Source: Candidatus Poribacteria bacterium (lineage in GTDB: Bacteria; Poribacteria; WGA-4E; PCPOR2b). Taken from it: a stretch of DNA of 64,000 nucleotides. Below, piece by piece: positions 1-64,000 of the stretch. The stretch's first letter is position 1; the number at the start of each line of letters is the position of its first letter. The notes beneath the pieces were generated by a model, which worked only from the letters and a program-made list of their open reading frames with translations, had not been told where the DNA came from and made no database searches. The stretch covers positions 1,632,001 to 1,696,000 of the forward strand of contig OZ242326.1 of NCBI GenBank assembly GCA_965208325.1. Direction: 5' to 3'. The position numbers and the translations under genes are program-made.

Positions 1-1
1 G

Positions 2-292
2 ATTGATTCTGCAAAACGCGCGCGTCGAGCGATGACTCAAAACTATATGCTTGAGATTCAAGATCGGATTTGGCAATTTGTCAAAGAAGGTGCTGACAGT
101 ACCGGGGAGATTGACTTGGCACGGGCGAATCAGATACGTCAACGCGCTGAAGATTTTTCACGTATGATTCAGGAGAGTACGCTCACGGTTGAAGTGCAGG
201 TCGTTTTGCTTATGCAGATTTATTCGTTATTGATACGCCTTCAACTCGGCAAACTGATCGTCAGGCTTGAGGAGATTTCCGAAAACCATTAG
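2..292 (+). CDS. 3' end of a hypothetical helical protein (probably truncated by the window edge)
   Basis: The reading frame of the 32..292 ORF is open back to position 2 (IDSAKRARRAMTQ...); no recognisable motif. Confidence 0.5.
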   Translation: MDSAKRARRAMTQNYMLEIQDRIWQFVKEGADSTGEIDLARANQIRQRAEDFSRMIQESTLTVEVQVVLLMQIYSLLIRLQLGKLIVRLEEISENH

Positions 293-440
293 GTTAACAC
301 GTCTAAAACCCATGGGCGGCGAAAGTGGGAGAGATTGAAGAATGTGAATGCTCTTCAGACTCAAGCCAGACGAGTTGCAACCGTTTATTACGCTTGCAAA
401 GAAGAGTCATGCCTCGCGGCAGGCTTAGGATTAGAATCAA

Positions 441-1364
441 ATGCGAACGCAAACGCCAATGGGACACCATACCTGTTGGGACTTTACACTCATCGCCAAC
501 CCGGTTGCGGGAAAAGGCAAAGCAGCCGTAATTGCCGAGAAAGCCTATCGCCGACTCACGGGGCAAGGGTTAAAAGGCGTAATTGAGTTTACAACTCAAC
601 CGGGTGATGCGAATCGCATTGCTCGGGAAATTGTTCAAAACGGTGGGCGGTGGATCATTGCATGCGGCGGTGACGGGACAGTGCATGAGATTGTCAACGC
701 AATTGCAGAAAAGCCCGATGTTGTATTGGGGATGCTTCCGTGCGGTAAGGGAAACGACCTCGCAGGAGCATTAGGAATTCCAAAATCGCTCGCTTCCGCA
801 GTTGACGTACTTTTGTATGGAGTTACTCGCCAGATTGATCTCGGGAGAATTGGAAATCGTTATTTCGATACAATTGTAACATGCGGTTATGATTCTGAAG
901 TGAACCGGCGTGTTGCCGTAGAGGGGGCACCCTTCTCCGGAACTCTGTCTTATGTCTACACCGCAATTACAACGCTTTTCAGTTTTGAATCGCCTTCCGC
1001 TCGGGTTGAGGGAGACTTCGGGGTTTATGACGGGGGCATCCTGCTCACTGCAACGGGAAATACGCGCCGCTATGGCGGTGGGTTGACGATTTTACCGGAC
1101 GCAGTTCTCGACGACGGGCTTCTTGATGTCTGCATCATCAAACCAGTTCCACGCAGGACGGTGCTGTGCATGATGATTTCGCTGTTTTGGGGCGGACATA
1201 CGTCGCACCCCGCTGTGAGAATACACCGAACCAAATCGTTAACCATTCATGCAGATCCGCCAATCCTGCTTTTTGCTGATGGAGAACAGGTGTGTTACAC
1301 GCCTGCGACCATTCAAGTTGTCGAACGCGGCCTGACGGCTCTAGCGTCGCCTGATGCGAGGTAG
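441..1364 (+). CDS. Diacylglycerol kinase family lipid kinase (YegS/DagK-like)
   Basis: NPVAGKG, CGGDGTVHEIVN, LPCGKGNDLA, GNTRRYGGG, DDGLLDV and ADGE motifs; start may be the ATG at 459. Confidence 0.92.
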   Translation: MRTQTPMGHHTCWDFTLIANPVAGKGKAAVIAEKAYRRLTGQGLKGVIEFTTQPGDANRIAREIVQNGGRWIIACGGDGTVHEIVNAIAEKPDVVLGMLPCGKGNDLAGALGIPKSLASAVDVLLYGVTRQIDLGRIGNRYFDTIVTCGYDSEVNRRVAVEGAPFSGTLSYVYTAITTLFSFESPSARVEGDFGVYDGGILLTATGNTRRYGGGLTILPDAVLDDGLLDVCIIKPVPRRTVLCMMISLFWGGHTSHPAVRIHRTKSLTIHADPPILLFADGEQVCYTPATIQVVERGLTALASPDAR

Positions 1365-1397
1365 GAGGATAGACGGCGGGCAATACACCAGTAGACG

Positions 1398-2585
1398 CTA
1401 GAATGCCGCCTCAAACAGACGTTTCATGTCAGTTTCATTGCACGGACGGGGGTTAACCTTGTAACAGTGATCGAGCATGGCGTCTTTCGCTAGCCTCGGA
1501 ATGTGTTCTTTTTTCAAGCCTGCCTCGCCCAAACCAGTGGGCATTCCTAGCTCTCTGTTCAACAAATGTATTTTCTCAATTGCCGCACGAGCCATTTCTT
1601 CCTTTGAATTGCCCGGTGCACTCACACCTAAGGCAGCGGCGACTTCCGCATAGCGATCTACGGCATACGTTAAATTAAACGCCATAACATGCGGCAGCAG
1701 GATTGCATTCGCTATGCCATGTGGAATATTGGCTTCCTCTGACGACAGTTGATGGGCGAGCGAGTGAACTGCGCCAAGCCCTTTCTGGAATGAGACTGCT
1801 GCCATTGAAGCGGCGAGTAACATCTCGCCGCGCGCCTCAATATCGTTGCCGTGATGATAGACGCGGCAGATGTTTCTGCCCAGCATCCTCAAGGTTTGCA
1901 GCGCGATTCCCTCCGAAATAGGGTGATACCGTGTCGCTACATAAGCCTCTACGCCATGTGTAACGGCATCCATACCTGTCGCCGCAGTCAAGGCGGGCGG
2001 CATACCCAGCGTCAATTCCGCATCTAGCAGCGCTAGGGATGACATCATGTGCGGCGAGACTATCGCACGTTTGCGCCACCGGTCGGTCGTTTGGTGTGTA
2101 GTGTCAGTAATGATTGCGGCTTGCGACACCTCGCTGCCGGTTCCGGCGGTTGTTGGCACGGATATTAGCGGCGGAAGGTTGCCGGTAATGTTTTCAATAC
2201 CTCCCCCATCAAGAAAGTAGCGTTCTAACGGAGGTTCGTGTGTTGCGAGCAGGCGAATCGCCTTCGCCGCGTCCATCACACTTCCGCCGCCGATGGCAAT
2301 CACTAAATCGCACGCTTCAGCGCGGTAAACTTCAAGTCCCTTGAGCGCCATGCGGTCTGTGGGGTTGGGCTCAATTTCGTCGAAAACTACATGGTGGATT
2401 TGTTTGCTTGCTAATGATTTTACGGCATTGGATAAAATGCCCGCCCTTACAACGCCCGCGTCGGTTGCGATGAACGGTTTTTTCTTACCAAACGATTTGA
2501 CGTGATTTCCCAAGTTGCCGATTGCCCCAACCCCGAACTCAATTCGCGGGGGTAAGAAGTAATTAATAATTGCATGATATGTCAT
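1398..2585 (-). CDS. Iron-containing alcohol dehydrogenase
   Basis: GGGSVMDAAK, PTTAGTGSE, GMDAVTHGVE, HSLAHQ and PHGIANA motifs. Confidence 0.93.
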   Translation of the reverse strand: MTYHAIINYFLPPRIEFGVGAIGNLGNHVKSFGKKKPFIATDAGVVRAGILSNAVKSLASKQIHHVVFDEIEPNPTDRMALKGLEVYRAEACDLVIAIGGGSVMDAAKAIRLLATHEPPLERYFLDGGGIENITGNLPPLISVPTTAGTGSEVSQAAIITDTTHQTTDRWRKRAIVSPHMMSSLALLDAELTLGMPPALTAATGMDAVTHGVEAYVATRYHPISEGIALQTLRMLGRNICRVYHHGNDIEARGEMLLAASMAAVSFQKGLGAVHSLAHQLSSEEANIPHGIANAILLPHVMAFNLTYAVDRYAEVAAALGVSAPGNSKEEMARAAIEKIHLLNRELGMPTGLGEAGLKKEHIPRLAKDAMLDHCYKVNPRPCNETDMKRLFEAAF

Positions 2586-2745
2586 ATTTGCTTCCTTGTT
2601 TTAAGATGAATAATAACGGTTTTGGAAGAAAACACGGTAATTTTTTCGTGGGCGGCGAAAATTTCTAGTCAAGATTTTCAATTCATTTCGATTGTATGAA
2701 AAAACAATCGGGCCGTATCTTCTCTCTACTGGCTGTTTACGGTTC

Positions 2746-4143
2746 TCATGCCGTATGCTTATTCTTAAAATCCTGGCTATTTAATCCATAGTTCTGCATA
2801 CGGTTTTGCAGTTGGCGCCGGGAGATTCCCAAGAGTTCAGCAGCTTTAGTCTGGTTGCCGCGGCTTTGCCTCAAGGCTGTACGGATGTATTCCATCACAA
2901 TTTCTTCCAGTGAAACGCCTTCCTCTTGAATTTCAACGAGAACGTTTGACGGCGGCAAGGAACTATCCGAAATTTCGAGCGGCAAATCTTCGATATCGAT
3001 TACATCCCCTTCTCGAAGCACGAATGTTCTTAACAAGCAATTTTCCAATTGCCGCACATTACCCGGCCATTCGTATCGGCGAAGCGCTGACATCGATCTT
3101 GGCGTCATACGCTTCGGCATTGCATCCGGATATTCTTCGCTGAATTTTTGGAGGAAGAAATCAACTAAAATTTGAATGTCGCTTTTCCTTTCACGGAGCG
3201 GGGGCATCTGAAGTTGAATGACATTTAAGCGAAAATAGAGATCTTCACGGAACGCACCTGCTTCGACCGCCGCTTGCAAATCTTGATTTGTCGCGGCAAT
3301 GACACACACATCAACTTTAATGGGTTCGATTCCCCCCACTCTCATAATCTCCCGGTCCTGCAGAACGCGCAGAAACTTGCTCTGTGCAGACATGGAGATG
3401 TCCCCTATTTCATCGAGGAAAATTACCCCGCCGCTTGCGACCTCGAACAGCCCTTTCTTCTGGCGGTCCGCTCCCGTAAAGGAGCCCTTTTCATGCCCGA
3501 ACAGCTCGCTTTCAATCAACTCGTGGGGCACAGAACTACAGTTGACCGCGACGAATGGCTGATCTTTCCGCTTCCCTTTTTCATGGATGGCTCTTGCAAC
3601 CAAATCCTTTCCAGTGCCGGTCTCTCCTGTGATTAAAACTTGATTGACGCCTCGATGAATAATGCGGGACATGGTTTTAAACAACTGATTCATTCGTTCG
3701 CTCTGACCGATAATCCGCTCGAAGTGAACCATTTGTACGGGTTGATTTACTTCCTTGGGTTTACCATCAGTAAGCGCACCCCGCTCTTCTAACGCGCGTT
3801 TAATCTGCGTTTTAAGTTCATCGTTATTGATGGGTTTCTGAAGATAATAGAATGCGCCTTCACGGGCTACCAAATCAACTGCATCCTTTAATTCGGCGAA
3901 AGCTGTCACGATGAGTACGGGCAGGTCTGGATCCGTCTCCTTAATTTCGCGCAGGAGGTCTCGCCCTGTCATCCCGGGCATTCGCATGTCACTGATGACC
4001 AGGTCAAACATCGTGCCTTCAATTTTTTCAAGCGCGTTGAGGCCGTTTTCCGCTAACGTCACCTCGTAACCTTCACGTTCCAATATGCGCTGTAAAACTT
4101 TTCGCTGCCCCGATTCATCCTCAACAACTAAAATTGATGGCAT
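2746..4143 (-). CDS. Sigma-54-dependent response regulator (NtrC/AtoC family)
   Basis: Receiver domain (VVEDE, SDMRMPG), GETGTGKD, ESELFGHEKGSFTGA, FLDEIGD, WPGNVRQLEN, Fis-type HTH; purine-rich RBS before the ATG at 4143. Confidence 0.95.
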   Translation of the reverse strand: MPSILVVEDESGQRKVLQRILEREGYEVTLAENGLNALEKIEGTMFDLVISDMRMPGMTGRDLLREIKETDPDLPVLIVTAFAELKDAVDLVAREGAFYYLQKPINNDELKTQIKRALEERGALTDGKPKEVNQPVQMVHFERIIGQSERMNQLFKTMSRIIHRGVNQVLITGETGTGKDLVARAIHEKGKRKDQPFVAVNCSSVPHELIESELFGHEKGSFTGADRQKKGLFEVASGGVIFLDEIGDISMSAQSKFLRVLQDREIMRVGGIEPIKVDVCVIAATNQDLQAAVEAGAFREDLYFRLNVIQLQMPPLRERKSDIQILVDFFLQKFSEEYPDAMPKRMTPRSMSALRRYEWPGNVRQLENCLLRTFVLREGDVIDIEDLPLEISDSSLPPSNVLVEIQEEGVSLEEIVMEYIRTALRQSRGNQTKAAELLGISRRQLQNRMQNYGLNSQDFKNKHTA

Positions 4144-4166
4144 ATAGAATCCCCCTTTCCGAACCG

Positions 4167-5900
4167 TCAATCACCGATATCGGCCGCGCTCAACGGAAAA
4201 GTAACCATAAACGCAGTTCCCATCCCAACCTGACTCTTGAACTCAACCTCTCCGTGATGCGCCATGATGATTTGATGTGAAATTGCAAGTCCCAGCCCCA
4301 TACCGCCATCTTTCTCTTTCGTTGTGAAATAGGCGTCGAATATGCGTTCTTGAATCTCATTCGGAATGCCGATGCCTGTATCACGAATTTCCAAAGCAAC
4401 CTGTTTCGCGCCGCCGATTGGCATTTCCAGTTCGGTGGTGATGTAAATGCTGCCGCCTTTAGGCATGGCTTGAATACTGTTGCGGATAAAATTAAAAATA
4501 GCTTGCCGAATCAACCCTGCATCAAGGTTTAGGCGGGGAAGATTTTCATATTTTTTGACCACTTGGACGTTGGCATTCTCCATCGTAAGTGTAAATTCCG
4601 CTAGCACCCGATCCAGGAGTTCATTGAGTTTGGTTGGCTCAAGATTAAGTTCCTTGGGGCGGTTCAGTGTCAAGAACTGTTCAGAGATATGCCTCAACTG
4701 TTCAATCTCATAATTGACTATATTCAGAAACTCTCTCGTTTCTTCAATATCTTGCGGTTTTATCTCCTTTTCCGAGAAGAGGTCCTTAAGATGTTGAGCG
4801 GTCATTCCGATAGTATTAAGCGGATTTCGGATTTCGTGGGCAACTCCCGCCGCAAGTTGTCCAAGCGCGGCGATTCGCTTCGACTGAGTCTGTTGTAATT
4901 GCCGCAGCATTCGCACAAGGGTTGCGGTGATGCGGCTAATTTCGCCCGATGAATAGGATTCCGGTACGGATTCCAATTCGCCGGATTCTGCACGTTTTAT
5001 TATCTCCATCATTCGCTCAAGTGGCCGGATGATAAGACGAGTTGTTGTCATGTCAATGATAATCACAAGTAATACACTAACGATAATGACCGATAGGAGG
5101 TGCATCTGACGCGAATTTGTGATTAATCTGGCAATGTCGGGCACCTCAAAAAGGACTTGGATATATCCTTTTATCTTTGGGGAAGTATCTTTATCTATGA
5201 GGAAACTGAGTCGATCTTCATATTTCCATACGACATATCTCTGGTCGTTAACTGTGTCAGTGATTAGCCAGCGTTTGCCCTTCTCCGTACTTGCCACATT
5301 AACATCCTGGGATAGTATAACCTCTTGGCTATCAAGCTCATGCCTAAGCGCCTCTGAAATAGTCTCGTTTTCCAAGTCGCTTTGGTGGTGCAAACCAACG
5401 CTAGCTTCCAGCGACAAATCTGGTTGGATATAAAGTTGCACCTCGTAAGGAATGATTACCGCCGTTGCATATTTGTTGCCGTTAATCGGGGGCGTATCAT
5501 ACACCGTCACACCGTTCAGGTCAATCTCAAGTCGGTCTTGCGCATTCAAGTTAATGCGATCTTCGGCATTGTTGTTTGGAACAAGGCTTGCCTGAATTCG
5601 AGAATCGCCGACTGTGACGTGAATGTCCAATATGTTTTCCATATGCTGAGGATCCAATGCCCGTAATGCGTATTCGATTTCATTCCGCTTAAATTCTTGC
5701 CACCGTTCAATTTCAGCTTCAATGCGAGGTCGTACAGTTTTTTCCGCGATTCCTTTGAAGACCGCCCCTCTTTTTACTCCGCCGTCGTGCAGTATTTTCA
5801 AATCCCTCCGCGCAATGAAATCATCATACCAATAAAAAGACACTAAAATCGCCAAGACAGATAGGTTTACAATTAGCGCATACTTCCATTGCAAACGCAT
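4167..5900 (-). CDS. Membrane sensor histidine kinase (HAMP, HisKA, HATPase)
   Basis: Two TM segments, AHEIRNPL H-box, DTGIGI, GMGLGL; directly upstream of the response regulator. Confidence 0.93.
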   Translation of the reverse strand: MRLQWKYALIVNLSVLAILVSFYWYDDFIARRDLKILHDGGVKRGAVFKGIAEKTVRPRIEAEIERWQEFKRNEIEYALRALDPQHMENILDIHVTVGDSRIQASLVPNNNAEDRINLNAQDRLEIDLNGVTVYDTPPINGNKYATAVIIPYEVQLYIQPDLSLEASVGLHHQSDLENETISEALRHELDSQEVILSQDVNVASTEKGKRWLITDTVNDQRYVVWKYEDRLSFLIDKDTSPKIKGYIQVLFEVPDIARLITNSRQMHLLSVIIVSVLLVIIIDMTTTRLIIRPLERMMEIIKRAESGELESVPESYSSGEISRITATLVRMLRQLQQTQSKRIAALGQLAAGVAHEIRNPLNTIGMTAQHLKDLFSEKEIKPQDIEETREFLNIVNYEIEQLRHISEQFLTLNRPKELNLEPTKLNELLDRVLAEFTLTMENANVQVVKKYENLPRLNLDAGLIRQAIFNFIRNSIQAMPKGGSIYITTELEMPIGGAKQVALEIRDTGIGIPNEIQERIFDAYFTTKEKDGGMGLGLAISHQIIMAHHGEVEFKSQVGMGTAFMVTFPLSAADIGD

Positions 5901-5901
5901 G

Positions 5902-7389
5902 CTAACTCAACACCTTTCCTACAGCTGCCCGCCATGCTTCCAGCTTTTCCGTTCTTTGACGCGCGGATAATTGAGGGGAGAAAACTGTGTCTATTTTGCG
6001 GTGCGATTCCAAGTCCTTGACACTGTGCCAAATACCGACCGTAAGCCCCGCGCAGTAACCTGCCCCAAGTCCTGTTGTTTCGGTTTGGGTTGGAAGCTCG
6101 ACATCAATTCCTAAAACGTCTGCCTGAATCTGCATCAGGAGATTGTTTGCGGCGGCTCCACCGTCAACGCGCAGTCGGTCCAACTCAATCCCTGCATCGG
6201 CAACCATCGCTGTGACAACGTCGGTTGTCTGAAACGCGATCGATTCGAGTGTCGCCCGGACTATGTGCGCGCGGGTCGTTCCGCGAGTCAAACCGAGAAT
6301 CGCTCCCCGTGCGTTCGAATCCCAATACGGCGCGCCAAGTCCGGTAAATGCGGGAACGACGAAAACGCCGCCTAAATCCGCAACACTGGCGGCAATAGTT
6401 TCAGTTTCTGAGGCGGATTTGATGACCTGCAGTCCATCTCTCAACCACTGTATTGCGGCTCCGGCGATAAACACGCTGCCTTCAAGCGCGTAAACCGGTT
6501 TTTCATCCATACCGCACGCCAAGGTGGTCAATAATCCCGACTTTGAATGGACGCGCCTGTCTCCGGTGTTGAGCATCAAAAAACAACCGGTGCCGTACGT
6601 ATTTTTCGCCATTGGCGGCTGTGTGCAGAGTTGTCCAAATAACGCGGCTTGTTGATCACCGGCGATTCCGGAAATCGGGATGCCGTTCGGTAAAGGGTCG
6701 ATATTCTTCGTTTTACCAAAAACGCTCGCAGAGGGTTGCACTTCGGGTAAGACGCGTTTAGGCACACGAAACTCGGCTAACAGCTCATCGTCCCATGCGA
6801 GGGCGTCGATGTTGAACAACATCGTGCGAGACGCGTTCGTATAGTCCGTTGCATGAACTTCGCCTGCAGTCAAATTCCATAGAAGCCATGCGTCAATTGT
6901 ACCAAAAGCGAGTTCTCCGCGTTCAGCGCGCCCGCGAGCGCCATCGACGCTATCTAATATCCACGCAACCTTTGTCGCGGAGAAATACGCGTCAAGCACC
7001 AATCCGGTTTTGGCGCGTACGCAATTTTCAACTCCCCGCGCCTTTAAATCTTCGCACACCCCGGATGTGCGGCGGCATTGCCACACGATTGCAGGATGAA
7101 TCGGTTTTCCTGTACTCCGATCCCACACCACCGTGGTCTCACGCTGATTTGCTAAACCAATTGCCGCAATTTGCTGCGCAACTCCGTGGGCGTTGACGAG
7201 ATTGGTTATGACGTTGCGGGTTACTTCCCAGATTTCCGTGGCATCATGTTCGACCCAGCCGGGGTGAGGATACCGCTGGGTAAATTCGCAATAGCCGCGC
7301 GCCGCAATTTCTCCGTATGTATCGATAAGTAACACTGTCGATCCTGTTGTACCCTGATCGATTGAGAGAATGTAACGGCGCCTCGCCAT
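5902..7389 (-). CDS. glpK: Glycerol kinase
   Basis: IDQGTTG, NQRETT, WQCRRT, YFSATK, TDYTNASRT, GDQQAALFGQ, KNTYGTGCF, PAFTGLGAPYWD. Confidence 0.97.
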   Translation of the reverse strand: MARRRYILSIDQGTTGSTVLLIDTYGEIAARGYCEFTQRYPHPGWVEHDATEIWEVTRNVITNLVNAHGVAQQIAAIGLANQRETTVVWDRSTGKPIHPAIVWQCRRTSGVCEDLKARGVENCVRAKTGLVLDAYFSATKVAWILDSVDGARGRAERGELAFGTIDAWLLWNLTAGEVHATDYTNASRTMLFNIDALAWDDELLAEFRVPKRVLPEVQPSASVFGKTKNIDPLPNGIPISGIAGDQQAALFGQLCTQPPMAKNTYGTGCFLMLNTGDRRVHSKSGLLTTLACGMDEKPVYALEGSVFIAGAAIQWLRDGLQVIKSASETETIAASVADLGGVFVVPAFTGLGAPYWDSNARGAILGLTRGTTRAHIVRATLESIAFQTTDVVTAMVADAGIELDRLRVDGGAAANNLLMQIQADVLGIDVELPTQTETTGLGAGYCAGLTVGIWHSVKDLESHRKIDTVFSPQLSARQRTEKLEAWRAAVGKVLS

Positions 7390-7582
7390 GCTATCGGCTC
7401 CACGGAATTGAATCGACCGTCTCTTGGTATTTGTGAGGTCTTTTTCGGCAGATCTTGGAGGAACTGTACAAATGTAGGTGAGGAATGCGCCAATTCCTTG
7501 TTCGCCAACCCGGTTGAGGACAATTTACACGGCTCATACACAGCCGTGGACAAGGAATGATTGCCAATATCAATATGATGAC

Positions 7583-7611
7583 ACTATATCACAGAGGTAA
7601 GTGACCGTCAA
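7583..7611 (-). promoter_or_regulatory. Putative sigma-70 promoter of the glpK-HK-RR operon
   Basis: Minus strand TTGACG-17 nt-TATAGT with extended -10 TG. Confidence 0.6.
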
Positions 7612-7777
7612 TAAGAAATTCAAGGCTTACACCGTTGAGCACTCAGTGTCCCGCAGCGAGATGGTTCACCGCACGCGATTAACTCCTGAACTTAAAAGGG
7701 CTTAGTCAACGGCCGAAGATCTTATGTTGTTAATTCAGGCGAGTCGGTTTCTCCACCCATGACGCACACTAGTCTTC

Positions 7778-7806
7778 TTGTTTCCACCCCTCCCTTGTGG
7801 TATAAT
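7778..7806 (+). promoter_or_regulatory. Putative sigma-70 promoter of the aldo/keto reductase pair
   Basis: TTGTTT-17 nt-TATAAT with extended TGn -10. Confidence 0.6.
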
Positions 7807-7883
7807 GTCCCAATTAAAGCACGAACCGGCTTACTTGACATCATAACCGTAAACAGCAGCATTAAATAGAGAAGGAGTTTCAT

Positions 7884-8903
7884 ATGGAGTATCGTAGTCT
7901 TGGAAGAACAGGAACCAAGGTGAGCATGTTATGCTTGGGCTGTTTGATGTTTGGCCGTCGAACCGAGGAACCCGAAGCCATGGACATGGTAAATGTGGCA
8001 ATTGACGCCGGGATTAACTTTTTTGACACGGCAAATATGTACAGCCGCGGCGTCAGTGAAGAAATGGTCGGCACAGCGTTGAAGCGCAACGGTAAACGGT
8101 CACGAATCGTGCTCGCTACCAAGGTCCACTTCCCTATGGACGACGAAGATCCCAATGCACGGGGCAACAGCCGCCGACACATCATAGAGCAGTGCGAGTC
8201 GTCACTGAGGCGGTTACAAACTGACTACATCGATTTGTACCAAATCCATCGTCCATGTCCCGATATCCCGATTGATGAGACGCTTCGCGCGTTGGACGAT
8301 TTGATTCGTGCCGGCAAGGTGCGTTACATCGGGTGCAGCACTTTTGCAGCTTGGCAGGTAGTTGAATCGTTGTGGGTTTCAGAAGAGCTAAGACTGAATC
8401 GTTTCATCTGTGAACAGCCGCCGTATCATCTCTTGGATCGAAGCATTGAGCGGGAATTGGTCCCAATGGCGCAAACGTATGGGCTGGCAATGATTCCCTG
8501 GGCGCCGCTAGCGGGTGGATTTCTAACGGGGAAATACCGTCGAGACCAGCCGCCTCCGGCGAACTCCAGGTATCGCGACGATAACAGTTTTGCGTTGTTA
8601 TCTTCGGACGCTGCCTTTAACGTACTAGATGTCGTCTCAGCGATAGCCGCGGAGAAGGGTTGTACGCCCAGTCAGGTTGCCCTGGCTTGGTGCGCACAAC
8701 AGCCAGGCATTACCAGCCCGATTATCGGTCCCCGATCAATGGAACAACTGCAGGACAATCTCGAAGCCGTCTCCGTGTCGGTGACTGATGCAGATCGGGC
8801 TCGCCTCGATAAGGTTGCCCCTCCCGGGCGGTCGACATCCTATGGGACGGTGATTTCCTACGAGTATCATCAATCCGGTTTTGGCCCCCACACCTACCGG
8901 TAA
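7884..8903 (+). CDS. Aldo/keto reductase (paralog 1)
   Basis: GINFFDTANMY, LATK, SLRRLQTDYIDLYQIH, GKVRYIG; AAGGAG RBS. Confidence 0.95.
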   Translation: MEYRSLGRTGTKVSMLCLGCLMFGRRTEEPEAMDMVNVAIDAGINFFDTANMYSRGVSEEMVGTALKRNGKRSRIVLATKVHFPMDDEDPNARGNSRRHIIEQCESSLRRLQTDYIDLYQIHRPCPDIPIDETLRALDDLIRAGKVRYIGCSTFAAWQVVESLWVSEELRLNRFICEQPPYHLLDRSIERELVPMAQTYGLAMIPWAPLAGGFLTGKYRRDQPPPANSRYRDDNSFALLSSDAAFNVLDVVSAIAAEKGCTPSQVALAWCAQQPGITSPIIGPRSMEQLQDNLEAVSVSVTDADRARLDKVAPPGRSTSYGTVISYEYHQSGFGPHTYR

Positions 8904-8941
8904 TTAGAAGGGTGCCCTAGCAGATAGAGAAAGCGAGGAAC

Positions 8942-9949
8942 ATGCAAATGGAGTACCGCAGCCTTGGACGTACAGGCACGAAGGTAAGCGCTCTGTGTCT
9001 TGGAAGCGTGACATTTGGGGATCGAACGAGCGAATCCGACGCCATGGATATCATCGATCGGGGAGTTGACGCGGGAATCAATTTTTTGGATACAGCCAAT
9101 GTCTACAATCGCGGCCGGAGTGAAGAAGTCATCGGCAAAGCGCTCGAGCGCAATGGGAAACGTCCTCACATCGTGTTAGCGACCAAAGTGCACAGCCGCA
9201 TGAACGACATCGACCCCAACGCAGCGGGGAATCACCGCCGACATATCATCGAGCAGTGCGAGGCGTCACTGAGACGTTTGCAGACGGATTACATTGACCT
9301 ATACCAAATCCATCGTCCTACATCAGACGTGCCAATTGACGAAACACTCGGCGCGCTAGATGACCTCATCCGAAGTGGAAAGGTACGCTACATCGGTACG
9401 AGTACGTACGGGGCTTGGCAAGTTATGGAATCGCTGTGGACTTCGAAAGCGCTGGGGTTGAATCGCTTTGTAAGTGAGCAACCGCCATATCACCTGTTGG
9501 ATCGACGTATTGAGCTTGAGTTAGTCCCCATGGCGCAGACGTATGGGCTTGCGTTGATTCCGTGGTCGCCGTTGGCTGGTGGTTTCTTAACAGGCAAATA
9601 CAACCGTGACGGCTCACGCCCCGCAAGCGCCCGTTTCCAACCGGAAAATGAAGACCGTGACCTATTTTCGGACGCTGCGTTCGATGTCTTGGATGTTGTG
9701 TCAAATATCGCTAAAGAGAAGAATTGTACACCGAGCCAGTTTGCACTAGCATGGTGTGCCCAACAACCTGGCATTACCAGTCCAATAATTGGCCCAAGAA
9801 CAATGGCTCAGCTAGAAGACAACTTGGGTGCAATACACCTGCGGGTGACTGATGAGGATAGGGCGAGCCTTGATGAAAAAATCCCGCCCAATCAATGCAT
9901 TGCCTCCTACTATGAGGCAGATTTCGGCCCGCATGCGTTTCGACGGTAA
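8942..9949 (+). CDS. Aldo/keto reductase (paralog 2)
   Basis: Same motifs as the upstream gene; clear tandem paralog. Confidence 0.95.
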   Translation: MQMEYRSLGRTGTKVSALCLGSVTFGDRTSESDAMDIIDRGVDAGINFLDTANVYNRGRSEEVIGKALERNGKRPHIVLATKVHSRMNDIDPNAAGNHRRHIIEQCEASLRRLQTDYIDLYQIHRPTSDVPIDETLGALDDLIRSGKVRYIGTSTYGAWQVMESLWTSKALGLNRFVSEQPPYHLLDRRIELELVPMAQTYGLALIPWSPLAGGFLTGKYNRDGSRPASARFQPENEDRDLFSDAAFDVLDVVSNIAKEKNCTPSQFALAWCAQQPGITSPIIGPRTMAQLEDNLGAIHLRVTDEDRASLDEKIPPNQCIASYYEADFGPHAFRR

Positions 9950-10052
9950 TGCCCTTTTCGGTCACATCATTGGTAGAATTTATTTTCAAAGGCAAAGGTA
10001 ACCTAGACCCGTCACAATTCTCGCGTTCCTAGCGTGTTTTTTTCCCCGCTAA

Positions 10053-10205
10053 CTCCCCCTTATCAAGGGGGAGGATTGGGATTATTATTGCGCAGCCCCT
10101 AACCGTAGGGCGGGGTTCCCCCGCCCATTGATTTACTCCGGACAGGTAACGCACAACGCTACTGATTTGATTCGAAACAGAAGGTTGGGAGCCCCTACCC
10201 CTACG
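10053..10205. repeat. Cluster of extragenic palindromes (hairpin plus inverted GTAG-type REP pair)
   Basis: CTCCCCCTT-ATC-AAGGGGGAG hairpin (10053-10073); CGTAGGGCGGGG-TTC-CCCCGCCC (10104-10126) and inverted GGTTGGGAGCCCCTACCCCTACG (10183-10205). Confidence 0.65.
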
Positions 10206-10418
10206 AAATGTCATGGTACGGCGCACTGTCCTTAAATTGATATTTTACTCATCTCTGTGGAAGCGTCCTCCCGGACGCGATAATCTCCGAATTCCGAGGC
10301 AACGACGCTTTTTCCGCCGGTGGAATTTATGCAAACACAAAAAGACAAAACTCGGCATGACAGGTCTACACAAAATCTTGGCGAGCCACCCTAAAGAACT
10401 AGCACCAAGGGCTAATGA

Positions 10419-11060
10419 ATGGGAATGATATTAGAGCGTTTAGTTGTAAGTCCTTTCGAATCTAACTGCTGGATACTTGGTTGTGAAAAAACACGCGAGG
10501 GCGTTTTCATAGACCCGGGAGACGACGCGGAGCGTATCCTAGAGGTCGTGAATCGGCACAGCCTATCGCTGAAATACGCTATCCAGACGCATGCTCATCT
10601 AGATCATATCTCTGCAACGGCCGCTATTCAAGTTGAGACCGGCGCCGAAGTACTAATCCACGAAGCGGAGCAACTCCTCTTGGATAATCTATCGGCGCAA
10701 GCGTCGCTGTTTGGGCTACCCGCACCAGCCGCCCCTACGGTAAATGGGTACATCAGGGAAGGGGATAAAATCTCTTTCGCGGGATACACCTTATCCGTCA
10801 TTGAAACTCCCGGCCACAGTCCGGGCGGTGTCTCCCTAAAATTGGAAGGCTCGGAAAAACTGCTTTTCACCGGCGATGCGCTTTTTCAAGGAAGTATAGG
10901 CCGCACGGATTTGATGGGCGGTTCTTATTCCCAATTGATTGATTCCATCCGGGAAAAACTGTTTCCGCTTGATGACGACACGGTAATCCACCCAGGCCAC
11001 GGAGAAAGTTCCACGTTGGGCGCGGAGAAGCGTTTCAATCCGTTTTTGCGAGAATTGTAG
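10419..11060 (+). CDS. MBL-fold metallo-hydrolase (glyoxalase II-like)
   Basis: THAHLDH, TPGHSPG, FTGDALF, GSIGRTDL, PGHG. Confidence 0.93.
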   Translation: MGMILERLVVSPFESNCWILGCEKTREGVFIDPGDDAERILEVVNRHSLSLKYAIQTHAHLDHISATAAIQVETGAEVLIHEAEQLLLDNLSAQASLFGLPAPAAPTVNGYIREGDKISFAGYTLSVIETPGHSPGGVSLKLEGSEKLLFTGDALFQGSIGRTDLMGGSYSQLIDSIREKLFPLDDDTVIHPGHGESSTLGAEKRFNPFLREL

Positions 11061-11230
11061 CGGCTCGAACATCCGCGTACTTCTATGCCGATTGCCCTTT
11101 GGTGTCTGGTCGTAAGCGCAAACGGTACGCTTTTCCTGAACACACATATCTAGGCAAAATTTCTGGCATTATTCAGAATTCCCGCGCATTTAAGCAGTGG
11201 ATTCAGAAAACACGGTCTGAGGTACAATCC

Positions 11231-12664
11231 ATGAATTTCCTGTTTCGCCAATTTTGCATACGATTGGCGCGAAAATTCTATTCCCGCACGCTCGTAGCGA
11301 TTTTGTTCATTACGTGGGCGGGTGCGCAGAACGCAGCCGCGGCGTGGATAAAGGATTTGAACCAAAATACGCCGGTCTGTACGGCGAAGAACGACCAATA
11401 CTTTCCCAATCTCACGTCCGATGGCGCAGGGGGCGTCATCGTTGTATGGCAGGATACGAGACATGGTAATCAAGATGTGTTTGCCCAACGTGTCAGCGCC
11501 GAGGGCGAAATGCTCTGGATGGAAAACGGAGTCGCGATTTGCGGCTTGCCGAGCCACCAAAGCTGGCCCCTTATCATCACCGACCAAACCGGTGGCGCAA
11601 TAATTATCTTCAGGGATTCGCGGCACGGCAACCAAGACGTTTACGCCCAGCGAATTAGCGCTGATGGACAGCTGCTTTGGGATGAAGGCGGTGTGCCGGT
11701 CTGTGTAGATCGGTCGTTTCAAGATGATGTCGACGCCATTCCCAACGGCAGCGGCGGCGCAATTATCGTATGGGAGGATTGGCGGCATGGAAACCAGGAT
11801 ATCTATGCGCAGTGTATTGACGGGAACGGAAAATCCGTTTGGACGCAGAACGGTGTTCCCGTTAATCGGAGCGAGGGGCATCAATATGACTGCGTCTTAA
11901 CAGCGGATGGCAGCGGGGGCGCAATTTTTGCCTGGTGGAATCTTACACCTGATTGGAACGTCTTCGCGCAGCGTCTCAATGCGAAAGGCGAAACGGTTTG
12001 GGATGCTGAAGGTATTCCCGTGTGTGTTGCGCCGGGGAATCAGGGGGCACCTCTCATTGTTGCCGATAACGAAGGAGGCGCCTTTTTTGTTTGGTCCGAC
12101 TACCGAAACGCGCCGAGTCCATTCTCCATCAGTGCCGATCTATTCGCCCAGCGCATCAATGCGGAGGGCAACGTCCTTTGGGAAACGGACGGAATCAGCG
12201 TTTGCAATCAGCCGTCAAATCAACAGCAGCCTGCGGGTGTAAGCGATGGTGCGGGAGGCTTGATTGTTGCCTGGTGGGATGAGCGCGACATTTTTTCCGA
12301 CATTTATGCGCAGCGCGTCAGTCCTGAAGGCGTGATGATGTGGGAGATGAACGGCATTCCTGTGTGTGCGGCGGGCGGTGAGCAGCGTAACCCGGGGTGC
12401 GTCCCCGATGGCTCACAAGGAGCCGTTGTCTACTGGCTGGATTATCGCGAGGATTTCGGAAACACCACAGCGGACGCAATCTACGCCCAACGGATTGACC
12501 CAAACGGCAAATCCCTATGGCCGCTCAACGGCATTCCAATCTGTACGGCTGATGGGAATCAAATTACGCCGCAAGCCAGCCCCGACGGTCAAGGCGGTGC
12601 TTTCATCATTTGGAGCGACGGCCGAACCGACGAACCAGATATTTACATCCATCGCGCACCGTAA
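11231..12664 (+). CDS. Secreted repeat protein, 8 x ~55 aa repeats, probable beta-propeller
   Basis: Signal-like N-terminus, then repeats of PVC...Q..P....DG.GGA...W.D.R....DI(Y/F)AQR....G...W...G; start codon uncertain. Confidence 0.8.
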   Translation: MNFLFRQFCIRLARKFYSRTLVAILFITWAGAQNAAAAWIKDLNQNTPVCTAKNDQYFPNLTSDGAGGVIVVWQDTRHGNQDVFAQRVSAEGEMLWMENGVAICGLPSHQSWPLIITDQTGGAIIIFRDSRHGNQDVYAQRISADGQLLWDEGGVPVCVDRSFQDDVDAIPNGSGGAIIVWEDWRHGNQDIYAQCIDGNGKSVWTQNGVPVNRSEGHQYDCVLTADGSGGAIFAWWNLTPDWNVFAQRLNAKGETVWDAEGIPVCVAPGNQGAPLIVADNEGGAFFVWSDYRNAPSPFSISADLFAQRINAEGNVLWETDGISVCNQPSNQQQPAGVSDGAGGLIVAWWDERDIFSDIYAQRVSPEGVMMWEMNGIPVCAAGGEQRNPGCVPDGSQGAVVYWLDYREDFGNTTADAIYAQRIDPNGKSLWPLNGIPICTADGNQITPQASPDGQGGAFIIWSDGRTDEPDIYIHRAP

Positions 12665-12755
12665 GCACAATGTGTGTCGAAAACCGCTGACCAAGAACAC
12701 CCAAATTTGACGAGAATTACGGTGCAGTTTGCTTGGAATTCAAGATTGGCGGCGT

Positions 12756-13460
12756 ATGGTATCTGATATAGAACTGATGAAAATACGGGTTGAGGTGCTA
12801 TTCACGCTGAATAAGAATAGGCGTATGCTGGGTATCAACCAACTAGGCAGTGATGTAGGACCTGCACCACGTTTCTTCATTGGATACACCAACCAAGGTT
12901 CAATCTGCAGATTCCGGTTTGACCTCCCCGAAAATGTGGTTGCCCAGTTAAAGGAGGTTGCCGCTGCAGAACCGGCGCCTATGGATTCGCGGGCATTTCC
13001 AAGTCGCCGCAACCAATTCGTGGACATCCTTCAAAGTCATGCGCCGATTGAACGTATATGGTTAGGCCCCGCCTACCGCTTTCCCAAACACATTTCACCC
13101 CCGCCAAACGTTGTTCGGTTATCACCTGAGAACGTTGGACTTCTGAAGGGTGACTTCGCGATGCTAGCGCCGGAGATTGATTATGGGCGGCTCTGTTTTG
13201 CAGTCATTGAGGACTCGCAAGCGGTGTCGATTTGCCGAAGCGTCCGCATTTCATCAAAAGCGCATGAAGCAGGGATTGATACACTGGAGGCTTATCGCCG
13301 ATGTGGGTATGCAGCTGCTACTGTTGCCGCGTGGGCGCTTGCCGTTCGCTCCAAAAACCTCATCCCGCTCTACAGCACCTCATGGAACAATGCGGCGTCG
13401 CTGAGGTTAGCACAACGATTAGGTTTAGTGCAATATGGTGTGGACTATCATTTGACGTGA
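12756..13460 (+). CDS. GNAT family N-acetyltransferase
   Basis: C-terminal GIDTLEAYRRCGYA (motif A), YSTSWNNAASLRLAQRLG. Confidence 0.85.
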   Translation: MVSDIELMKIRVEVLFTLNKNRRMLGINQLGSDVGPAPRFFIGYTNQGSICRFRFDLPENVVAQLKEVAAAEPAPMDSRAFPSRRNQFVDILQSHAPIERIWLGPAYRFPKHISPPPNVVRLSPENVGLLKGDFAMLAPEIDYGRLCFAVIEDSQAVSICRSVRISSKAHEAGIDTLEAYRRCGYAAATVAAWALAVRSKNLIPLYSTSWNNAASLRLAQRLGLVQYGVDYHLT

Positions 13461-13870
13461 TAGCTGCAAGAATTGGACTTCCGTGGCATAACCTACTGCC
13501 GCACAACAAGCACCTGAAGCACAACATATTTGTGCTCAGACGAGGGAAAACATCTCGTTTTTTTTCAACACACCGATAGTGATGTTAAATCGGATTCTTG
13601 TTGATTCGTTACAGTAACTATGCTACACTTGGATATATATGATGCAATAGCAAGGAGCATTCTGTAGAAAAAATAAATTTGCAATTTTACGCCGAGAATT
13701 TGATTTAATAAAGGCTTGCAGGATAAAATCTCCAATCGGCGGCGACATTCAGTGATGAATGATAGGACGAAGATGCGATTGAAGCACGTGTGAAGAACTG
13801 TCAATTGAATGATAGAAAAAAGACTATTGACATACAGCGATATCTTATTGGTTTCCGGGCAAAACTAATT

Positions 13871-14788
13871 ATGAGGTTTACTGGACACGAAACCTTCCCT
13901 TGTCGATATACTTGGCTCCCTAAGGCAGTTGCCGCTTTAAACAAAAATCGCCATTTGTTTAGGGATATAGACGAAGCGATAGTTGCGCTGGGCGTTGGCA
14001 AGCAAATGGCTCAAGCGATAAGATTTTGGGTTGAAGCTGCAAAGGTTGTCGAAAGAAAAGAAAAAGGGGATTTCAAAGTCACTTGGTTGGGTGAAAAATT
14101 GTTGGGCGAAGGCGGATATGATTCATATCTGGAGAACATCCAAACGCTTTGGCTCATTCATTGGAATTTTTCGACTCACCCTGACAACCCCATTTTCGCT
14201 TGGGATTTTCTTATGAATCAGTGGCAAGAACCCGAGATTGCTCCATCGATCGTAGTGAAGGCTTTCGAAAATAAGGCGAATGCTCAAGACCGAAAACTGT
14301 CTCCGGCCACACTCAAACAGCACTTCAAAATTTTTCTTCATACTTACGTACCAACGCGGGGAAAAAAAGGGGACATACTCGAAGATAACCTCGATTGCCC
14401 TTTGACTGAACTGAATTTGATTCAACGGATTGGAGATAGGGTTTTAGACGGGGAAGATGGAAAGCGGGAACCGGTCTACACCTTCAACCGTGACCCCAAA
14501 CCGAAAATAAGCCAGAAGCTATTTGCCTTTTGCTTAAACGACTTTTGGGAAACTTATCACCCCACAGATCAGACATTGTCATTCCGTGAAGTCGCGTCTG
14601 GACATGGCAGCCCAGGTCAAATCTTCAAGTTGCCAGAACGAGAAATTCGGGGCCGTCTAGGAGCGATTGAAGATTTTACGGACGGCGCGATAGTCTTTCA
14701 TGAATCGGTAAACTTGAGGCAGATTCAAAAACAGGAAGACATTGACAGGGAAGATTTATTGGATGCTATTTATTTGCAAAGGGATTAG
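13871..14788 (+). CDS. sspB: DUF4007 family protein (SspB-like)
   Basis: N-terminal F(T/S)GHETF.R..WL.K, LGVGK.M..AIRFW, D.YLE...TLWL.H, LDCPL.EL.LI signatures of DUF4007; first gene of the cluster. Confidence 0.85.
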   Translation: MRFTGHETFPCRYTWLPKAVAALNKNRHLFRDIDEAIVALGVGKQMAQAIRFWVEAAKVVERKEKGDFKVTWLGEKLLGEGGYDSYLENIQTLWLIHWNFSTHPDNPIFAWDFLMNQWQEPEIAPSIVVKAFENKANAQDRKLSPATLKQHFKIFLHTYVPTRGKKGDILEDNLDCPLTELNLIQRIGDRVLDGEDGKREPVYTFNRDPKPKISQKLFAFCLNDFWETYHPTDQTLSFREVASGHGSPGQIFKLPEREIRGRLGAIEDFTDGAIVFHESVNLRQIQKQEDIDREDLLDAIYLQRD

Positions 14789-14791
14789 CAC

Positions 14792-17700
14792 GTGGACAAA
14801 ACCATAGCCCGCTTATTTCATATTAACCCCCGCTTCTTGCGTTCGACCCACCTTGAACGAGATTTTCCCGCCCCGGACGGTTGTACAGGATACATACCGA
14901 CGGATTTTTCCGTGTCCTGCCTTGAGCGTTTGGCTGAGGGGCTCATAGCAAATTCTACTCGGCGAGCATGGCGGTTAACCGGGGATTATGGCACCGGAAA
15001 ATCAAGTTTCGCTTTGTTCCTCGCTCACCTGTTTTCAGGTCATCAGAATGGGCAACTTGAAAAGTTACGACAGTCTATTAACATAGAGGCGTTCTGCTTT
15101 GACAACCTGAATCTGATACCCATTCTGGTCACCGGAAGCCAATTGCCCTTGGGGACTGCTCTCCAGTCGGCATTGCGGGAATCCATTGCCACCACCGGCA
15201 CCAATGGTTCTAATGTGACACTTCCGCCTCGACTTCAAAACCTTGTGAAGAATTTAGATGGGGGTACACCGTCACATGTTGAACCCCGCTCGGATCGAAA
15301 CGAAATCCCGGGCATCAGGGACCAAGAGATTGTCGAAGGTCTGAGCCAGTTTGGTGAATTCATCAAATCGGAGTCTAAAGGATCGGGTGTTCTTCTTATC
15401 CTTGATGAGTTGGGTAAATTCCTTGAATTTGCGGCAATGTATCCTGAACGTCAGGACATTTATCTACTTCAGCAATTGGCAGAAGCGGCCTCACGCAGCG
15501 GTGACACACCGTTGTTCGTCTTAGGTCTATTACATCAAGGGTTCAGTGCCTATGCCGACCATCTGGATGGGACATCTAAGCAGGAGTGGGAAAAGGTGGC
15601 GGGGAGGTTTGAAGAGATTCTTTTCAATCAACCGCTCGATCAGGCAGTCCCGCTGCTGTCATCTGCTTTGGGGATTCAAATGTCAGACGTTCCCGAACAG
15701 TACCAAATACAGGCAAGAACTCAAATGGAATGTGCCCTTGAGCAGGGATGGTATGGTCCTGTACCACTACGCAAAGAATTGCGGAATAAAGCGGTGCAGT
15801 TATTTCCGCTGGATCCGTTAGCTGTACCTATTATCGTGCGTACCATGCACCGCTTTGGACAGAATGACAGGTCGCTGTTTAGTTTTCTTCAATCCTCGGA
15901 GCCATTCGGCCTACAAGCCTATGCTTCACAACATTCCCTTGAAAATGCACTTCCTTACCGAATCGCCGACTTCTACGATTATGTCCGGGCGAATCTGAGC
16001 CATTCGCTCAATCTGAGCAGCACACAGACCCATTGGAGTGTGGTTGATTCCATCGTTTCTAGTCACATATCCAGCGACCGTTTGGAAATGGAGGTGCTGA
16101 AAACGGTTGGGATGTTGAATCTACTGAACGCCAATGACTTACTTCCAATAGAGTCGATTGTCTTACAAGCGGTGGCGGGAATTCAGGAAGACTTGCGTAG
16201 AGGTGTCAGCCATGCAATAGACGCGCTGAAACATGAGAAACGCCTACTATACGACCGAGGCATTGCCGGAGGTTTATGTCTTTGGCCCCATACCAGTGTG
16301 GACTTGGATGCCGCGTACAAAAAGGCAGGGCGTGCAGTCGGGAGTATTCAGCGGGTCAGTGAGCTAATTAAAACCCATCTTGATCCGAGACCGATCGTTG
16401 CTCGCCGACACTACATACAAACCGGGAATTTGCGTCATTTTAAAATTCAGTATCTGTCGGAACCCGAATTTGCCGAATCCGTGCTTGAGTTTGCTGACGG
16501 TGTAGATGGAAAGATAATTATCGTGCTATGTGATTCACGTCAAGAACAGCGGCAGGCGGTACAGGTCGCTGAATCCATTAACCATCCACAAGTAATTATC
16601 GCCATCCCTGCCCCATTGCGAAGCGTTGCCGGCTATCTGAAGGACTTTCTGCGTTGGGAATGGGTCGGGAAAAACACGTTGGAACTCAATACCGATCCTT
16701 ACGCGAGTGAGGAGGTCGCACGTCAGCGGGATGCGGTCCGTATCCGTCTTGAAAAGCGAGTCGGCGACTTAAACGATCTGCGCGGATATTCAGGAGAAAT
16801 GAGGTTCAAGTGGTTTTCTGAAGGGAAACAGCTGTCGTTTTCTACAGGTCAACAACTCTTGAATCACCTTTCAGATCTTTGCGACAGGATTTTCGCCAAA
16901 GCCCCCACCATTCAAAACGAACTCATCAATAGACAAAACTTGAGCTCTGCGGCAGCCGGTGCACTGGGGCGTTTGATTGGAGCAATGTTTGAAAAGGAAT
17001 CTCAGGAGAACTTGGGAATGCAAGGACACAAACGACTACCTGAGATGTCATTGTACCTTTCGATTTTGCAGCCGGGAAATATCCATGTTGAAGGAAAAAA
17101 AACGTGGTATATTGAAAAGCCCCCTCCCGAGGCAGACCCGTGTCATATCCTACCGACACTGGGACAAATCGATGCACTGTTGAAGTCCAAGATTGATAAG
17201 AAGATTCCGATTCAAGAGTTATTTGCAGAACTTCGAAAACCGCCGTTTGGAATTCGAGACGGACTAATTCCTTTACTGCTAGCAATCTATATTGTCGCTC
17301 ACCGACAGGACATTGCGATTTTTGAAGACGGCACATTCTTGCGTGAGGTAAGGGGAGATGATTTCCTTCGCCTGACAAAAGCCCCCGAGTATTTTGAAAT
17401 TCAACATAGTGAAATCCAAGGGATTCGTGCCTCAGTTTTCGATCAACTCATCAAGGTACTTGGCATTCAGCGAACATCAGGAGAGCGGGATTCGCGAATC
17501 CTTGATGTTGTTCAACCCTTGTGTACCTTTGTTGTGGAACTGCCTGAATATGTCCATAACACGAAGAAACTCTCTCAAGAAGCCATTGCTGTCCGCAATT
17601 CGCTCATGTCGGCAGGCGAACCTGCCCCACTAATTTTCCGGGACTTGCCAATCGCCTGCGGTGATGCTCCGTTTGATGCAACCGAATCCATCGACGACAG

Positions 17701-18325
17701 TCGGGTGCAGGACTTTGCGGAAAGACTCAAAACCTATCTGGCTGAACTGCGGAACTCCTACACCGAGTTACTTGAACGTCTAAAATCTGCTATTTTTGAG
17801 GCATTTGAGGTGTCAGGTAGTTTTTCACAAGCACGCGGTTTGCTGTCAAGCCACGCCCAGGATTTACGAATTCATGTCAGCGAATCTCAACTCAAAGCTT
17901 TGTGTGGTCGCCTGAGTGACAGGACCTTGTCTGAAACGAAGTGGATTGAATCGGCTGCGAGTTTCGTTGCTTCAAAACCGCCATCCTATTGGGACGATGC
18001 CGACGAAGGCGTGTTCCAACATAAACTTTCAGACCTCGCAGAGCGCTTTAAGCATGTTGACAGTTTGTATTTCGGGACGGTAGATAGACCCGATGGGGGA
18101 GAAGGAGTTCGCCTCGCAATCACGTGTTCAGATGGCAATGAAAGAGCTGCGGTCATGTATCTCCGACCTGAAGAAGAAGACACATTGGAAAATATCCAAA
18201 AGCAGATTCGCACTATATTGAGAAGTCACAATCGTTTGGGATTAGTAGCTGTCGCTCGGGCGGTTTGGGAGGAAATCAAAGAAGGTACTGTCAGTTCAGA
18301 CCAACAAGGAGGCCAATTCAAGTAG
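14792..18325 (+). CDS. sspC: Large P-loop ATPase (SspC-like)
   Basis: Walker A GDYGTGKS, Walker B LILDELGKFLE, EWEKVAGRF, FGQNDRSLFSFL; lies between DUF4007 and PAPS reductase genes. Confidence 0.8.
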   Translation: MDKTIARLFHINPRFLRSTHLERDFPAPDGCTGYIPTDFSVSCLERLAEGLIANSTRRAWRLTGDYGTGKSSFALFLAHLFSGHQNGQLEKLRQSINIEAFCFDNLNLIPILVTGSQLPLGTALQSALRESIATTGTNGSNVTLPPRLQNLVKNLDGGTPSHVEPRSDRNEIPGIRDQEIVEGLSQFGEFIKSESKGSGVLLILDELGKFLEFAAMYPERQDIYLLQQLAEAASRSGDTPLFVLGLLHQGFSAYADHLDGTSKQEWEKVAGRFEEILFNQPLDQAVPLLSSALGIQMSDVPEQYQIQARTQMECALEQGWYGPVPLRKELRNKAVQLFPLDPLAVPIIVRTMHRFGQNDRSLFSFLQSSEPFGLQAYASQHSLENALPYRIADFYDYVRANLSHSLNLSSTQTHWSVVDSIVSSHISSDRLEMEVLKTVGMLNLLNANDLLPIESIVLQAVAGIQEDLRRGVSHAIDALKHEKRLLYDRGIAGGLCLWPHTSVDLDAAYKKAGRAVGSIQRVSELIKTHLDPRPIVARRHYIQTGNLRHFKIQYLSEPEFAESVLEFADGVDGKIIIVLCDSRQEQRQAVQVAESINHPQVIIAIPAPLRSVAGYLKDFLRWEWVGKNTLELNTDPYASEEVARQRDAVRIRLEKRVGDLNDLRGYSGEMRFKWFSEGKQLSFSTGQQLLNHLSDLCDRIFAKAPTIQNELINRQNLSSAAAGALGRLIGAMFEKESQENLGMQGHKRLPEMSLYLSILQPGNIHVEGKKTWYIEKPPPEADPCHILPTLGQIDALLKSKIDKKIPIQELFAELRKPPFGIRDGLIPLLLAIYIVAHRQDIAIFEDGTFLREVRGDDFLRLTKAPEYFEIQHSEIQGIRASVFDQLIKVLGIQRTSGERDSRILDVVQPLCTFVVELPEYVHNTKKLSQEAIAVRNSLMSAGEPAPLIFRDLPIACGDAPFDATESIDDSRVQDFAERLKTYLAELRNSYTELLERLKSAIFEAFEVSGSFSQARGLLSSHAQDLRIHVSESQLKALCGRLSDRTLSETKWIESAASFVASKPPSYWDDADEGVFQHKLSDLAERFKHVDSLYFGTVDRPDGGEGVRLAITCSDGNERAAVMYLRPEEEDTLENIQKQIRTILRSHNRLGLVAVARAVWEEIKEGTVSSDQQGGQFK

Positions 18326-18338
18326 TAGGGTGGAAACG

Positions 18339-19148
18339 ATGAATCGGAAAGATCGCCACATCCTCAGCCTTTCAGGTGGAAAGGATAGTACGGCATTAGC
18401 CATCTACATGCGTGACCGCGTTTCAGAAATGGAATACATCTTCCACGACACTGACAAGGAATTGCCGGACACCATCGAATATCTCAAGCGTTTGGAAGCA
18501 TATCTAGGTGTGCCCATTGAGCGAACCACCAAACACACCGGTTTTGACAAAATGCTGAGAGTGTATGGTGGCATGCTCCCTTCAAATCATCGACGCTGGT
18601 GTACCAGAATGCTGAAGCTCAAGCCGTTTGAGGCGTACGTCGGTGATGACCCTGTGGTTAACTACGTAGGTCTTCGAGCGGACGAAAATCGAACCGGATA
18701 TATCAGCCACAAACCCAACATCAAAGTGGTCTATCCATTCAAAGAGGATGGAATCGTTTATGAGGATGTGGTTCGCATCCTAGAAGAGTCCGGGCTAGGA
18801 ATGCCACCGTACACTAGTTGGGGGCGAACACATTCAGGCTGCTTTTTCTGCTTCTATCAACAAAAGATTGAGTGGGTTAGGTTAAAACAGAGGTATCCCG
18901 AACTGTACGAACAGGCAAAGGAATACGAAAAACCCAACAAGATTAACGGGAATATTTTTTATTGGAATGATGACGAATCTCTTGAAGAACTTGAACAACC
19001 GGAGCGAACTGCGGAGATTATTGCCAACTGGGAAAAGAATCAAGATCGTCTGAAAGCCAAGCGAAAAAATAAACCGTTAGTGTCGGTTTTAGCTGGATAT
19101 GAGTCTGAAGATGATGAAGATCAGGGCTGTTTGACGTGCTTTTTATAG
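18339..19148 (+). CDS. sspD: PAPS-reductase family ATP pyrophosphatase (SspD/DndC-like)
   Basis: PP-loop LSGGKDS, DTDKELP, RRWCT..LK, GCFFCFYQ, C-terminal CxxC; alternative GTG start at 18330. Confidence 0.88.
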   Translation: MNRKDRHILSLSGGKDSTALAIYMRDRVSEMEYIFHDTDKELPDTIEYLKRLEAYLGVPIERTTKHTGFDKMLRVYGGMLPSNHRRWCTRMLKLKPFEAYVGDDPVVNYVGLRADENRTGYISHKPNIKVVYPFKEDGIVYEDVVRILEESGLGMPPYTSWGRTHSGCFFCFYQQKIEWVRLKQRYPELYEQAKEYEKPNKINGNIFYWNDDESLEELEQPERTAEIIANWEKNQDRLKAKRKNKPLVSVLAGYESEDDEDQGCLTCFL

Positions 19149-19336
19149 TGCAATTAACCCACCCGCCACATTTACCTTCAATTTCAAATTAGCTTGATGC
19201 AAACTCAATGAAAGGTCGGTTTTCGGGTATTCATTTCGCTAACTGGCACATGTATTGGTATGTGATTGAATAGAATTGGTTGAAGATGAAACCAGTGCAA
19301 AATTGCATATGTATGTTTATATGAGAGAATGGACGA

Positions 19337-21232
19337 ATGAATTACAATCAAGGTTTCCCGTTAGTTGAACTAGCTACCGCCTACCAGTCACTCCGTGATT
19401 CGGGTTTTGATTTTTCCACTGCCATCGGCGAGTTAATTGACAATTCTGTCCAAGCAAATGCACAGAGGATTGACGTTATTCCAAGAATTGTGCAGAAAGA
19501 AATTGATGGCGAACCAGGAGTGATTCCGGTCATCACCCAGATTGCTGTTGTCGATGATGGTGACGGGATGGATGAGAGAACCCTCAATGGATGTTTACAG
19601 TTAGGTTTTTCTACACGCTATAACGACAGGAAAGGCTTGGGGCGTTTCGGTGTAGGTGCAACTTCCGCTAGTATTTCTCAGTGCAAGCGCACGACTTTCT
19701 GCTCTCGCCCCAAAGGCACAAGTGATTTTCTCGCGACCTACATTGATTTGGACGAAATAGCAGACCATACCCAGACAGTCATCCCGAAACCAAGTCCGAT
19801 TCATTTGCCAAGGGATTTAAAGGACATCAGTTTTGACGATTCGAATACTATTGTAGTATGGAGTCAATGCGATCGTTTACAGCATGATGCAAATGGACGA
19901 CCTACCCAAGCAAACATACTCTTATCGGATCTGCAGAAGTGGGTATCAAGGGCATATAGGTACATCACATGGAACGGGGTGAAAATATTCATAAACGGTG
20001 AGACAGTATTGGCGCATGACCCGTTATATTTGAACGCCAGTCAAACTAGATTTCCAGATGATCCACTTGCCACAGAAGTGTATTCAGAATCCTTTGAATG
20101 GGAAGTGCCTAGGGAGCCAGAAAAAACTTCATCTATATCCGTGAAACTGTCCCTATTGCCGGAAGTGTGGCGTCAGGAACAAGGCGCTGGCGGTAGCGAA
20201 CTTGCTCGCGAACGCAGGATACCTGATAATCAAGGTATTTCAATTCTACGGAATCGTCGTGAGATTGAATATGGAAATCTTTACCCTATGGTTCCGAGTC
20301 AAGCGCACATTGATCGATGGTGGGGCCTCGAAATTAACTTTGAGCCAGTATTAGACGAGTGTTGGAAAGTAAGGAATATAAAACGGGGTGTAACTCCGAT
20401 TGAAGAATTGAGGAACAGACTCAAAAAATTACTAACTCCAAAAATCCATAAACTTCGCAAAGAAATACAGAGTTATTGGAAAACACGTATCTCAACAACT
20501 GTTGTTCATAGGATACGCGAGATAGCGTCCATGTTAATGCAAAATAGCAACATCGTGACCGTTCCTAAAGTTAAGGCTTATCTAGAAGAAACCGCGATAT
20601 CCACAGACGACATGTCGTTGGTAATAGAAGAATTAGCGTTTGAGCAAGCATGGGATTGGCGATCGAACGGTACACACAGAGAATATACACACTCCCATCC
20701 TGAGCTAACTGAATCAGAAAGAGAAATATGTTTTGAACACATCCGAAGTGCAATCGAAAATAGCGATATTGATACACAATTCAAAGATGTCGCTTTGTAT
20801 GATCTTGAACAAGCAAGAGTTTGCTATAAGTCAAAAGCGTTCAAAGCCTGCATTGTTATGTTCGGCGCAGTAATCGAAGGTTTAATGTTGGGCACGATTA
20901 GGAATGATAATACTACTCTTACTAATATCATTAAGGATCCGCACGGGGCTCCCAACATTTTCAAACCTCTTAAATTGAACCAACTTTCTAAACCGGAGGA
21001 ACTGGCGGACAGAATAAGCGAGAAAATGAAATTTGAGGATTATAAGAACATGATTTCGGTTTTCAAACCGGAAATCGAAAAACCGAAGATTGAGGAGATT
21101 CAGGGCTTTCGAAACGCTATTCATCCGTGGAAGTCTATCAAAGAACCTTACATCTTTCGAGATCCTTCTCAAATCAGAGCCCTGAACTATTTGTCATCTC
21201 TATCACTTCTGGCTAACGAAATTTTAACTTAA
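19337..21232 (+). CDS. MORC/GHKL (HATPase_c_3-like) ATPase fused to a HEPN-like C-terminal domain
   Basis: ELIDNS, DDGDGM and GRFGVG Bergerat motifs; C-terminal ACIVMFGAVIEG...FRNAIHP. Confidence 0.8.
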   Translation: MNYNQGFPLVELATAYQSLRDSGFDFSTAIGELIDNSVQANAQRIDVIPRIVQKEIDGEPGVIPVITQIAVVDDGDGMDERTLNGCLQLGFSTRYNDRKGLGRFGVGATSASISQCKRTTFCSRPKGTSDFLATYIDLDEIADHTQTVIPKPSPIHLPRDLKDISFDDSNTIVVWSQCDRLQHDANGRPTQANILLSDLQKWVSRAYRYITWNGVKIFINGETVLAHDPLYLNASQTRFPDDPLATEVYSESFEWEVPREPEKTSSISVKLSLLPEVWRQEQGAGGSELARERRIPDNQGISILRNRREIEYGNLYPMVPSQAHIDRWWGLEINFEPVLDECWKVRNIKRGVTPIEELRNRLKKLLTPKIHKLRKEIQSYWKTRISTTVVHRIREIASMLMQNSNIVTVPKVKAYLEETAISTDDMSLVIEELAFEQAWDWRSNGTHREYTHSHPELTESEREICFEHIRSAIENSDIDTQFKDVALYDLEQARVCYKSKAFKACIVMFGAVIEGLMLGTIRNDNTTLTNIIKDPHGAPNIFKPLKLNQLSKPEELADRISEKMKFEDYKNMISVFKPEIEKPKIEEIQGFRNAIHPWKSIKEPYIFRDPSQIRALNYLSSLSLLANEILT

Positions 21233-21249
21233 ACCGCATATCGTTTATT

Positions 21250-23127
21250 ATGTCTATGAAAGCTGCTGAAGATTGGATTCGTTTTCTGAGAAAATATGGA
21301 CCCATTGCTCAAAATGGCAACATGTTTGATGAGGAGATTTGGCGGACGGCAAAACGGACTGGGATCGAACCAATCACGTTTGAGCATCCATTAGCCAAAC
21401 AACTTTTCCGGTGCTTTGATTACTCCTGCAATGAATGGAAATCAGTTATTCTAACGGGAACAGCGGGTGATGGCAAAACCCATCTATGCCGTCAAGTATG
21501 GGAAAAAATTGGCGGAAGCGACGAGGAATGGCAATCAGATGAACCTTTTGTTATGACGACGGTCCAGCATCCGAACAGAGGCGAAGTCCGGCTTAATGTA
21601 ATACGAGATCTCAGCGCGTGGGTTCCACAACAGGGAATGGATTGGCCTCGAGAAAAGGCAGAACTGTTGTTGAAATTTAGTAAGTTACTCTCTGAGATTG
21701 AACCTAGGGATTTCTTTCTGATTGCAGCGAACGACGGTCAGCTTATTGAAACCTGGCGGCGATTGGAAGAGCACACGAAAAACGAAGATGTTGCAAATGC
21801 ACATAGGGAGTTTCACGATTTACTTTTTAAAGGAGAAGTAGAGGGAATTGGTCTAAGATTTTTCAACTTAAGCCAGATGAAATCTTCAGACTTATTTCAA
21901 CTGGCTTTAAAAGAGCTTTTATCACACGAACGTTGGCAGGAGTGTTTTGAGGGCGAAGCCGCACAGACAATTACTTTCGGTCCACAATCACCTATCCGGC
22001 GAAATTACGAGCTACTACGCGAACCATTGATACAGTCTCGCCTTAGCACACTATTTGAATTTTGCGACTACAATGAATTTCATGTGCCAATTCGGGAAAT
22101 TTTACTGCTTTTGGCAAACGCGATTCTTGGTCATCCCGAATGTCGGGAAAGATTGATGATTCCCAAGGATGTCGAAAGAATTCTCAACAACGGAACATTG
22201 GCAAAAGCCAGTTTATACAGCAACATCTTCGGCGGCAATCTATCTGCTACTCGTCAAGAGTCTATTCCTGTCTTCCGTTACCTGAACTTGCTGCGTATCG
22301 GCTATGAAACGACCAACAGAATTGATAATATCCTAATTTTCGGCGACACAGATGAACGGCTGCGCCTCTATTTCCAGGAATTGGTTGATAACGATGCGTT
22401 TTACGGTGCGGACAAATCTTACGAGGAAGCACGAAATGCCTACATTGAGGGGTCGGAGGAAGACGACGAGAGAAGTGTAAAATTTTTGGAATCGTTGGTC
22501 GCGCAACGCCGTGCTTTGTTCTTTAAAATCCCAACTGAATGGGAAGATGAACTAAAGCTATGGGATTTGACGGTATTCAAACACGCTGGCGCCTATCGGA
22601 CTAAGGTATTCCTAGCTTTGAAAGAAGGTAAGGAGATTGAAAGGCAAATCATCCGGCGTTTAGTCAAGGGACTCAACCGCATCTGGGTGGGTATGTTGGT
22701 TGATAGGGATCAAGATGTCTATCTGGCAACCGGACTTGCATTCTCTAACGCACGGGTGAGTCGCATTCTTGAGGAGCATATTTCGGTCGCGCCCCGATTG
22801 GGACAGAAGGTTGAGATTATCTTGAGAAACAGTGATGAGATGCCAATGATTCAGGTCGTGTTGGCCCCAACAATTGAACGATCTTTTGCGCTGACTTTGA
22901 CCCGTTTCGAGTTTCTCAACAGGGTTGCCGACGGTGCGCTCCCCAACAGTTTCTCCAAAGAATGTTACGAAGATGTCATGACTTTCAAGAGTCGGGTATT
23001 GGCGGCGCTTGCGGAGCGCCGTATCCGGGATGAAGAAGCACAATATTCAGAACTAACCCTTCGTCTTTTAGGTGTTGACGAACACGGAAATCCCACCGAG
23101 GAAATCGTGGAGTTGCCAAATGTCTGA
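21250..23127 (+). CDS. P-loop NTPase, SspF/DptF-like restriction component
   Basis: ILTGTAGDGKT Walker A, IAANDGQL, IREILLL; first of three coupled genes ending in an FtsK-like ATPase. Confidence 0.7.
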   Translation: MSMKAAEDWIRFLRKYGPIAQNGNMFDEEIWRTAKRTGIEPITFEHPLAKQLFRCFDYSCNEWKSVILTGTAGDGKTHLCRQVWEKIGGSDEEWQSDEPFVMTTVQHPNRGEVRLNVIRDLSAWVPQQGMDWPREKAELLLKFSKLLSEIEPRDFFLIAANDGQLIETWRRLEEHTKNEDVANAHREFHDLLFKGEVEGIGLRFFNLSQMKSSDLFQLALKELLSHERWQECFEGEAAQTITFGPQSPIRRNYELLREPLIQSRLSTLFEFCDYNEFHVPIREILLLLANAILGHPECRERLMIPKDVERILNNGTLAKASLYSNIFGGNLSATRQESIPVFRYLNLLRIGYETTNRIDNILIFGDTDERLRLYFQELVDNDAFYGADKSYEEARNAYIEGSEEDDERSVKFLESLVAQRRALFFKIPTEWEDELKLWDLTVFKHAGAYRTKVFLALKEGKEIERQIIRRLVKGLNRIWVGMLVDRDQDVYLATGLAFSNARVSRILEEHISVAPRLGQKVEIILRNSDEMPMIQVVLAPTIERSFALTLTRFEFLNRVADGALPNSFSKECYEDVMTFKSRVLAALAERRIRDEEAQYSELTLRLLGVDEHGNPTEEIVELPNV

Positions 23128-24700
23128 GTATCTGAAGGCGGGAAATATCGTATCGAATATGCATTGTCGAAGTGACCATCCGAGCATCTCCCCTTGGTTG
23201 GACGAACAGATTTGGGGACACCGCATTTTGGACGACCAGAGTCCTTGGCTACTTTTTCTGGAATTCTTAACGGTTGCCGAAGCCTGTCATCGTGAACATA
23301 GACTATTTGACGAATGCGGGGTGGCGTTTCCATTACAATTTAGACCTTATCAACGACTTTACTTGAGAAACATCCTTTTCAAAAATGGGTTTGTTGATGG
23401 TGTTGACGCGACACACAGCGATGGCGGCGTTTGGGAGGAGTGGATTCAACGAATGAACACCGAAGCGGATGGGGTCACAACACGTACTTTTTCGTATCTC
23501 AAAGACAAGTTTTCATCATTTCACGATTTCGTGACCATCGTCGGAACACTTAGTGACACCGCGATTGAAGGTGACAGGAATAGGAGATGGTCGTCGCGTT
23601 TTGTATTTCCTTTCGGGCGGCACGGTCTGTACGAAGACCTTAATGTAAGAGGTAGCAGTGTTTCTCGCGAATACATCTACTTCGGGCGGACCGGTGAACT
23701 CCTCTACCTGATGCTCTGTCGCTCAAAGTTTGCAGAAGATCTGCGCGAGCCTATAAAACTGTTGTTTGACGAGGATAACTACCTCAATAAATTGCTCCAA
23801 CGCCTACAACCTGATGAAGATGACGACCTGCATCGTAGAGGACAGAGCTATCTTCCTTATATAAAGCATCACTGCTTTGATTTGCTTGGTGAGGATTGGA
23901 AGAACATCTTCGACCTGAATCTACCGGGATTTGATTCCTACCAGTTTTTGGTAGAACTCAGCGCATTACATGTGATGCTGTACCAGCTTAACACGGCCAC
24001 GTGGTTCATACCGGAGTGCCGGAAGGTTCACTTCATTTGCGAGGTGATTGCCCCTCAAAAAACACTCATCCGAGAATTGTCGATTGCCAGCTACCAAGAA
24101 AACAGCGTGTTGACGACGAAGGCCGTTGATACATACATCTCCCGTATTTCGGAGTCCAAGGATTGGTTGGCGATTACTGAAGGTTCTACAGGGGAAGATG
24201 CGTTTATTAAATGCTGGGAGATTCTTCAAGATGTATTCTGGTGGCCGCCTACCCAATCTAACGCTTCCAATAGGTACGATGGGCCATCAAACCCATCCGA
24301 ACTTCTCAAACAACTCAGAGAGATTGCTCGAAAAGGACATCTGCAACACGCAGGCAAAGTTCACCGCTCTTATGGAGGCGCGGTCGGATTGATCTCTCGG
24401 CGCGGCACAAATCGACTTCGCTATGCTCCAAACGACACCTTCCTCAAAACCATGGTGGTCGCCAATGTTCGAGAACGTAAGGAATTTAACCAATTCTTAA
24501 GCGATCTCTACAGGCGGTATGGGCTAGTTTTTGGAGAGAAAGAAGCCTCGGATGCTCTTCCAACTAAAGCATTTGACCAGAAAGTCTTTCAAGCAAATAC
24601 CGAGCGTTTGGAACGACGACTTTCCAGCATGGGCATGTTGCGCCGCCTTTCCGACTCCTGCGCTTACGTCATAAATCCATTTGGGAAGGAACAAAAATGA
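23120..24700 (+). CDS. SspG/DptG-like protein
   Basis: Overlaps both neighbours; C-terminal L..LY.RYG..FG and L.SMG.L.RLSD.CAYV.NP pattern reminiscent of DptG-like proteins. Confidence 0.6.
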   Translation: MSEYLKAGNIVSNMHCRSDHPSISPWLDEQIWGHRILDDQSPWLLFLEFLTVAEACHREHRLFDECGVAFPLQFRPYQRLYLRNILFKNGFVDGVDATHSDGGVWEEWIQRMNTEADGVTTRTFSYLKDKFSSFHDFVTIVGTLSDTAIEGDRNRRWSSRFVFPFGRHGLYEDLNVRGSSVSREYIYFGRTGELLYLMLCRSKFAEDLREPIKLLFDEDNYLNKLLQRLQPDEDDDLHRRGQSYLPYIKHHCFDLLGEDWKNIFDLNLPGFDSYQFLVELSALHVMLYQLNTATWFIPECRKVHFICEVIAPQKTLIRELSIASYQENSVLTTKAVDTYISRISESKDWLAITEGSTGEDAFIKCWEILQDVFWWPPTQSNASNRYDGPSNPSELLKQLREIARKGHLQHAGKVHRSYGGAVGLISRRGTNRLRYAPNDTFLKTMVVANVRERKEFNQFLSDLYRRYGLVFGEKEASDALPTKAFDQKVFQANTERLERRLSSMGMLRRLSDSCAYVINPFGKEQK

Positions 24701-27700
24701 CGACTGACCAACTGATTGGACAAGTTGGCGCAAGATATCTGCGAGTAAAACTTGATGAAGCTGACGACTCCGACGATACTGCTCGATACCTCATAGATCG
24801 GCTCTCGAAGGGACAGACCGCAGCCATTGCACGGGCGATATTGGCCGATGCAGTGCTTAGCGAAAAGGTTGAGATTAAGTTGCCAACTCGTTTCATGCAG
24901 GGGCAGAAGCTACCCGATTTGGTTCTGACCGAAGAAAGGGCAACATACTATCGTAATGCTCGATGCAGCAAGGCAGCTCTCTTACTCGCTACGACGGGTG
25001 ATGACGAAGCGCAATCGCTCAATCACCTCACCCCGATTGGTATTGCCCAGCTGATGGATAACCCCAATTTTTGGGTTGATGTTGCCTCAACAGATGCAAA
25101 TCTTTCGGAGAGTAATCAAAAATGGTGGGAGAAGGCGCTCAATGCGCTATTCCAGTTAAACATCTGCTCGCTAGCGCAGATTGCCCAGTACATTCTGCAA
25201 ACCCGCAACGCTATTGTCGATGATGGACACCCTGTTGTACATGCGCTTGACGCGGCACTACCGGCACTTCAAATTCCCAGAGGCACGGGGGATTTCAATG
25301 GAATTAGGGACAATTATCGAGGTCATACCGCCCAATGGCGGAGACGTTTCGAGTCTGCTCATCGCAAATATGCTTGTTACCTTCGCAAATATACCCCAAA
25401 CCAGACGCTCCTGAATGAGGATGAACTCACGGCGGCTTTCGCCGCGGCAAAGGATGCCATCCCCGAAAATTACCATTCTCTGATTGTGGCGTTCATCGGA
25501 GCCCCAACCGGGTGGAATTACCACGCCCAGGAATTGGCTGGATGTGAATGGAGCGTCGTTGGTCAACCGTTGTTTGAACGGCTGAAGCCAGAAAAGAAGA
25601 GTATTGGGGAACTGACTTTTGCATTCTATGATGAGCGTGAACCGGAACTTCTCACTGAATCCGAGCGGGATTATTTGCAGCGACTCAAGCGGCGCGGGAG
25701 ACTTCCAAAAAATGATGATGAAGAGGATAAAGAGTTTTACGAAGACCATCGAAATGAACTCAAGGAAGACCGCAAACTTAAGTCGTTATGGGACCGGTTT
25801 ATTTTCAAAACCCCGCTGGAGTCAGACGATTTCTTGGTTGGGCTAATACAATGCATCGAAAGACTTCTTGGCGCAAAATCGACCAGCGGGGAAACGCGAA
25901 TGACAATTCGTTGTGACCGTCGATCGAGAAAAGATCTCAGAGACCTCAACGTCGAGGCAGGGCTTTATTTTGCCACGCGCTATCGTGGATTGCCAACGTT
26001 GTTCGGACCGAAAGTAACTTGGGCACCGGAGTTCGATCAACTCTTTTCTTTTTCAGAATTGGTAGAAACTTGGCGTGGTGAAAGTGGTTCAAGACTGTGT
26101 GTTTCAACGGCGAAAGCATCGCGACAGATTAAATTCACGATCGAACTTAGTGCCCCAGATGATACTGCAAAGCACGCAACCCAACTTATTTGGGACTTTA
26201 ACCTTAATAGCATCACCACCCAATTTCACAGCGATTTTAATCGTCTTGTGGAACACCCGCTAGTCTTTTGTCATACAACGCGCGAGCCTATCAGTACCAA
26301 AGGCGAATTCCAACCCCTTGACCTTTCCAACGTGAAGTCATTTGGCCCGGCCTATGGAAAGGAGCGTGGTTCTTTTGTCTCCGTCTACACAGAGGACAAC
26401 GATGTCGCTGAAACATGGCTTGAAAATTTGAAAGAAGCAAAACACCAACACCTTCGGACCGACGACGATGCACAACAGATTCGGTCGAGATTTGAAGTCT
26501 TTCGCGCATCCTATGCCGCGGCAATTGCCGGATTCATGAAGCGTGGAGTGGCTTGCGCCGAACTGCTAGATCAGTTATCCGATTACGCGGAACTTTTGGA
26601 GACATTATGCCGCAACGCCAAAGGGGACCGTAATCGGGAGTTGCTCTTAAACCCACTTTTGAAAATCGGCGCTGTTACGGTGGATGGCGGACAGCTTGCA
26701 ACAGTTGTTACTCCGTGGAATCCGCTTCGCTTGGCCGCCATGGCAGTAAAGGCAAAACAAGTAGCAGAACTTCTTCAACGTTTGCTTACCGCTGAAGACC
26801 TAGCTTTTGGCAATGCAGAGCGATTCTATTTCCGCGAAATTGAAGAAGCCTTGGCGCATCCCTATTACCCTGAAGTTGTTATAGGTTGGGATCGCGGTGA
26901 ACCCAAACTGTTGTCACTGACCGATTTTGTGGGAGATTACAGTCTACACGAACACCCGGTTGTGACCGACGAGGCTAGCGATGGCACAAATGACAACCCT
27001 GAAGGAGCTTCCAACCTTGTAACTGATCAAATTGACCGTTATTTGCAACTTCAACCCCATGCTCAGACTAACCTCTCTGTCGTCCTGTACAACTGCGATT
27101 CTGTTCGCCTTCCGCAAGCGGTTGTCGAGAAAATTCTTAAGAAGTACGAAGAAAACGAAGATGTTCTTTGCCAGATTGTGCTTCGGCATCGGAATAAGAA
27201 ACGTCTGCGTGGACTCTATGAGCAGATTATCCAAAGTAGTGGTGAAGAAGTTGATGCCTTCAGTGCCAGCGAAGCAACCAAGGATTTCATGGCTCGTCTG
27301 CGCATCAATATCATCGCTGATCAGGTGTCGCAACCAGATAAACGGGATGGCTGCCCTATGGACATCGTGTTTTCCCAAGATGTCATCGCTCGTCATGCCG
27401 GAATCGAGTGGTACAGTGAAGATGCTCGACCTGTCGAACTTCTCAAGGTCTTCCCTTCTCGCTGGTCGCGCCGCCGTCCCGCGTTCAAAGACGATATGAA
27501 GTCTGTTGTTTATCTCTGCTGTCCCGTTCAAAGCCGTGAAGTCTGGACGTATTTGACAACAATGGCAACTATACTAAAGAGTGATTGGGACGAAAACGAA
27601 ACAAGGCGACTATTGCCCGCCAGACAATTAGATTTTCAAAAACAAGAAATGACCAGTATTTTTGAGGAGACACACAATCTTGGAAACTGGGTAATTAACT

Positions 27701-30009
27701 ACGATGAAATTCTTGATCGCCGCCAAGTGGAGAATCAAAATGCTCGTGTCATTCGATACAAGCAGTCCGCCACGCAGGGACGGAATACAATCATTTCATC
27801 AAAGGCGAATCTCGAATTTCTCGAAAACATGCTTGTACGTCGTTTAAAGGCACTCGCACTTGATTTGGACGAAGCCGCATACCAACGACTTGCAGGGGAG
27901 TTTTGTGACGATGCCAACAGGATTTCCGGCGACATAGTGCTCCGTGCCGCCAGACGCGGACGAAACGCCAGTGAGCTCATCGGAGTAGTTTTGAGCCGAT
28001 TCCTTATCCGGCATGAGCTGAATGATAATGACTACTTTGGCTGGTATTTTCTTGACGATTATGCGGAATGGTTGGGGTTACGAGAAGGACGAATTGCAGA
28101 TATATTGGCAATGAGTCCATCTCAGTCACAAAACGGTAAATTGAGACTAGACATCGTTGTTTCTGAAGCGAAATACATCAGTGCTAGCAATCTGTTAAGA
28201 AAAAAGGAAGAATCCCAAAAGCAACTCCGCGACACTCTTAACCGAATTGCTGACGCACTCTTCGGTCAACCGGAACGTTTGGATAAGCCAATTTGGTTGT
28301 CTCGGTTGTCCGACTTGGTTGTTGAAGGGCTCCAATTGCCGGCGAGCGCGAATATTAATCTTTCCCATTGGCGCTACTCCATGAGAGAAGGTAAATGTGA
28401 AATTTTCCTGCGCGGTTATTCACATGTTTTTGTTTCAGACTCTCCAAGCGTGGAGTGTTCAGATCTGATTTCGGTAGCAAATTGTGATGACGCATACCAG
28501 GAAGTTTTTTCACATGCAAAGGTCCGAGAGCTTGTCCTGTTATACATGAAGGATGGCGACCCGATTTCGATCAGGCGAGATAACCTAGCAGAGGAAATTT
28601 GGACAATCAAAAACTATCGTGAACCATTAGATGGCACGCGAACTGTTGTAAGCTCTGCCGAATTTCGTAACATTCAATCTGAAGCGGAACGCGAAGAAAT
28701 GGAAGTTGAAGTTCAATCTGCTGCGGAATCGGTTCATCTGAACGATGAATCGAATCCAGCGGGCAAGGACGAATGTCAAAATCAAAACAGTAACAATCTG
28801 CATGCCGTCATTTCTGAAATCTGGTCATATAAGGGAGTCACTAAGTTTTTAGCCAGATATCATGGAAGCGAAGTTGAATCCCAATATGGCGAACAGTGGT
28901 TAGATCAAACGGCGCGACAATGCAGAGCCGCGCTTCAACAGTTTCAGCTTCAAGCCAAACTGCTTAACAGCATTCTCACTCCGAACGCCGCATTGCTGAA
29001 GTTCCAAGGAAGCGCGGATCTGACCGTGGAACAGGTGTCAAGGCGACGCAGTGAGTTCTTGACAACTTATGGACTCAATCTAATTTCAGTACGACCTGAA
29101 CCGGGGAAAGTAGCAATCTCAGTTGCCCGTCCAGAACGCCGGATCTTGTACCTGCCACAAATCTGGCGAAACTGGGCTAAGTACGCACCCAACCACGATG
29201 AGGGAGTCCGCAACGGAGGCAACCAAAAACTCCTAATCGGTCTGAAGGAAGAAGACAGTAGTCCACTTTTTTTATCACCCAGAGAGAATGCCCCGCACAC
29301 GTTGATTGCAGGTTCGACCGGTAGCGGCAAGTCTGTTCTGATGCAAAACATTATCCTTGGCATCGCCGCCACCAATACGCCGGAGCAAGCCCACATCGTT
29401 CTAATAGATCCGAAGATGGGCGTGGATTATTTTGCGTTTGAGGATTTACCTCACTTGCAAGGAGGTGTGATTGACGACCAAGAAGCGGCCGTTGAACATC
29501 TGAACCAGCTGATATCAGAAATGAATCGTCGATACAAAGTGCTTCGGCAGAACCGGGTGAGCGACATTTTCGACCTTAATGCTAAGCCAAGTGCGACGGA
29601 ACATTTGCCGGTCCTTTGGATCATCCACGATGAATTTGCGGAGTGGATGATGACTGAAGAATACAAGAATACAGTTACTAATGTTGTGTCGCGTCTAGGT
29701 GTAAAGGCAAGGGCGGCAGGAATCTTCCTCGTCTTCGCAGCCCAGCGCCCAGACAATCACGTTATGCCAATGCAGCTACGAGCAAACTTAGGCAACCGAT
29801 TAATCCTTCAGGTCGATGGCGAAGGTACATCCGAAATTGCCCTAGGTGAACCCGGAGCTGAACGTCTGTTGGGCAAAGGACATTTGGCAGCAAAATTGGT
29901 GGGGGAATCTACCGTTATTACGGCTCAAGTGCCATTCGTGAACACCGAGGACTTGGAAGAGATTGTCAGACGGATTCAACTGGAAGAGATGCAAGAGACC
30001 ACGCCATGA
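24697..30009 (+). CDS. Large FtsK/SpoIIIE-domain ATPase (SspH/DptH-like) with a putative PD-(D/E)xK motif
   Basis: HTLIAGSTGSGKS, LIDPK, IHDEFAEW, KARAAGIFLVFAAQRP, LRANL, GAERLLGKG; central IADILA...SEAKY. Confidence 0.8.
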   Translation: MTTDQLIGQVGARYLRVKLDEADDSDDTARYLIDRLSKGQTAAIARAILADAVLSEKVEIKLPTRFMQGQKLPDLVLTEERATYYRNARCSKAALLLATTGDDEAQSLNHLTPIGIAQLMDNPNFWVDVASTDANLSESNQKWWEKALNALFQLNICSLAQIAQYILQTRNAIVDDGHPVVHALDAALPALQIPRGTGDFNGIRDNYRGHTAQWRRRFESAHRKYACYLRKYTPNQTLLNEDELTAAFAAAKDAIPENYHSLIVAFIGAPTGWNYHAQELAGCEWSVVGQPLFERLKPEKKSIGELTFAFYDEREPELLTESERDYLQRLKRRGRLPKNDDEEDKEFYEDHRNELKEDRKLKSLWDRFIFKTPLESDDFLVGLIQCIERLLGAKSTSGETRMTIRCDRRSRKDLRDLNVEAGLYFATRYRGLPTLFGPKVTWAPEFDQLFSFSELVETWRGESGSRLCVSTAKASRQIKFTIELSAPDDTAKHATQLIWDFNLNSITTQFHSDFNRLVEHPLVFCHTTREPISTKGEFQPLDLSNVKSFGPAYGKERGSFVSVYTEDNDVAETWLENLKEAKHQHLRTDDDAQQIRSRFEVFRASYAAAIAGFMKRGVACAELLDQLSDYAELLETLCRNAKGDRNRELLLNPLLKIGAVTVDGGQLATVVTPWNPLRLAAMAVKAKQVAELLQRLLTAEDLAFGNAERFYFREIEEALAHPYYPEVVIGWDRGEPKLLSLTDFVGDYSLHEHPVVTDEASDGTNDNPEGASNLVTDQIDRYLQLQPHAQTNLSVVLYNCDSVRLPQAVVEKILKKYEENEDVLCQIVLRHRNKKRLRGLYEQIIQSSGEEVDAFSASEATKDFMARLRINIIADQVSQPDKRDGCPMDIVFSQDVIARHAGIEWYSEDARPVELLKVFPSRWSRRRPAFKDDMKSVVYLCCPVQSREVWTYLTTMATILKSDWDENETRRLLPARQLDFQKQEMTSIFEETHNLGNWVINYDEILDRRQVENQNARVIRYKQSATQGRNTIISSKANLEFLENMLVRRLKALALDLDEAAYQRLAGEFCDDANRISGDIVLRAARRGRNASELIGVVLSRFLIRHELNDNDYFGWYFLDDYAEWLGLREGRIADILAMSPSQSQNGKLRLDIVVSEAKYISASNLLRKKEESQKQLRDTLNRIADALFGQPERLDKPIWLSRLSDLVVEGLQLPASANINLSHWRYSMREGKCEIFLRGYSHVFVSDSPSVECSDLISVANCDDAYQEVFSHAKVRELVLLYMKDGDPISIRRDNLAEEIWTIKNYREPLDGTRTVVSSAEFRNIQSEAEREEMEVEVQSAAESVHLNDESNPAGKDECQNQNSNNLHAVISEIWSYKGVTKFLARYHGSEVESQYGEQWLDQTARQCRAALQQFQLQAKLLNSILTPNAALLKFQGSADLTVEQVSRRRSEFLTTYGLNLISVRPEPGKVAISVARPERRILYLPQIWRNWAKYAPNHDEGVRNGGNQKLLIGLKEEDSSPLFLSPRENAPHTLIAGSTGSGKSVLMQNIILGIAATNTPEQAHIVLIDPKMGVDYFAFEDLPHLQGGVIDDQEAAVEHLNQLISEMNRRYKVLRQNRVSDIFDLNAKPSATEHLPVLWIIHDEFAEWMMTEEYKNTVTNVVSRLGVKARAAGIFLVFAAQRPDNHVMPMQLRANLGNRLILQVDGEGTSEIALGEPGAERLLGKGHLAAKLVGESTVITAQVPFVNTEDLEEIVRRIQLEEMQETTP

Positions 30010-31148
30010 AAGCAGTCTACGCAGACAATAACGCCACAACTCCCGTTGCACCAGAAGTGATGGAAACAATGAAATTATACTTTGCGGATGCGTTTTACAA
30101 TCCGAGTGCAATCAGTGGACGGGCGTATGGCATTGATACGGCCATAGCTCAAGCCAGGCGGGCCGTGGCGGAATTTCTAGGCACATCAGACGCGAATGAA
30201 ATTGTCTTCACTTCCTGCGCGACCGAGAGCAACAACTGGGCAATTTTCGGAGCAACTCGGGGGAATCCTGAACGCCGGCACATTATCACATCGAAAGTAG
30301 AACACCCCTCCGTTTTGGAAACTTGCAAGTCAATAAATAAGAATGGGTATGATGTCACGTATCTCAAGGTAGATGGTGACGGCAACCTGAACATGAATGA
30401 ACTAATTGATGCCATCCGTAGCGATACGCTTTTGGTTTCGCTAATGGCGGCGAACAATGAGACAGGAGTAACATTCCCAGTTGACCGATTATCGGCTGCC
30501 GTGAAAGAGCAAGATCCGAACATAATCTTTCACACGGATGCTACCCAATATATTGGAAAGTTACCTGTTGACCTTAGCCGTGAGTTTGAACATATAGATT
30601 TATTGTCCTTTTCCGGTCATAAATTTCATGGGCCGAAAGGGATAGGTGGGCTTTTTATTCGTAAAGGCACTCCACTGGCGCCACTACTTTATGGCGGAAA
30701 TCAAGAAAATGGCCGCCGGAGCGGTACTGAAAATGTGCCAGGAATTATTGGCATGGCTGAAGCGTGCAAGCTAGCTGACCGTAACATCACGCGTGTGAAG
30801 AATGTGGAGACTCTACGTGATGAATTAGAGGGCGAACTGCTTGGCCTGGCCCCCACGGCTTTAGTAAATGGAGGAAATGCAAACCGCTTGCCCAATACAC
30901 TCAATATTGCATTCAAAGACATGGACAGTGAAACGCTTCTCCATCAACTGTCGATGGGCGGTGTATATGCTTCAAACGGTTCGGCGTGCTCCACAGGTTC
31001 GCTGGACTACTCTCACGTTCTATCGGCGATGCAAGTGCCGTATGATTACATTGCCAGCAGCGTACGATTTAGTTTTAGTCATCTAAATAGTTCAGAGGAT
31101 GTGAATATAATCGTGGAGAGGATGAAACAGATTCGAGGGTTGGGCTAG
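30006..31148 (+). CDS. sspA: Cysteine desulfurase (IscS/NifS family; SspA/DndA role)
   Basis: DNNATT, ATESNN, EHPSV, HTDATQ, SGHKFHGPKG (PLP lysine), GSACST (catalytic Cys); ATGA overlap with the upstream gene. Confidence 0.93.
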   Translation: MKAVYADNNATTPVAPEVMETMKLYFADAFYNPSAISGRAYGIDTAIAQARRAVAEFLGTSDANEIVFTSCATESNNWAIFGATRGNPERRHIITSKVEHPSVLETCKSINKNGYDVTYLKVDGDGNLNMNELIDAIRSDTLLVSLMAANNETGVTFPVDRLSAAVKEQDPNIIFHTDATQYIGKLPVDLSREFEHIDLLSFSGHKFHGPKGIGGLFIRKGTPLAPLLYGGNQENGRRSGTENVPGIIGMAEACKLADRNITRVKNVETLRDELEGELLGLAPTALVNGGNANRLPNTLNIAFKDMDSETLLHQLSMGGVYASNGSACSTGSLDYSHVLSAMQVPYDYIASSVRFSFSHLNSSEDVNIIVERMKQIRGLG

Positions 31149-31288
31149 CCGAATCTTTCCAATACCTTGCTAATTCGCGGTGGATTTGCATGGTGAACTT
31201 AGGATTATGGTAGGTAAGATTTCGCCTTCGGAACCGTTTGCTGGCAACGATAAAGCCTACGAAGATAGAACCACATTCCGAATGCCCG

Positions 31289-32848
31289 CTAAATCAATAA
31301 GTCGTCGCCGATTGGAAAGAACTGGTCGGCGGCGCGAAGCAGATCCATTGATGTATTATGTTCAAAGGCTACAATCTCTATACGCTTCTGCTGCTGCTTT
31401 ATGGTTTCAGCAAGTGCGCAGAAATCCCCATCGCCGCTCGCCAGAATGACGACATCCAGAGCGTCCAGCCTTGAAACCACGTCTATCGTGATTCCAACGT
31501 CCCAATCCCCCTTTGCCGACCCATCCCCGCGCAGCCGCAAATCCTTACTCTTTATGGTATACCCGTTGTGTTCCAGAAGCGACAAGAAACCCGCTTGGTT
31601 AATTTCAGGGATTTGGACGACATACGCATACGCCAAAACCAGCTTTCGGGGACCAACGATGAGGTCGAGCAGCTTAATGTAATCCAGGCGTCCGGAGTAC
31701 CGGTCTTTTGCTGCATAGAACATGTTCTGTACATCAACAAAAACCCCGACGGCGGGTTGGTTTTCCGCTATACGCGTACGGGTTCCACCGCCAATCGCCT
31801 GTCTGTCAACAAAATTGTTTGAAATCCTTTCCTCTTCGTGCGTTATTACGACTCTCGAATTCCTGTGACTCTCCCGCAAATTAGCAAGATTAGCTTGGGG
31901 ATCCGAGCGATTCCGACCGATAATTTCCAGACTCCGGTAGGCGGCATTTTCAACGGATTTTAGTTCCAGCGCAAGCTGCGTTCTCTCTGCCTTAAGTTGA
32001 TGGAGGTCACCAAGTTGATTAGAAAGGTTTTGGACATCTTCACGAAGCGTTATATTTTCATGCTCTAGCTGCTCGCAACGGGATTCAATTTCCTCGTATT
32101 GATGCTGTTCGTGATCCTTTAATTGGCTGATTTCGCCGGCTAACTCTTGGAGTTGTTGTTTAAGTTCACTATTTTCGTGCTGCGACGCCGCCTGTTCACG
32201 CCGAAATTCATGAATAGTTTCGTGGAGTTCATCAATCTTTGCATTTTGCTCAGAAATCTGGTTTAAGTCAGGTTTAGCGTCCGGACTAGTTAACAAAGCG
32301 GCGCTGACGGCTTCGTCACCTACATCGCGGCTAGGCTGAGCATTCTCGAAGTCCATATCCGACGCCTGGGCGTCAGATTCTGCCGGTAAGCTTCGCGAAT
32401 CTACATTTTGGTTAGCTTCGTTAGAAATTGCTTGGGACTGTAGGAGTTGATCGTGCTGCGCAAGCAGCGTGACACCGTGCTGCTGCACATCGTCACGCGG
32501 ATTAATCAAGAGCGCCCAAATCATTGAGCCGAATTCCCCATCTTCCAAAAGTTGCGCCGCATCTCTCAAGTAGAGCCGAATCTCTTCGACATTCATGTAC
32601 TCTACCCGGCGTGCCGCTTGTTCCGCCTTTTTTACAAGCGACCAACTCACCAACTTTTCAATAATGGCTTTATCAAAGAATTCCGCCGCTAATGTTTTCG
32701 AAAGGGAATGCAATTCCTCCGATTCACTATGGATACCACATTGCTCCGCCAACGTCGTAATTTCTTGTCCGCTGAAGCAGTCATCAAGAATCCAAGCCAG
32801 ATGATGTGCGGGAATACGTACATTCACCTTTGGATAATCCTGAAACAT
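31289..32848 (-). CDS. NYN (LabA/DUF88, PIN-like) domain protein with N-terminal helical region and coiled coil
   Basis: C-terminal VFVDVQNM, KGDWDVGITID, LASGDGDF, L...AD.F; central heptad-rich E/Q/L segment. Confidence 0.85.
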   Translation of the reverse strand: MFQDYPKVNVRIPAHHLAWILDDCFSGQEITTLAEQCGIHSESEELHSLSKTLAAEFFDKAIIEKLVSWSLVKKAEQAARRVEYMNVEEIRLYLRDAAQLLEDGEFGSMIWALLINPRDDVQQHGVTLLAQHDQLLQSQAISNEANQNVDSRSLPAESDAQASDMDFENAQPSRDVGDEAVSAALLTSPDAKPDLNQISEQNAKIDELHETIHEFRREQAASQHENSELKQQLQELAGEISQLKDHEQHQYEEIESRCEQLEHENITLREDVQNLSNQLGDLHQLKAERTQLALELKSVENAAYRSLEIIGRNRSDPQANLANLRESHRNSRVVITHEEERISNNFVDRQAIGGGTRTRIAENQPAVGVFVDVQNMFYAAKDRYSGRLDYIKLLDLIVGPRKLVLAYAYVVQIPEINQAGFLSLLEHNGYTIKSKDLRLRGDGSAKGDWDVGITIDVVSRLDALDVVILASGDGDFCALAETIKQQQKRIEIVAFEHNTSMDLLRAADQFFPIGDDLLI

Positions 32849-32951
32849 GGCTAATCTCCAAAATGTGAGGGGTTAGGTGTAATCATTAATCCACAAGGAA
32901 AACAGAAGGGATTCAGAAAACGATTGATTCTGATAATCTTATTCATAAAGC

Positions 32952-33386
32952 CTACGCCGATCTCTGCATTCTTGCTGATAACTTTGCACCGATCCACGCC
33001 ATAGGCAAATAGGCGCCTACTAAGTCCACGACGACAAACCAAACGGGAGACGGCAGCATCAATGCATTGATACTACCTAATATCAGAAATAAAACACCAA
33101 TCACCAACGCCACTGTCATCTTGGAAGTAGCAGCTATGAATACTGCGGCAAAAGCGCCTACCAGCGTTCCCAAAGCGTGTGCTACGAACGGGACAATGAA
33201 GTGTTTAAATTCGAAAAGATGCATGCCGGACTTGATGGATTCGACATCTCTCACATCAACACCCGCAGGGGGCGGGATGATTTCGGCGCCAACTATGACC
33301 AGTCCCATATTTACAGCGCTACCTGCGGCGAGGCCTGCGATGACGGCTAGCCCATTTCTGATTATTGGATTCATAACTCTCCTCAC
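32952..33386 (-). CDS. Small membrane protein (about 4 TM)
   Basis: Four hydrophobic segments; GAGGAG RBS before an internal ATG. Confidence 0.75.
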   Translation of the reverse strand: MRRVMNPIIRNGLAVIAGLAAGSAVNMGLVIVGAEIIPPPAGVDVRDVESIKSGMHLFEFKHFIVPFVAHALGTLVGAFAAVFIAATSKMTVALVIGVLFLILGSINALMLPSPVWFVVVDLVGAYLPMAWIGAKLSARMQRSA

Positions 33387-33465
33387 CGGTTAGTTTGTAC
33401 GGGATTTTGCCCCATCGTTACTTATTAACGCCTTGCGCTTGAGAAACGGAGAGAATCAGCGATCG

Positions 33466-34782
33466 TTAAATCTTGATTATTTTATCTTGATGATTATCGA
33501 CTGATTTTGTTGCATTTCGCGAATCTACAACCACATCAGCACATTCGACAAGCCAATCGTAATTTATGCTTGAATGATCTGTCATAATCGCGACGCAATC
33601 CACCTGACTAATGAGTTCGACGGTCAACTCCTGAGACATATAACGGTCCGGAAAACTATCCCCTGTACTTCCTACGTGAAATTCCGGAACGTAAGGATCG
33701 TGATATAGAATTTCACCGCCGCGGCCGGTGAGCAGGCGGACCACATCAATCGCCGGGGATTCTCGAATGTCCCCCACGTCCTTTTTGTATGCGACACCAA
33801 TAATCAAAATTTTTGAGCCGTTTACCGCCTTTCGTTGGCGATTAAGTGCGTCAATAACCTTGTCCAGCACATATTCTGGCATTGAACTGTTGATTTCGCT
33901 GGCAAGTTCAATAAACCGGGCGTAAAACTCATACGTCTTCGCCTTCCACGATAGATGCAACGGATCGACTGGGAGGCAGTGTCCGCCCAAACCGGGTCCG
34001 GGGTAAAACGGCATGAATCCAAACGGTTTTGTCGCTGCCGCATCGACGATTTCCCAGACATCCAGATTCATTCGGTCGCACATCAACGCCATTTCATTCA
34101 CTAGGCCAATATTGACACTGCGGAACGTATTTTCTAGCAGTTTGACCATTTCCGCTGTCCTCGTGGAGGAAACCGGATGTACCTCGTTAATAAACTCTTC
34201 ATAAAAACGCTGCGCAATTCGCGTACAAGCGGGGGTTATCCCGCCGACAATCTTCGGTGTGTTCACGGTCGTGTAGATTTTGTTGCCGGGATCGATCCGC
34301 TCGGGCGAAAATGCGAGGAAAAAATCTCGGCCGACCTTTAAGCCGGTTGACTCAAGCTTTGGCAGGACAACTTCCTCCGTTGTACCGGGATAGGTCGTAC
34401 TCTCTAGTATTATCAACTGATCTTTATGCAAATACTGCGCAGCGCGCTCCACCGCTGAAAGAATAAAACTCATGTCCGGATCTTTACTCTTCCGCAACGG
34501 CGTCGGAACGCAAATATTGACCGTATCCAAATCTTTCAACGCCCGATAATCCGTTGTGGCGTGAATCTGCCCACGTTCGACCAAAGGCGCGACGTTCTCT
34601 GAAGGCACGTCCGGAACGTAAGAAATCCCCTGCTGAATTCGCACAACTTTACTGCTGGATGTATCTATCCCCGTCACGGAAAAGCCCGCTTTCGCAATCG
34701 CAACCGCGAGGGGCAGACCGACGTAGCCAAGCCCGATAACACCTGCGCGAAGTGTTCGAGCCTCAATCTTTTGTCGAATCAT
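33466..34782 (-). CDS. Nucleotide sugar dehydrogenase (UDP-GlcNAc/ManNAc 6-dehydrogenase family)
   Basis: GLGYVGLP, ICVPTP, LESTTYPGTT, FSPERIDPG, KLLENTFR, GGHCLPVDP, YKKDVGDIRESP. Confidence 0.95.
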   Translation of the reverse strand: MIRQKIEARTLRAGVIGLGYVGLPLAVAIAKAGFSVTGIDTSSSKVVRIQQGISYVPDVPSENVAPLVERGQIHATTDYRALKDLDTVNICVPTPLRKSKDPDMSFILSAVERAAQYLHKDQLIILESTTYPGTTEEVVLPKLESTGLKVGRDFFLAFSPERIDPGNKIYTTVNTPKIVGGITPACTRIAQRFYEEFINEVHPVSSTRTAEMVKLLENTFRSVNIGLVNEMALMCDRMNLDVWEIVDAAATKPFGFMPFYPGPGLGGHCLPVDPLHLSWKAKTYEFYARFIELASEINSSMPEYVLDKVIDALNRQRKAVNGSKILIIGVAYKKDVGDIRESPAIDVVRLLTGRGGEILYHDPYVPEFHVGSTGDSFPDRYMSQELTVELISQVDCVAIMTDHSSINYDWLVECADVVVDSRNATKSVDNHQDKIIKI

Positions 34783-34836
34783 ATGCCGTTGAATAAGTTA
34801 TGTATTGAAAGGCAGTTAAGGATTAGTCATGAATGG

Positions 34837-35403
34837 TCAATCGGATTCATTGAGTATCCATAACGCCGCCCGATATAGGTCGGCGAAAATCTTTGCCGCA
34901 CGTAAATTATCGTGAGAACCGGGATTGTGAGTCTGTTTATCATCGACTTGCGAGTAGTTTCCCGTCAATACAAAAACGGATTGGCATCCAACTTGTTGAC
35001 CTGCCGCGATGTCCCTTATCGAATCCCCAACGAGGTAAGACTGCGGCAAGTCGATTCCGTGCTCGTGCGCCGCTTGGATTAGTAACCCCGGCTTGGGTTT
35101 TCGGCAACTGCACCCTTCGTCCGCCCGATGAGGACAGTGGTAAATTGCGTGAATACGACCTCCAGCCCGCTCAATTTCCGTCATCATCCGCTGGTGAATG
35201 CCGTCCAGTGTTCGTGGAGCAACGATGCCTTTGTTGATGCAGGACTGGTTTGTGACGACAATAAGACGGTGTCCGGCATCCGTGAGACGTTGAATTGCTC
35301 TTAGCGAATTCGGGATGAATTCAAATTCGTCCCAACTCTTGACATAGTCATTTTTGCGATTGCGATTGATTACCCCATCCCGATCAAGAAAGACGGTCTT
35401 CAC
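34837..35403 (-). CDS. gmhB: D-glycero-D-manno-heptose 1,7-bisphosphate phosphatase
   Basis: FLDRDGVIN, VTNQS, CPH....CSCRKPKPG, VGDS..D; GTG start at 35403. Confidence 0.9.
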   Translation of the reverse strand: MKTVFLDRDGVINRNRKNDYVKSWDEFEFIPNSLRAIQRLTDAGHRLIVVTNQSCINKGIVAPRTLDGIHQRMMTEIERAGGRIHAIYHCPHRADEGCSCRKPKPGLLIQAAHEHGIDLPQSYLVGDSIRDIAAGQQVGCQSVFVLTGNYSQVDDKQTHNPGSHDNLRAAKIFADLYRAALWILNESD

Positions 35404-36442
35404 GCTGCGCCTCCAAACAAATCGCCTGAGAAAGGCTATCGTGCGTAGCGGCGGCGCATCCGACCTCGCCAACAACGATTCCGCCCGCTAAATTAGAAAG
35501 CCGCGCGGCATCATACATGTCGGCACCGGCGGCGAGCGCAAGCGTAAATACCGCCACAACCGTGTCACCTGCACCGGTGTCGTCGAAAACATCGCGGGGC
35601 TGCGCAGGAGAAATGTGCTCTACTTGCATTCGCGGGCTGTCTCCAATCCTGCGAAATAGAGACATACCTTGTTCACCGCGAGTGATGAGTAAACCGTCCA
35701 GAGCCAATCTGTCCAAAATCTCTTCGCCGACCCCAATTAAGGAATTTTCGTCCGTAATTTCCCGGTTCAATGCGGCACCGGCTTCTTTGTGGTTCGGCGT
35801 GATGGATGTTACGCCTTTGTAGTGCCAAAAATTCTCGACCTTGGGATCCACGACGATCGGCTTGTTATATTGACGAGCTACAATGAGAATATTTTCGATG
35901 AGTTCCGGGTTCAAAACTCCTTTCTCGTAGTCCTCAATTATGAGGGCGTCCGCCTGTGAAATTCGATCGGTTACCGCCTTCAGCAACTCATCCTGTAAGG
36001 ACGCATCGACGGGCAAACTCGATTCTCGGTCAATTCGCAAAAGTTGTTGATGATTGGACACACTCGTTGACGAGGCTCGCGCAATCACGCGCGTCTTGGC
36101 GCTTGTTGGGCGGCTTGAATCGGTGTGGATGCCGCCGGTATTTATCCCTGCTTCTTGAAGTATACCAATCAGTGTTTTTCCGTTGCTGTCACTGCCAATC
36201 ACCCCAATGAGGTTGGCGTACCCGCCGAGGCTCGCAACGTTATGCGCTACGTTAGCAGCACCGCCGAATAGAGCTGTTTCAGAGGTCGTTTCCAATACTG
36301 GTACGGGAGCTTCCGGTGAAATTCGTTTAACATCTCCCCAGATATACTCATCTAAGATGAGGTCGCCGATGATTACAACATGTTTTCCTTCCAGCCGATC
36401 TAATATAGCTTGTAAGCTCTCCCTCGCCAAATGCCACCCCAT
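35384..36442 (-). CDS. rfaE1: D-glycero-beta-D-manno-heptose-7-phosphate kinase (HldE/RfaE domain I)
   Basis: GDLILDEYIWG..RISPEAPVP, GGAANVA, VDPK, TPN..EA, DDTGAGDTV. Confidence 0.92.
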   Translation of the reverse strand: MGWHLARESLQAILDRLEGKHVVIIGDLILDEYIWGDVKRISPEAPVPVLETTSETALFGGAANVAHNVASLGGYANLIGVIGSDSNGKTLIGILQEAGINTGGIHTDSSRPTSAKTRVIARASSTSVSNHQQLLRIDRESSLPVDASLQDELLKAVTDRISQADALIIEDYEKGVLNPELIENILIVARQYNKPIVVDPKVENFWHYKGVTSITPNHKEAGAALNREITDENSLIGVGEEILDRLALDGLLITRGEQGMSLFRRIGDSPRMQVEHISPAQPRDVFDDTGAGDTVVAVFTLALAAGADMYDAARLSNLAGGIVVGEVGCAAATHDSLSQAICLEAQREDRLS

Positions 36443-36597
36443 CGCGTCTTACAATTTTAGCATACCTTCACGAATCTCATCAAGGAGAACGCTATTTCTG
36501 AAGTTTTTCATCTGCCTGTAATGCATTTCTGCGATTCCGGTCAACCCCCAAATCGTCTTTTCTGTGAGAAACAGAAACTGCGAAAACAACAATGCAA

Positions 36598-37473
36598 TTA
36601 TGTGGAAGGGTAAATGAGGTATCCGGTGCGTTCGGTGCGAACGCGAAATAGACAGCCCCCCGCGGTCACATACAGCGTTCGCAGATCGTCATCTCCAAAG
36701 GTGCAATTGGTTGGGATATCTACCGGCATCGGATGCGATTCCAAGACACGTCCGTTCGGCGCGAAAACATAAATCATGGGACCAGGCCCGCTCTTCCGCC
36801 AGCCTGCGGCGGCGACGATATTGCCTTCGGTATCCAAACACATACCGTCAACACCGCGATGGGGGTAAAAGTTGTGCAGAATTTCATAATCGCCAACCGT
36901 GCCGTCTTCTCTTATGGGATAGGCGCGCAATTCTCGCTTCTTATTTTCACCGTATTCGCTCTGAGCCACGTAAAGCCATTTCCCATCTAGCGAAATTAAG
37001 AGTCCATTCGGTTTTGTTGTGTCGTGGGTGACCCGACTGATTTTCCAGGTGTCATCTGGTTGGGGATCCAATCGAAACACCGACTGGTGATCCAGTTCCA
37101 AATCATCGGTTCTGTCGCCGTAGCGCGGATCGGTAAACCAGAGACTGCCTTGTGTATCGAAAGCAAGATCGTTCGGGCTGTTGAGTCGTTTCTCATCAAA
37201 TGTTTCCGCAACGACAGTGGTTGTACCGTCCCGGTCGTATCGCACAATCCGCCTGCCGCCGCCCTCGCACCCGTACAACTGCCCCGTTCTGTCGAACATG
37301 AGTCCATTGGCACCGTTCGTTCCTGTCCGAAAGACGGTGCATTCACCGCAACCCGGTGTGTATCGCATAATGCGGCTGTTCGGGATGTCGGTAAAGAGCA
37401 CTGCCTCCCCGTCCCAAGCGGACCCTTCCGTAAAGCTGAACGGTCCAGCAACCTGTTCAAAGTCCCAATGCAT
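36598..37473 (-). CDS. SMP-30/gluconolactonase/LRE family protein
   Basis: FTEG..W, NGL, NSPNDL, FTDPRY, PNGL, DGMCLD, PTNCTFG. Confidence 0.92.
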   Translation of the reverse strand: MHWDFEQVAGPFSFTEGSAWDGEAVLFTDIPNSRIMRYTPGCGECTVFRTGTNGANGLMFDRTGQLYGCEGGGRRIVRYDRDGTTTVVAETFDEKRLNSPNDLAFDTQGSLWFTDPRYGDRTDDLELDHQSVFRLDPQPDDTWKISRVTHDTTKPNGLLISLDGKWLYVAQSEYGENKKRELRAYPIREDGTVGDYEILHNFYPHRGVDGMCLDTEGNIVAAAGWRKSGPGPMIYVFAPNGRVLESHPMPVDIPTNCTFGDDDLRTLYVTAGGCLFRVRTERTGYLIYPST

Positions 37474-37618
37474 TTCCTGCCTCTTAAAAGTACGTGTCGA
37501 TTCAGATGCTTTATTGAAGCATACACGAATCCATAAAAGAAGGCAAGGAAAAAGTTGGCGATTATTCGACGGAGTCGATGGATTCGCGGCGATACGCCAT
37601 CCAATAATGAAATGACGT

Positions 37619-38122
37619 TTAATCCATTTCAAGAGGCGTGAGAATCTGTGTATCGGCGGGGATTTGCGGCACGGTGCAGGCTTCAAAAGTCAATTGCAAA
37701 TCGCGGGGTCGGTACGGCGTTCCGAACGCACCTAGAGTAGATTCTCGAACGATGCGTTGGAGATGGCGGACTGATGCTTGCGCGAATCTAGCGTTGACAA
37801 ACAGGTACGAATTCGGCGTGACGGCTTCGCCGCGGTGCCGCTTCCACCTGAGAAATGTCTTCAACTGTCCGTGAAATTCGTTCGATACGGGTATGGACCG
37901 CGGGTTATTTTCGTGCCCAACTTTCGCGCCAATGTGGAGGTGGGTAAACGTTTCAACGCTGGGTTTTAAATCGGCGACGCGTAATTCACGAAGTTCAGCA
38001 ACACTCAACCCGGTCCGCAGAATGGTTAGCACAACGCAGAAATCTCGAAAGTTGCGGTTTCGATGCGTCCAGTCAAGAAGTCGTAGTTCCTCATCAATGG
38101 TGAGTATCTTCGGTCTGCGCAT
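37619..38122 (-). CDS. Short tyrosine recombinase-like catalytic-domain protein, apparently inactive
   Basis: PKILT..E, TGLSVAEL..L...D, YLF, LQRIVR, PRDLQLTF resemble the Xer/integrase fold but with catalytic residues substituted. Confidence 0.65.
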   Translation of the reverse strand: MRRPKILTIDEELRLLDWTHRNRNFRDFCVVLTILRTGLSVAELRELRVADLKPSVETFTHLHIGAKVGHENNPRSIPVSNEFHGQLKTFLRWKRHRGEAVTPNSYLFVNARFAQASVRHLQRIVRESTLGAFGTPYRPRDLQLTFEACTVPQIPADTQILTPLEMD

Positions 38123-38199
38123 CCTGCACGTGTTCCCATCAAGGTGACGAGCTGTTTTGCCGCAATTGCGCTGCCCGTACTCGAAGAGCCCGGAATAGA

Positions 38200-38709
38200 T
38201 TATTGTTTAAATTTCCGCTTCAAAATCTCCAACACAACCGGAGGCACCATTTCTATTAGCTTGTCTTCACTCACTTTTTGTCCGCCAATCTGTAAAATTT
38301 CCATGACGAGTGTGGAACTCAAATGAGCAAATTTTGTGTTTGCCATCATGAATAAGGTGTCAACCCCAGGGGCTATTTGGCGGTTCATGCGCGCCATTTG
38401 GAATTCCTTCTCAAAGTCGGAGAATTCTCTGAGACCCCGAATAATTGTGCAGGCGCCTCGCTCTTGCGCATATTGTGCTGTGAGACCGGAAAACTTGTCT
38501 ATGCCAACATTGGGGTAAGGATGGATGACAGCTTCCAACATTTCAATCTGTTCTTGAAGCGTAAATCGAGCGGTTTTGGCAGGATTAATGCCGATTGCCA
38601 CAATCAGCGAATCGAAAAGGGAGAGATTGCAGACGCGATCGATTAAATCGACGTGACCGTTCGTAACGGGATCGAAACTTGCGGGAAAAATCGCGATTTT
38701 TTTGGACAC
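38200..38709 (-). CDS. coaD: Pantetheine-phosphate adenylyltransferase
   Basis: SFDPVTNGH, IRGLR..SDFE.E.QMA.MN, SST.V. Confidence 0.95.
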   Translation of the reverse strand: MSKKIAIFPASFDPVTNGHVDLIDRVCNLSLFDSLIVAIGINPAKTARFTLQEQIEMLEAVIHPYPNVGIDKFSGLTAQYAQERGACTIIRGLREFSDFEKEFQMARMNRQIAPGVDTLFMMANTKFAHLSSTLVMEILQIGGQKVSEDKLIEMVPPVVLEILKRKFKQ

Positions 38710-38767
38710 GCCGGAATCCTTATTTCACAACATTACGGGGATTGAGAGTGTGATTCAGGTTGCCGAA

Positions 38768-38797
38768 ATCTTAACACACGGCTGTTGCGCCCGTCAA
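38768..38797 (-). promoter_or_regulatory. Putative sigma-70 promoter of coaD
   Basis: Minus strand TTGACG-18 nt-TAAGAT with TG extension. Confidence 0.5.
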
Positions 38798-38845
38798 CTC
38801 GAATGTGTTACCGCGTTCGTACCGGACACATTGCAGAAAAATCGA

Positions 38846-38874
38846 TTGACCAAATCCCCATGCTAGTTTATCAT
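38846..38874 (+). promoter_or_regulatory. Putative sigma-70 promoter of the HAD hydrolase
   Basis: TTGACC-17 nt-TATCAT, divergent from the coaD promoter. Confidence 0.55.
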
Positions 38875-38923
38875 ATCAATGCTATCCTAGGATTTTCGCG
38901 AGCCACGTCAATTTCCCTCAGAC

Positions 38924-39646
38924 ATGATTAAAGCCGTCACATTCGATTTTTGGCAAACCCTTTACGCCGATTCGCAAGAACTGAAGCGCGAGCGTCAGGC
39001 GATGCGAACCCGTTACTGCCACAAATTTCTTGTGGAACAAGGGCACGACGTGACACCAACGGAAGTTAATTCTAGCATTCAAAATGCCTACAGGCTCGCG
39101 GAAACCATGTGGTATCAACATCGGGGGGTCACAGTTGACGCGTGTATTTTGCGCCTCCTAGATACGCTTGGGATTCAGCCAACGCCGCCAGTCGTGGAAC
39201 ACCTCGTTCACCTCACAGGCGAGGCTTGCTTGAACGTACCGCCGGTGCTCATACCGTACACCAATGATACGCTTGCTCAACTTAGCGGGAAGTATCAGTT
39301 AGGGATTATCTCAGACACGGGTTTGACGCCAAGCCGAGTTTTGCGCCAGTTAATGACAGCGGATGGCATGCTCGGATTGTTCGCAGCGCAGACCTATTCT
39401 GACGAGACGGCGCACACTAAACCGGAAGTCATACAGTTCCACTCGACGCTGAAACAGCTCAATGTACAGCCCGGTGAGGCGGTTCATATCGGTGATTTGG
39501 TTTGGACGGATATCGTCGGCGCGAAAAACGCTGGAATGAAAGCGATTCAATTTTCAGGCGTAACGGCAAGAGCGGACAACGATGAATTGTGCGATGCTGC
39601 GTTTGATGATTATCGGCAGCTTGAGGAGATCCTACATCGGTTGTGA
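38924..39646 (+). CDS. HAD family hydrolase
   Basis: FDFWQTL, ISDT, KP, HIGD...DI.GA..AGM. Confidence 0.92.
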   Translation: MIKAVTFDFWQTLYADSQELKRERQAMRTRYCHKFLVEQGHDVTPTEVNSSIQNAYRLAETMWYQHRGVTVDACILRLLDTLGIQPTPPVVEHLVHLTGEACLNVPPVLIPYTNDTLAQLSGKYQLGIISDTGLTPSRVLRQLMTADGMLGLFAAQTYSDETAHTKPEVIQFHSTLKQLNVQPGEAVHIGDLVWTDIVGAKNAGMKAIQFSGVTARADNDELCDAAFDDYRQLEEILHRL

Positions 39647-39690
39647 GTACATGGCAGGAGTTAAGCCTTGTCAAATCTTGGCGAATCCGA

Positions 39691-41103
39691 CTACCACCGT
39701 TCATCAGCAATCCTGGCGCCAGGCATGATAAAGTGTTCCGCCATTGTCGCTTCGGCGACGCGGCGCTGAAAGTAATCGGTCTCGCTACTCATTGACGTAA
39801 CCCCGCCAATGACGTAAACCATGGCGTTCAATTGACGGCATACCGCAATCGCCCTACCGGGAGTATATCCGCCCTTGCGTCGGCGGCTGGTTGGTTCATT
39901 AGTTACGATTATCAGGACAAGTTGGCGATTCTCAGGTGTTTCGAGTTTAGGGACGCCTTCCACTATTGCGTCGAGGAGATGTTCATCACCTTCTTTGGGA
40001 AGCCGAAATATCTTCTTGACCTGCTCGGCATCCAACGGCGGTTTTGTCACCACGATTGAACTTTCTCCCCCGCCTACTCGCGCCCAAAACCGGATAAGCC
40101 CAAATCGATAGTCGAGGCCGCTCTCATCAAGGATAGCCACCAATCTATCAACACCTGTACAAATCTCATCAGTATTTGGTTCCATGCTGAAGCTGGAATC
40201 GAAGACGAAGGCAATATCGGAAGGTGACTTCACTGTTTCGACGAAGTGTTCGCCTATGAGTTCGAAAATTCCGCCAATTCTTTGAATCCGCTTATCCAAA
40301 TATGAGGGTGTCGTCCGTACCTGCTGGTATTCGTCAACTGCGTACCATTTCCCGCCGGTTTTCTCCGCCAACTGTAGCTGCGCGGCTTCATTTACTCCAA
40401 TAACATTGATGTGAACATCATCCTGCACACACCGTTCAATAATTTGATTCACAAGCCGCTGTTTTGCATTAGGCACATCCCATTCGGTTTGCAACGGGGA
40501 ATTTGTGACGACAATCATGTGCTTGCCGGCATCCGACCTGAAGTCCAACTCCCTTACTCCCCACATAATCGCCTCAAGTCCATATCCGTTGGATTGATTG
40601 TCCTGAAATTGAGCATGAAAGCCTGTTTGAATCGCACGGAGGTCGTTTCTGAACTGGCTGCCCTCGAATTTCGGATTGACCTGATTTTGAAACCAGACGG
40701 GCGCTATCCGGTAGTCCACCCCCGACTCGCCGAACACATTCAACACATTGTCAAGCTGTGTTTTCATGTCCACAATCGCCGCGGCCATCCTTTCGCCGCG
40801 TTCGATGACAAAGACAAAATCAGCTTTCTTATTCTTATTTTGGCGGCTAGCGCGCCGTGCGATGCCGCGGAGGCTTTTACCGACGTTTACCTTTGTTACC
40901 CTTTCCTCGTCTTTCGGCTCTTTTTTTGGGCTTATCATAACTCGCCGCTTTCTGCGCGGCGGTTGCACTTCCGCTCCGGCAATCGCTGCCAACCCATCAA
41001 CGCCAATCCAGACTGTCAGTATCATTAAAGCCATTCCAGATTTCATTTTGACTGATTTCAACATGTACATTGATGCACTCTCCTTCCGTGCCGCTCTAGT
41101 CAC
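39691..41103 (-). CDS. Secreted protein with two tandem VWA-like domains
   Basis: Internal duplication (ADFVFVIE / SDIAFVFDSSFSM; ESG(V/L)DYR; I(I/V)VTN); signal-like N-terminus, start uncertain. Confidence 0.75.
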   Translation of the reverse strand: MTRAARKESASMYMLKSVKMKSGMALMILTVWIGVDGLAAIAGAEVQPPRRKRRVMISPKKEPKDEERVTKVNVGKSLRGIARRASRQNKNKKADFVFVIERGERMAAAIVDMKTQLDNVLNVFGESGVDYRIAPVWFQNQVNPKFEGSQFRNDLRAIQTGFHAQFQDNQSNGYGLEAIMWGVRELDFRSDAGKHMIVVTNSPLQTEWDVPNAKQRLVNQIIERCVQDDVHINVIGVNEAAQLQLAEKTGGKWYAVDEYQQVRTTPSYLDKRIQRIGGIFELIGEHFVETVKSPSDIAFVFDSSFSMEPNTDEICTGVDRLVAILDESGLDYRFGLIRFWARVGGGESSIVVTKPPLDAEQVKKIFRLPKEGDEHLLDAIVEGVPKLETPENRQLVLIIVTNEPTSRRRKGGYTPGRAIAVCRQLNAMVYVIGGVTSMSSETDYFQRRVAEATMAEHFIMPGARIADERW

Positions 41104-41198
41104 GGTGATTTACACAGCGTTGATCTGCATTTCCCGTTCGCCGCAGCCACGGAACGCTGATTTTCGATTTCCTGGTTTATTGATCCGACGGTGCAGTC

Positions 41199-43421
41199 CT
41201 ACTTGACAACGACCATCCGCCGTAGCGCGGTGTAATCACCCGCACTGAGTTGGTAGAAATAGGCGCCGCTTGTGACACGTTCTCCGTTTTGGTTCCGGCC
41301 GTCCCAACACGCAGTGCTCGCTTTATCGCGGTAGATTCCCGGTTTTTGATGTCCAATGTCAAGGTTCCGGACAATATGACCGCTCTGATCATAGATGCGC
41401 AAGGTAACGAGCGCATCGCTTGCCAACTGATACGGTATCCAGGTTTCGGGGTTGAACGGATTCGGATAATTCTGCAGCAACGCCGTGCGTTTGATGTTTC
41501 CCAGCGTGGTCACTCGTTGCGCCAAAGGTTTCACTCCAAGTTCCGTTGAACAGGCGAATTCCCATAGCAACACGGTGCCGTCCCGAGACCCGCTAGCCAG
41601 GGTACCACAATCGCGACTGAAAGCAACGCTATAAATCCCCGACGTTCCACCCCGTATAGCTAGCGTATGCCCGGTGCGCGTTTGAATCAGTTCGCCCGTA
41701 TTGGCGTCCCACAAACGAATCGTATCGTCCCAACTGGCGCCACTTGCGATCCTACGTCCATCGGGACTAAACGCAACGCATTCCACCGGACCCGTATGCC
41801 CTGTAATCGTACGTAAGCGTTCTCCCGTATCGGTGTCCAACAATCGAATGGCGTCTACACCCCCACTAGCGATCGTGCTGCCGTCAGGACTGAACGCTAC
41901 GCTATAGACCGCAGGCATAGGCCGGTTTAAATTACGCAAGTGTTTTCCCGTTTCCGCGTTCCATAGACCGATTGTACCGTTAAAACTCCCGGTCGCAATG
42001 GTTGCGCCATCGGGACTGAACGCTATGCTTTGGACAAAAAACACATCCTTGAGCCTTCCTTTTAGTCTCCCCTTATGAGCGTCCCACAGACGGACGGTAG
42101 GGTCCCCACCCCCGCTGGCAATTGTACTTCCATCGGGACTGAACGCAACACTATACACACCACCTCTATGCCCGGCAAGTGTTTGCCGGTGTTCGCCCGT
42201 ATCCGCATCCCACAGACGGACGGTACTGTCCCAACTCCCGCTAGCGACGGTACTTCCATCGGGACTGAACGCAACACTATAAACTAAACTCTTATGCCCG
42301 GTGAGCGTAAGCAGGAGATTTCTGGCATCTATGTCCCACAGACGGATGGTACCATCATGACCGCCGCTTGCGATGGCGCCGCCATCCGGACTAAACGCAA
42401 CCCCATAGATTCCATCAGTGTGCTCGGCGAGCGTCTGACGGTGTTCCCCCGTATCGAAATCCCATAAACGGATGGTATTGTCAAAACTCCCACTGGCGAT
42501 GGTCCTACCATCCGGACTAAACGCAACGGTATAGACCCAATCCGTATGCTCGTTGAGCGTGCGCAGGTGTTTTCCTGTATCGGGCTCCCACAATCGGATG
42601 GTATTGTCAAAACTCCCGCTAGCGATGGTCCTGCCATCCGGACTGAACGCAACGCTGCGGACGCCATCCGTATGGTCCTTGAGTGTTCGCAGGTGTAATC
42701 TCTTATCGGCATCCCACAATCGGATGGTATCGTCTCGACTGCCGCTAGCGATGGTCGCGCCATCCGGACTAAACGTGACGCTATAGACCCAATCTGCGTG
42801 ACCGGTAAGCGTGCGCAAATGTACCCCTGTATCGGACTCCCACAGGCGGATAGTATTGTCCCAACTCCCACTGGCGATTGTACCGCTATCCGGACTGTAT
42901 GCAACGCTACGAACCGCACCCGTATGGCCGGTGAGCGTTCGCAGGTGTTCCCCCGTATCGGCGTCCCACAAACGGATGGTTGCGTTCCCATTCCCGCTAG
43001 CGACGGTGCTGCCGTCTGGACTAAACGCAACACTATAAACACTAGATTTATTCCGTGTGAGCGTTCGCAGGTGTTCTCCGGTATCGGAATCCCACAGACG
43101 AATGCTGCCGTCCACACTCCCACTGGCCATGGTGCTGCCTTCGGGACTGAACGCAATGCTCCAGACCAAACTCGTGTGCCCGGTGAGAAGGGCAACCTCT
43201 TCATGCGTCGCCGTATCGTAAAGCCAAACGCCGATACTGCCGGCGACCGCTAGCCGAGTACCGTCGGGCGAATACTGAATTTCACTTATCCTACCTTTGC
43301 CGAGGCGTGCTATAGCGCCGTCGGGTAAGGCAAATTCCGATGAATCTTGGGCGAAACTGGGGGGAAAACACGGAGCAAAAACGAGCAACAGAGTAAAAAT
43401 GAAATACATTGCTTTCATCAT
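41199..43421 (-). CDS. Secreted WD40 repeat protein (about 14 repeats) with C-terminal FlgD-Ig/T9SS-like tail
   Basis: Signal peptide, LPDGAIARLGKG cap, repeats of V.SVAFSPDG.TIASGS.D.TIRLWD, tail LLQNYPNPFNPETWIPYQL...WDGRN..GE.V.SG.YFY. Confidence 0.95.
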   Translation of the reverse strand: MMKAMYFIFTLLLVFAPCFPPSFAQDSSEFALPDGAIARLGKGRISEIQYSPDGTRLAVAGSIGVWLYDTATHEEVALLTGHTSLVWSIAFSPEGSTMASGSVDGSIRLWDSDTGEHLRTLTRNKSSVYSVAFSPDGSTVASGNGNATIRLWDADTGEHLRTLTGHTGAVRSVAYSPDSGTIASGSWDNTIRLWESDTGVHLRTLTGHADWVYSVTFSPDGATIASGSRDDTIRLWDADKRLHLRTLKDHTDGVRSVAFSPDGRTIASGSFDNTIRLWEPDTGKHLRTLNEHTDWVYTVAFSPDGRTIASGSFDNTIRLWDFDTGEHRQTLAEHTDGIYGVAFSPDGGAIASGGHDGTIRLWDIDARNLLLTLTGHKSLVYSVAFSPDGSTVASGSWDSTVRLWDADTGEHRQTLAGHRGGVYSVAFSPDGSTIASGGGDPTVRLWDAHKGRLKGRLKDVFFVQSIAFSPDGATIATGSFNGTIGLWNAETGKHLRNLNRPMPAVYSVAFSPDGSTIASGGVDAIRLLDTDTGERLRTITGHTGPVECVAFSPDGRRIASGASWDDTIRLWDANTGELIQTRTGHTLAIRGGTSGIYSVAFSRDCGTLASGSRDGTVLLWEFACSTELGVKPLAQRVTTLGNIKRTALLQNYPNPFNPETWIPYQLASDALVTLRIYDQSGHIVRNLDIGHQKPGIYRDKASTACWDGRNQNGERVTSGAYFYQLSAGDYTALRRMVVVK

Positions 43422-43546
43422 CGGATTAATCCTCCATGTTTGCGTTCAGGGAGTCTAATTTTGAAAAATTCCGCACCGGCATGATACAAGTGAGGCGTTC
43501 ATTGGATATTCGAGCAAAATCGTTGGTTGACTGTTCATTGCAAATC

Positions 43547-44404
43547 TCAGTGTAATACGTTCGCCTTAATGGCACCCCAAGCGGCAGCAGATTTCCTATC
43601 GGGATGAACAGCCAACACCCCCAAAACTCCTTTGACACCGCCTTCGAAGTGTTTTGTAATTTCATCAGCGGTGAAGGCTCGCTTCGCAATCAGGACTTCG
43701 TCCAACAGTCCATCCATCGCAATGGGTCTTTCCGCCCAACCGATTGTGACCGGTGCGTTAATGAATTCTGCCATATCCTCGTCCAATTCGTGGGGGTCAA
43801 TAAAATCCTCACTCCGATTTATTTCTTTGCCATCGACGTACGTCTTGGTCAGGTGCCTTTCTCGGACCACAGCGAAATGGCGCCATGCCTTAGGTTTCGC
43901 ATTCCAATCGCCGGATCCAAGATGTCCGCTACTGATAAAATTTATGCCACTGTCTCCATTAATAACGACAGTAGAATGTAAACCGAGGCTAGTTAGGGCG
44001 GGATTTGAGCCGGGGAGGTTTACTCCAAGAATCCACTTGTTCACATCCCCTCGGCCTTCGTCCTGCGCTATGAACGCATGTTGCCCGACAGTTTCATTCA
44101 GGTTAAACCACACAGCAAGCGTATAATCTGATTTAAAAAGGCTCAGACTTTCATCGTTTCCGGCGTCCACATAACCAACCGGTTCAAGCTGAACGGCGTT
44201 TCCGAATTTACCTTTTCCCCATTTTGCGTTTCTCTTAAACGTGCCGTGGTTTCCGTGAGGAGAGAGGTCTTTGGTAGTTTCGCCCCTGCCTTCATCAAAC
44301 GGCATTGCGAGCACAATGTCTCTGTCAACGATTGTATCGGCTTCTCCAACGCCGCACGCGCCGACCACACCGATTATCAGTAACGCCGAAACTAACGTTT
44401 TCAT
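43547..44404 (-). CDS. Secreted LamG/concanavalin-like domain protein
   Basis: FDEG.G...KDLS..GNHG, GKFG.A, W.H.AVV, YVDG, G.LDEV; tail AVHPDRKSAAAWGAIK; GGAGGA RBS. Confidence 0.88.
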   Translation of the reverse strand: MKTLVSALLIIGVVGACGVGEADTIVDRDIVLAMPFDEGRGETTKDLSPHGNHGTFKRNAKWGKGKFGNAVQLEPVGYVDAGNDESLSLFKSDYTLAVWFNLNETVGQHAFIAQDEGRGDVNKWILGVNLPGSNPALTSLGLHSTVVINGDSGINFISSGHLGSGDWNAKPKAWRHFAVVRERHLTKTYVDGKEINRSEDFIDPHELDEDMAEFINAPVTIGWAERPIAMDGLLDEVLIAKRAFTADEITKHFEGGVKGVLGVLAVHPDRKSAAAWGAIKANVLH

Positions 44405-44502
44405 TAGTCATTCCTCCTACTCGGATTAATCTGTACGAATCTCTTCAATACCGTGCCGAATAAAGACAGACTGAAACATGAAGTATTGACATTGGGATAA
44501 GA

Positions 44503-44518
44503 GCAAAATATGTGCCAA
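44503..44518 (-). promoter_or_regulatory. Sigma-54 (-24/-12) promoter upstream of the LamG gene
   Basis: Minus strand TTGGCAC-ATATT-TTGC, an exact match to the TGGCAC-N5-TTGC consensus, ~100 nt upstream of the start. Confidence 0.75.
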
Positions 44519-44608
44519 CGGATAACCCAATTCAATTTTTGGGCATGGTATGTCTGATGAATCAATGCACATTAGTAATTTAAGTCACTCCATCTAGTGG
44601 ATCGGTGC

Positions 44609-44626
44609 TTGCACCAAACGGTGCAA
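44609..44626. promoter_or_regulatory. Palindromic candidate enhancer (bEBP) binding site
   Basis: TTGCACC-AAAC-GGTGCAA, ~100 bp upstream of the sigma-54 promoter; NtrC-box-like half-sites with a 4-nt spacer. Confidence 0.5.
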
Positions 44627-44833
44627 AAAAAAACGAACTTTTGGACTTTTTCGTGCGCCTCGGAAAATTTCGGATTCATTGAGACAACCCAACACTTTTT
44701 CCAAAGTGCCGATTCTCATCGCTAGTGAAAACGAACGAATAACGATTATCTGTCAGAAGAATATCAAAAGGGCTTGAAGCAATTTTGCTACGTCTTGATA
44801 CTAGAATGATACACGAGTAGATCTAGCAGTATT

Positions 44834-45022
44834 TGTAGGTTGGGTTAAGCGGGGGTTAAGGGAAACACTCAAAAATGCCGAGCGCGTTTTTTTTTATTAT
44901 GTTGTCAGTTTTGAATGAGGTAGCGTGACCCAAAGTTTTTCATAATTGGGGTACTTTCGTAGAACAGAGTCGCATCGCATTTGAGAATTGTAATTAGGCT
45001 ATTCCGCCTAACCCAACCTACA
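44834..45022. repeat. REP-doublet/MITE-like element with 19-bp terminal inverted repeats
   Basis: TGTAGGTTGGGTTAAGCGG ... CCGCCTAACCCAACCTACA (18/19 complementary); related end GCTCAACCCGACCTACA near 57473-57489. Confidence 0.7.
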
Positions 45023-45093
45023 TTAGCTATCTACAATTAAAACCTGTGCAATGGTCATAAACTTTCTTTGGAAGCGTTCAACTCCACCAACTC

Positions 45094-48000
45094 TTACGGC
45101 GGGGATTCTAAGATTAGAAGGCCTAAATTGCTCGGAAAGGTGGGTTCTGTCCCGGGTATTTGGGACGCCCAGTAGACCGCCTGATCGTCTGAGCGGTGAA
45201 TCACAAAGTTAAATCCGATACGGCTGTTTCTTTTGGTTTTCAGGGGATCGAAACCGCGAAGGACTGGGAAAAATGGGATGCGCGCCTCAATCATATAGTA
45301 ATTGGATTCCTGCCTTACCGCGACATCGAAGCCCTTCGCTTGGTAATTAAAAACCTGTTCTGGTGTCCACTGTCCAATGTAAGGCTGATCGCCCTTGAAA
45401 CCTGCGCCTTTCGGACAGATCCAGAGGATAAATCGGTTCGGTTCGGTTCCGGTTTGTAGGTAGGTCGGTTTGCTCCCGCCGCCGGGGTGAAGGTCGAAAT
45501 GTAATTCTAATGCGTCCGCATCCTCGTAATATTTAGTTGGGTCCGGAGCGTCCACGGCATCATCGTAGATTTGCGCCAGCACATAAAGCGAGTCCTTGCC
45601 CCACAGCAACCAGAGAAATCCTTCGTCCTGCGGGGTTCGAAGCGTCTTTTCCAGCGGCCATTGGTCATCCAGGCCGTCAATGAGCATCGGTCTGCTCGTG
45701 TACGGCGCTCGGGAAATCAGGTTCGCGCGGCAACTCGCGTATATTCCCACGTTTGTTTCTCCCGTGTCGATTAATGCATCCGTATAAGTCGCCGTCAAAG
45801 TTTCCCCGCCGACCAATTTGAGACCATTGTCGATTTCAGTTTTCCCGTACTGTGTTGACACCGATCCTCGAAAAATGTGCGAATTAGCATTTTCTTCAAC
45901 TAACGAGAGGACGATTGCTTGCGCGCCGGCACTGACCTGTATTGTTGTTGATTCGACGACGAAGGCGTCCAGATTCAGGTCGCCGTCCTCTAGTTGGAAG
46001 TACAACCGACTCCCCGGGTTAAAGTAACGTATAATTGTACCGTCCCGCCGGGTAATCATTAGGCGCCCTCGGACACCCTTATTGACGTAAGCGCGGTCTT
46101 CGACAGCAACAGCGTTGGCAAATGGAATGCCAGACGTGTACACTGCGCGAATCTCTTCGTCGCCTTGCACATCGAGTGTACCATCGGCGACCGGCGTTGT
46201 GCCGAACCGTGTCGGAATGGATGCGGTGAAGACGCCTTCAGCTTCCGGAATCGCCTTAAGCACCACCTCAGCTTTATCGTTAGTCTTGTTCCCGGTGACG
46301 GCAACCTTAATCGAATCTTCGCCAGTTACCGCACTGAGAAACAGATCTTCCAACCAGAAGTAGATTGTCTCGCCGGCGTTAAAATTTCCGAGTTCATGAG
46401 CGGCGACAGAATGCCTTGCTCCGAATTGTGAAGGTGCTCTTTCTATGGCATTTCGATTTACAATCCGCAGAATTCCCGCGCTGCTGCTCAATACAACCGC
46501 CTGCGCTTGGATTGACACGTTAGTTTCGCCGGTAGCGGTGATTTCATCCGTATACACTACCCTAATTACCTCTTTATCTTTCACGTGTAGGATGTCATCG
46601 GTCCTGTCGGCGGCTGAATTTGCGTCCGCGTTATTGGTGTCAGGAGAATCCGCTGCCTGCCGCGTTTGTAGAAACGCATCAAATGCCGCACTATTCGCGC
46701 TCGTCTCCCATAAGATGAGTTGAACCTCATCCGTGTTCCCGGAGGCGGTTACCAGAGCGGCGTCGACCTGTGCCGGGGAGTTGTCCAAATCTTTATCTCG
46801 CAACTGAATGCGTAGTTTTGCTCCGGCGTTGAAGCTTCCGGCGAAGAGCGTTCGGGCGAGAATTTTACCGCTTTCTGCGTCAATAATCTCCAAATCCCCA
46901 GTATTCCCGGTTTCGACCGAAAGCGCAACACTGACAGGGACTTGAGCCGCACCGGTGTCTTGCAGGGCATCGGTATAAATACATGTCACAATTCCTTCAC
47001 CCTGCACCTGCAGGATGTCATCCTCCGGTATCGAAACTGTTCCATAATCCGTTTGCACTTCGCCGCGAAAAACGCCAGGCCTTCCCGTCACCTCATCCAT
47101 AATCACGCGAACAGTGTCTCGAATCTTGTTTTCGGCAAAATCGGATTCAGATATTTGCGCCGCAGCAGTGGCAGTATTGATATCGGCGTCCTGCATCTCC
47201 AGAATCAGCGTATCACCAGCTCGAAACCCAAAAATTTCTACGTTATCCGCCGCGTCCGGTCCAAAGTTATTCTCGTTATAGACCTTAAGCGTTCCCGTAG
47301 TCCCAATCGCTGCCGTGCAATCGTCTGAAACCTCAATATCAGTTTCGCCAGTGGAACGCAGCGCATCAATATAGATTGCTTGAACTGATTCCGTCCCCTG
47401 CACCTGCAATTTGCCATCGCCTACCGTTGCCTCGGTGTCATAGGCGGTTTCGATAGAACCGAACAGCGTTCCTCCAGCGGCGTACCGTGCATCGCCTCCG
47501 GCGGGAATGGGAGTTAGCTGCACGTCTTCTCGGTCGCTCAGATTATGCCCCGTAAGTACAATCCGCACCGAATCATCAAACAGGTCACCATCGCGGAGAC
47601 GAAAATGAAGTTTGCTTCCGGCGTTGAAGCTACTCAGATTCGTCAAGTAATTCGATTTAACAATCTCTATGATGCCATCGACTCCGGCGCTGACGTGCAT
47701 CATATCTGTGATGACTACGTCCGTCGCGCCGGAAGCCTGCAGGGCGTCCACATAACTGAGGGTAACCACCGCATTGCCGACAACTTCAAGAATATCGTTG
47801 GAGGGATCGGCGTGCACCGCATATCGCGTTGGGCATAGTTCGGCGAATTCACCGGAATTTTCGGTGGTCTCTTTCAGCGTCAATGTGCGCTGATCGGCGG
47901 TCAGATCGCTGCTCAAGTTGACCTCAACAAACTCCCGCGTCTGATCGTTTTGGTTTAAATCTGTGTCCTTTAACCAAATGGAGAGCGGATGCCCTGCCTT

Positions 48001-51000
48001 GAAAAACTTACGGTTGCCGAGGACATTTGATTCCGCTTCACCGCTGTTTACACGCCCTGAACCCAATTCAAGCCGCGTGGTCACTCCGGTTTTTACGCTT
48101 GTTTCGGCATGGACTGGTACGTTCGTTTTCCCGGTCGCTTGGATGCCGTCCACGTAAGACGCCCTCACAATTTGCATGCCAATGGCTTGCAGCACACCGT
48201 TGTTCGGATTGGGCGTCTCGCTGTAGGCGGTCTGCATTGTCCCAATGAAACTGTTGCTATCCGGTTGATGAGTGAGTTTTGCTGTCTCAATCTCTTCCGT
48301 TTTAGGAACAGTAAGCGTTACTTCAACCGTCCTCGGCTCTGAAGCGCACGGGTTATTTTGCTTGACTAAATCCGCATCTTGTACTCGCAGGTAAATTGTA
48401 TCGCCAATGCTAATCTCTTCGAGCAATTCCCCGGACTTTTTTATGATTGAAATCGTTCCGGTTGATCCTGTGTTGACTGTGGCTGAATTAGTTACGGTAT
48501 ACGTACGCTGCGTACTGCTGTAATAGGGGTCAAAATATTTGACTGTAACTTTGTCCTCGCCGCGGACGAAAAAGACAGAAGATTCCGCGTCTTCAATCTT
48601 CACTTCTCCTTCGTGATAGGCAGTTGGGACTATCGCGGCGAAGGTGGCACGGTTGCGCGCCATGTCGTTATCCGGATTTTCGTCTAGCAACAGCGTGGGA
48701 TTTGCCTCATTCAGCGTAACCGAAAGCGTCTGTTTTGTTCGTTCATTGCGCAATTCGGCTAGGACGGATTCCGGTTGATGGCGATCGGTGTTTCTGTCCG
48801 CATCCCATATACAAATGACGAGCCGGTCGCCAGCGTTAAAATTCGTAATCGGACGAGGTGGCTTCTGACCCAGAAATGCAATTCGTCCGCTAATTCGGTC
48901 CACAAGTTCGACAGTATTCCAACGATTCGGCGGTGCATTGAGATTGGATGTCCCATACGAAAACCAGCCAGCGGGATGGTTTGTTAACTTGATGTTTGCC
49001 ATGACGTAATTGAACCCAAGGGACTTGTCTACGTGGGGATCGAACCCGTTCAATACTAGCGCCTTGGGAATTCTTGCTTCGAGAGTATATCCGTTCTCTG
49101 TTTTGGAGACGTTCGCTTCAATCTCTTTGCGGTCGTAAATATTGTGCCGGATTGCATCGAGGTGATGGTGAATCTGTGAAGGCTGCACTTGCGGCTGAGA
49201 CTCATGTGTATTAAGGAGAGTAAAAACAAAATGGTGATCGCTGTCTTTGTACATTCCCGGCGATCTGTTGAGGGCGGTATCAACAAAAAGATGCAGTGCT
49301 TCCGAATCGTCCCGCGCCGCATTATCCTGTATTGGGGAGTAAAGGGGGTTGCGTATTCGCTGATTGACAATTGCAGCCACATAAAGGTTGTCATCGTCCC
49401 ACTGCGAATAAAGCGATATCGGAGAATCCGCAGAAGTTTTGTAGTTCTGCGGAAGCATCGGATAGAGGGTAGGCCATTCACTCACCTTGCCGTCAACTAC
49501 AACCTTTTCACTGACGCGAATCGATTTGCCAATGGTTTCGTCCGATTGATTAGACAACTGCGCGGACGACACATCCATTGTTTCGCGCGCTTCTAAGAGA
49601 ACAACCTCTGATACCACCGCATTGGGGCCCGCCAAGCGGTTGAAACTGAACGCAATTTTACCGTCGGCGTAGGCGTTTACCGGTATTGCGTAGGTGCGAG
49701 ATTCTGCCGTCCCACGCGGGATTTCAAGCGCATCGTGCAGGATAAAACCATCAACCGTTAGGTTTTGAACGCGCTGCCCGTCGTTTTTTTGCAGATAGGT
49801 TACTCTTACCCAATAAAAAAAGGACGGGTGTAATTCAGCATACCTGATTTTTACCGCGTCATAGTGGTAAGCGAAGCTTCGCTGTCCGAGCGTATTGCCC
49901 AAATTGACTTTATCCGCCTCGTTGCCCGCTGGCAAAAAATAGCGGTTTTCGTCTTCCGTATCCCGATCAAACGCAAAACCTTGCTCCAGGTGCGGCGCGA
50001 AGGTATTGTCATCGAATCCAAGATTTTCGTGGTGCATTTGAACCGCGTTGTAATCGCTCAGCGGCCGATTAACCGGGCGCACCGGTCGATAGTCGTCGGT
50101 AAAAACTTCAAATTCTCGTATCTCCGGATAATCGCCGTACCAATCGCCGTGTTCGATGCGCATACGGATATACCGCGCTGTAACGGGCGAACTAAACAGT
50201 TGAAAATCTGTTACGGTGTCGTCGGGAAGACTTTCGGAGGTGTAGTGTTCTGTGTAACGCTGCCCGTCAACACTGGTTAAAACCCGATAGCGCCTGACGT
50301 TGTTCCCGGGACCGTCGGTTGTTAAACGGATGCCGTAAATTTTTTGCACTTCTCTCAAACTGCCCGTAACCACCACCGCACTAGACGGCGATTTGAATGA
50401 GATTTCTTTCCAAATGTTTTCTCCTTCTTCAACTGTTTTCTCTATCCGCTGTGCGCCGACCCATTTCGAGGTTTCATAAGGGAGGAAATCTATAAGATTG
50501 TTGAGTTCGACGGAATTGTAATTGCTATCAATTTCCAGAAGCGGGTTGTGGGATTGGTAGCGCACGCCGACGCGGAAATCATCGCTTCTCAATTCCGGTT
50601 TGTTACTGAACCAATCGTTAATGACTACCTGCACCCAACGCGCTTCGGCAGGAATAGAGAGGGAATGGAGCGGGCTGGTATATTCGCGTGAACTGCCGAT
50701 GTAGGAAAACGCGCGTTCGAAACGCTCTTTTGTCCGCACGGTATCAACGAGCAAATCGAAGCGTTTTGGACCACTCTCATCAGCATCTTCGAAGGGTATG
50801 TTCGCTCTATCGATTTTATAGACGAATCCTAAATCAAATGTCTCAACAATCGGATCCGCACGCAGAATATCCGTGTAGTGGAGAGGTTCATTCTCGAGTC
50901 GGCGCACGGGTTCGATGAACCGTTGGTTCTTATCAGACGCAGCATCTTCGCGCGGATAAAAGAGGAATCCGAGCAACACAGCAGCGCCGCCGAGAAGGAT

Positions 51001-51015
51001 GTATTTGATGTTCAT
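45094..51015 (-). CDS. Giant secreted/membrane-anchored carbohydrate-binding protein (discoidin-like, two CBM9/DOMON-like domains, 8 Ig-like repeats)
   Basis: N-terminal hydrophobic anchor; S.DG..Y...PVTARYIR...EFEVF (F5/8C-like); two (V/I)DG...W...LW.DD.LYV...(Y)..EARIP...GFN modules; 8 repeats F.AG..L...L.D.DL...F.....T.Y...L.V.G...V...Y.D. Confidence 0.8.
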   Translation of the reverse strand: MNIKYILLGGAAVLLGFLFYPREDAASDKNQRFIEPVRRLENEPLHYTDILRADPIVETFDLGFVYKIDRANIPFEDADESGPKRFDLLVDTVRTKERFERAFSYIGSSREYTSPLHSLSIPAEARWVQVVINDWFSNKPELRSDDFRVGVRYQSHNPLLEIDSNYNSVELNNLIDFLPYETSKWVGAQRIEKTVEEGENIWKEISFKSPSSAVVVTGSLREVQKIYGIRLTTDGPGNNVRRYRVLTSVDGQRYTEHYTSESLPDDTVTDFQLFSSPVTARYIRMRIEHGDWYGDYPEIREFEVFTDDYRPVRPVNRPLSDYNAVQMHHENLGFDDNTFAPHLEQGFAFDRDTEDENRYFLPAGNEADKVNLGNTLGQRSFAYHYDAVKIRYAELHPSFFYWVRVTYLQKNDGQRVQNLTVDGFILHDALEIPRGTAESRTYAIPVNAYADGKIAFSFNRLAGPNAVVSEVVLLEARETMDVSSAQLSNQSDETIGKSIRVSEKVVVDGKVSEWPTLYPMLPQNYKTSADSPISLYSQWDDDNLYVAAIVNQRIRNPLYSPIQDNAARDDSEALHLFVDTALNRSPGMYKDSDHHFVFTLLNTHESQPQVQPSQIHHHLDAIRHNIYDRKEIEANVSKTENGYTLEARIPKALVLNGFDPHVDKSLGFNYVMANIKLTNHPAGWFSYGTSNLNAPPNRWNTVELVDRISGRIAFLGQKPPRPITNFNAGDRLVICIWDADRNTDRHQPESVLAELRNERTKQTLSVTLNEANPTLLLDENPDNDMARNRATFAAIVPTAYHEGEVKIEDAESSVFFVRGEDKVTVKYFDPYYSSTQRTYTVTNSATVNTGSTGTISIIKKSGELLEEISIGDTIYLRVQDADLVKQNNPCASEPRTVEVTLTVPKTEEIETAKLTHQPDSNSFIGTMQTAYSETPNPNNGVLQAIGMQIVRASYVDGIQATGKTNVPVHAETSVKTGVTTRLELGSGRVNSGEAESNVLGNRKFFKAGHPLSIWLKDTDLNQNDQTREFVEVNLSSDLTADQRTLTLKETTENSGEFAELCPTRYAVHADPSNDILEVVGNAVVTLSYVDALQASGATDVVITDMMHVSAGVDGIIEIVKSNYLTNLSSFNAGSKLHFRLRDGDLFDDSVRIVLTGHNLSDREDVQLTPIPAGGDARYAAGGTLFGSIETAYDTEATVGDGKLQVQGTESVQAIYIDALRSTGETDIEVSDDCTAAIGTTGTLKVYNENNFGPDAADNVEIFGFRAGDTLILEMQDADINTATAAAQISESDFAENKIRDTVRVIMDEVTGRPGVFRGEVQTDYGTVSIPEDDILQVQGEGIVTCIYTDALQDTGAAQVPVSVALSVETGNTGDLEIIDAESGKILARTLFAGSFNAGAKLRIQLRDKDLDNSPAQVDAALVTASGNTDEVQLILWETSANSAAFDAFLQTRQAADSPDTNNADANSAADRTDDILHVKDKEVIRVVYTDEITATGETNVSIQAQAVVLSSSAGILRIVNRNAIERAPSQFGARHSVAAHELGNFNAGETIYFWLEDLFLSAVTGEDSIKVAVTGNKTNDKAEVVLKAIPEAEGVFTASIPTRFGTTPVADGTLDVQGDEEIRAVYTSGIPFANAVAVEDRAYVNKGVRGRLMITRRDGTIIRYFNPGSRLYFQLEDGDLNLDAFVVESTTIQVSAGAQAIVLSLVEENANSHIFRGSVSTQYGKTEIDNGLKLVGGETLTATYTDALIDTGETNVGIYASCRANLISRAPYTSRPMLIDGLDDQWPLEKTLRTPQDEGFLWLLWGKDSLYVLAQIYDDAVDAPDPTKYYEDADALELHFDLHPGGGSKPTYLQTGTEPNRFILWICPKGAGFKGDQPYIGQWTPEQVFNYQAKGFDVAVRQESNYYMIEARIPFFPVLRGFDPLKTKRNSRIGFNFVIHRSDDQAVYWASQIPGTEPTFPSNLGLLILESPP

Positions 51016-51102
51016 GAGGAGTAACGCCTCATTTCAGAACCGGCGGCGAGTTGCAGGTTTCAGGGTAGCGTGCAAGCATCTGTCTTGTCGGGGCATGCTC
51101 CA

Positions 51103-51591
51103 CTAATCACTCTCCGCCGCTTTTTCACGGATTGACTTAATCAAATCTGTAGTCGATTTGCCCGGCACCTGCAATCCGAGGACTACCTTTCCACCGTTCG
51201 CTTCGACCACCTGTCTTTCAACGACTTCCTCTATCGCATAGTTTCCACCCTTAACGTGAATGTTCGGTTTGAGTACGGCTAGCAGCGCGATCGGATCCAA
51301 TTCTGAGAAAACCGTAACGTAATCAACGCATTCTAAGCCTGCCACGATTTCAGCGCGTTCATCCGCCGGCTGAATCGGACGATTTCTCCCTTTTAACGCC
51401 CGAACTGACGCATCGCTATTGATCCCGACAACAAGCATATCCCCAAGTTCGCGTGCAAGCTGCAAATAGCGAAGGTGGCCGACGTGCAATACGTCGAAAC
51501 AGCCGTTCGTCGTTACGACGGTTTTACCGCAAACCTTTGCCTGATTAATAGCGCTTGCGAGTTGTTCGCGGGACTGGATTTTCTTAGACAT
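51103..51591 (-). CDS. rfaE2: D-glycero-beta-D-manno-heptose 1-phosphate adenylyltransferase (HldE/RfaE domain II)
   Basis: TNGCFDVLHVGH, NSDASVR.LKG..RPI, VKGG.Y, GKSTT. Confidence 0.93.
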   Translation of the reverse strand: MSKKIQSREQLASAINQAKVCGKTVVTTNGCFDVLHVGHLRYLQLARELGDMLVVGINSDASVRALKGRNRPIQPADERAEIVAGLECVDYVTVFSELDPIALLAVLKPNIHVKGGNYAIEEVVERQVVEANGGKVVLGLQVPGKSTTDLIKSIREKAAESD

Positions 51592-51653
51592 GGCTGTGCC
51601 CTCAACCATTGGATAAACGCAAAATTAAATTATGTGAGGCATTTGGCGCTGAT

Positions 51654-52442
51654 TTAGAATATCTCAAAGGCGTCATTCTTTAACCATCCAGACTTACCAT
51701 CCCACCGTTGGATTTTTGACCACTCCTGTTGACGCTCTTTCACACGAATGACTGCCCCTTCGTACAGTGTAAAATGTGAAGTGGCATCCCCAGACGGCTC
51801 AAATCTGATCGGGGCAACTTCAGAGATAATGACGGCTTTTCGTTGAAATTGCGTATCGTAGAGCTCAAGCGATAGTGAGATTAACGAAAAGAACAGAAGG
51901 CAACCAAGAACCGCAGCGCTATAGGAAAAACTTCTGCGCAGCCGCTTTAGAGGTATACTTAGGGTTAAAACCGCCATCAAACCGAGGTAGAGCAAGAACA
52001 CGGCAATTGTCAACTCATCCGTATTCAGGAGGCGCTTCAGTACGAAAACCTTGTGCGGCAACCCTTCGTTAGATTTCGGCGTTGGATTGCTTTCGTCCAA
52101 TGAAAGTGCATAGTTTAGATTGGACTTTATGTCCGCGTCGCGGGGCAATCGGTGCAACGCCCGCTCATAATTCAGAATTGCCTTCCCACGGTTCCCAATC
52201 TTAAAGTAGGCGTTTGCAAGGTTGTAATATAGATGTCCATCTTTAAACTCCATCGAAACTAACTGTTCATAGGCTTTGATGGCTTCAGTATACCGCTCGT
52301 CCTTGAAATAACCATTCCCTTGGAAAAAGAGCGTGTTTGGTTGGTTCAGCTGCTCCGCTATACTTACATTGAGAACCAAGAGAAAATAGATGATGATGAA
52401 AATAACGCAATTAAATTTTTGAATTTTATGGCAATTGACCAT
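51654..52442 (-). CDS. batE: BatE-like TPR + SH3 protein
   Basis: TPR YYNLANAYFK.G..GKAILNYERA....PRD.D...NL, TM segments, C-terminal L.EG..I.V.....W.KI....G..GW. Confidence 0.85.
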   Translation of the reverse strand: MVNCHKIQKFNCVIFIIIYFLLVLNVSIAEQLNQPNTLFFQGNGYFKDERYTEAIKAYEQLVSMEFKDGHLYYNLANAYFKIGNRGKAILNYERALHRLPRDADIKSNLNYALSLDESNPTPKSNEGLPHKVFVLKRLLNTDELTIAVFLLYLGLMAVLTLSIPLKRLRRSFSYSAAVLGCLLFFSLISLSLELYDTQFQRKAVIISEVAPIRFEPSGDATSHFTLYEGAVIRVKERQQEWSKIQRWDGKSGWLKNDAFEIF

Positions 52443-52535
52443 GGCCAGCGCTTCGACTTAATAATAAACCATTGTGAAACTGGCAATTTTTCCAGTATGT
52501 ACCACGGACAACAACTTACAGTATGGTGGGTACCT

Positions 52536-54362
52536 TTACGTTGAACGCTCTGACAAGAGAGTCATGGCTTCTTCGGTTAACGTCAACAAGCGCTGCATTT
52601 GCTCCTGGCTGATTTCCTCGGAGGCGTATCTGACGCTGTCGCAGGATTCAAAAAGGGCCCGTAGTTTCTCCAGCGCATCTTCCGTGACGCCGTATTTCCG
52701 TAACTCTTCCACAACCTCGCTAGTAATTCCCGCTGCGGGGTACGCGAATAAATCGCCGATGTATTCCTGCATTGATCTGAAAATAACGTCGCAAAACGCG
52801 CCGGTTTGGCCAGCACCCGCGAGTTTTCTTGCAGCATCAAGCCCCTTCTTGGCTTTCCGCGGCGCTTGTCTCCGTCGAGCATAGATGATGTCGCCGGTCA
52901 GCTTGTCTTTGCGTTTCTGGTAGATGAGCACACAGACGAATGCGATGAGCGGCAAGGTTTGCGCAAAGAGGAAAAGACTATTTTGATAGAGATAGGTATT
53001 CCCCCGCTGAACGCCTTTCATCGAATCCTTGATGTACAAGATGTCCCGACCCAATTTCTCTCGCTTAACCGTTTTTTCAGCTCCGGGCAGGTCGACAATC
53101 TTTAACCCCTCTTCACCTGCTATTGCTGTTACGTGTATCGGAATCTCTCCCTTTTTTATGGTATGGTATTTTTCACGTTCGGGGTCAAAATAACTGAATC
53201 GAATCTCTGGTATGGCTTCGATGCTCTCATCTTCTGGAATAAGCACCTGCTCGAAACTTTTTCCGTGTTCGCCAGTCTTGATTTGCGGATCATAGGTTTT
53301 GAATGGATCCAAGCCGTATATCTGCGGCAATGAGACAGTTTCAATGTTGCCTCTGCCTGTGACATGCATTGTCAGCGTAATTGGTTCCCCGACTTTGACC
53401 TCCCTCGGTTTGGCTTCAACTTGAAGGGTGTATTGTCCTACAGCGCCTGAAAAGTCACGCGGTTTACCATCTTGTGGATGGGCTCGCACCGTAATTCTCA
53501 GCGGTTCGGATTTCAAAACAATTGCGCGCTTTTCTGCTCGGCCAAAGAAATCATCGAAGGACGACTGATTGAAAAACATCTCATCGTCAAATAATGAATT
53601 CCGCCTTCGACTTTGTTCTTTTAAAACTAGGCTGTATTTAAGTTGGGCAGGGCCAAGCGTCAATTGTCCTGTTGAGACAGGATAGACGACGGTTTCGAAG
53701 TTGAGGCAGTAAAAACGGACACCATCAATGACTTCCTCTGTGCGGGACGGCTCAGTAAATCCCCTCACGGAAAACGCACTGGCTAAAAGGGTAGGATACT
53801 CAATTTCTCGGACTTCGATTTGGCGATGATAGAGTTTAATGGTGATTGGGAACGCTTCGTTAAGGTAGACTCTCTCTTTTGCAGCAGTCAGCGTGAGATA
53901 GATGTGATCTTTCAACTCATCACCTTGGGGGTCTCCGTTTTTCCGCTCAGCCGCCCCGCGTTTGATTATCTCCACTGTTATCGGCTCGGTCCGGTAATTC
54001 TTCCCCTTATACGTCACCTCAATTGAATTGATTGTATATTTGCCGACCTTCAGCGCCGTCAGCCCGTATCTATGCTTTATTGACGCAGAAATTTGTCCGT
54101 TGACAATTGATATTTGCGAGTTCGGCCCCTGATATCGGGATTGAAATCCTTCCATATCGGGCAATTCCGGCGCGTTTATAGATTGTATGCCATCTACCTC
54201 TACGGTGAGTTGAATTTTACCCCCAACGGGCACAATTTTTCTATCCACCGATGCTGAAACAGCGATCTGTTCGGCGATAGCCGTTGGGTTTTGTAGAAAG
54301 GGTGTTCCAATGAAGAAAACGGTAAGAAACCGTAGCAAATTGTATTTGTAGTTTGTTTTCAT
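52536..54362 (-). CDS. batD: BatD family protein
   Basis: Signal peptide, SIVNGQ, F.GAVG.Y, G.GN, FSYFDP...Y, C-terminal TM then L...CD..RYA. Confidence 0.88.
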   Translation of the reverse strand: MKTNYKYNLLRFLTVFFIGTPFLQNPTAIAEQIAVSASVDRKIVPVGGKIQLTVEVDGIQSINAPELPDMEGFQSRYQGPNSQISIVNGQISASIKHRYGLTALKVGKYTINSIEVTYKGKNYRTEPITVEIIKRGAAERKNGDPQGDELKDHIYLTLTAAKERVYLNEAFPITIKLYHRQIEVREIEYPTLLASAFSVRGFTEPSRTEEVIDGVRFYCLNFETVVYPVSTGQLTLGPAQLKYSLVLKEQSRRRNSLFDDEMFFNQSSFDDFFGRAEKRAIVLKSEPLRITVRAHPQDGKPRDFSGAVGQYTLQVEAKPREVKVGEPITLTMHVTGRGNIETVSLPQIYGLDPFKTYDPQIKTGEHGKSFEQVLIPEDESIEAIPEIRFSYFDPEREKYHTIKKGEIPIHVTAIAGEEGLKIVDLPGAEKTVKREKLGRDILYIKDSMKGVQRGNTYLYQNSLFLFAQTLPLIAFVCVLIYQKRKDKLTGDIIYARRRQAPRKAKKGLDAARKLAGAGQTGAFCDVIFRSMQEYIGDLFAYPAAGITSEVVEELRKYGVTEDALEKLRALFESCDSVRYASEEISQEQMQRLLTLTEEAMTLLSERST

Positions 54363-54428
54363 TGTCTAATCGTCAAAACGTTATTGAGCTAGTTCAAAAA
54401 CTAAACGTGTATCTACGCACACTTCACA

Positions 54429-55235
54429 CTACCAATCTTTGAAATTTTCAGGGTAACTGGTACCTTGTCTGCGGCGTCGGATGAGTTGCTGCTGTTCTTC
54501 ATCTTTCAAAGCATCTAATAGTTTAAACGCCTCCGCTTTTGTCATCTCGCCATTTTCTTCGGAGGATTGCGGGGACGTGTTCTGTTCGCTATCCTTTTGT
54601 TCCGGAATTTCTTGTTGGTTATCTTGTTTTTGTTGTTGCTCCTCCGGCGATTCAGCGTCTTGCGGCTCATCCTGCTGAGAATTTTCCTTTTTCTCGTCTT
54701 GTTTCTCCTCATTCTGCCGATCGGAATCTTGGTTTTGTTTTTGGTTCTGGCGCTGCTGCCTATCCTCAAGTTCTTTTATCTTGCGATGGACAACCTCATA
54801 GTTGAATTTGGCATCCATATTTTTTGAATTCAGGCCGATAGCACGTTTATATGACTCCAATGCCTCTCGGTAAAGTGTGATTGCCCCAGCCGCGTCGGAG
54901 TTTTCCATACGCTCTCCTTGTTTATACTTGCAGTTGCCAATACTGAATTGCCCCTTCTCCTCAAGCGCGGGATAATCGGTCGATAGCGATTTTGTATACG
55001 CTTCCACCGCGCGTTCATAATCGCCCTTTTTGTAAGTGGATGCGCCTACGTTATAATGAACGTCAGGAGATTCCGGTAGTTCAACCAGAACATCGGTATA
55101 ACGATCCATGGCTTCGTCGTACTTACCTTCTTTATACAGACGATTTCCGGCTTTGATCTTGTCCGCATTTGGGTTAATCCAGGCGATACACAGGATTGAA
55201 AATAAAAACACAATGACAATCGTTCTTGCTTTCAT
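54429..55235 (-). CDS. batC: BatC-like TPR protein with Q/E/K-rich linker
   Basis: TPRs, DAKFNYE, low-complexity linker, A..LL..L..EE, terminal KDW. Confidence 0.85.
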   Translation of the reverse strand: MKARTIVIVFLFSILCIAWINPNADKIKAGNRLYKEGKYDEAMDRYTDVLVELPESPDVHYNVGASTYKKGDYERAVEAYTKSLSTDYPALEEKGQFSIGNCKYKQGERMENSDAAGAITLYREALESYKRAIGLNSKNMDAKFNYEVVHRKIKELEDRQQRQNQKQNQDSDRQNEEKQDEKKENSQQDEPQDAESPEEQQQKQDNQQEIPEQKDSEQNTSPQSSEENGEMTKAEAFKLLDALKDEEQQQLIRRRRQGTSYPENFKDW

Positions 55236-55313
55236 AACTAATTCTTGCCTCTTTTCGGAGGCAAAGACATGCCGCATGCTCCAACAGATACAGAAAGGTC
55301 CATGTTTTTGCAC

Positions 55314-56330
55314 TCAAACAAGTTCATTCACTTGCCTCCTCCTATCGCCGATGCACACTTCGGTGACAATCAAAATGAACGCCGCTAATAAAGGTATCTG
55401 AAACCGATCCTCATAGCGTTTCTGCATTTGACTTTCCAACGCTGTCTTGTCCATTTCAGCGATTTTCTCTTCGTAGATTACATCTAACCCAAAGTTTGCG
55501 CCTGCCGCTTTAACGTAGCTGCCGCCGGTCGTCAGCGCAATTTTCTGTAAGGCAACCTCATCGAGTTTTGATTTCACAACCTGCCCACGCCGGTCTTTGA
55601 GGAAAGTTGGGCTTCCGCCTTTGTCGGTAATGGCAATTAGTTCACCTGTTTTTGTACCGATGCCGACACAGTAGATTCTGATATTCGCGTCCGCGGCTTC
55701 TTTGGCGGCTACTACTGCATCACCTTCATGTGATTCGCCATCGGTGATGATAATTAAGGCTTTGTCATTGTCCCCGCTCGTACCAAACGCCTCCATCGCT
55801 TTTTCAATCGCGTCAGCGATGTTCGTGCCGCCGCGCGGAATGACAGCGGTGTTGATACGGTTTAACGTCAGTGCGCATGCGCCGTAATCAAACGTGAGCG
55901 GGCACTGCACAAACGCCGTGCCGGCGAAGGCAATTAACCCGACTCTGTCGCCTTTCAACAGATTGAGCAGGTCTTTTACCGCCAATTTTGCCCTTTCCAA
56001 CCGGTTGGGCTTAACATCCGCTGTCAGCATACTTCTTGAGGTGTCAATTGCAACCATAATGTCAACCCCGCGCCGTTTGACCTCCTGCCAACGGAATCCC
56101 CATTTCGGGCCAATTAACGCTAAGACTAAAAAGAATATGGCTAGAACCGTGAGTAACGCTTTGACCTTCTGCTTAGAAACGCTGACAGACGAAGTCAAAA
56201 TCGGAATCAGATGGGCTTCAGCGAACGCTTCAAGCGTCCGCCGCTTACGGCGAAACACCCAGGCGTAAAACAGCATTATAGCCGGAATTAACCAGAATAG
56301 ATGTATGTATTGCAGGTTGCCGAACTTCAT
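55314..56330 (-). CDS. batB: BatB-like VWA domain protein
   Basis: P.WG, IDTSRSM..DV.PNRL.RAK, FAG.AF..CPLT.D, ITDGESH, V.SKLDE..L..IA. Confidence 0.9.
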   Translation of the reverse strand: MKFGNLQYIHLFWLIPAIMLFYAWVFRRKRRTLEAFAEAHLIPILTSSVSVSKQKVKALLTVLAIFFLVLALIGPKWGFRWQEVKRRGVDIMVAIDTSRSMLTADVKPNRLERAKLAVKDLLNLLKGDRVGLIAFAGTAFVQCPLTFDYGACALTLNRINTAVIPRGGTNIADAIEKAMEAFGTSGDNDKALIIITDGESHEGDAVVAAKEAADANIRIYCVGIGTKTGELIAITDKGGSPTFLKDRRGQVVKSKLDEVALQKIALTTGGSYVKAAGANFGLDVIYEEKIAEMDKTALESQMQKRYEDRFQIPLLAAFILIVTEVCIGDRRRQVNELV

Positions 56331-56404
56331 AGCCGATCGGATTGAAAATCGTTTCCGCGCCAAGCAGGTTCAGGAAATGTGACCATTCAATCCACGTTGT
56401 CTTT

Positions 56405-57400
56405 CTAGGGTAATCTCCTCAATCGTGTATTTGCCAGTCCAATCTCGGTTAGGAAACAGAGCAACGCCGGCATTAGAAAGAACGGGTAAAATTCTTTGTA
56501 TTCGAGATATTGGGGCGTTTCAAACTCAGTTTTCTCCATCTTATCAATTTCATCGTATACCTGAAGCAGGTTGGCGGTATCCGTGGCGCGGAAATATCTA
56601 CCGCCCGTCTCTTGAGCAATTCGGGTCAACGATTCATCGTCTATTTCTATCTTTACCGGCTGATAGGTCTCGTTGCCGAATAGTCCGCGAGTCGGGAAAG
56701 GCGCCATTCCCTTTGTGCCTGCACCAATTGTATAGATTTTGACCCCAAGGGTTTTCGCAAGATTCGCGGCGGTTTCAGGGGAGATTCGTCCCGCGTTGCT
56801 GCGTCCGTCGGTTAATAGGACAATCACTTTGCTGTCCGCGGAGGATTCACGCAGCCGGTTCGTTCCTGTGGCAATTGCCGTACCAATAGCTGTACCTTCC
56901 TCAAGCATCCCAATTTGTGCCCTGTCGAGGTTCTTAATCAGCCAACCGTAGTCGAGTGTTAATGGACACAGCGTGTACGGGCGTCCGGCGAAAACCACAA
57001 TTCCAATCCTATCGTTACTCCGACCCACGATAAATTCTTTGACAACTTCCTTGACGACATGGAGGCGGTTGTATCTTTGTCCCGAAATCTGAAAATCCTG
57101 CGCCCGCATGCTCGTAGATACGTCAATAACAAGCACGATGTCAATTCCCTCTCCCGTTAATTTGCTCTCCTCAACCCCTTTCTGTGGACGGGCGAGTCCG
57201 AACGCAATCAGCAAAATGGCGATGCATCTCAGAAACAGCAGTCCTTCACGTCCCCTATTCGTCCAACTCGGCTGAATTGCCTGAATACTCCCGATTGACG
57301 AGAACCTCAAGCTCCCGCGCCGCGCTCCCTTAAAATGGAAATAAATTAACAACGGGATTGCCGTGAGAGTCAGAAAGGCGAACGGTTCTTCAAAAGTCAT
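56405..57400 (-). CDS. batA: BatA-like VWA domain protein
   Basis: LARPQ, IDVSTSM.A.DF, DRIG.V.F, PLT.D, GTAIG.AI, LLTDG.SN.G, L..IA..TGG.YFRA. Confidence 0.92.
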   Translation of the reverse strand: MTFEEPFAFLTLTAIPLLIYFHFKGARRGSLRFSSIGSIQAIQPSWTNRGREGLLFLRCIAILLIAFGLARPQKGVEESKLTGEGIDIVLVIDVSTSMRAQDFQISGQRYNRLHVVKEVVKEFIVGRSNDRIGIVVFAGRPYTLCPLTLDYGWLIKNLDRAQIGMLEEGTAIGTAIATGTNRLRESSADSKVIVLLTDGRSNAGRISPETAANLAKTLGVKIYTIGAGTKGMAPFPTRGLFGNETYQPVKIEIDDESLTRIAQETGGRYFRATDTANLLQVYDEIDKMEKTEFETPQYLEYKEFYPFFLMPALLCFLTEIGLANTRLRRLP

Positions 57401-57496
57401 CGATTACCATAAACATAGCGGTCAGGCGAGTTGAATTTGCGCGCGACAGTTCATTGTTTGGCGGCGTTAGCGGCTCAACCCGACCTACAATACTTC

Positions 57497-58471
57497 CTAA
57501 AGCGCAGTTTCAACAGGAGCGCTTTCACGGACAAACTGCGTAGCAGATTCATACGCGGATTTCATCTCCGCCACATCGGGCCCGTATCGAGCGAACTTTA
57601 CAAGATCGCAGCGTGCGAGAAAGCGGCTCAACAATTTTTTATGTTCATCTTTCAGACCACTGTCCTTTGCTGCCGCAGCCAAAAATTCCTCGGTCGTCAT
57701 TTCCGGCGCTCGCAACCCAAAACGGTTTTCCAGATATTTTCGAACCGTATTTGACAGCATGACATAGTATTCTTCGATGCGTCCCGCCTCAATAAGCCGC
57801 AAAGCCATGAGTGATTCCAGTTGTTCGTAAGCAATAACGTGCGGAGGTTTTTTGACGGTTTCTTCTTGAAGTGTTTTTCGCCTTCTCAACCACAGAAACG
57901 CCGCGGCACCGCCTACGATAACCAACATCCCCGCGACAATGCCGATAAGGAGCGGTGTATTGTTCACAGGAAGTTCCACGGGACCGGGAATGTCTTTTAT
58001 GTCTTGCGGTTCTTCGTCATCCGGCAGTACGCTCTTGACTTCAACGGTTACCGCCTCCGCCTCAATTTCAAATTTTCCCCCTGCCGCGTCCGTATAGAAC
58101 ACAACCGGTGCGGGAATAGTGTGGCTTCCGGTCGTAAAAGAATCTAACGTATAACGCCGCTGATATACCACCCGTCCTTCGCGCTTCCGAGGTTCGGCTT
58201 CGGCAACGTCTACAATGTCGAAACTGCCTATATTTTCACTAAACTGCGGAATTTTCACCGTGAACTCCGGATCAGCATCAACGGTGATGGTGTAAACGAA
58301 CTTATCACCGATATACACCGTAGCGCGACTAACCTGGGTCATGACGGATATCGGTTCTCCGTTGTGCTCTTGCGCTAAAACAGGCGCTCTAGGTGACAAT
58401 ATGTATAGTAAGAGCGCGATGGTCAAAACTATTTCAATTTGACGACAAAGTGGGTTACCATCTCGAGACAT
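57497..58471 (-). CDS. Bat-cluster membrane protein (Ig-like N-terminus, TM, helical C-terminus)
   Basis: DIKDI.GP, TM + RRRK, A...L..L, YY..LS..VR.YLE.RFG..APEMTTEEFL, D.VKFA; lies between DUF58 and batA; start uncertain. Confidence 0.8.
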   Translation of the reverse strand: MSRDGNPLCRQIEIVLTIALLLYILSPRAPVLAQEHNGEPISVMTQVSRATVYIGDKFVYTITVDADPEFTVKIPQFSENIGSFDIVDVAEAEPRKREGRVVYQRRYTLDSFTTGSHTIPAPVVFYTDAAGGKFEIEAEAVTVEVKSVLPDDEEPQDIKDIPGPVELPVNNTPLLIGIVAGMLVIVGGAAAFLWLRRRKTLQEETVKKPPHVIAYEQLESLMALRLIEAGRIEEYYVMLSNTVRKYLENRFGLRAPEMTTEEFLAAAAKDSGLKDEHKKLLSRFLARCDLVKFARYGPDVAEMKSAYESATQFVRESAPVETAL

Positions 58472-58718
58472 TGCGGATTTCTGTTGTATTTTGTATTTTT
58501 TGGCGACGTATCCGTTCGTTGTCCTGTTCAATAGGTGTTTGACCGCGGTGCTATAATTTGTCGTTGTCGAGGGCGTGTGGGCACGCTACTGCCGCCGATT
58601 CCACAACCGCCTGCCTTAATGTAACGGCAGGTCTCGTGCCTGCCCAAAATTCGCCGAACTCGGATCCCTTCAATTTGTCATAAGTCGACAGAACCTAGTA
58701 CGGTTCGCTGATTCTCGC

Positions 58719-59594
58719 TCAATGCCGGCGCTCGCGCATACGAAAGAATTTCAAAAGCGGTTCAATATAAGGTTTATCCGTAAAGACATTTATCGTATCG
58801 ACATTTGCCGAACGCAGCATGCGCGATTTCTGTTGCGCTTTCTCTGACGCTAGGCGCTGGAACGCTTCTCGAACGCGCCGAACCTTTGTGTCAATTTGGA
58901 TTTTCTCACCCGTTTCCGCATCTTCTAGCTCAAGGATTCCTACGTTGGGCAATTCCAACTCTCTTGGGTCCGTGATTGTGAGCGCGATGACGTCGTGCCG
59001 CCTGTTTGCAATTTGTAAAGGCCGTTCGTAGTCCGCCGCCAAAAAGTCGGAGATGAGAAATGCGACCGTCCGGCGAATAGTAACGCGATTCAGGTATTCC
59101 AGTGCGGCGGCGATGTCCGTGCCTCGTCCGTCGGGTTCAAATGAAAGCGCCTCGCTGATGACGCGCAACACGTGGCGCCGCCCTTTTTGAGGCGGCACAT
59201 ACTTTTCGATTCTGTCTGTGAAAATGATTAACCCGACTTTATCGTTGTTCTTGATGGCGGAGAACGCTAAAACGGCGCAGAGTTCGGCGGAAAGTTCACC
59301 CTTGCGTTGCTTAACCGATCCGAATGTTGTCGATGCGCTCGCATCTAGGAGAAGCATCACGGTCAATTCACGTTCCTCGACGTACTTTTTAAGGAACGGG
59401 CGGCCCATCCGAGCGGTTACGTTCCAATCAATCGAGCGTATCTCGTCGCCCGGCTGGTACTCGCGCACCTCTTCAAACTCCATACCCTGCCCTTTAAATA
59501 CGCTTTCATATTGGCCGCCTAGGACATCGTTCACCATATGACTGGTGCGAATATCAATACGCCGAATTTTTTTGAGTACATCGTCAGGTATCAT
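58719..59594 (-). CDS. DUF58 domain protein (MoxR/Bat-associated)
   Basis: FKGQGMEFEEVREYQPGD.IR.IDWNVTAR, EERE, D.S.S..FGS, ISDF. Confidence 0.93.
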   Translation of the reverse strand: MIPDDVLKKIRRIDIRTSHMVNDVLGGQYESVFKGQGMEFEEVREYQPGDEIRSIDWNVTARMGRPFLKKYVEERELTVMLLLDASASTTFGSVKQRKGELSAELCAVLAFSAIKNNDKVGLIIFTDRIEKYVPPQKGRRHVLRVISEALSFEPDGRGTDIAAALEYLNRVTIRRTVAFLISDFLAADYERPLQIANRRHDVIALTITDPRELELPNVGILELEDAETGEKIQIDTKVRRVREAFQRLASEKAQQKSRMLRSANVDTINVFTDKPYIEPLLKFFRMRERRH

Positions 59595-59650
59595 GTTGAT
59601 TTTGTAACGCAGGAATTTCTGAAATCTACCGCCAATCTTACCTTTCCACC

Positions 59651-60514
59651 CTATGTTTCCTCCTGTCCTTGCAGCGCCCGAAAATAGATTACCGTCGCGG
59701 CAAGAACAATTCCCATCAGCAGGAAAGAGAGTGCGGAACCGAAAGGCCAATCGCGGGCTGTTTTGAACTGGCGTTCAATGACATTGCCGATGTAATCGAC
59801 CTTGCCGCCGCCGAGCAGATCGGGCGTAATAAACGCACCGACCGTTGGAATAAATACCAACACCGAACCGGCAGCAATCCCAGGTATACTTAACGGCAAC
59901 GTTACATTGACAAACGCCTTCCAGCGGTTTGCACCGAGGTCTTTCGCCGCATCAATCAACGTGCGGTCAAACTTCTCTAATGAGGCATACAGCGGCAATA
60001 TCATGAACGGCAAATATCCATAAATCAGCCCAATCAGCACTGCGATAGGAGTATTGAGCAACTCTACCGTCGGAGCATTCGGAAAGACTGACCCCAAAAT
60101 TGCATTCAACACGCCTTCCGTGCGCAAAATCAATATCCAAGCGTAGGTGCGAATGAGAAAGTTTGTCCAGAAGGGCACAACAACGAGCAACAAAAGAAGA
60201 TTGCGTCCTCGAGGCCGATAGCGTGCCAGATAGTAGGCAAACGGATAGCCGATGAGCAGGCAAGCCCCCGTCGATATGATGCCCGTTAGGATTGAACGCC
60301 AGAGAATACCGAGGTACAGCGGATCAAGCGACTGCCCGTAATTTTTTAGGGTGAAGTGCCACTGGATGCCGCCATAGGTGCCGCGCTCTGCAAAACTATA
60401 GACGAATATTGCAGCGATGGGGATTAGAAAGAAGACAATGAGCCAAAATAGGGCGGGGAAAAGGAGAACTAGCCATTGATGTTTTCGAAAGGGTTGGGTG
60501 AGTTTAGAAAGCAT
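59651..60514 (-). CDS. potB: ABC transporter permease, PotB (spermidine/putrescine) family
   Basis: PFWTNFLIRTYAW, Y.YLPFMILPLY..LEK.D..L.DAA.DLGA (EAA loop), DWPFGSA. Confidence 0.9.
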   Translation of the reverse strand: MLSKLTQPFRKHQWLVLLFPALFWLIVFFLIPIAAIFVYSFAERGTYGGIQWHFTLKNYGQSLDPLYLGILWRSILTGIISTGACLLIGYPFAYYLARYRPRGRNLLLLLVVVPFWTNFLIRTYAWILILRTEGVLNAILGSVFPNAPTVELLNTPIAVLIGLIYGYLPFMILPLYASLEKFDRTLIDAAKDLGANRWKAFVNVTLPLSIPGIAAGSVLVFIPTVGAFITPDLLGGGKVDYIGNVIERQFKTARDWPFGSALSFLLMGIVLAATVIYFRALQGQEET

Positions 60515-60847
60515 CCCTTGCAGGCCGCGTTACATTTGGGATGGTTTATCTTCCCATATTTTATAGATTCTTGCGCCGGGACTACGATGGCCGCCTCCGG
60601 CAGCGTCGCCGTGCTTGGATCGACATTTTTCGGGTATTCTGTGCCGTGTGCGGCAACCAACTCATCAACGTTGCGTCATCAACACGCTCAAATTCTTCCC
60701 GGGGCGATACAGAACCACAACTCGACAACAGCCGCAAATAAGAAGGACAACCGCCGGCGGTTGAATTGGTAACTGTCTAGGCGGTAGTTGCAATCCGGAC
60801 GTGGAAGTATGACACTTATACTTTCAGCAGGATTGCGGCCTTTCATG

Positions 60848-62044
60848 TTAATCCGCAGCAGTTGCTAATTCCGGGGCGGCCGCATCCGTCTCGCAGAAGG
60901 CAACGTAATCCGAAATGAGCTCGGTAATTTCCGGATTCTCGCTGCAAATCGGGCAGTTCTTGTCCCGATTGACCTTCAATTCCCGGAATTGCATGCTGAG
61001 CGCATCATAAAGCAGTAAACGGCCGATGAGTGGGTCGCCTGTTCCGAGCAGCAGTTTAATAGCTTCGGTCGCCATCACGACGCCAACGACGCCTGGGAGC
61101 ACGCCCAGGACACCTGCTTCACTTCAGCTTGGAACCATGCCGGGCGGCGGTGGTGCCGGAAACATGCAGCGATAGCAAGGCCCATCATGCGGCTTCAGGA
61201 CGGTCGCCTGTCCTTCAAATTGGAAGATACTCCCGTGTACAACGGTTTTATCCGCCAAAACCGCCGCATCATTAACAAGATAGCGTGTTGCAAAATTGTC
61301 GCACCCGTCGACAATCAAATCATAGTCTTGAATAATCTCCATGACGTTGTCTGATTCGAGGCGGACGTGGTACGGAACCACTTCAGTGTCAGGGTTCAAG
61401 GCTTTGATTGTTGTCGTGGCGGATTGTACTTTTGGAGTGCCAACCGCTTCTGATCGGTGGAGAATCTGGCGTTGGAGGTTACTCAGTTCTACCGCATCGG
61501 AATCGACGATGCCAAGTGTGCCAACACCGGCAGCCGCGAGGTAAATTCCAGCCGGCGATCCCAATCCGCCTGCGCCTATAAATACGACTTTTGAATCAAA
61601 CAGCTTAGCTTGCCCTTTCTCCCCGATTTCGCGCAGCATAAAGTGGCGGCTGTAGCGGTCTAACTGGTCTGAGGTCATGGATTTTTCTTTGACCGTCGGA
61701 TATCCGCTGCTCGTCCAAGCCCGATATCCGCCAGCCATGGAGACGGCGTCCGTGTACCCCATGTCTTTGAGGGATTTTGCGGCAAGTAATGACCTAACTC
61801 CGCCTGCGCAATAGACGACAATCTTTTCGTCCCGATCGGGTACATAGTCCTCAATATCAAGCTCAAGCATCCCACGGCTCACATACAGCGCATCGGGGAT
61901 ATAGCCCGATCGATACTCGTCGTTATCGCGGACATCAAGCAAGACAAAGGAATCGCGATTATCTGTCTTCGCCTTGACCTCATCAACGCTGACTTCTGGA
62001 ATTTCCTGCCTTGTTTCTTCGATGATTTCCCTGTACGATTTCAT
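60848..62044 (-). CDS. moeB: Rhodanese + MoeB/ThiF adenylyltransferase, probable selenoprotein (in-frame TGA at 61124-61126)
   Basis: N-terminal rhodanese (YCAGGVRS), RYSRH, GAGGLG, SNLQRQ, DNF.TRY, PCYRC, then MVPS-TGA-SEAGVLGVLPG continuing in frame to RD..CPIC. Confidence 0.9.
61088..61123 (-). promoter_or_regulatory. Candidate bacterial SECIS hairpin
   Basis: mRNA after UGA: AGUGAAGCA-GGUG(U)-CCUGGG-CGUGCU-CCCAGG-CGUC; perfect 6-bp stem, G second in the loop, possible bulged U. Confidence 0.75.
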
Positions 62045-62198
62045 ATTCGCTACCTAAAGAGACTCCGTGAATTGGATGCGTTACACGCATTTCATATGAG
62101 GCTGCGGGGATTGCTAGTTATGACTGTTAAAAACTCCGTTACATCGTCTAACCGAATCTAAACACGCCGCGCGAATTGTCGGCAAGCTAAGGAAATTT

Positions 62199-62227
62199 AT
62201 TATAATACATGCCGCCTTGTGAGTCAA
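62199..62227 (-). promoter_or_regulatory. Putative sigma-70 promoter of moeB
   Basis: Minus strand TTGACT-17 nt-TATAAT. Confidence 0.7.
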
Positions 62228-62277
62228 ATTTTTTCTACGTATATTCGACCTGATTTAGCGCAACCCCTACTTTGACA

Positions 62278-63543
62278 CTACTGTGGTTCTGCGCCCTTCA
62301 AATCCAGGCATACCAGCTCCTCATTATTCCGCAGGTACAGTTTGCCGCCAGACACGCTCGGTGCTGTCCAGCATCGTCCATCGAAGATTTGTGTTTGGGC
62401 AACTTCAATATATTCGGTATGGGACGCTTTCACCAATGCGAGGTTTCCACTTTCGCCTAGGACAATAAGATGGCCGTCGGCATAAATAAGCGAGCCTTTG
62501 CGGAAACCGCGTTTCCTCCACTGTTCTTCGCCGGTATTCGCCTCAATACACTTTAACGTCCCGTCGTCGAAGCCGTACAGATAGCCTTCGTGGAGAATTG
62601 ATGACGCAAAGTGATTTTTCATTACGCGGCTGCGCCACATCTCGGAAACTGAAAACTTGCCGTCATTTTCCTCGATTTGGACCAAGGCAGCGCCCGTGTC
62701 GTACCCGGATGATATGAACACTTTGTCGGGCGGGATAAAAACGGGCGTCGCGGCGTTGACATCGTAAGAGGTTCGCCACGCATATCTCCAATACACTTCT
62801 CCATCCCGCGGTGATACGGAGACAAGCCCCTCAGCAGTAAAGAATATAGCCTGCCGCACGTTGTGGATGGTGACTGTGATTGGCGAGGAATAGGCCGGCG
62901 GGTCATCTTGGGTGTTCCATACGATGTCGCCGTTTTCCTTGTTGAATGCAATAATCGCTCTATTCCCTTTGCCGCCAGCCTCCATGAGCAATAGATTACC
63001 CTCTACGACGGGAGATGCGGAAAACCCGTGCTGGGGTATGGGGCTTTCAAACGCCTTCGTAAAATCGTAATCCCACAGTTCATTTCCTGTAAGTGCGTTT
63101 ATTGCGACCAACCTGCCGTAAGCGCTAAAGACGTAGACCATATCGCCGTCAACAGTCGGCGTGGAGCGGGGGCCGTCACCGCCCTGACGGTTTTTGAAGC
63201 GGTAGTCGTCGAGATACCGCCATTTTTCCTCACCCGTCTTCGCATCGAAACACACGACGACTTCGTCCTCACCCTCGGCGTACATCGTATAGGCGCGTCC
63301 GCCGGAAATTGAGACGCTAGAATATCCGTCTCCAAGCGATGTTCGCCAGACCTCTTTTGGGCCTCCCTCCGGCCAATTCGTGAGGAGACCCGTTTCATGG
63401 GAAACGCCGTCTCGGTTCGGCCCGCGCCATTGATGCCATTCCATCTCCGACGATTGGCTGGATTCGCCATATGTTGTCGCGATGCACACCCACAGGCACG
63501 AAACTAGTATGAAAAAACCGATGTGTAGATATTTGAATTTCAT
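62278..63543 (-). CDS. Secreted PQQ-like (BamB-like) beta-propeller repeat protein
   Basis: W.QWRGP.RDG, GYSS, GPRSTP.V, HGFSASP, AYSSP, W..P....G.LYLRN. Confidence 0.92.
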   Translation of the reverse strand: MKFKYLHIGFFILVSCLWVCIATTYGESSQSSEMEWHQWRGPNRDGVSHETGLLTNWPEGGPKEVWRTSLGDGYSSVSISGGRAYTMYAEGEDEVVVCFDAKTGEEKWRYLDDYRFKNRQGGDGPRSTPTVDGDMVYVFSAYGRLVAINALTGNELWDYDFTKAFESPIPQHGFSASPVVEGNLLLMEAGGKGNRAIIAFNKENGDIVWNTQDDPPAYSSPITVTIHNVRQAIFFTAEGLVSVSPRDGEVYWRYAWRTSYDVNAATPVFIPPDKVFISSGYDTGAALVQIEENDGKFSVSEMWRSRVMKNHFASSILHEGYLYGFDDGTLKCIEANTGEEQWRKRGFRKGSLIYADGHLIVLGESGNLALVKASHTEYIEVAQTQIFDGRCWTAPSVSGGKLYLRNNEELVCLDLKGAEPQ

Positions 63544-63693
63544 CGTCCTCTTTCCCTTTTTTGGAGGTTAATACAACGCTAGATAAGAATTGAAGATCTT
63601 TGATACATAGACCTTTTGAACCCAAATTATCGGGACATGGATGTCCCTCCCACATTGTCCGGTTTGTCTCAATTATAGCCTCAACTCTTGTCC

Positions 63694-63739
63694 ATCAAGG
63701 AGGGGTGTCAACCCCCCTAGCCCCCCTTATCAGGCGGGA
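63694..63739. repeat. Extragenic G/C-run palindromic repeat remnant
   Basis: CCCCCCTAGCCCCCCTTATCAGGCGGG shares the CCCCCTTATCA core with the hairpin at 10053-10073. Confidence 0.5.
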
Positions 63740-63767
63740 TCTATCTCACTGCCCATGTTTTTATCGG

Positions 63768-64000
63768 TTAATGATTCGGCTTGCCCGGCGTCATGGATAA
63801 CGGTTTAAAGTCGCCAATTCCATCGGGAAACCTGCCGAGCGCAACATCCTTGTCCTGTGCGACGTATTCTACCGAAGATAGTATTTGATTTCGCCGGGCA
63901 TCGGTATCAATAAGCATAACGATTTCCCCACGCCGTGAAAGCTTGAAATTCGCGTGAAACCCTGGACGGTCCTTGATGTCTTCATCAGCCCAAACAATCA
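63768..64000 (-). CDS. 3' end of a lamin-tail-domain protein (truncated by the window edge; not in the ORF track)
   Basis: Manual translation IVWADEDIKDRPGFHANFKLSRRGEIVMLID...DVALGRFPDGIGDF...TPGKPNH*, matching the lamin-tail pattern H.NFKLS..GE...S.GR.PDG...TPG..N. Confidence 0.8.
   Translation of the reverse strand, partial: IVWADEDIKDRPGFHANFKLSRRGEIVMLIDTDARRNQILSSVEYVAQDKDVALGRFPDGIGDFKPLSMTPGKPNH

Follow-up and report, generated by a model that had tools for sequence, protein, structure and literature searches.

The island described here raises the question of why a MORC-type ATPase gene sits inside an otherwise complete DNA phosphorothioation (PT) defence locus, and what its product may do there. 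The window, the whole stretch of DNA analysed, is 64,000 nt long, and all coordinates are positions within it. The island consists of eight stop-free ORFs, all on the + strand, with successive gaps of 3, 4, 188, 17, -8, -4 and -4 nt, in agreement with the earlier note, which had described eight co-oriented, mostly overlapping or tightly spaced genes. Only the MORC gene has a sizeable gap (188 nt) in front of it, and its GC content is the lowest of all (0.425, compared with 0.494 for the genome).

Judging from profile matches, the core of the locus is almost certainly the intact gene set of the published SspABCD-SspFGH system. The first gene, sspB (13871..14788), encodes a DUF4007 protein of 305 aa that matches PADLOC SspB PDLC02766 from residue 1 onward (E 3.4e-105) and Pfam DUF4007 (E 1.6e-70); characterised SspB homologues are nickases. 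It is followed by sspC (14792..18325), encoding a P-loop ATPase of 1177 aa with the Walker A motif GDYGTGKS at residue 64, and by sspD (18330..19148), whose 272-aa product belongs to the PAPS-reductase family (PADLOC SspD E 5.2e-114; Pfam PAPS_reduct E 4.5e-14) and carries an SGGKDS loop and five cysteines. Downstream of the MORC gene, sspF (21250..23127) encodes 625 aa with the Walker A motif GTAGDGKT at residue 70 and matches PADLOC SspF at E 2.3e-203 versus 1.9e-4 for DndF; at this length, the former label "small NTPase" does not apply. What had been listed as an unknown protein is SspG (sspG, 23120..24700; 526 aa; E 3.3e-180). The largest gene, sspH (24697..30009), encodes 1770 aa matching PADLOC SspH with 2139.3 bits over residues 1-1761, including a C-terminal FtsK/HerA ATPase (Pfam FtsK_SpoIIIE at 1521-1685; FtsK E 4.8e-36) and a PD-(D/E)XK-like D1135...E1157-A-K1159 noted by eye. 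The last gene, sspA (30006..31148), encodes a NifS/IscS-type cysteine desulfurase of 380 aa with intact SGHK (K206) and SACS (C328) motifs (Pfam Aminotran_5 E 1.4e-72). Its PADLOC scores for DndA (429.7 bits) and SspA (424.1 bits) are nearly tied, with DndA marginally ahead. A second cysteine desulfurase homologue is encoded at C1:1868276-1869403.

Thus the locus combines adjacent sspBCD genes, an available desulfurase and a three-gene sspFGH module beside sspBCD, with the Walker A motif of SspF and the C-terminal FtsK domain of SspH that characterise SspFGH. The proposals of an SspABCD-SspFGH system with its own desulfurase at the distal end both hold, with best PADLOC matches to SspB, C, D, F, G, H and DndA/SspA; the domain calls are likewise upheld by Pfam (DUF4007, PAPS_reduct, HATPase_c_3, FtsK, Aminotran_5). 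Clusters of this lineage normally have sspA at the distal end. As published, sulfur mobilisation is the task of SspA, single-strand PT (at 5'-CpsCA in the strains that were examined) is written by SspBCD, and DNA without PT is damaged by SspFGH; for most sspBCD loci no effector is known (PMC8092258). The island likely marks the backbone of the cell's own DNA with sulfur and damages unmarked phage DNA.

A BREX type 4 or Dnd identity of the locus is extremely improbable. SspC does match BrxC with 446.4 bits, and the desulfurase leans slightly towards DndA, but SspC reaches 1237.9 bits against its own profile and SspD scores 379 bits versus 31 for BrxP (E 2.5e-08). In addition, sspB and sspD are two distinct genes, and the SspF, SspG and SspH profiles match over their full length. 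BREX type 4 is defined by a brxPCZL cluster (PMC12914056); PADLOC found no brxZ or brxL match among the eight proteins, and the sole PglZ match in the genome lies 1.46 Mb away at C1:180832. Dnd (DndABCDE-DndFGH) was rejected, as DndC is matched only at E 1e-3 and DndD (TIGR03185) has 0 matches in the whole genome. The profile check suggested at the outset has thus placed both systems behind Ssp. An SspE-like gene (DUF262+DUF1524) is indeed absent, as had been claimed: none of the eight proteins matches, and PDLC02792 has 0 matches across the genome, which is 95.6% complete and in one contig. The closest described system is SspABCD-SspFGH of Vibrio anguillarum FF-93 (Wang et al. 2021, PMC8092258), which shares sspBCD beside sspFGH, the lack of SspE, the Walker A motif of SspF and the C-terminal FtsK domain of SspH. 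In contrast to FF-93, which relies on iscS, the island has its own distal desulfurase, it inserts a MORC-HEPN-fold gene between the modules, and its genome holds a second, resident sspBCD. The core system is ordinary and already published, and the accessory gene follows a known architectural theme.

The position of this gene is not an assembly artefact, because the order sspD-MORC-sspF-sspG is spanned by an independent 5,755-nt contig with 109 differences (run X6, from a different study than run X1). In line with the earlier note, repeat searches in the window found no direct repeat of note at the island flanks, nor any att-like sequence, and no tRNA was found within the window. A promoter and terminator scan returned 23 and 13 sites, compared with 22.7 and 17.9 by chance, and no RNA run is among the sequencing runs listed as holding the locus.

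The accessory gene (19337..21232, +) encodes 631 aa, organised as a GHKL+S5 ATPase (~1-382), a helical linker and a HEPN-fold domain (~455-631). It had been flagged as lying outside the canonical set, and this assessment stands. The ATPase part matches Pfam HATPase_c_3 (E 7e-21), and its best PDB matches by both sequence and structure are MORC2 and MORC4 (model match E 5e-12). The GHKL motifs ExxDNS (E32), DxGxGM (D73) and GxxGxG (G102) are intact and invariant among aligned homologues, and are followed by an S5 domain, the order typical of MORC ATPases. Compared by eye, G300-ISILRNR-R308-EI in the S5 domain fits the MORC motif GhXhhpXXRhl (Iyer et al. 2008, PMC2292703) except at E309. The protein shares GHKL+S5, the MORC motif and a defence setting with the MORCs of restriction-modification (R-M) loci (PMC2292703) and with MzaB, but neither an SF2 helicase nor a methylase nor Z1 adjoins it in the island, and the accessory protein carries its own effector tail. 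An MZA system was rejected (MzaB NF041932 66 bits, cut-off 850; no other Mza match among the neighbours). Purifying selection acts on both domains: in 15 of 15 pairs, dN/dS is 0.10-0.25 for the ATPase and 0.11-0.31 for the tail, with dS often near saturation.

The tail is confidently modelled by AlphaFold (pLDDT 92.7) and is predicted to be a HEPN domain by its fold, not by a canonical motif. Its top VIA match is HEPN 2hsb (rmsd 2.7, 115 of 126 residues aligned), with a Z of 12.0, where values under about 13 can be generic for helical bundles. HEPN-fold chains make up the majority of the leading VIA rows; further matches include 1wol (10.1), sacsin HEPN (10.0), 1ufb (9.9), AbiA (8.9), SO_3166 (8.7) and RnlA (8.0). 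Foldseek returned nothing at E <= 0.001, and two HEPN-type chains rank highest by probability (0.80 at E 1.0 and 0.75 at E 1.7). At the sequence level, no HEPN family exceeded its cut-off for this tail in Pfam, NCBIfam or PDB. Pfam DUF4145 falls below cut-off at E 0.018, and DUF4145 proteins are among the weaker matches of the tail profile; as a lead, the ESM Atlas gave a best score of 0.90 to unnamed clusters, one of which is 15% DUF4145.

E514, Q589, R592, N593, H596, P597 and W598 are invariant in all 33 aligned tail homologues, which carry varied N-termini; taken overall, E514, R592 and N593 are invariant and H596 nearly so. The 2hsb match and E514 provide the helical fold and the conserved acidic residue in helix 2 that mark the HEPN fold. 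Catalytic HEPN RNases have Rx4-6H with a polar residue after the arginine, whereas the tail has R592-N593-x-x-H596, that is, Rx3H. Because of this spacing we file it as a HEPN-fold domain and not as a HEPN RNase of the proven type. Of the MORC-HEPN fusion called in the earlier note, the fold is thus supported, and the canonical HEPN motif is missing. The tail domain also occurs elsewhere, joined to other GHKL ATPases, to tyrosine recombinases, to a STAND NTPase, to HEAT repeats or to a wHTH, and going by these architectures it is a mobile, effector-like domain; a plasmid search gave no match to it.

Where, then, does the accessory gene occur? The region between sspD and sspF (19158..21255, no strand assigned) is an exchangeable slot. 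A near-identical island in genome G029 aligns to window positions 13881-19157 and 21256-31133 and not in between, where it carries a DGQHR cassette in place of the MORC gene; the slot also accepts SBD-HNH and other cargo. The suggested comparison of neighbourhoods across related genomes thus identifies the extra gene as optional. A full-length copy is present in 5 of 176 genomes of the phylum, which are kin from one order and three families and hence not independent. All five lie at an island-type Ssp cluster (SspFGH or SspE) or its remnant: two between sspD and sspF, two behind sspA of SspE clusters, and one behind a 3' sspA remnant where G083 carries a whole cluster. The gene is missing from five of nine readable island-type clusters (G029, G083, G167, G171, G172) and is therefore dispensable. 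In G108 it is intact without a cluster, so no cluster partner is needed for it to be tolerated. The accessory gene thus travels as an optional passenger, with SspE-type clusters as well. Among 41 relatives, nine of ten distant MORC matches adjoin sspD, and outside the phylum other MORC subfamilies adjoin sspD or lie near PAPS-reductase or Dnd genes at 8 of the 16 loci examined. Four Nostoc relatives of the ATPase part have no PT gene in the flanks examined.

By analogy with known systems, we somewhat favour the accessory gene as a PrrC/RloC-like backup RNase for Ssp defence. SspABCD would place sulfur in the cell's own DNA, and SspFGH would attack phage DNA without the mark. The MORC module may bind ATP, dimerise and clamp on DNA. 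Failure of the first line, sensed as nicked or broken DNA or as lost contact with the Ssp machine, would then pair two HEPN-fold domains, whose composite R-N-x-x-H site could cut RNA, leading to dormancy or shutdown of the infected cell as a last-resort backup, comparable to the role of PrrC and RloC in methylation-based restriction. ParaMORC-Ymh HEPN fusions in R-M loci have been proposed as PrrC/RloC analogues (Anantharaman et al. 2013, PMC3710099), and all of these join an ATPase to a HEPN domain at the C-terminus in a self/non-self DNA defence locus with a proposed suicide backup role. Unlike paraMORC-Ymh, the accessory protein has a MORC-motif ATPase, a tail of a Q-x2-R-N-x2-H HEPN-fold family without a Pfam Ymh match, and a phosphorothioate instead of a methylation context. 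Backup RNase effectors beside PT systems, namely HEPN/PIN endoRNases and HEPN-DndF fusions, have been suggested at Dnd loci (Rakesh et al. 2024, PMC10853773), but that survey covers Dnd, and MORC, GHKL and SspF occur 0 times in its main text. Our literature search found published GHKL-HEPN fusions beside methylation systems and none for PT systems, although Table S2 of PMC8092258 and the datasets of PMC10853773 and PMC12839542 may include such a neighbour.

A possible though unlikely alternative is that the MORC-HEPN gene causes abortive infection on its own, has no functional link to PT, and gathers at Ssp clusters only because they are defence hotspots with which it was inherited. Its optional presence in two different positions, the spacer before the gene, the gene's low GC, its survival alone in G108, the variety of cargo accepted by the slot and the stand-alone Nostoc relatives are all consistent with this. 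A hotspot passenger would less readily account for the association of every full-length copy, across three families, with an island-type cluster or remnant, or for the recurrence of other MORC subfamilies near sspD, PAPS-reductase or Dnd genes outside the phylum.

The tail may also not be an RNase at all but a DNA-cutting or a non-catalytic dimerisation domain, the protein acting like R.HgiDII, a GHKL-containing type II restriction enzyme, or else assisting PT writing or SspFGH in a MutL-like manner. This is distinctly unlikely, yet it draws on the non-canonical motif spacing and on the match of all 33 tail homologues to PADLOC "REase_II" PDLC03485, a profile that we take to derive from R.HgiDII, partly from the length of 611 aa. 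P0203, a near-exact PDLC03485 member, is a Herpetosiphon GHKL protein that matches the BbrUII/HgiDII family below its cut-off (NF050001; 402 bits, cut-off 550), and it shares the tail with the accessory protein (hhalign probability 99.9, 31% identity over 173 columns). However, the predicted fold of the tail, an all-helical bundle of HEPN type, differs from the restriction-nuclease folds listed for comparison, the island lacks a methylase gene, and which part of HgiDII-like proteins is the nuclease was left open (PMC2441816). An essential helper is contradicted by near-identical clusters that lack the gene. A BbrUII/HgiDII restriction enzyme was rejected, with NF050001 at 20 bits (cut-off 550) and PDLC03485 matching the tail alone. 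In R.HgiDII-like proteins this C-terminal domain likewise follows a GHKL ATPase, but the relationship between the ATPase halves is only a distant one, so the two GHKL-tail fusions look independent.

The accessory gene hints that PT defence may have a fail-safe like PrrC and RloC, and it is a directly testable, single-gene prokaryotic MORC with its own readout. The tail model also offers a fold for the R.HgiDII-like C-terminal domain, which Orlowski and Bujnicki (2008, PMC2441816) left without a fold assignment. A bolder and rather unlikely extension is that PT systems are generally guarded by MORC ATPases, a role so far unrecognised. They would clamp SspB-nicked or SspFGH/SspE-damaged DNA, or detect that the PT machine is lost, and in this locus trigger the new Q-x2-R-N-x2-H HEPN-fold RNases; R.HgiDII-like proteins, with the same C-terminal domain, would then be ATP-gated RNases too. 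If true, such a module would be a bacterial model for MORC clamps that read a DNA mark or lesion.

The second, resident sspBCD lies 44 kb from the island in the same genome, next to a PT-cutting SBD-HNH gene. The resident sspB carries a frameshift, from which we infer that the island supplies the cell's working PT system. The genome shows one Ssp lineage arriving next to a decaying resident one. Genome-wide avoidance of GGCC (0.38) and GATC (0.47) was also seen, which cannot be tied to the island. Across the phylum, SspD matches occur in 124 of the 176 genomes.

Eight co-oriented open reading frames, all on the + strand and with no internal stops, occupy 13871..31148 in the arrangement that the earlier note described, with successive gaps of 3, 4, 188, 17, -8, -4 and -4 nt. 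The start of sspB is ATG 13871, from which the SspB profile aligned at residue 1, despite a longer GTG reading frame. The best PADLOC matches of the seven core proteins are SspB, C, D, F, G, H and DndA/SspA, upholding the SspABCD-SspFGH assignment. SspB (E 3.4e-105), SspF (E 2.3e-203), SspG (E 3.3e-180) and SspH (2139.3 bits across residues 1-1761) are matched by their own families. The Walker A motifs of SspC, SspF and SspH, SGGKDS in SspD, and SGHK and SACS in SspA are intact. An assignment to BREX-4, defined by brxPCZL (PMC12914056), or to Dnd is very improbable. SspC does match BrxC (446.4 bits vs 1237.9 for SspC), SspD matches BrxP (E 2.5e-08 vs 5.2e-114), and the desulfurase SspA scores 429.7 bits as DndA and 424.1 as SspA. 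The window's own genome (G000; one contig, 95.6% complete) yielded no DndD match and a single PglZ match, 1.46 Mb from the island; SspE, which the earlier note had reported missing from the island, likewise gave no match there.

Judged by its sequence, the island core is the system that Wang et al. 2021 described (PMC8092258), in which SspABCD writes single-strand 5'-CpsCA, while SspFGH damages DNA lacking phosphorothioation (PT) and is toxic without PT; sspBCD-sspFGH was found there in 196 of 2,678 sspBCD strains. PT writing and SspFGH restriction are taken from the literature, and the parts, motifs, predicted folds, selection and linkage are established here. Contigs of sequencing run X1 cover 18924-30296 with no differences, and one 5,755-nt contig of run X6, from a different study, spans 18920-24674 with 109 differences. 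Since these contigs bridge the region, the gene order sspD-MORC-sspF-sspG is real.

The extra MORC gene (19337..21232, 631 aa) lies between sspD and sspF. Its protein gave 745 matches among 8,000 scored candidates; among the 120 matches listed, about 65 are nearly full length, with 56-88% identity. An alignment of 65 full-length sequences shows no variation at E32, D35, N36, D73, G75, G77, G102, G105, G107 and R308, and the stretch G300-ISILRNR-R308-EI agrees with GhXhhpXXRhl, the MORC motif of Iyer et al. 2008 (PMC2292703), at every position but E309. Human MORC2 provides the top PDB sequence matches, and MORC2 and MORC4 rank first for the AlphaFold model (pLDDT 77). All 15 pairs drawn from six genes gave dN/dS values of 0.10-0.25 in the ATPase and 0.11-0.31 in the tail, at high dS.

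Residues 455-631 are predicted as a confident helical bundle (pLDDT 92.7). In a structure search of 48,161 chains the HEPN protein 2hsb came out best (Z 12.0, rmsd 2.7, 115 aligned), within the range below about 13 that may be generic for helical bundles. It was followed by Roquin, which has a HEPN domain, 1wol, sacsin HEPN, 1ufb, 4nqf, AbiA, SO_3166 and RnlA. Foldseek returned nothing significant for the tail, and Pfam DUF4145 alone (E 0.018). E514, Q589, R592, N593, H596, P597 and W598 are invariant in all 33 aligned tails, from 44 available. Catalytic HEPNs have Rx4-6H (PMC3710099); the spacing here, Rx3H, is one residue less, and we therefore file the tail as HEPN-fold and regard its RNase activity as putative. 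A profile search with the tail found 207 representatives at E <= 0.001. Among 53 representatives scanned with Pfam, 33 had no match; the others carried GHKL (10), DUF4145 (5), a tyrosine-recombinase domain (4), a STAND NTPase (1) or HEAT repeats (1), with one protein counted twice or more. In P0176, P0183, P0188 and P0206 the HEPN-fold tail is joined to tyrosine-recombinase-like proteins.

Full-length relatives of the MORC gene belong to Candidatus Poribacteria, in genomes of the same order as the window; of the 176 phylum genomes, 5 have a full-length copy. In G000 and G062 the gene sits between sspD and sspF; in G107 it follows the sspA of an sspBCD-DGQHR-sspE-sspA cluster, a layout shared by the only full-length metagenome locus (L043). 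In G137 it follows sspE-sspA, on what is probably the continuation of that genome's sspBCD contig, and in G108 it lies behind a 149-nt 3' sspA remnant, at a site where G083 has a whole sspBCDE-A cluster. The gene is present in 4 of the 11 genomes with an island-type cluster and absent from 5 whose context could be read; the remaining 2 run into a contig edge. From sspF onward G029 and G062 share 97% identity, but their sspD-sspF intervals are entirely different, that of G029 encoding a 139-aa protein, a DGQHR/DndB-like protein and a 104-aa protein. The MORC gene is therefore optional and exchangeable. The island of G062 is intact except that sspH (L031:15357-20682) is broken into two frames of 176 and 1613 aa, possibly through an assembly error.

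Among distant MORC matches in 41 relatives, 9 of 10 adjoin an sspD, mostly within one genus and not independently of one another. Of 16 loci examined outside the phylum, 8 lie within 10 kb of ssp, dnd or PAPS-reductase genes (L039, L040, L041, L047, L048 and three of four plasmid matches); L035-L038, L044-L046 and one plasmid have none within that distance, and L042 stands outside the 16. These PT-linked MORCs are often part of a trio with an SF2 helicase and a PLD nuclease (L048:5808-10130, L041:8334-12690, L102:9591-13914, L039:9974-14344), attached to sspBCD (L048, Pelagibacter, G005) or near dnd genes (Methanoregula). The trio is a candidate further PT restriction module.

What might the MORC gene do? 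ATP makes GHKL ATPases dimerise. HEPN RNases in turn require a dimer (bioRxiv 10.64898/2026.09.30.754977). We lean towards a backup role, in which the MORC clamp would respond to foreign or damaged DNA, or to a failing Ssp machine, and switch on an RNase, so that the infected cell would be stopped. An autonomous abortive gene that merely hitchhikes is a less likely reading; its optional presence would suit such a gene, and the full-length gene was not seen away from an island-type cluster or its remnant. Less likely still is a DNase or a non-catalytic helper, which has to be set against the HEPN-like tail but draws on a restriction-enzyme profile. All 33 tails match PADLOC 'REase_II' PDLC03485, and the Herpetosiphon GHKL protein P0203 matches its 611 positions end to end (1324 bits). 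P0203 scores 402 bits against the BbrUII/HgiDII family, under the cut-off, and its alignment with the tail (probability 99.9) keeps the motif. We infer that the profile is that of R.HgiDII, whose C-terminal domain was assigned to no fold by Orlowski and Bujnicki 2008 (PMC2441816). If so, a HEPN fold is suggested for that domain, and the DNase reading is also fed.

Comparable arrangements have been described elsewhere. Ymh-HEPN and paraMORC ATPase fusions in R-M loci were described as PrrC/RloC analogues (Anantharaman et al. 2013, PMC3710099), RNases of the HEPN and PIN types were reported at Dnd loci along with SBD-HNH nucleases (Rakesh et al. 2024, PMC10853773), and a 2026 BREX survey lists HEPN backups (PMC12839542). 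The main text of Rakesh et al. mentions neither MORC, GHKL nor SspF, and the accessible text of the BREX survey has no mention of GHKL. Within the main text of mostly open papers, our literature search found no description of a MORC or MORC-HEPN gene at an Ssp locus. The MORC gene is thus a genuine accessory gene, both conserved and optional, whose architectural theme is known; this supports the earlier reading as a known Ssp system with a gene outside the canonical set. The core system was already known; the context, a MORC-HEPN-fold gene at an Ssp locus, is one that we did not find in print.

Of the 176 phylum genomes, 124 have an SspD match and 111 an SspC match, well in excess of the 3.0% of representative genomes reported for sspBCD (PMC12914056); PT may be near-core here. 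In genus g5, sspC and sspD are often apart. SspC is 64-100% identical to the island's in 11 genomes and 25-36% in the remainder, and a quick tree of 18 hand-picked SspC rows gave full support to a split between 9 'island-type' and 6 'resident' rows. G000 holds both lineages: a resident sspBCD lies at C1:1,593,448-1,601,642 of the same contig (L089, L090), 44 kb from the island and 30-39 kb before the window start, its SspC and SspD 31% and 55% identical to the island's. Resident sspB has one extra base at C1:1,601,391 relative to all three congeners (G001-G003). X1 and X2 contigs, from one sample, bridge the site gap-free against the assembly, and a gap appears in a single X2 contig of low depth, which carries 19 differences; as the bridging X1 and X2 contigs agree with the assembly, the dominant strain probably does carry the frameshift. 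The island presumably now supplies PT in G000. On one side, G062 has no match to a resident-type sspC; on the other, G029 has both sspC types and apparently the whole resident set. The ~1.1 kb between resident sspB and sspC is dense with genome-wide short repeats (336 blast pieces).

Directly behind resident sspD (L089:7542-13401; G000:C1:1587541-1593400) are genes for a PT-dependent SBD-HNH endonuclease (NF045808, 306 bits vs a cut-off of 180), a Cas4-like nuclease and a long prokaryotic Argonaute (PADLOC pAgo class II, E 1.4e-43), with two unknown genes. SBD-HNH is close behind resident sspD also in G001, G015, G023, G059, G062 and G102. The SBD-HNH enzymes that have been characterised show a preference for GpsAAC/GpsTTC, and PT placed in a different context can be treated as self (PMC7461809); given this preference, a CpsCA-type host cutting Dnd-type PT DNA is a plausible reading.

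The island site itself is a turnover hotspot. None of the three congeners matches SspF, and all retain the flanks (beta-propeller and GNAT genes left, NYN gene right) around other cargo, about 24.7 kb in G002 and about 12 kb in G003. G001 has a lone PT-cutting SBD-HNH gene at the exact site (L051:6802-7707; NF045808, E 1e-111), so that this locus alternates between a PT-writing system and a PT-cutting enzyme. In G002 the last 108 nt of sspA persist, a sign that it once carried the cluster. Strong SspF matches are found in 3 of 176 phylum genomes (G000, G029, G062); two further matches are weak and partial, at loci with no match to the window's Ssp proteins. The 3' end of the beta-propeller-repeat gene (11099-12664; end at 12430-12667) is duplicated downstream in G002 (238 nt, L050:15188-15425) and G001 (124 nt, L051:7889-8012), as after integration into that gene end; the window has no second copy. 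Att-like flanking repeats were not found around the island, as the earlier note had it, and a tRNA search found none.

Beside the island, a coiled-coil protein with a C-terminal NYN domain (31289-32848, - strand), kept in all five genomes checked, marks the right border. The GNAT gene (12729-13460), outside the island and common to congeners, has a sub-threshold kasugamycin acetyltransferase AAC(2')-IIb match (221 bits, cut-off 390). Two tandem paralogues at 7884-9949, ~70% identical in DNA, are presumably aldo-keto reductases, and 41572-43187 is a tandem internal repeat (period ~125-129 nt, ~70% identity), likely in a repeat protein gene. GC content is 0.425-0.486 in the island genes, lowest in the MORC gene, vs 0.494 genome-wide, and GGCC (0.38) and GATC (0.47) are strongly under-represented across the genome relative to Markov expectation.
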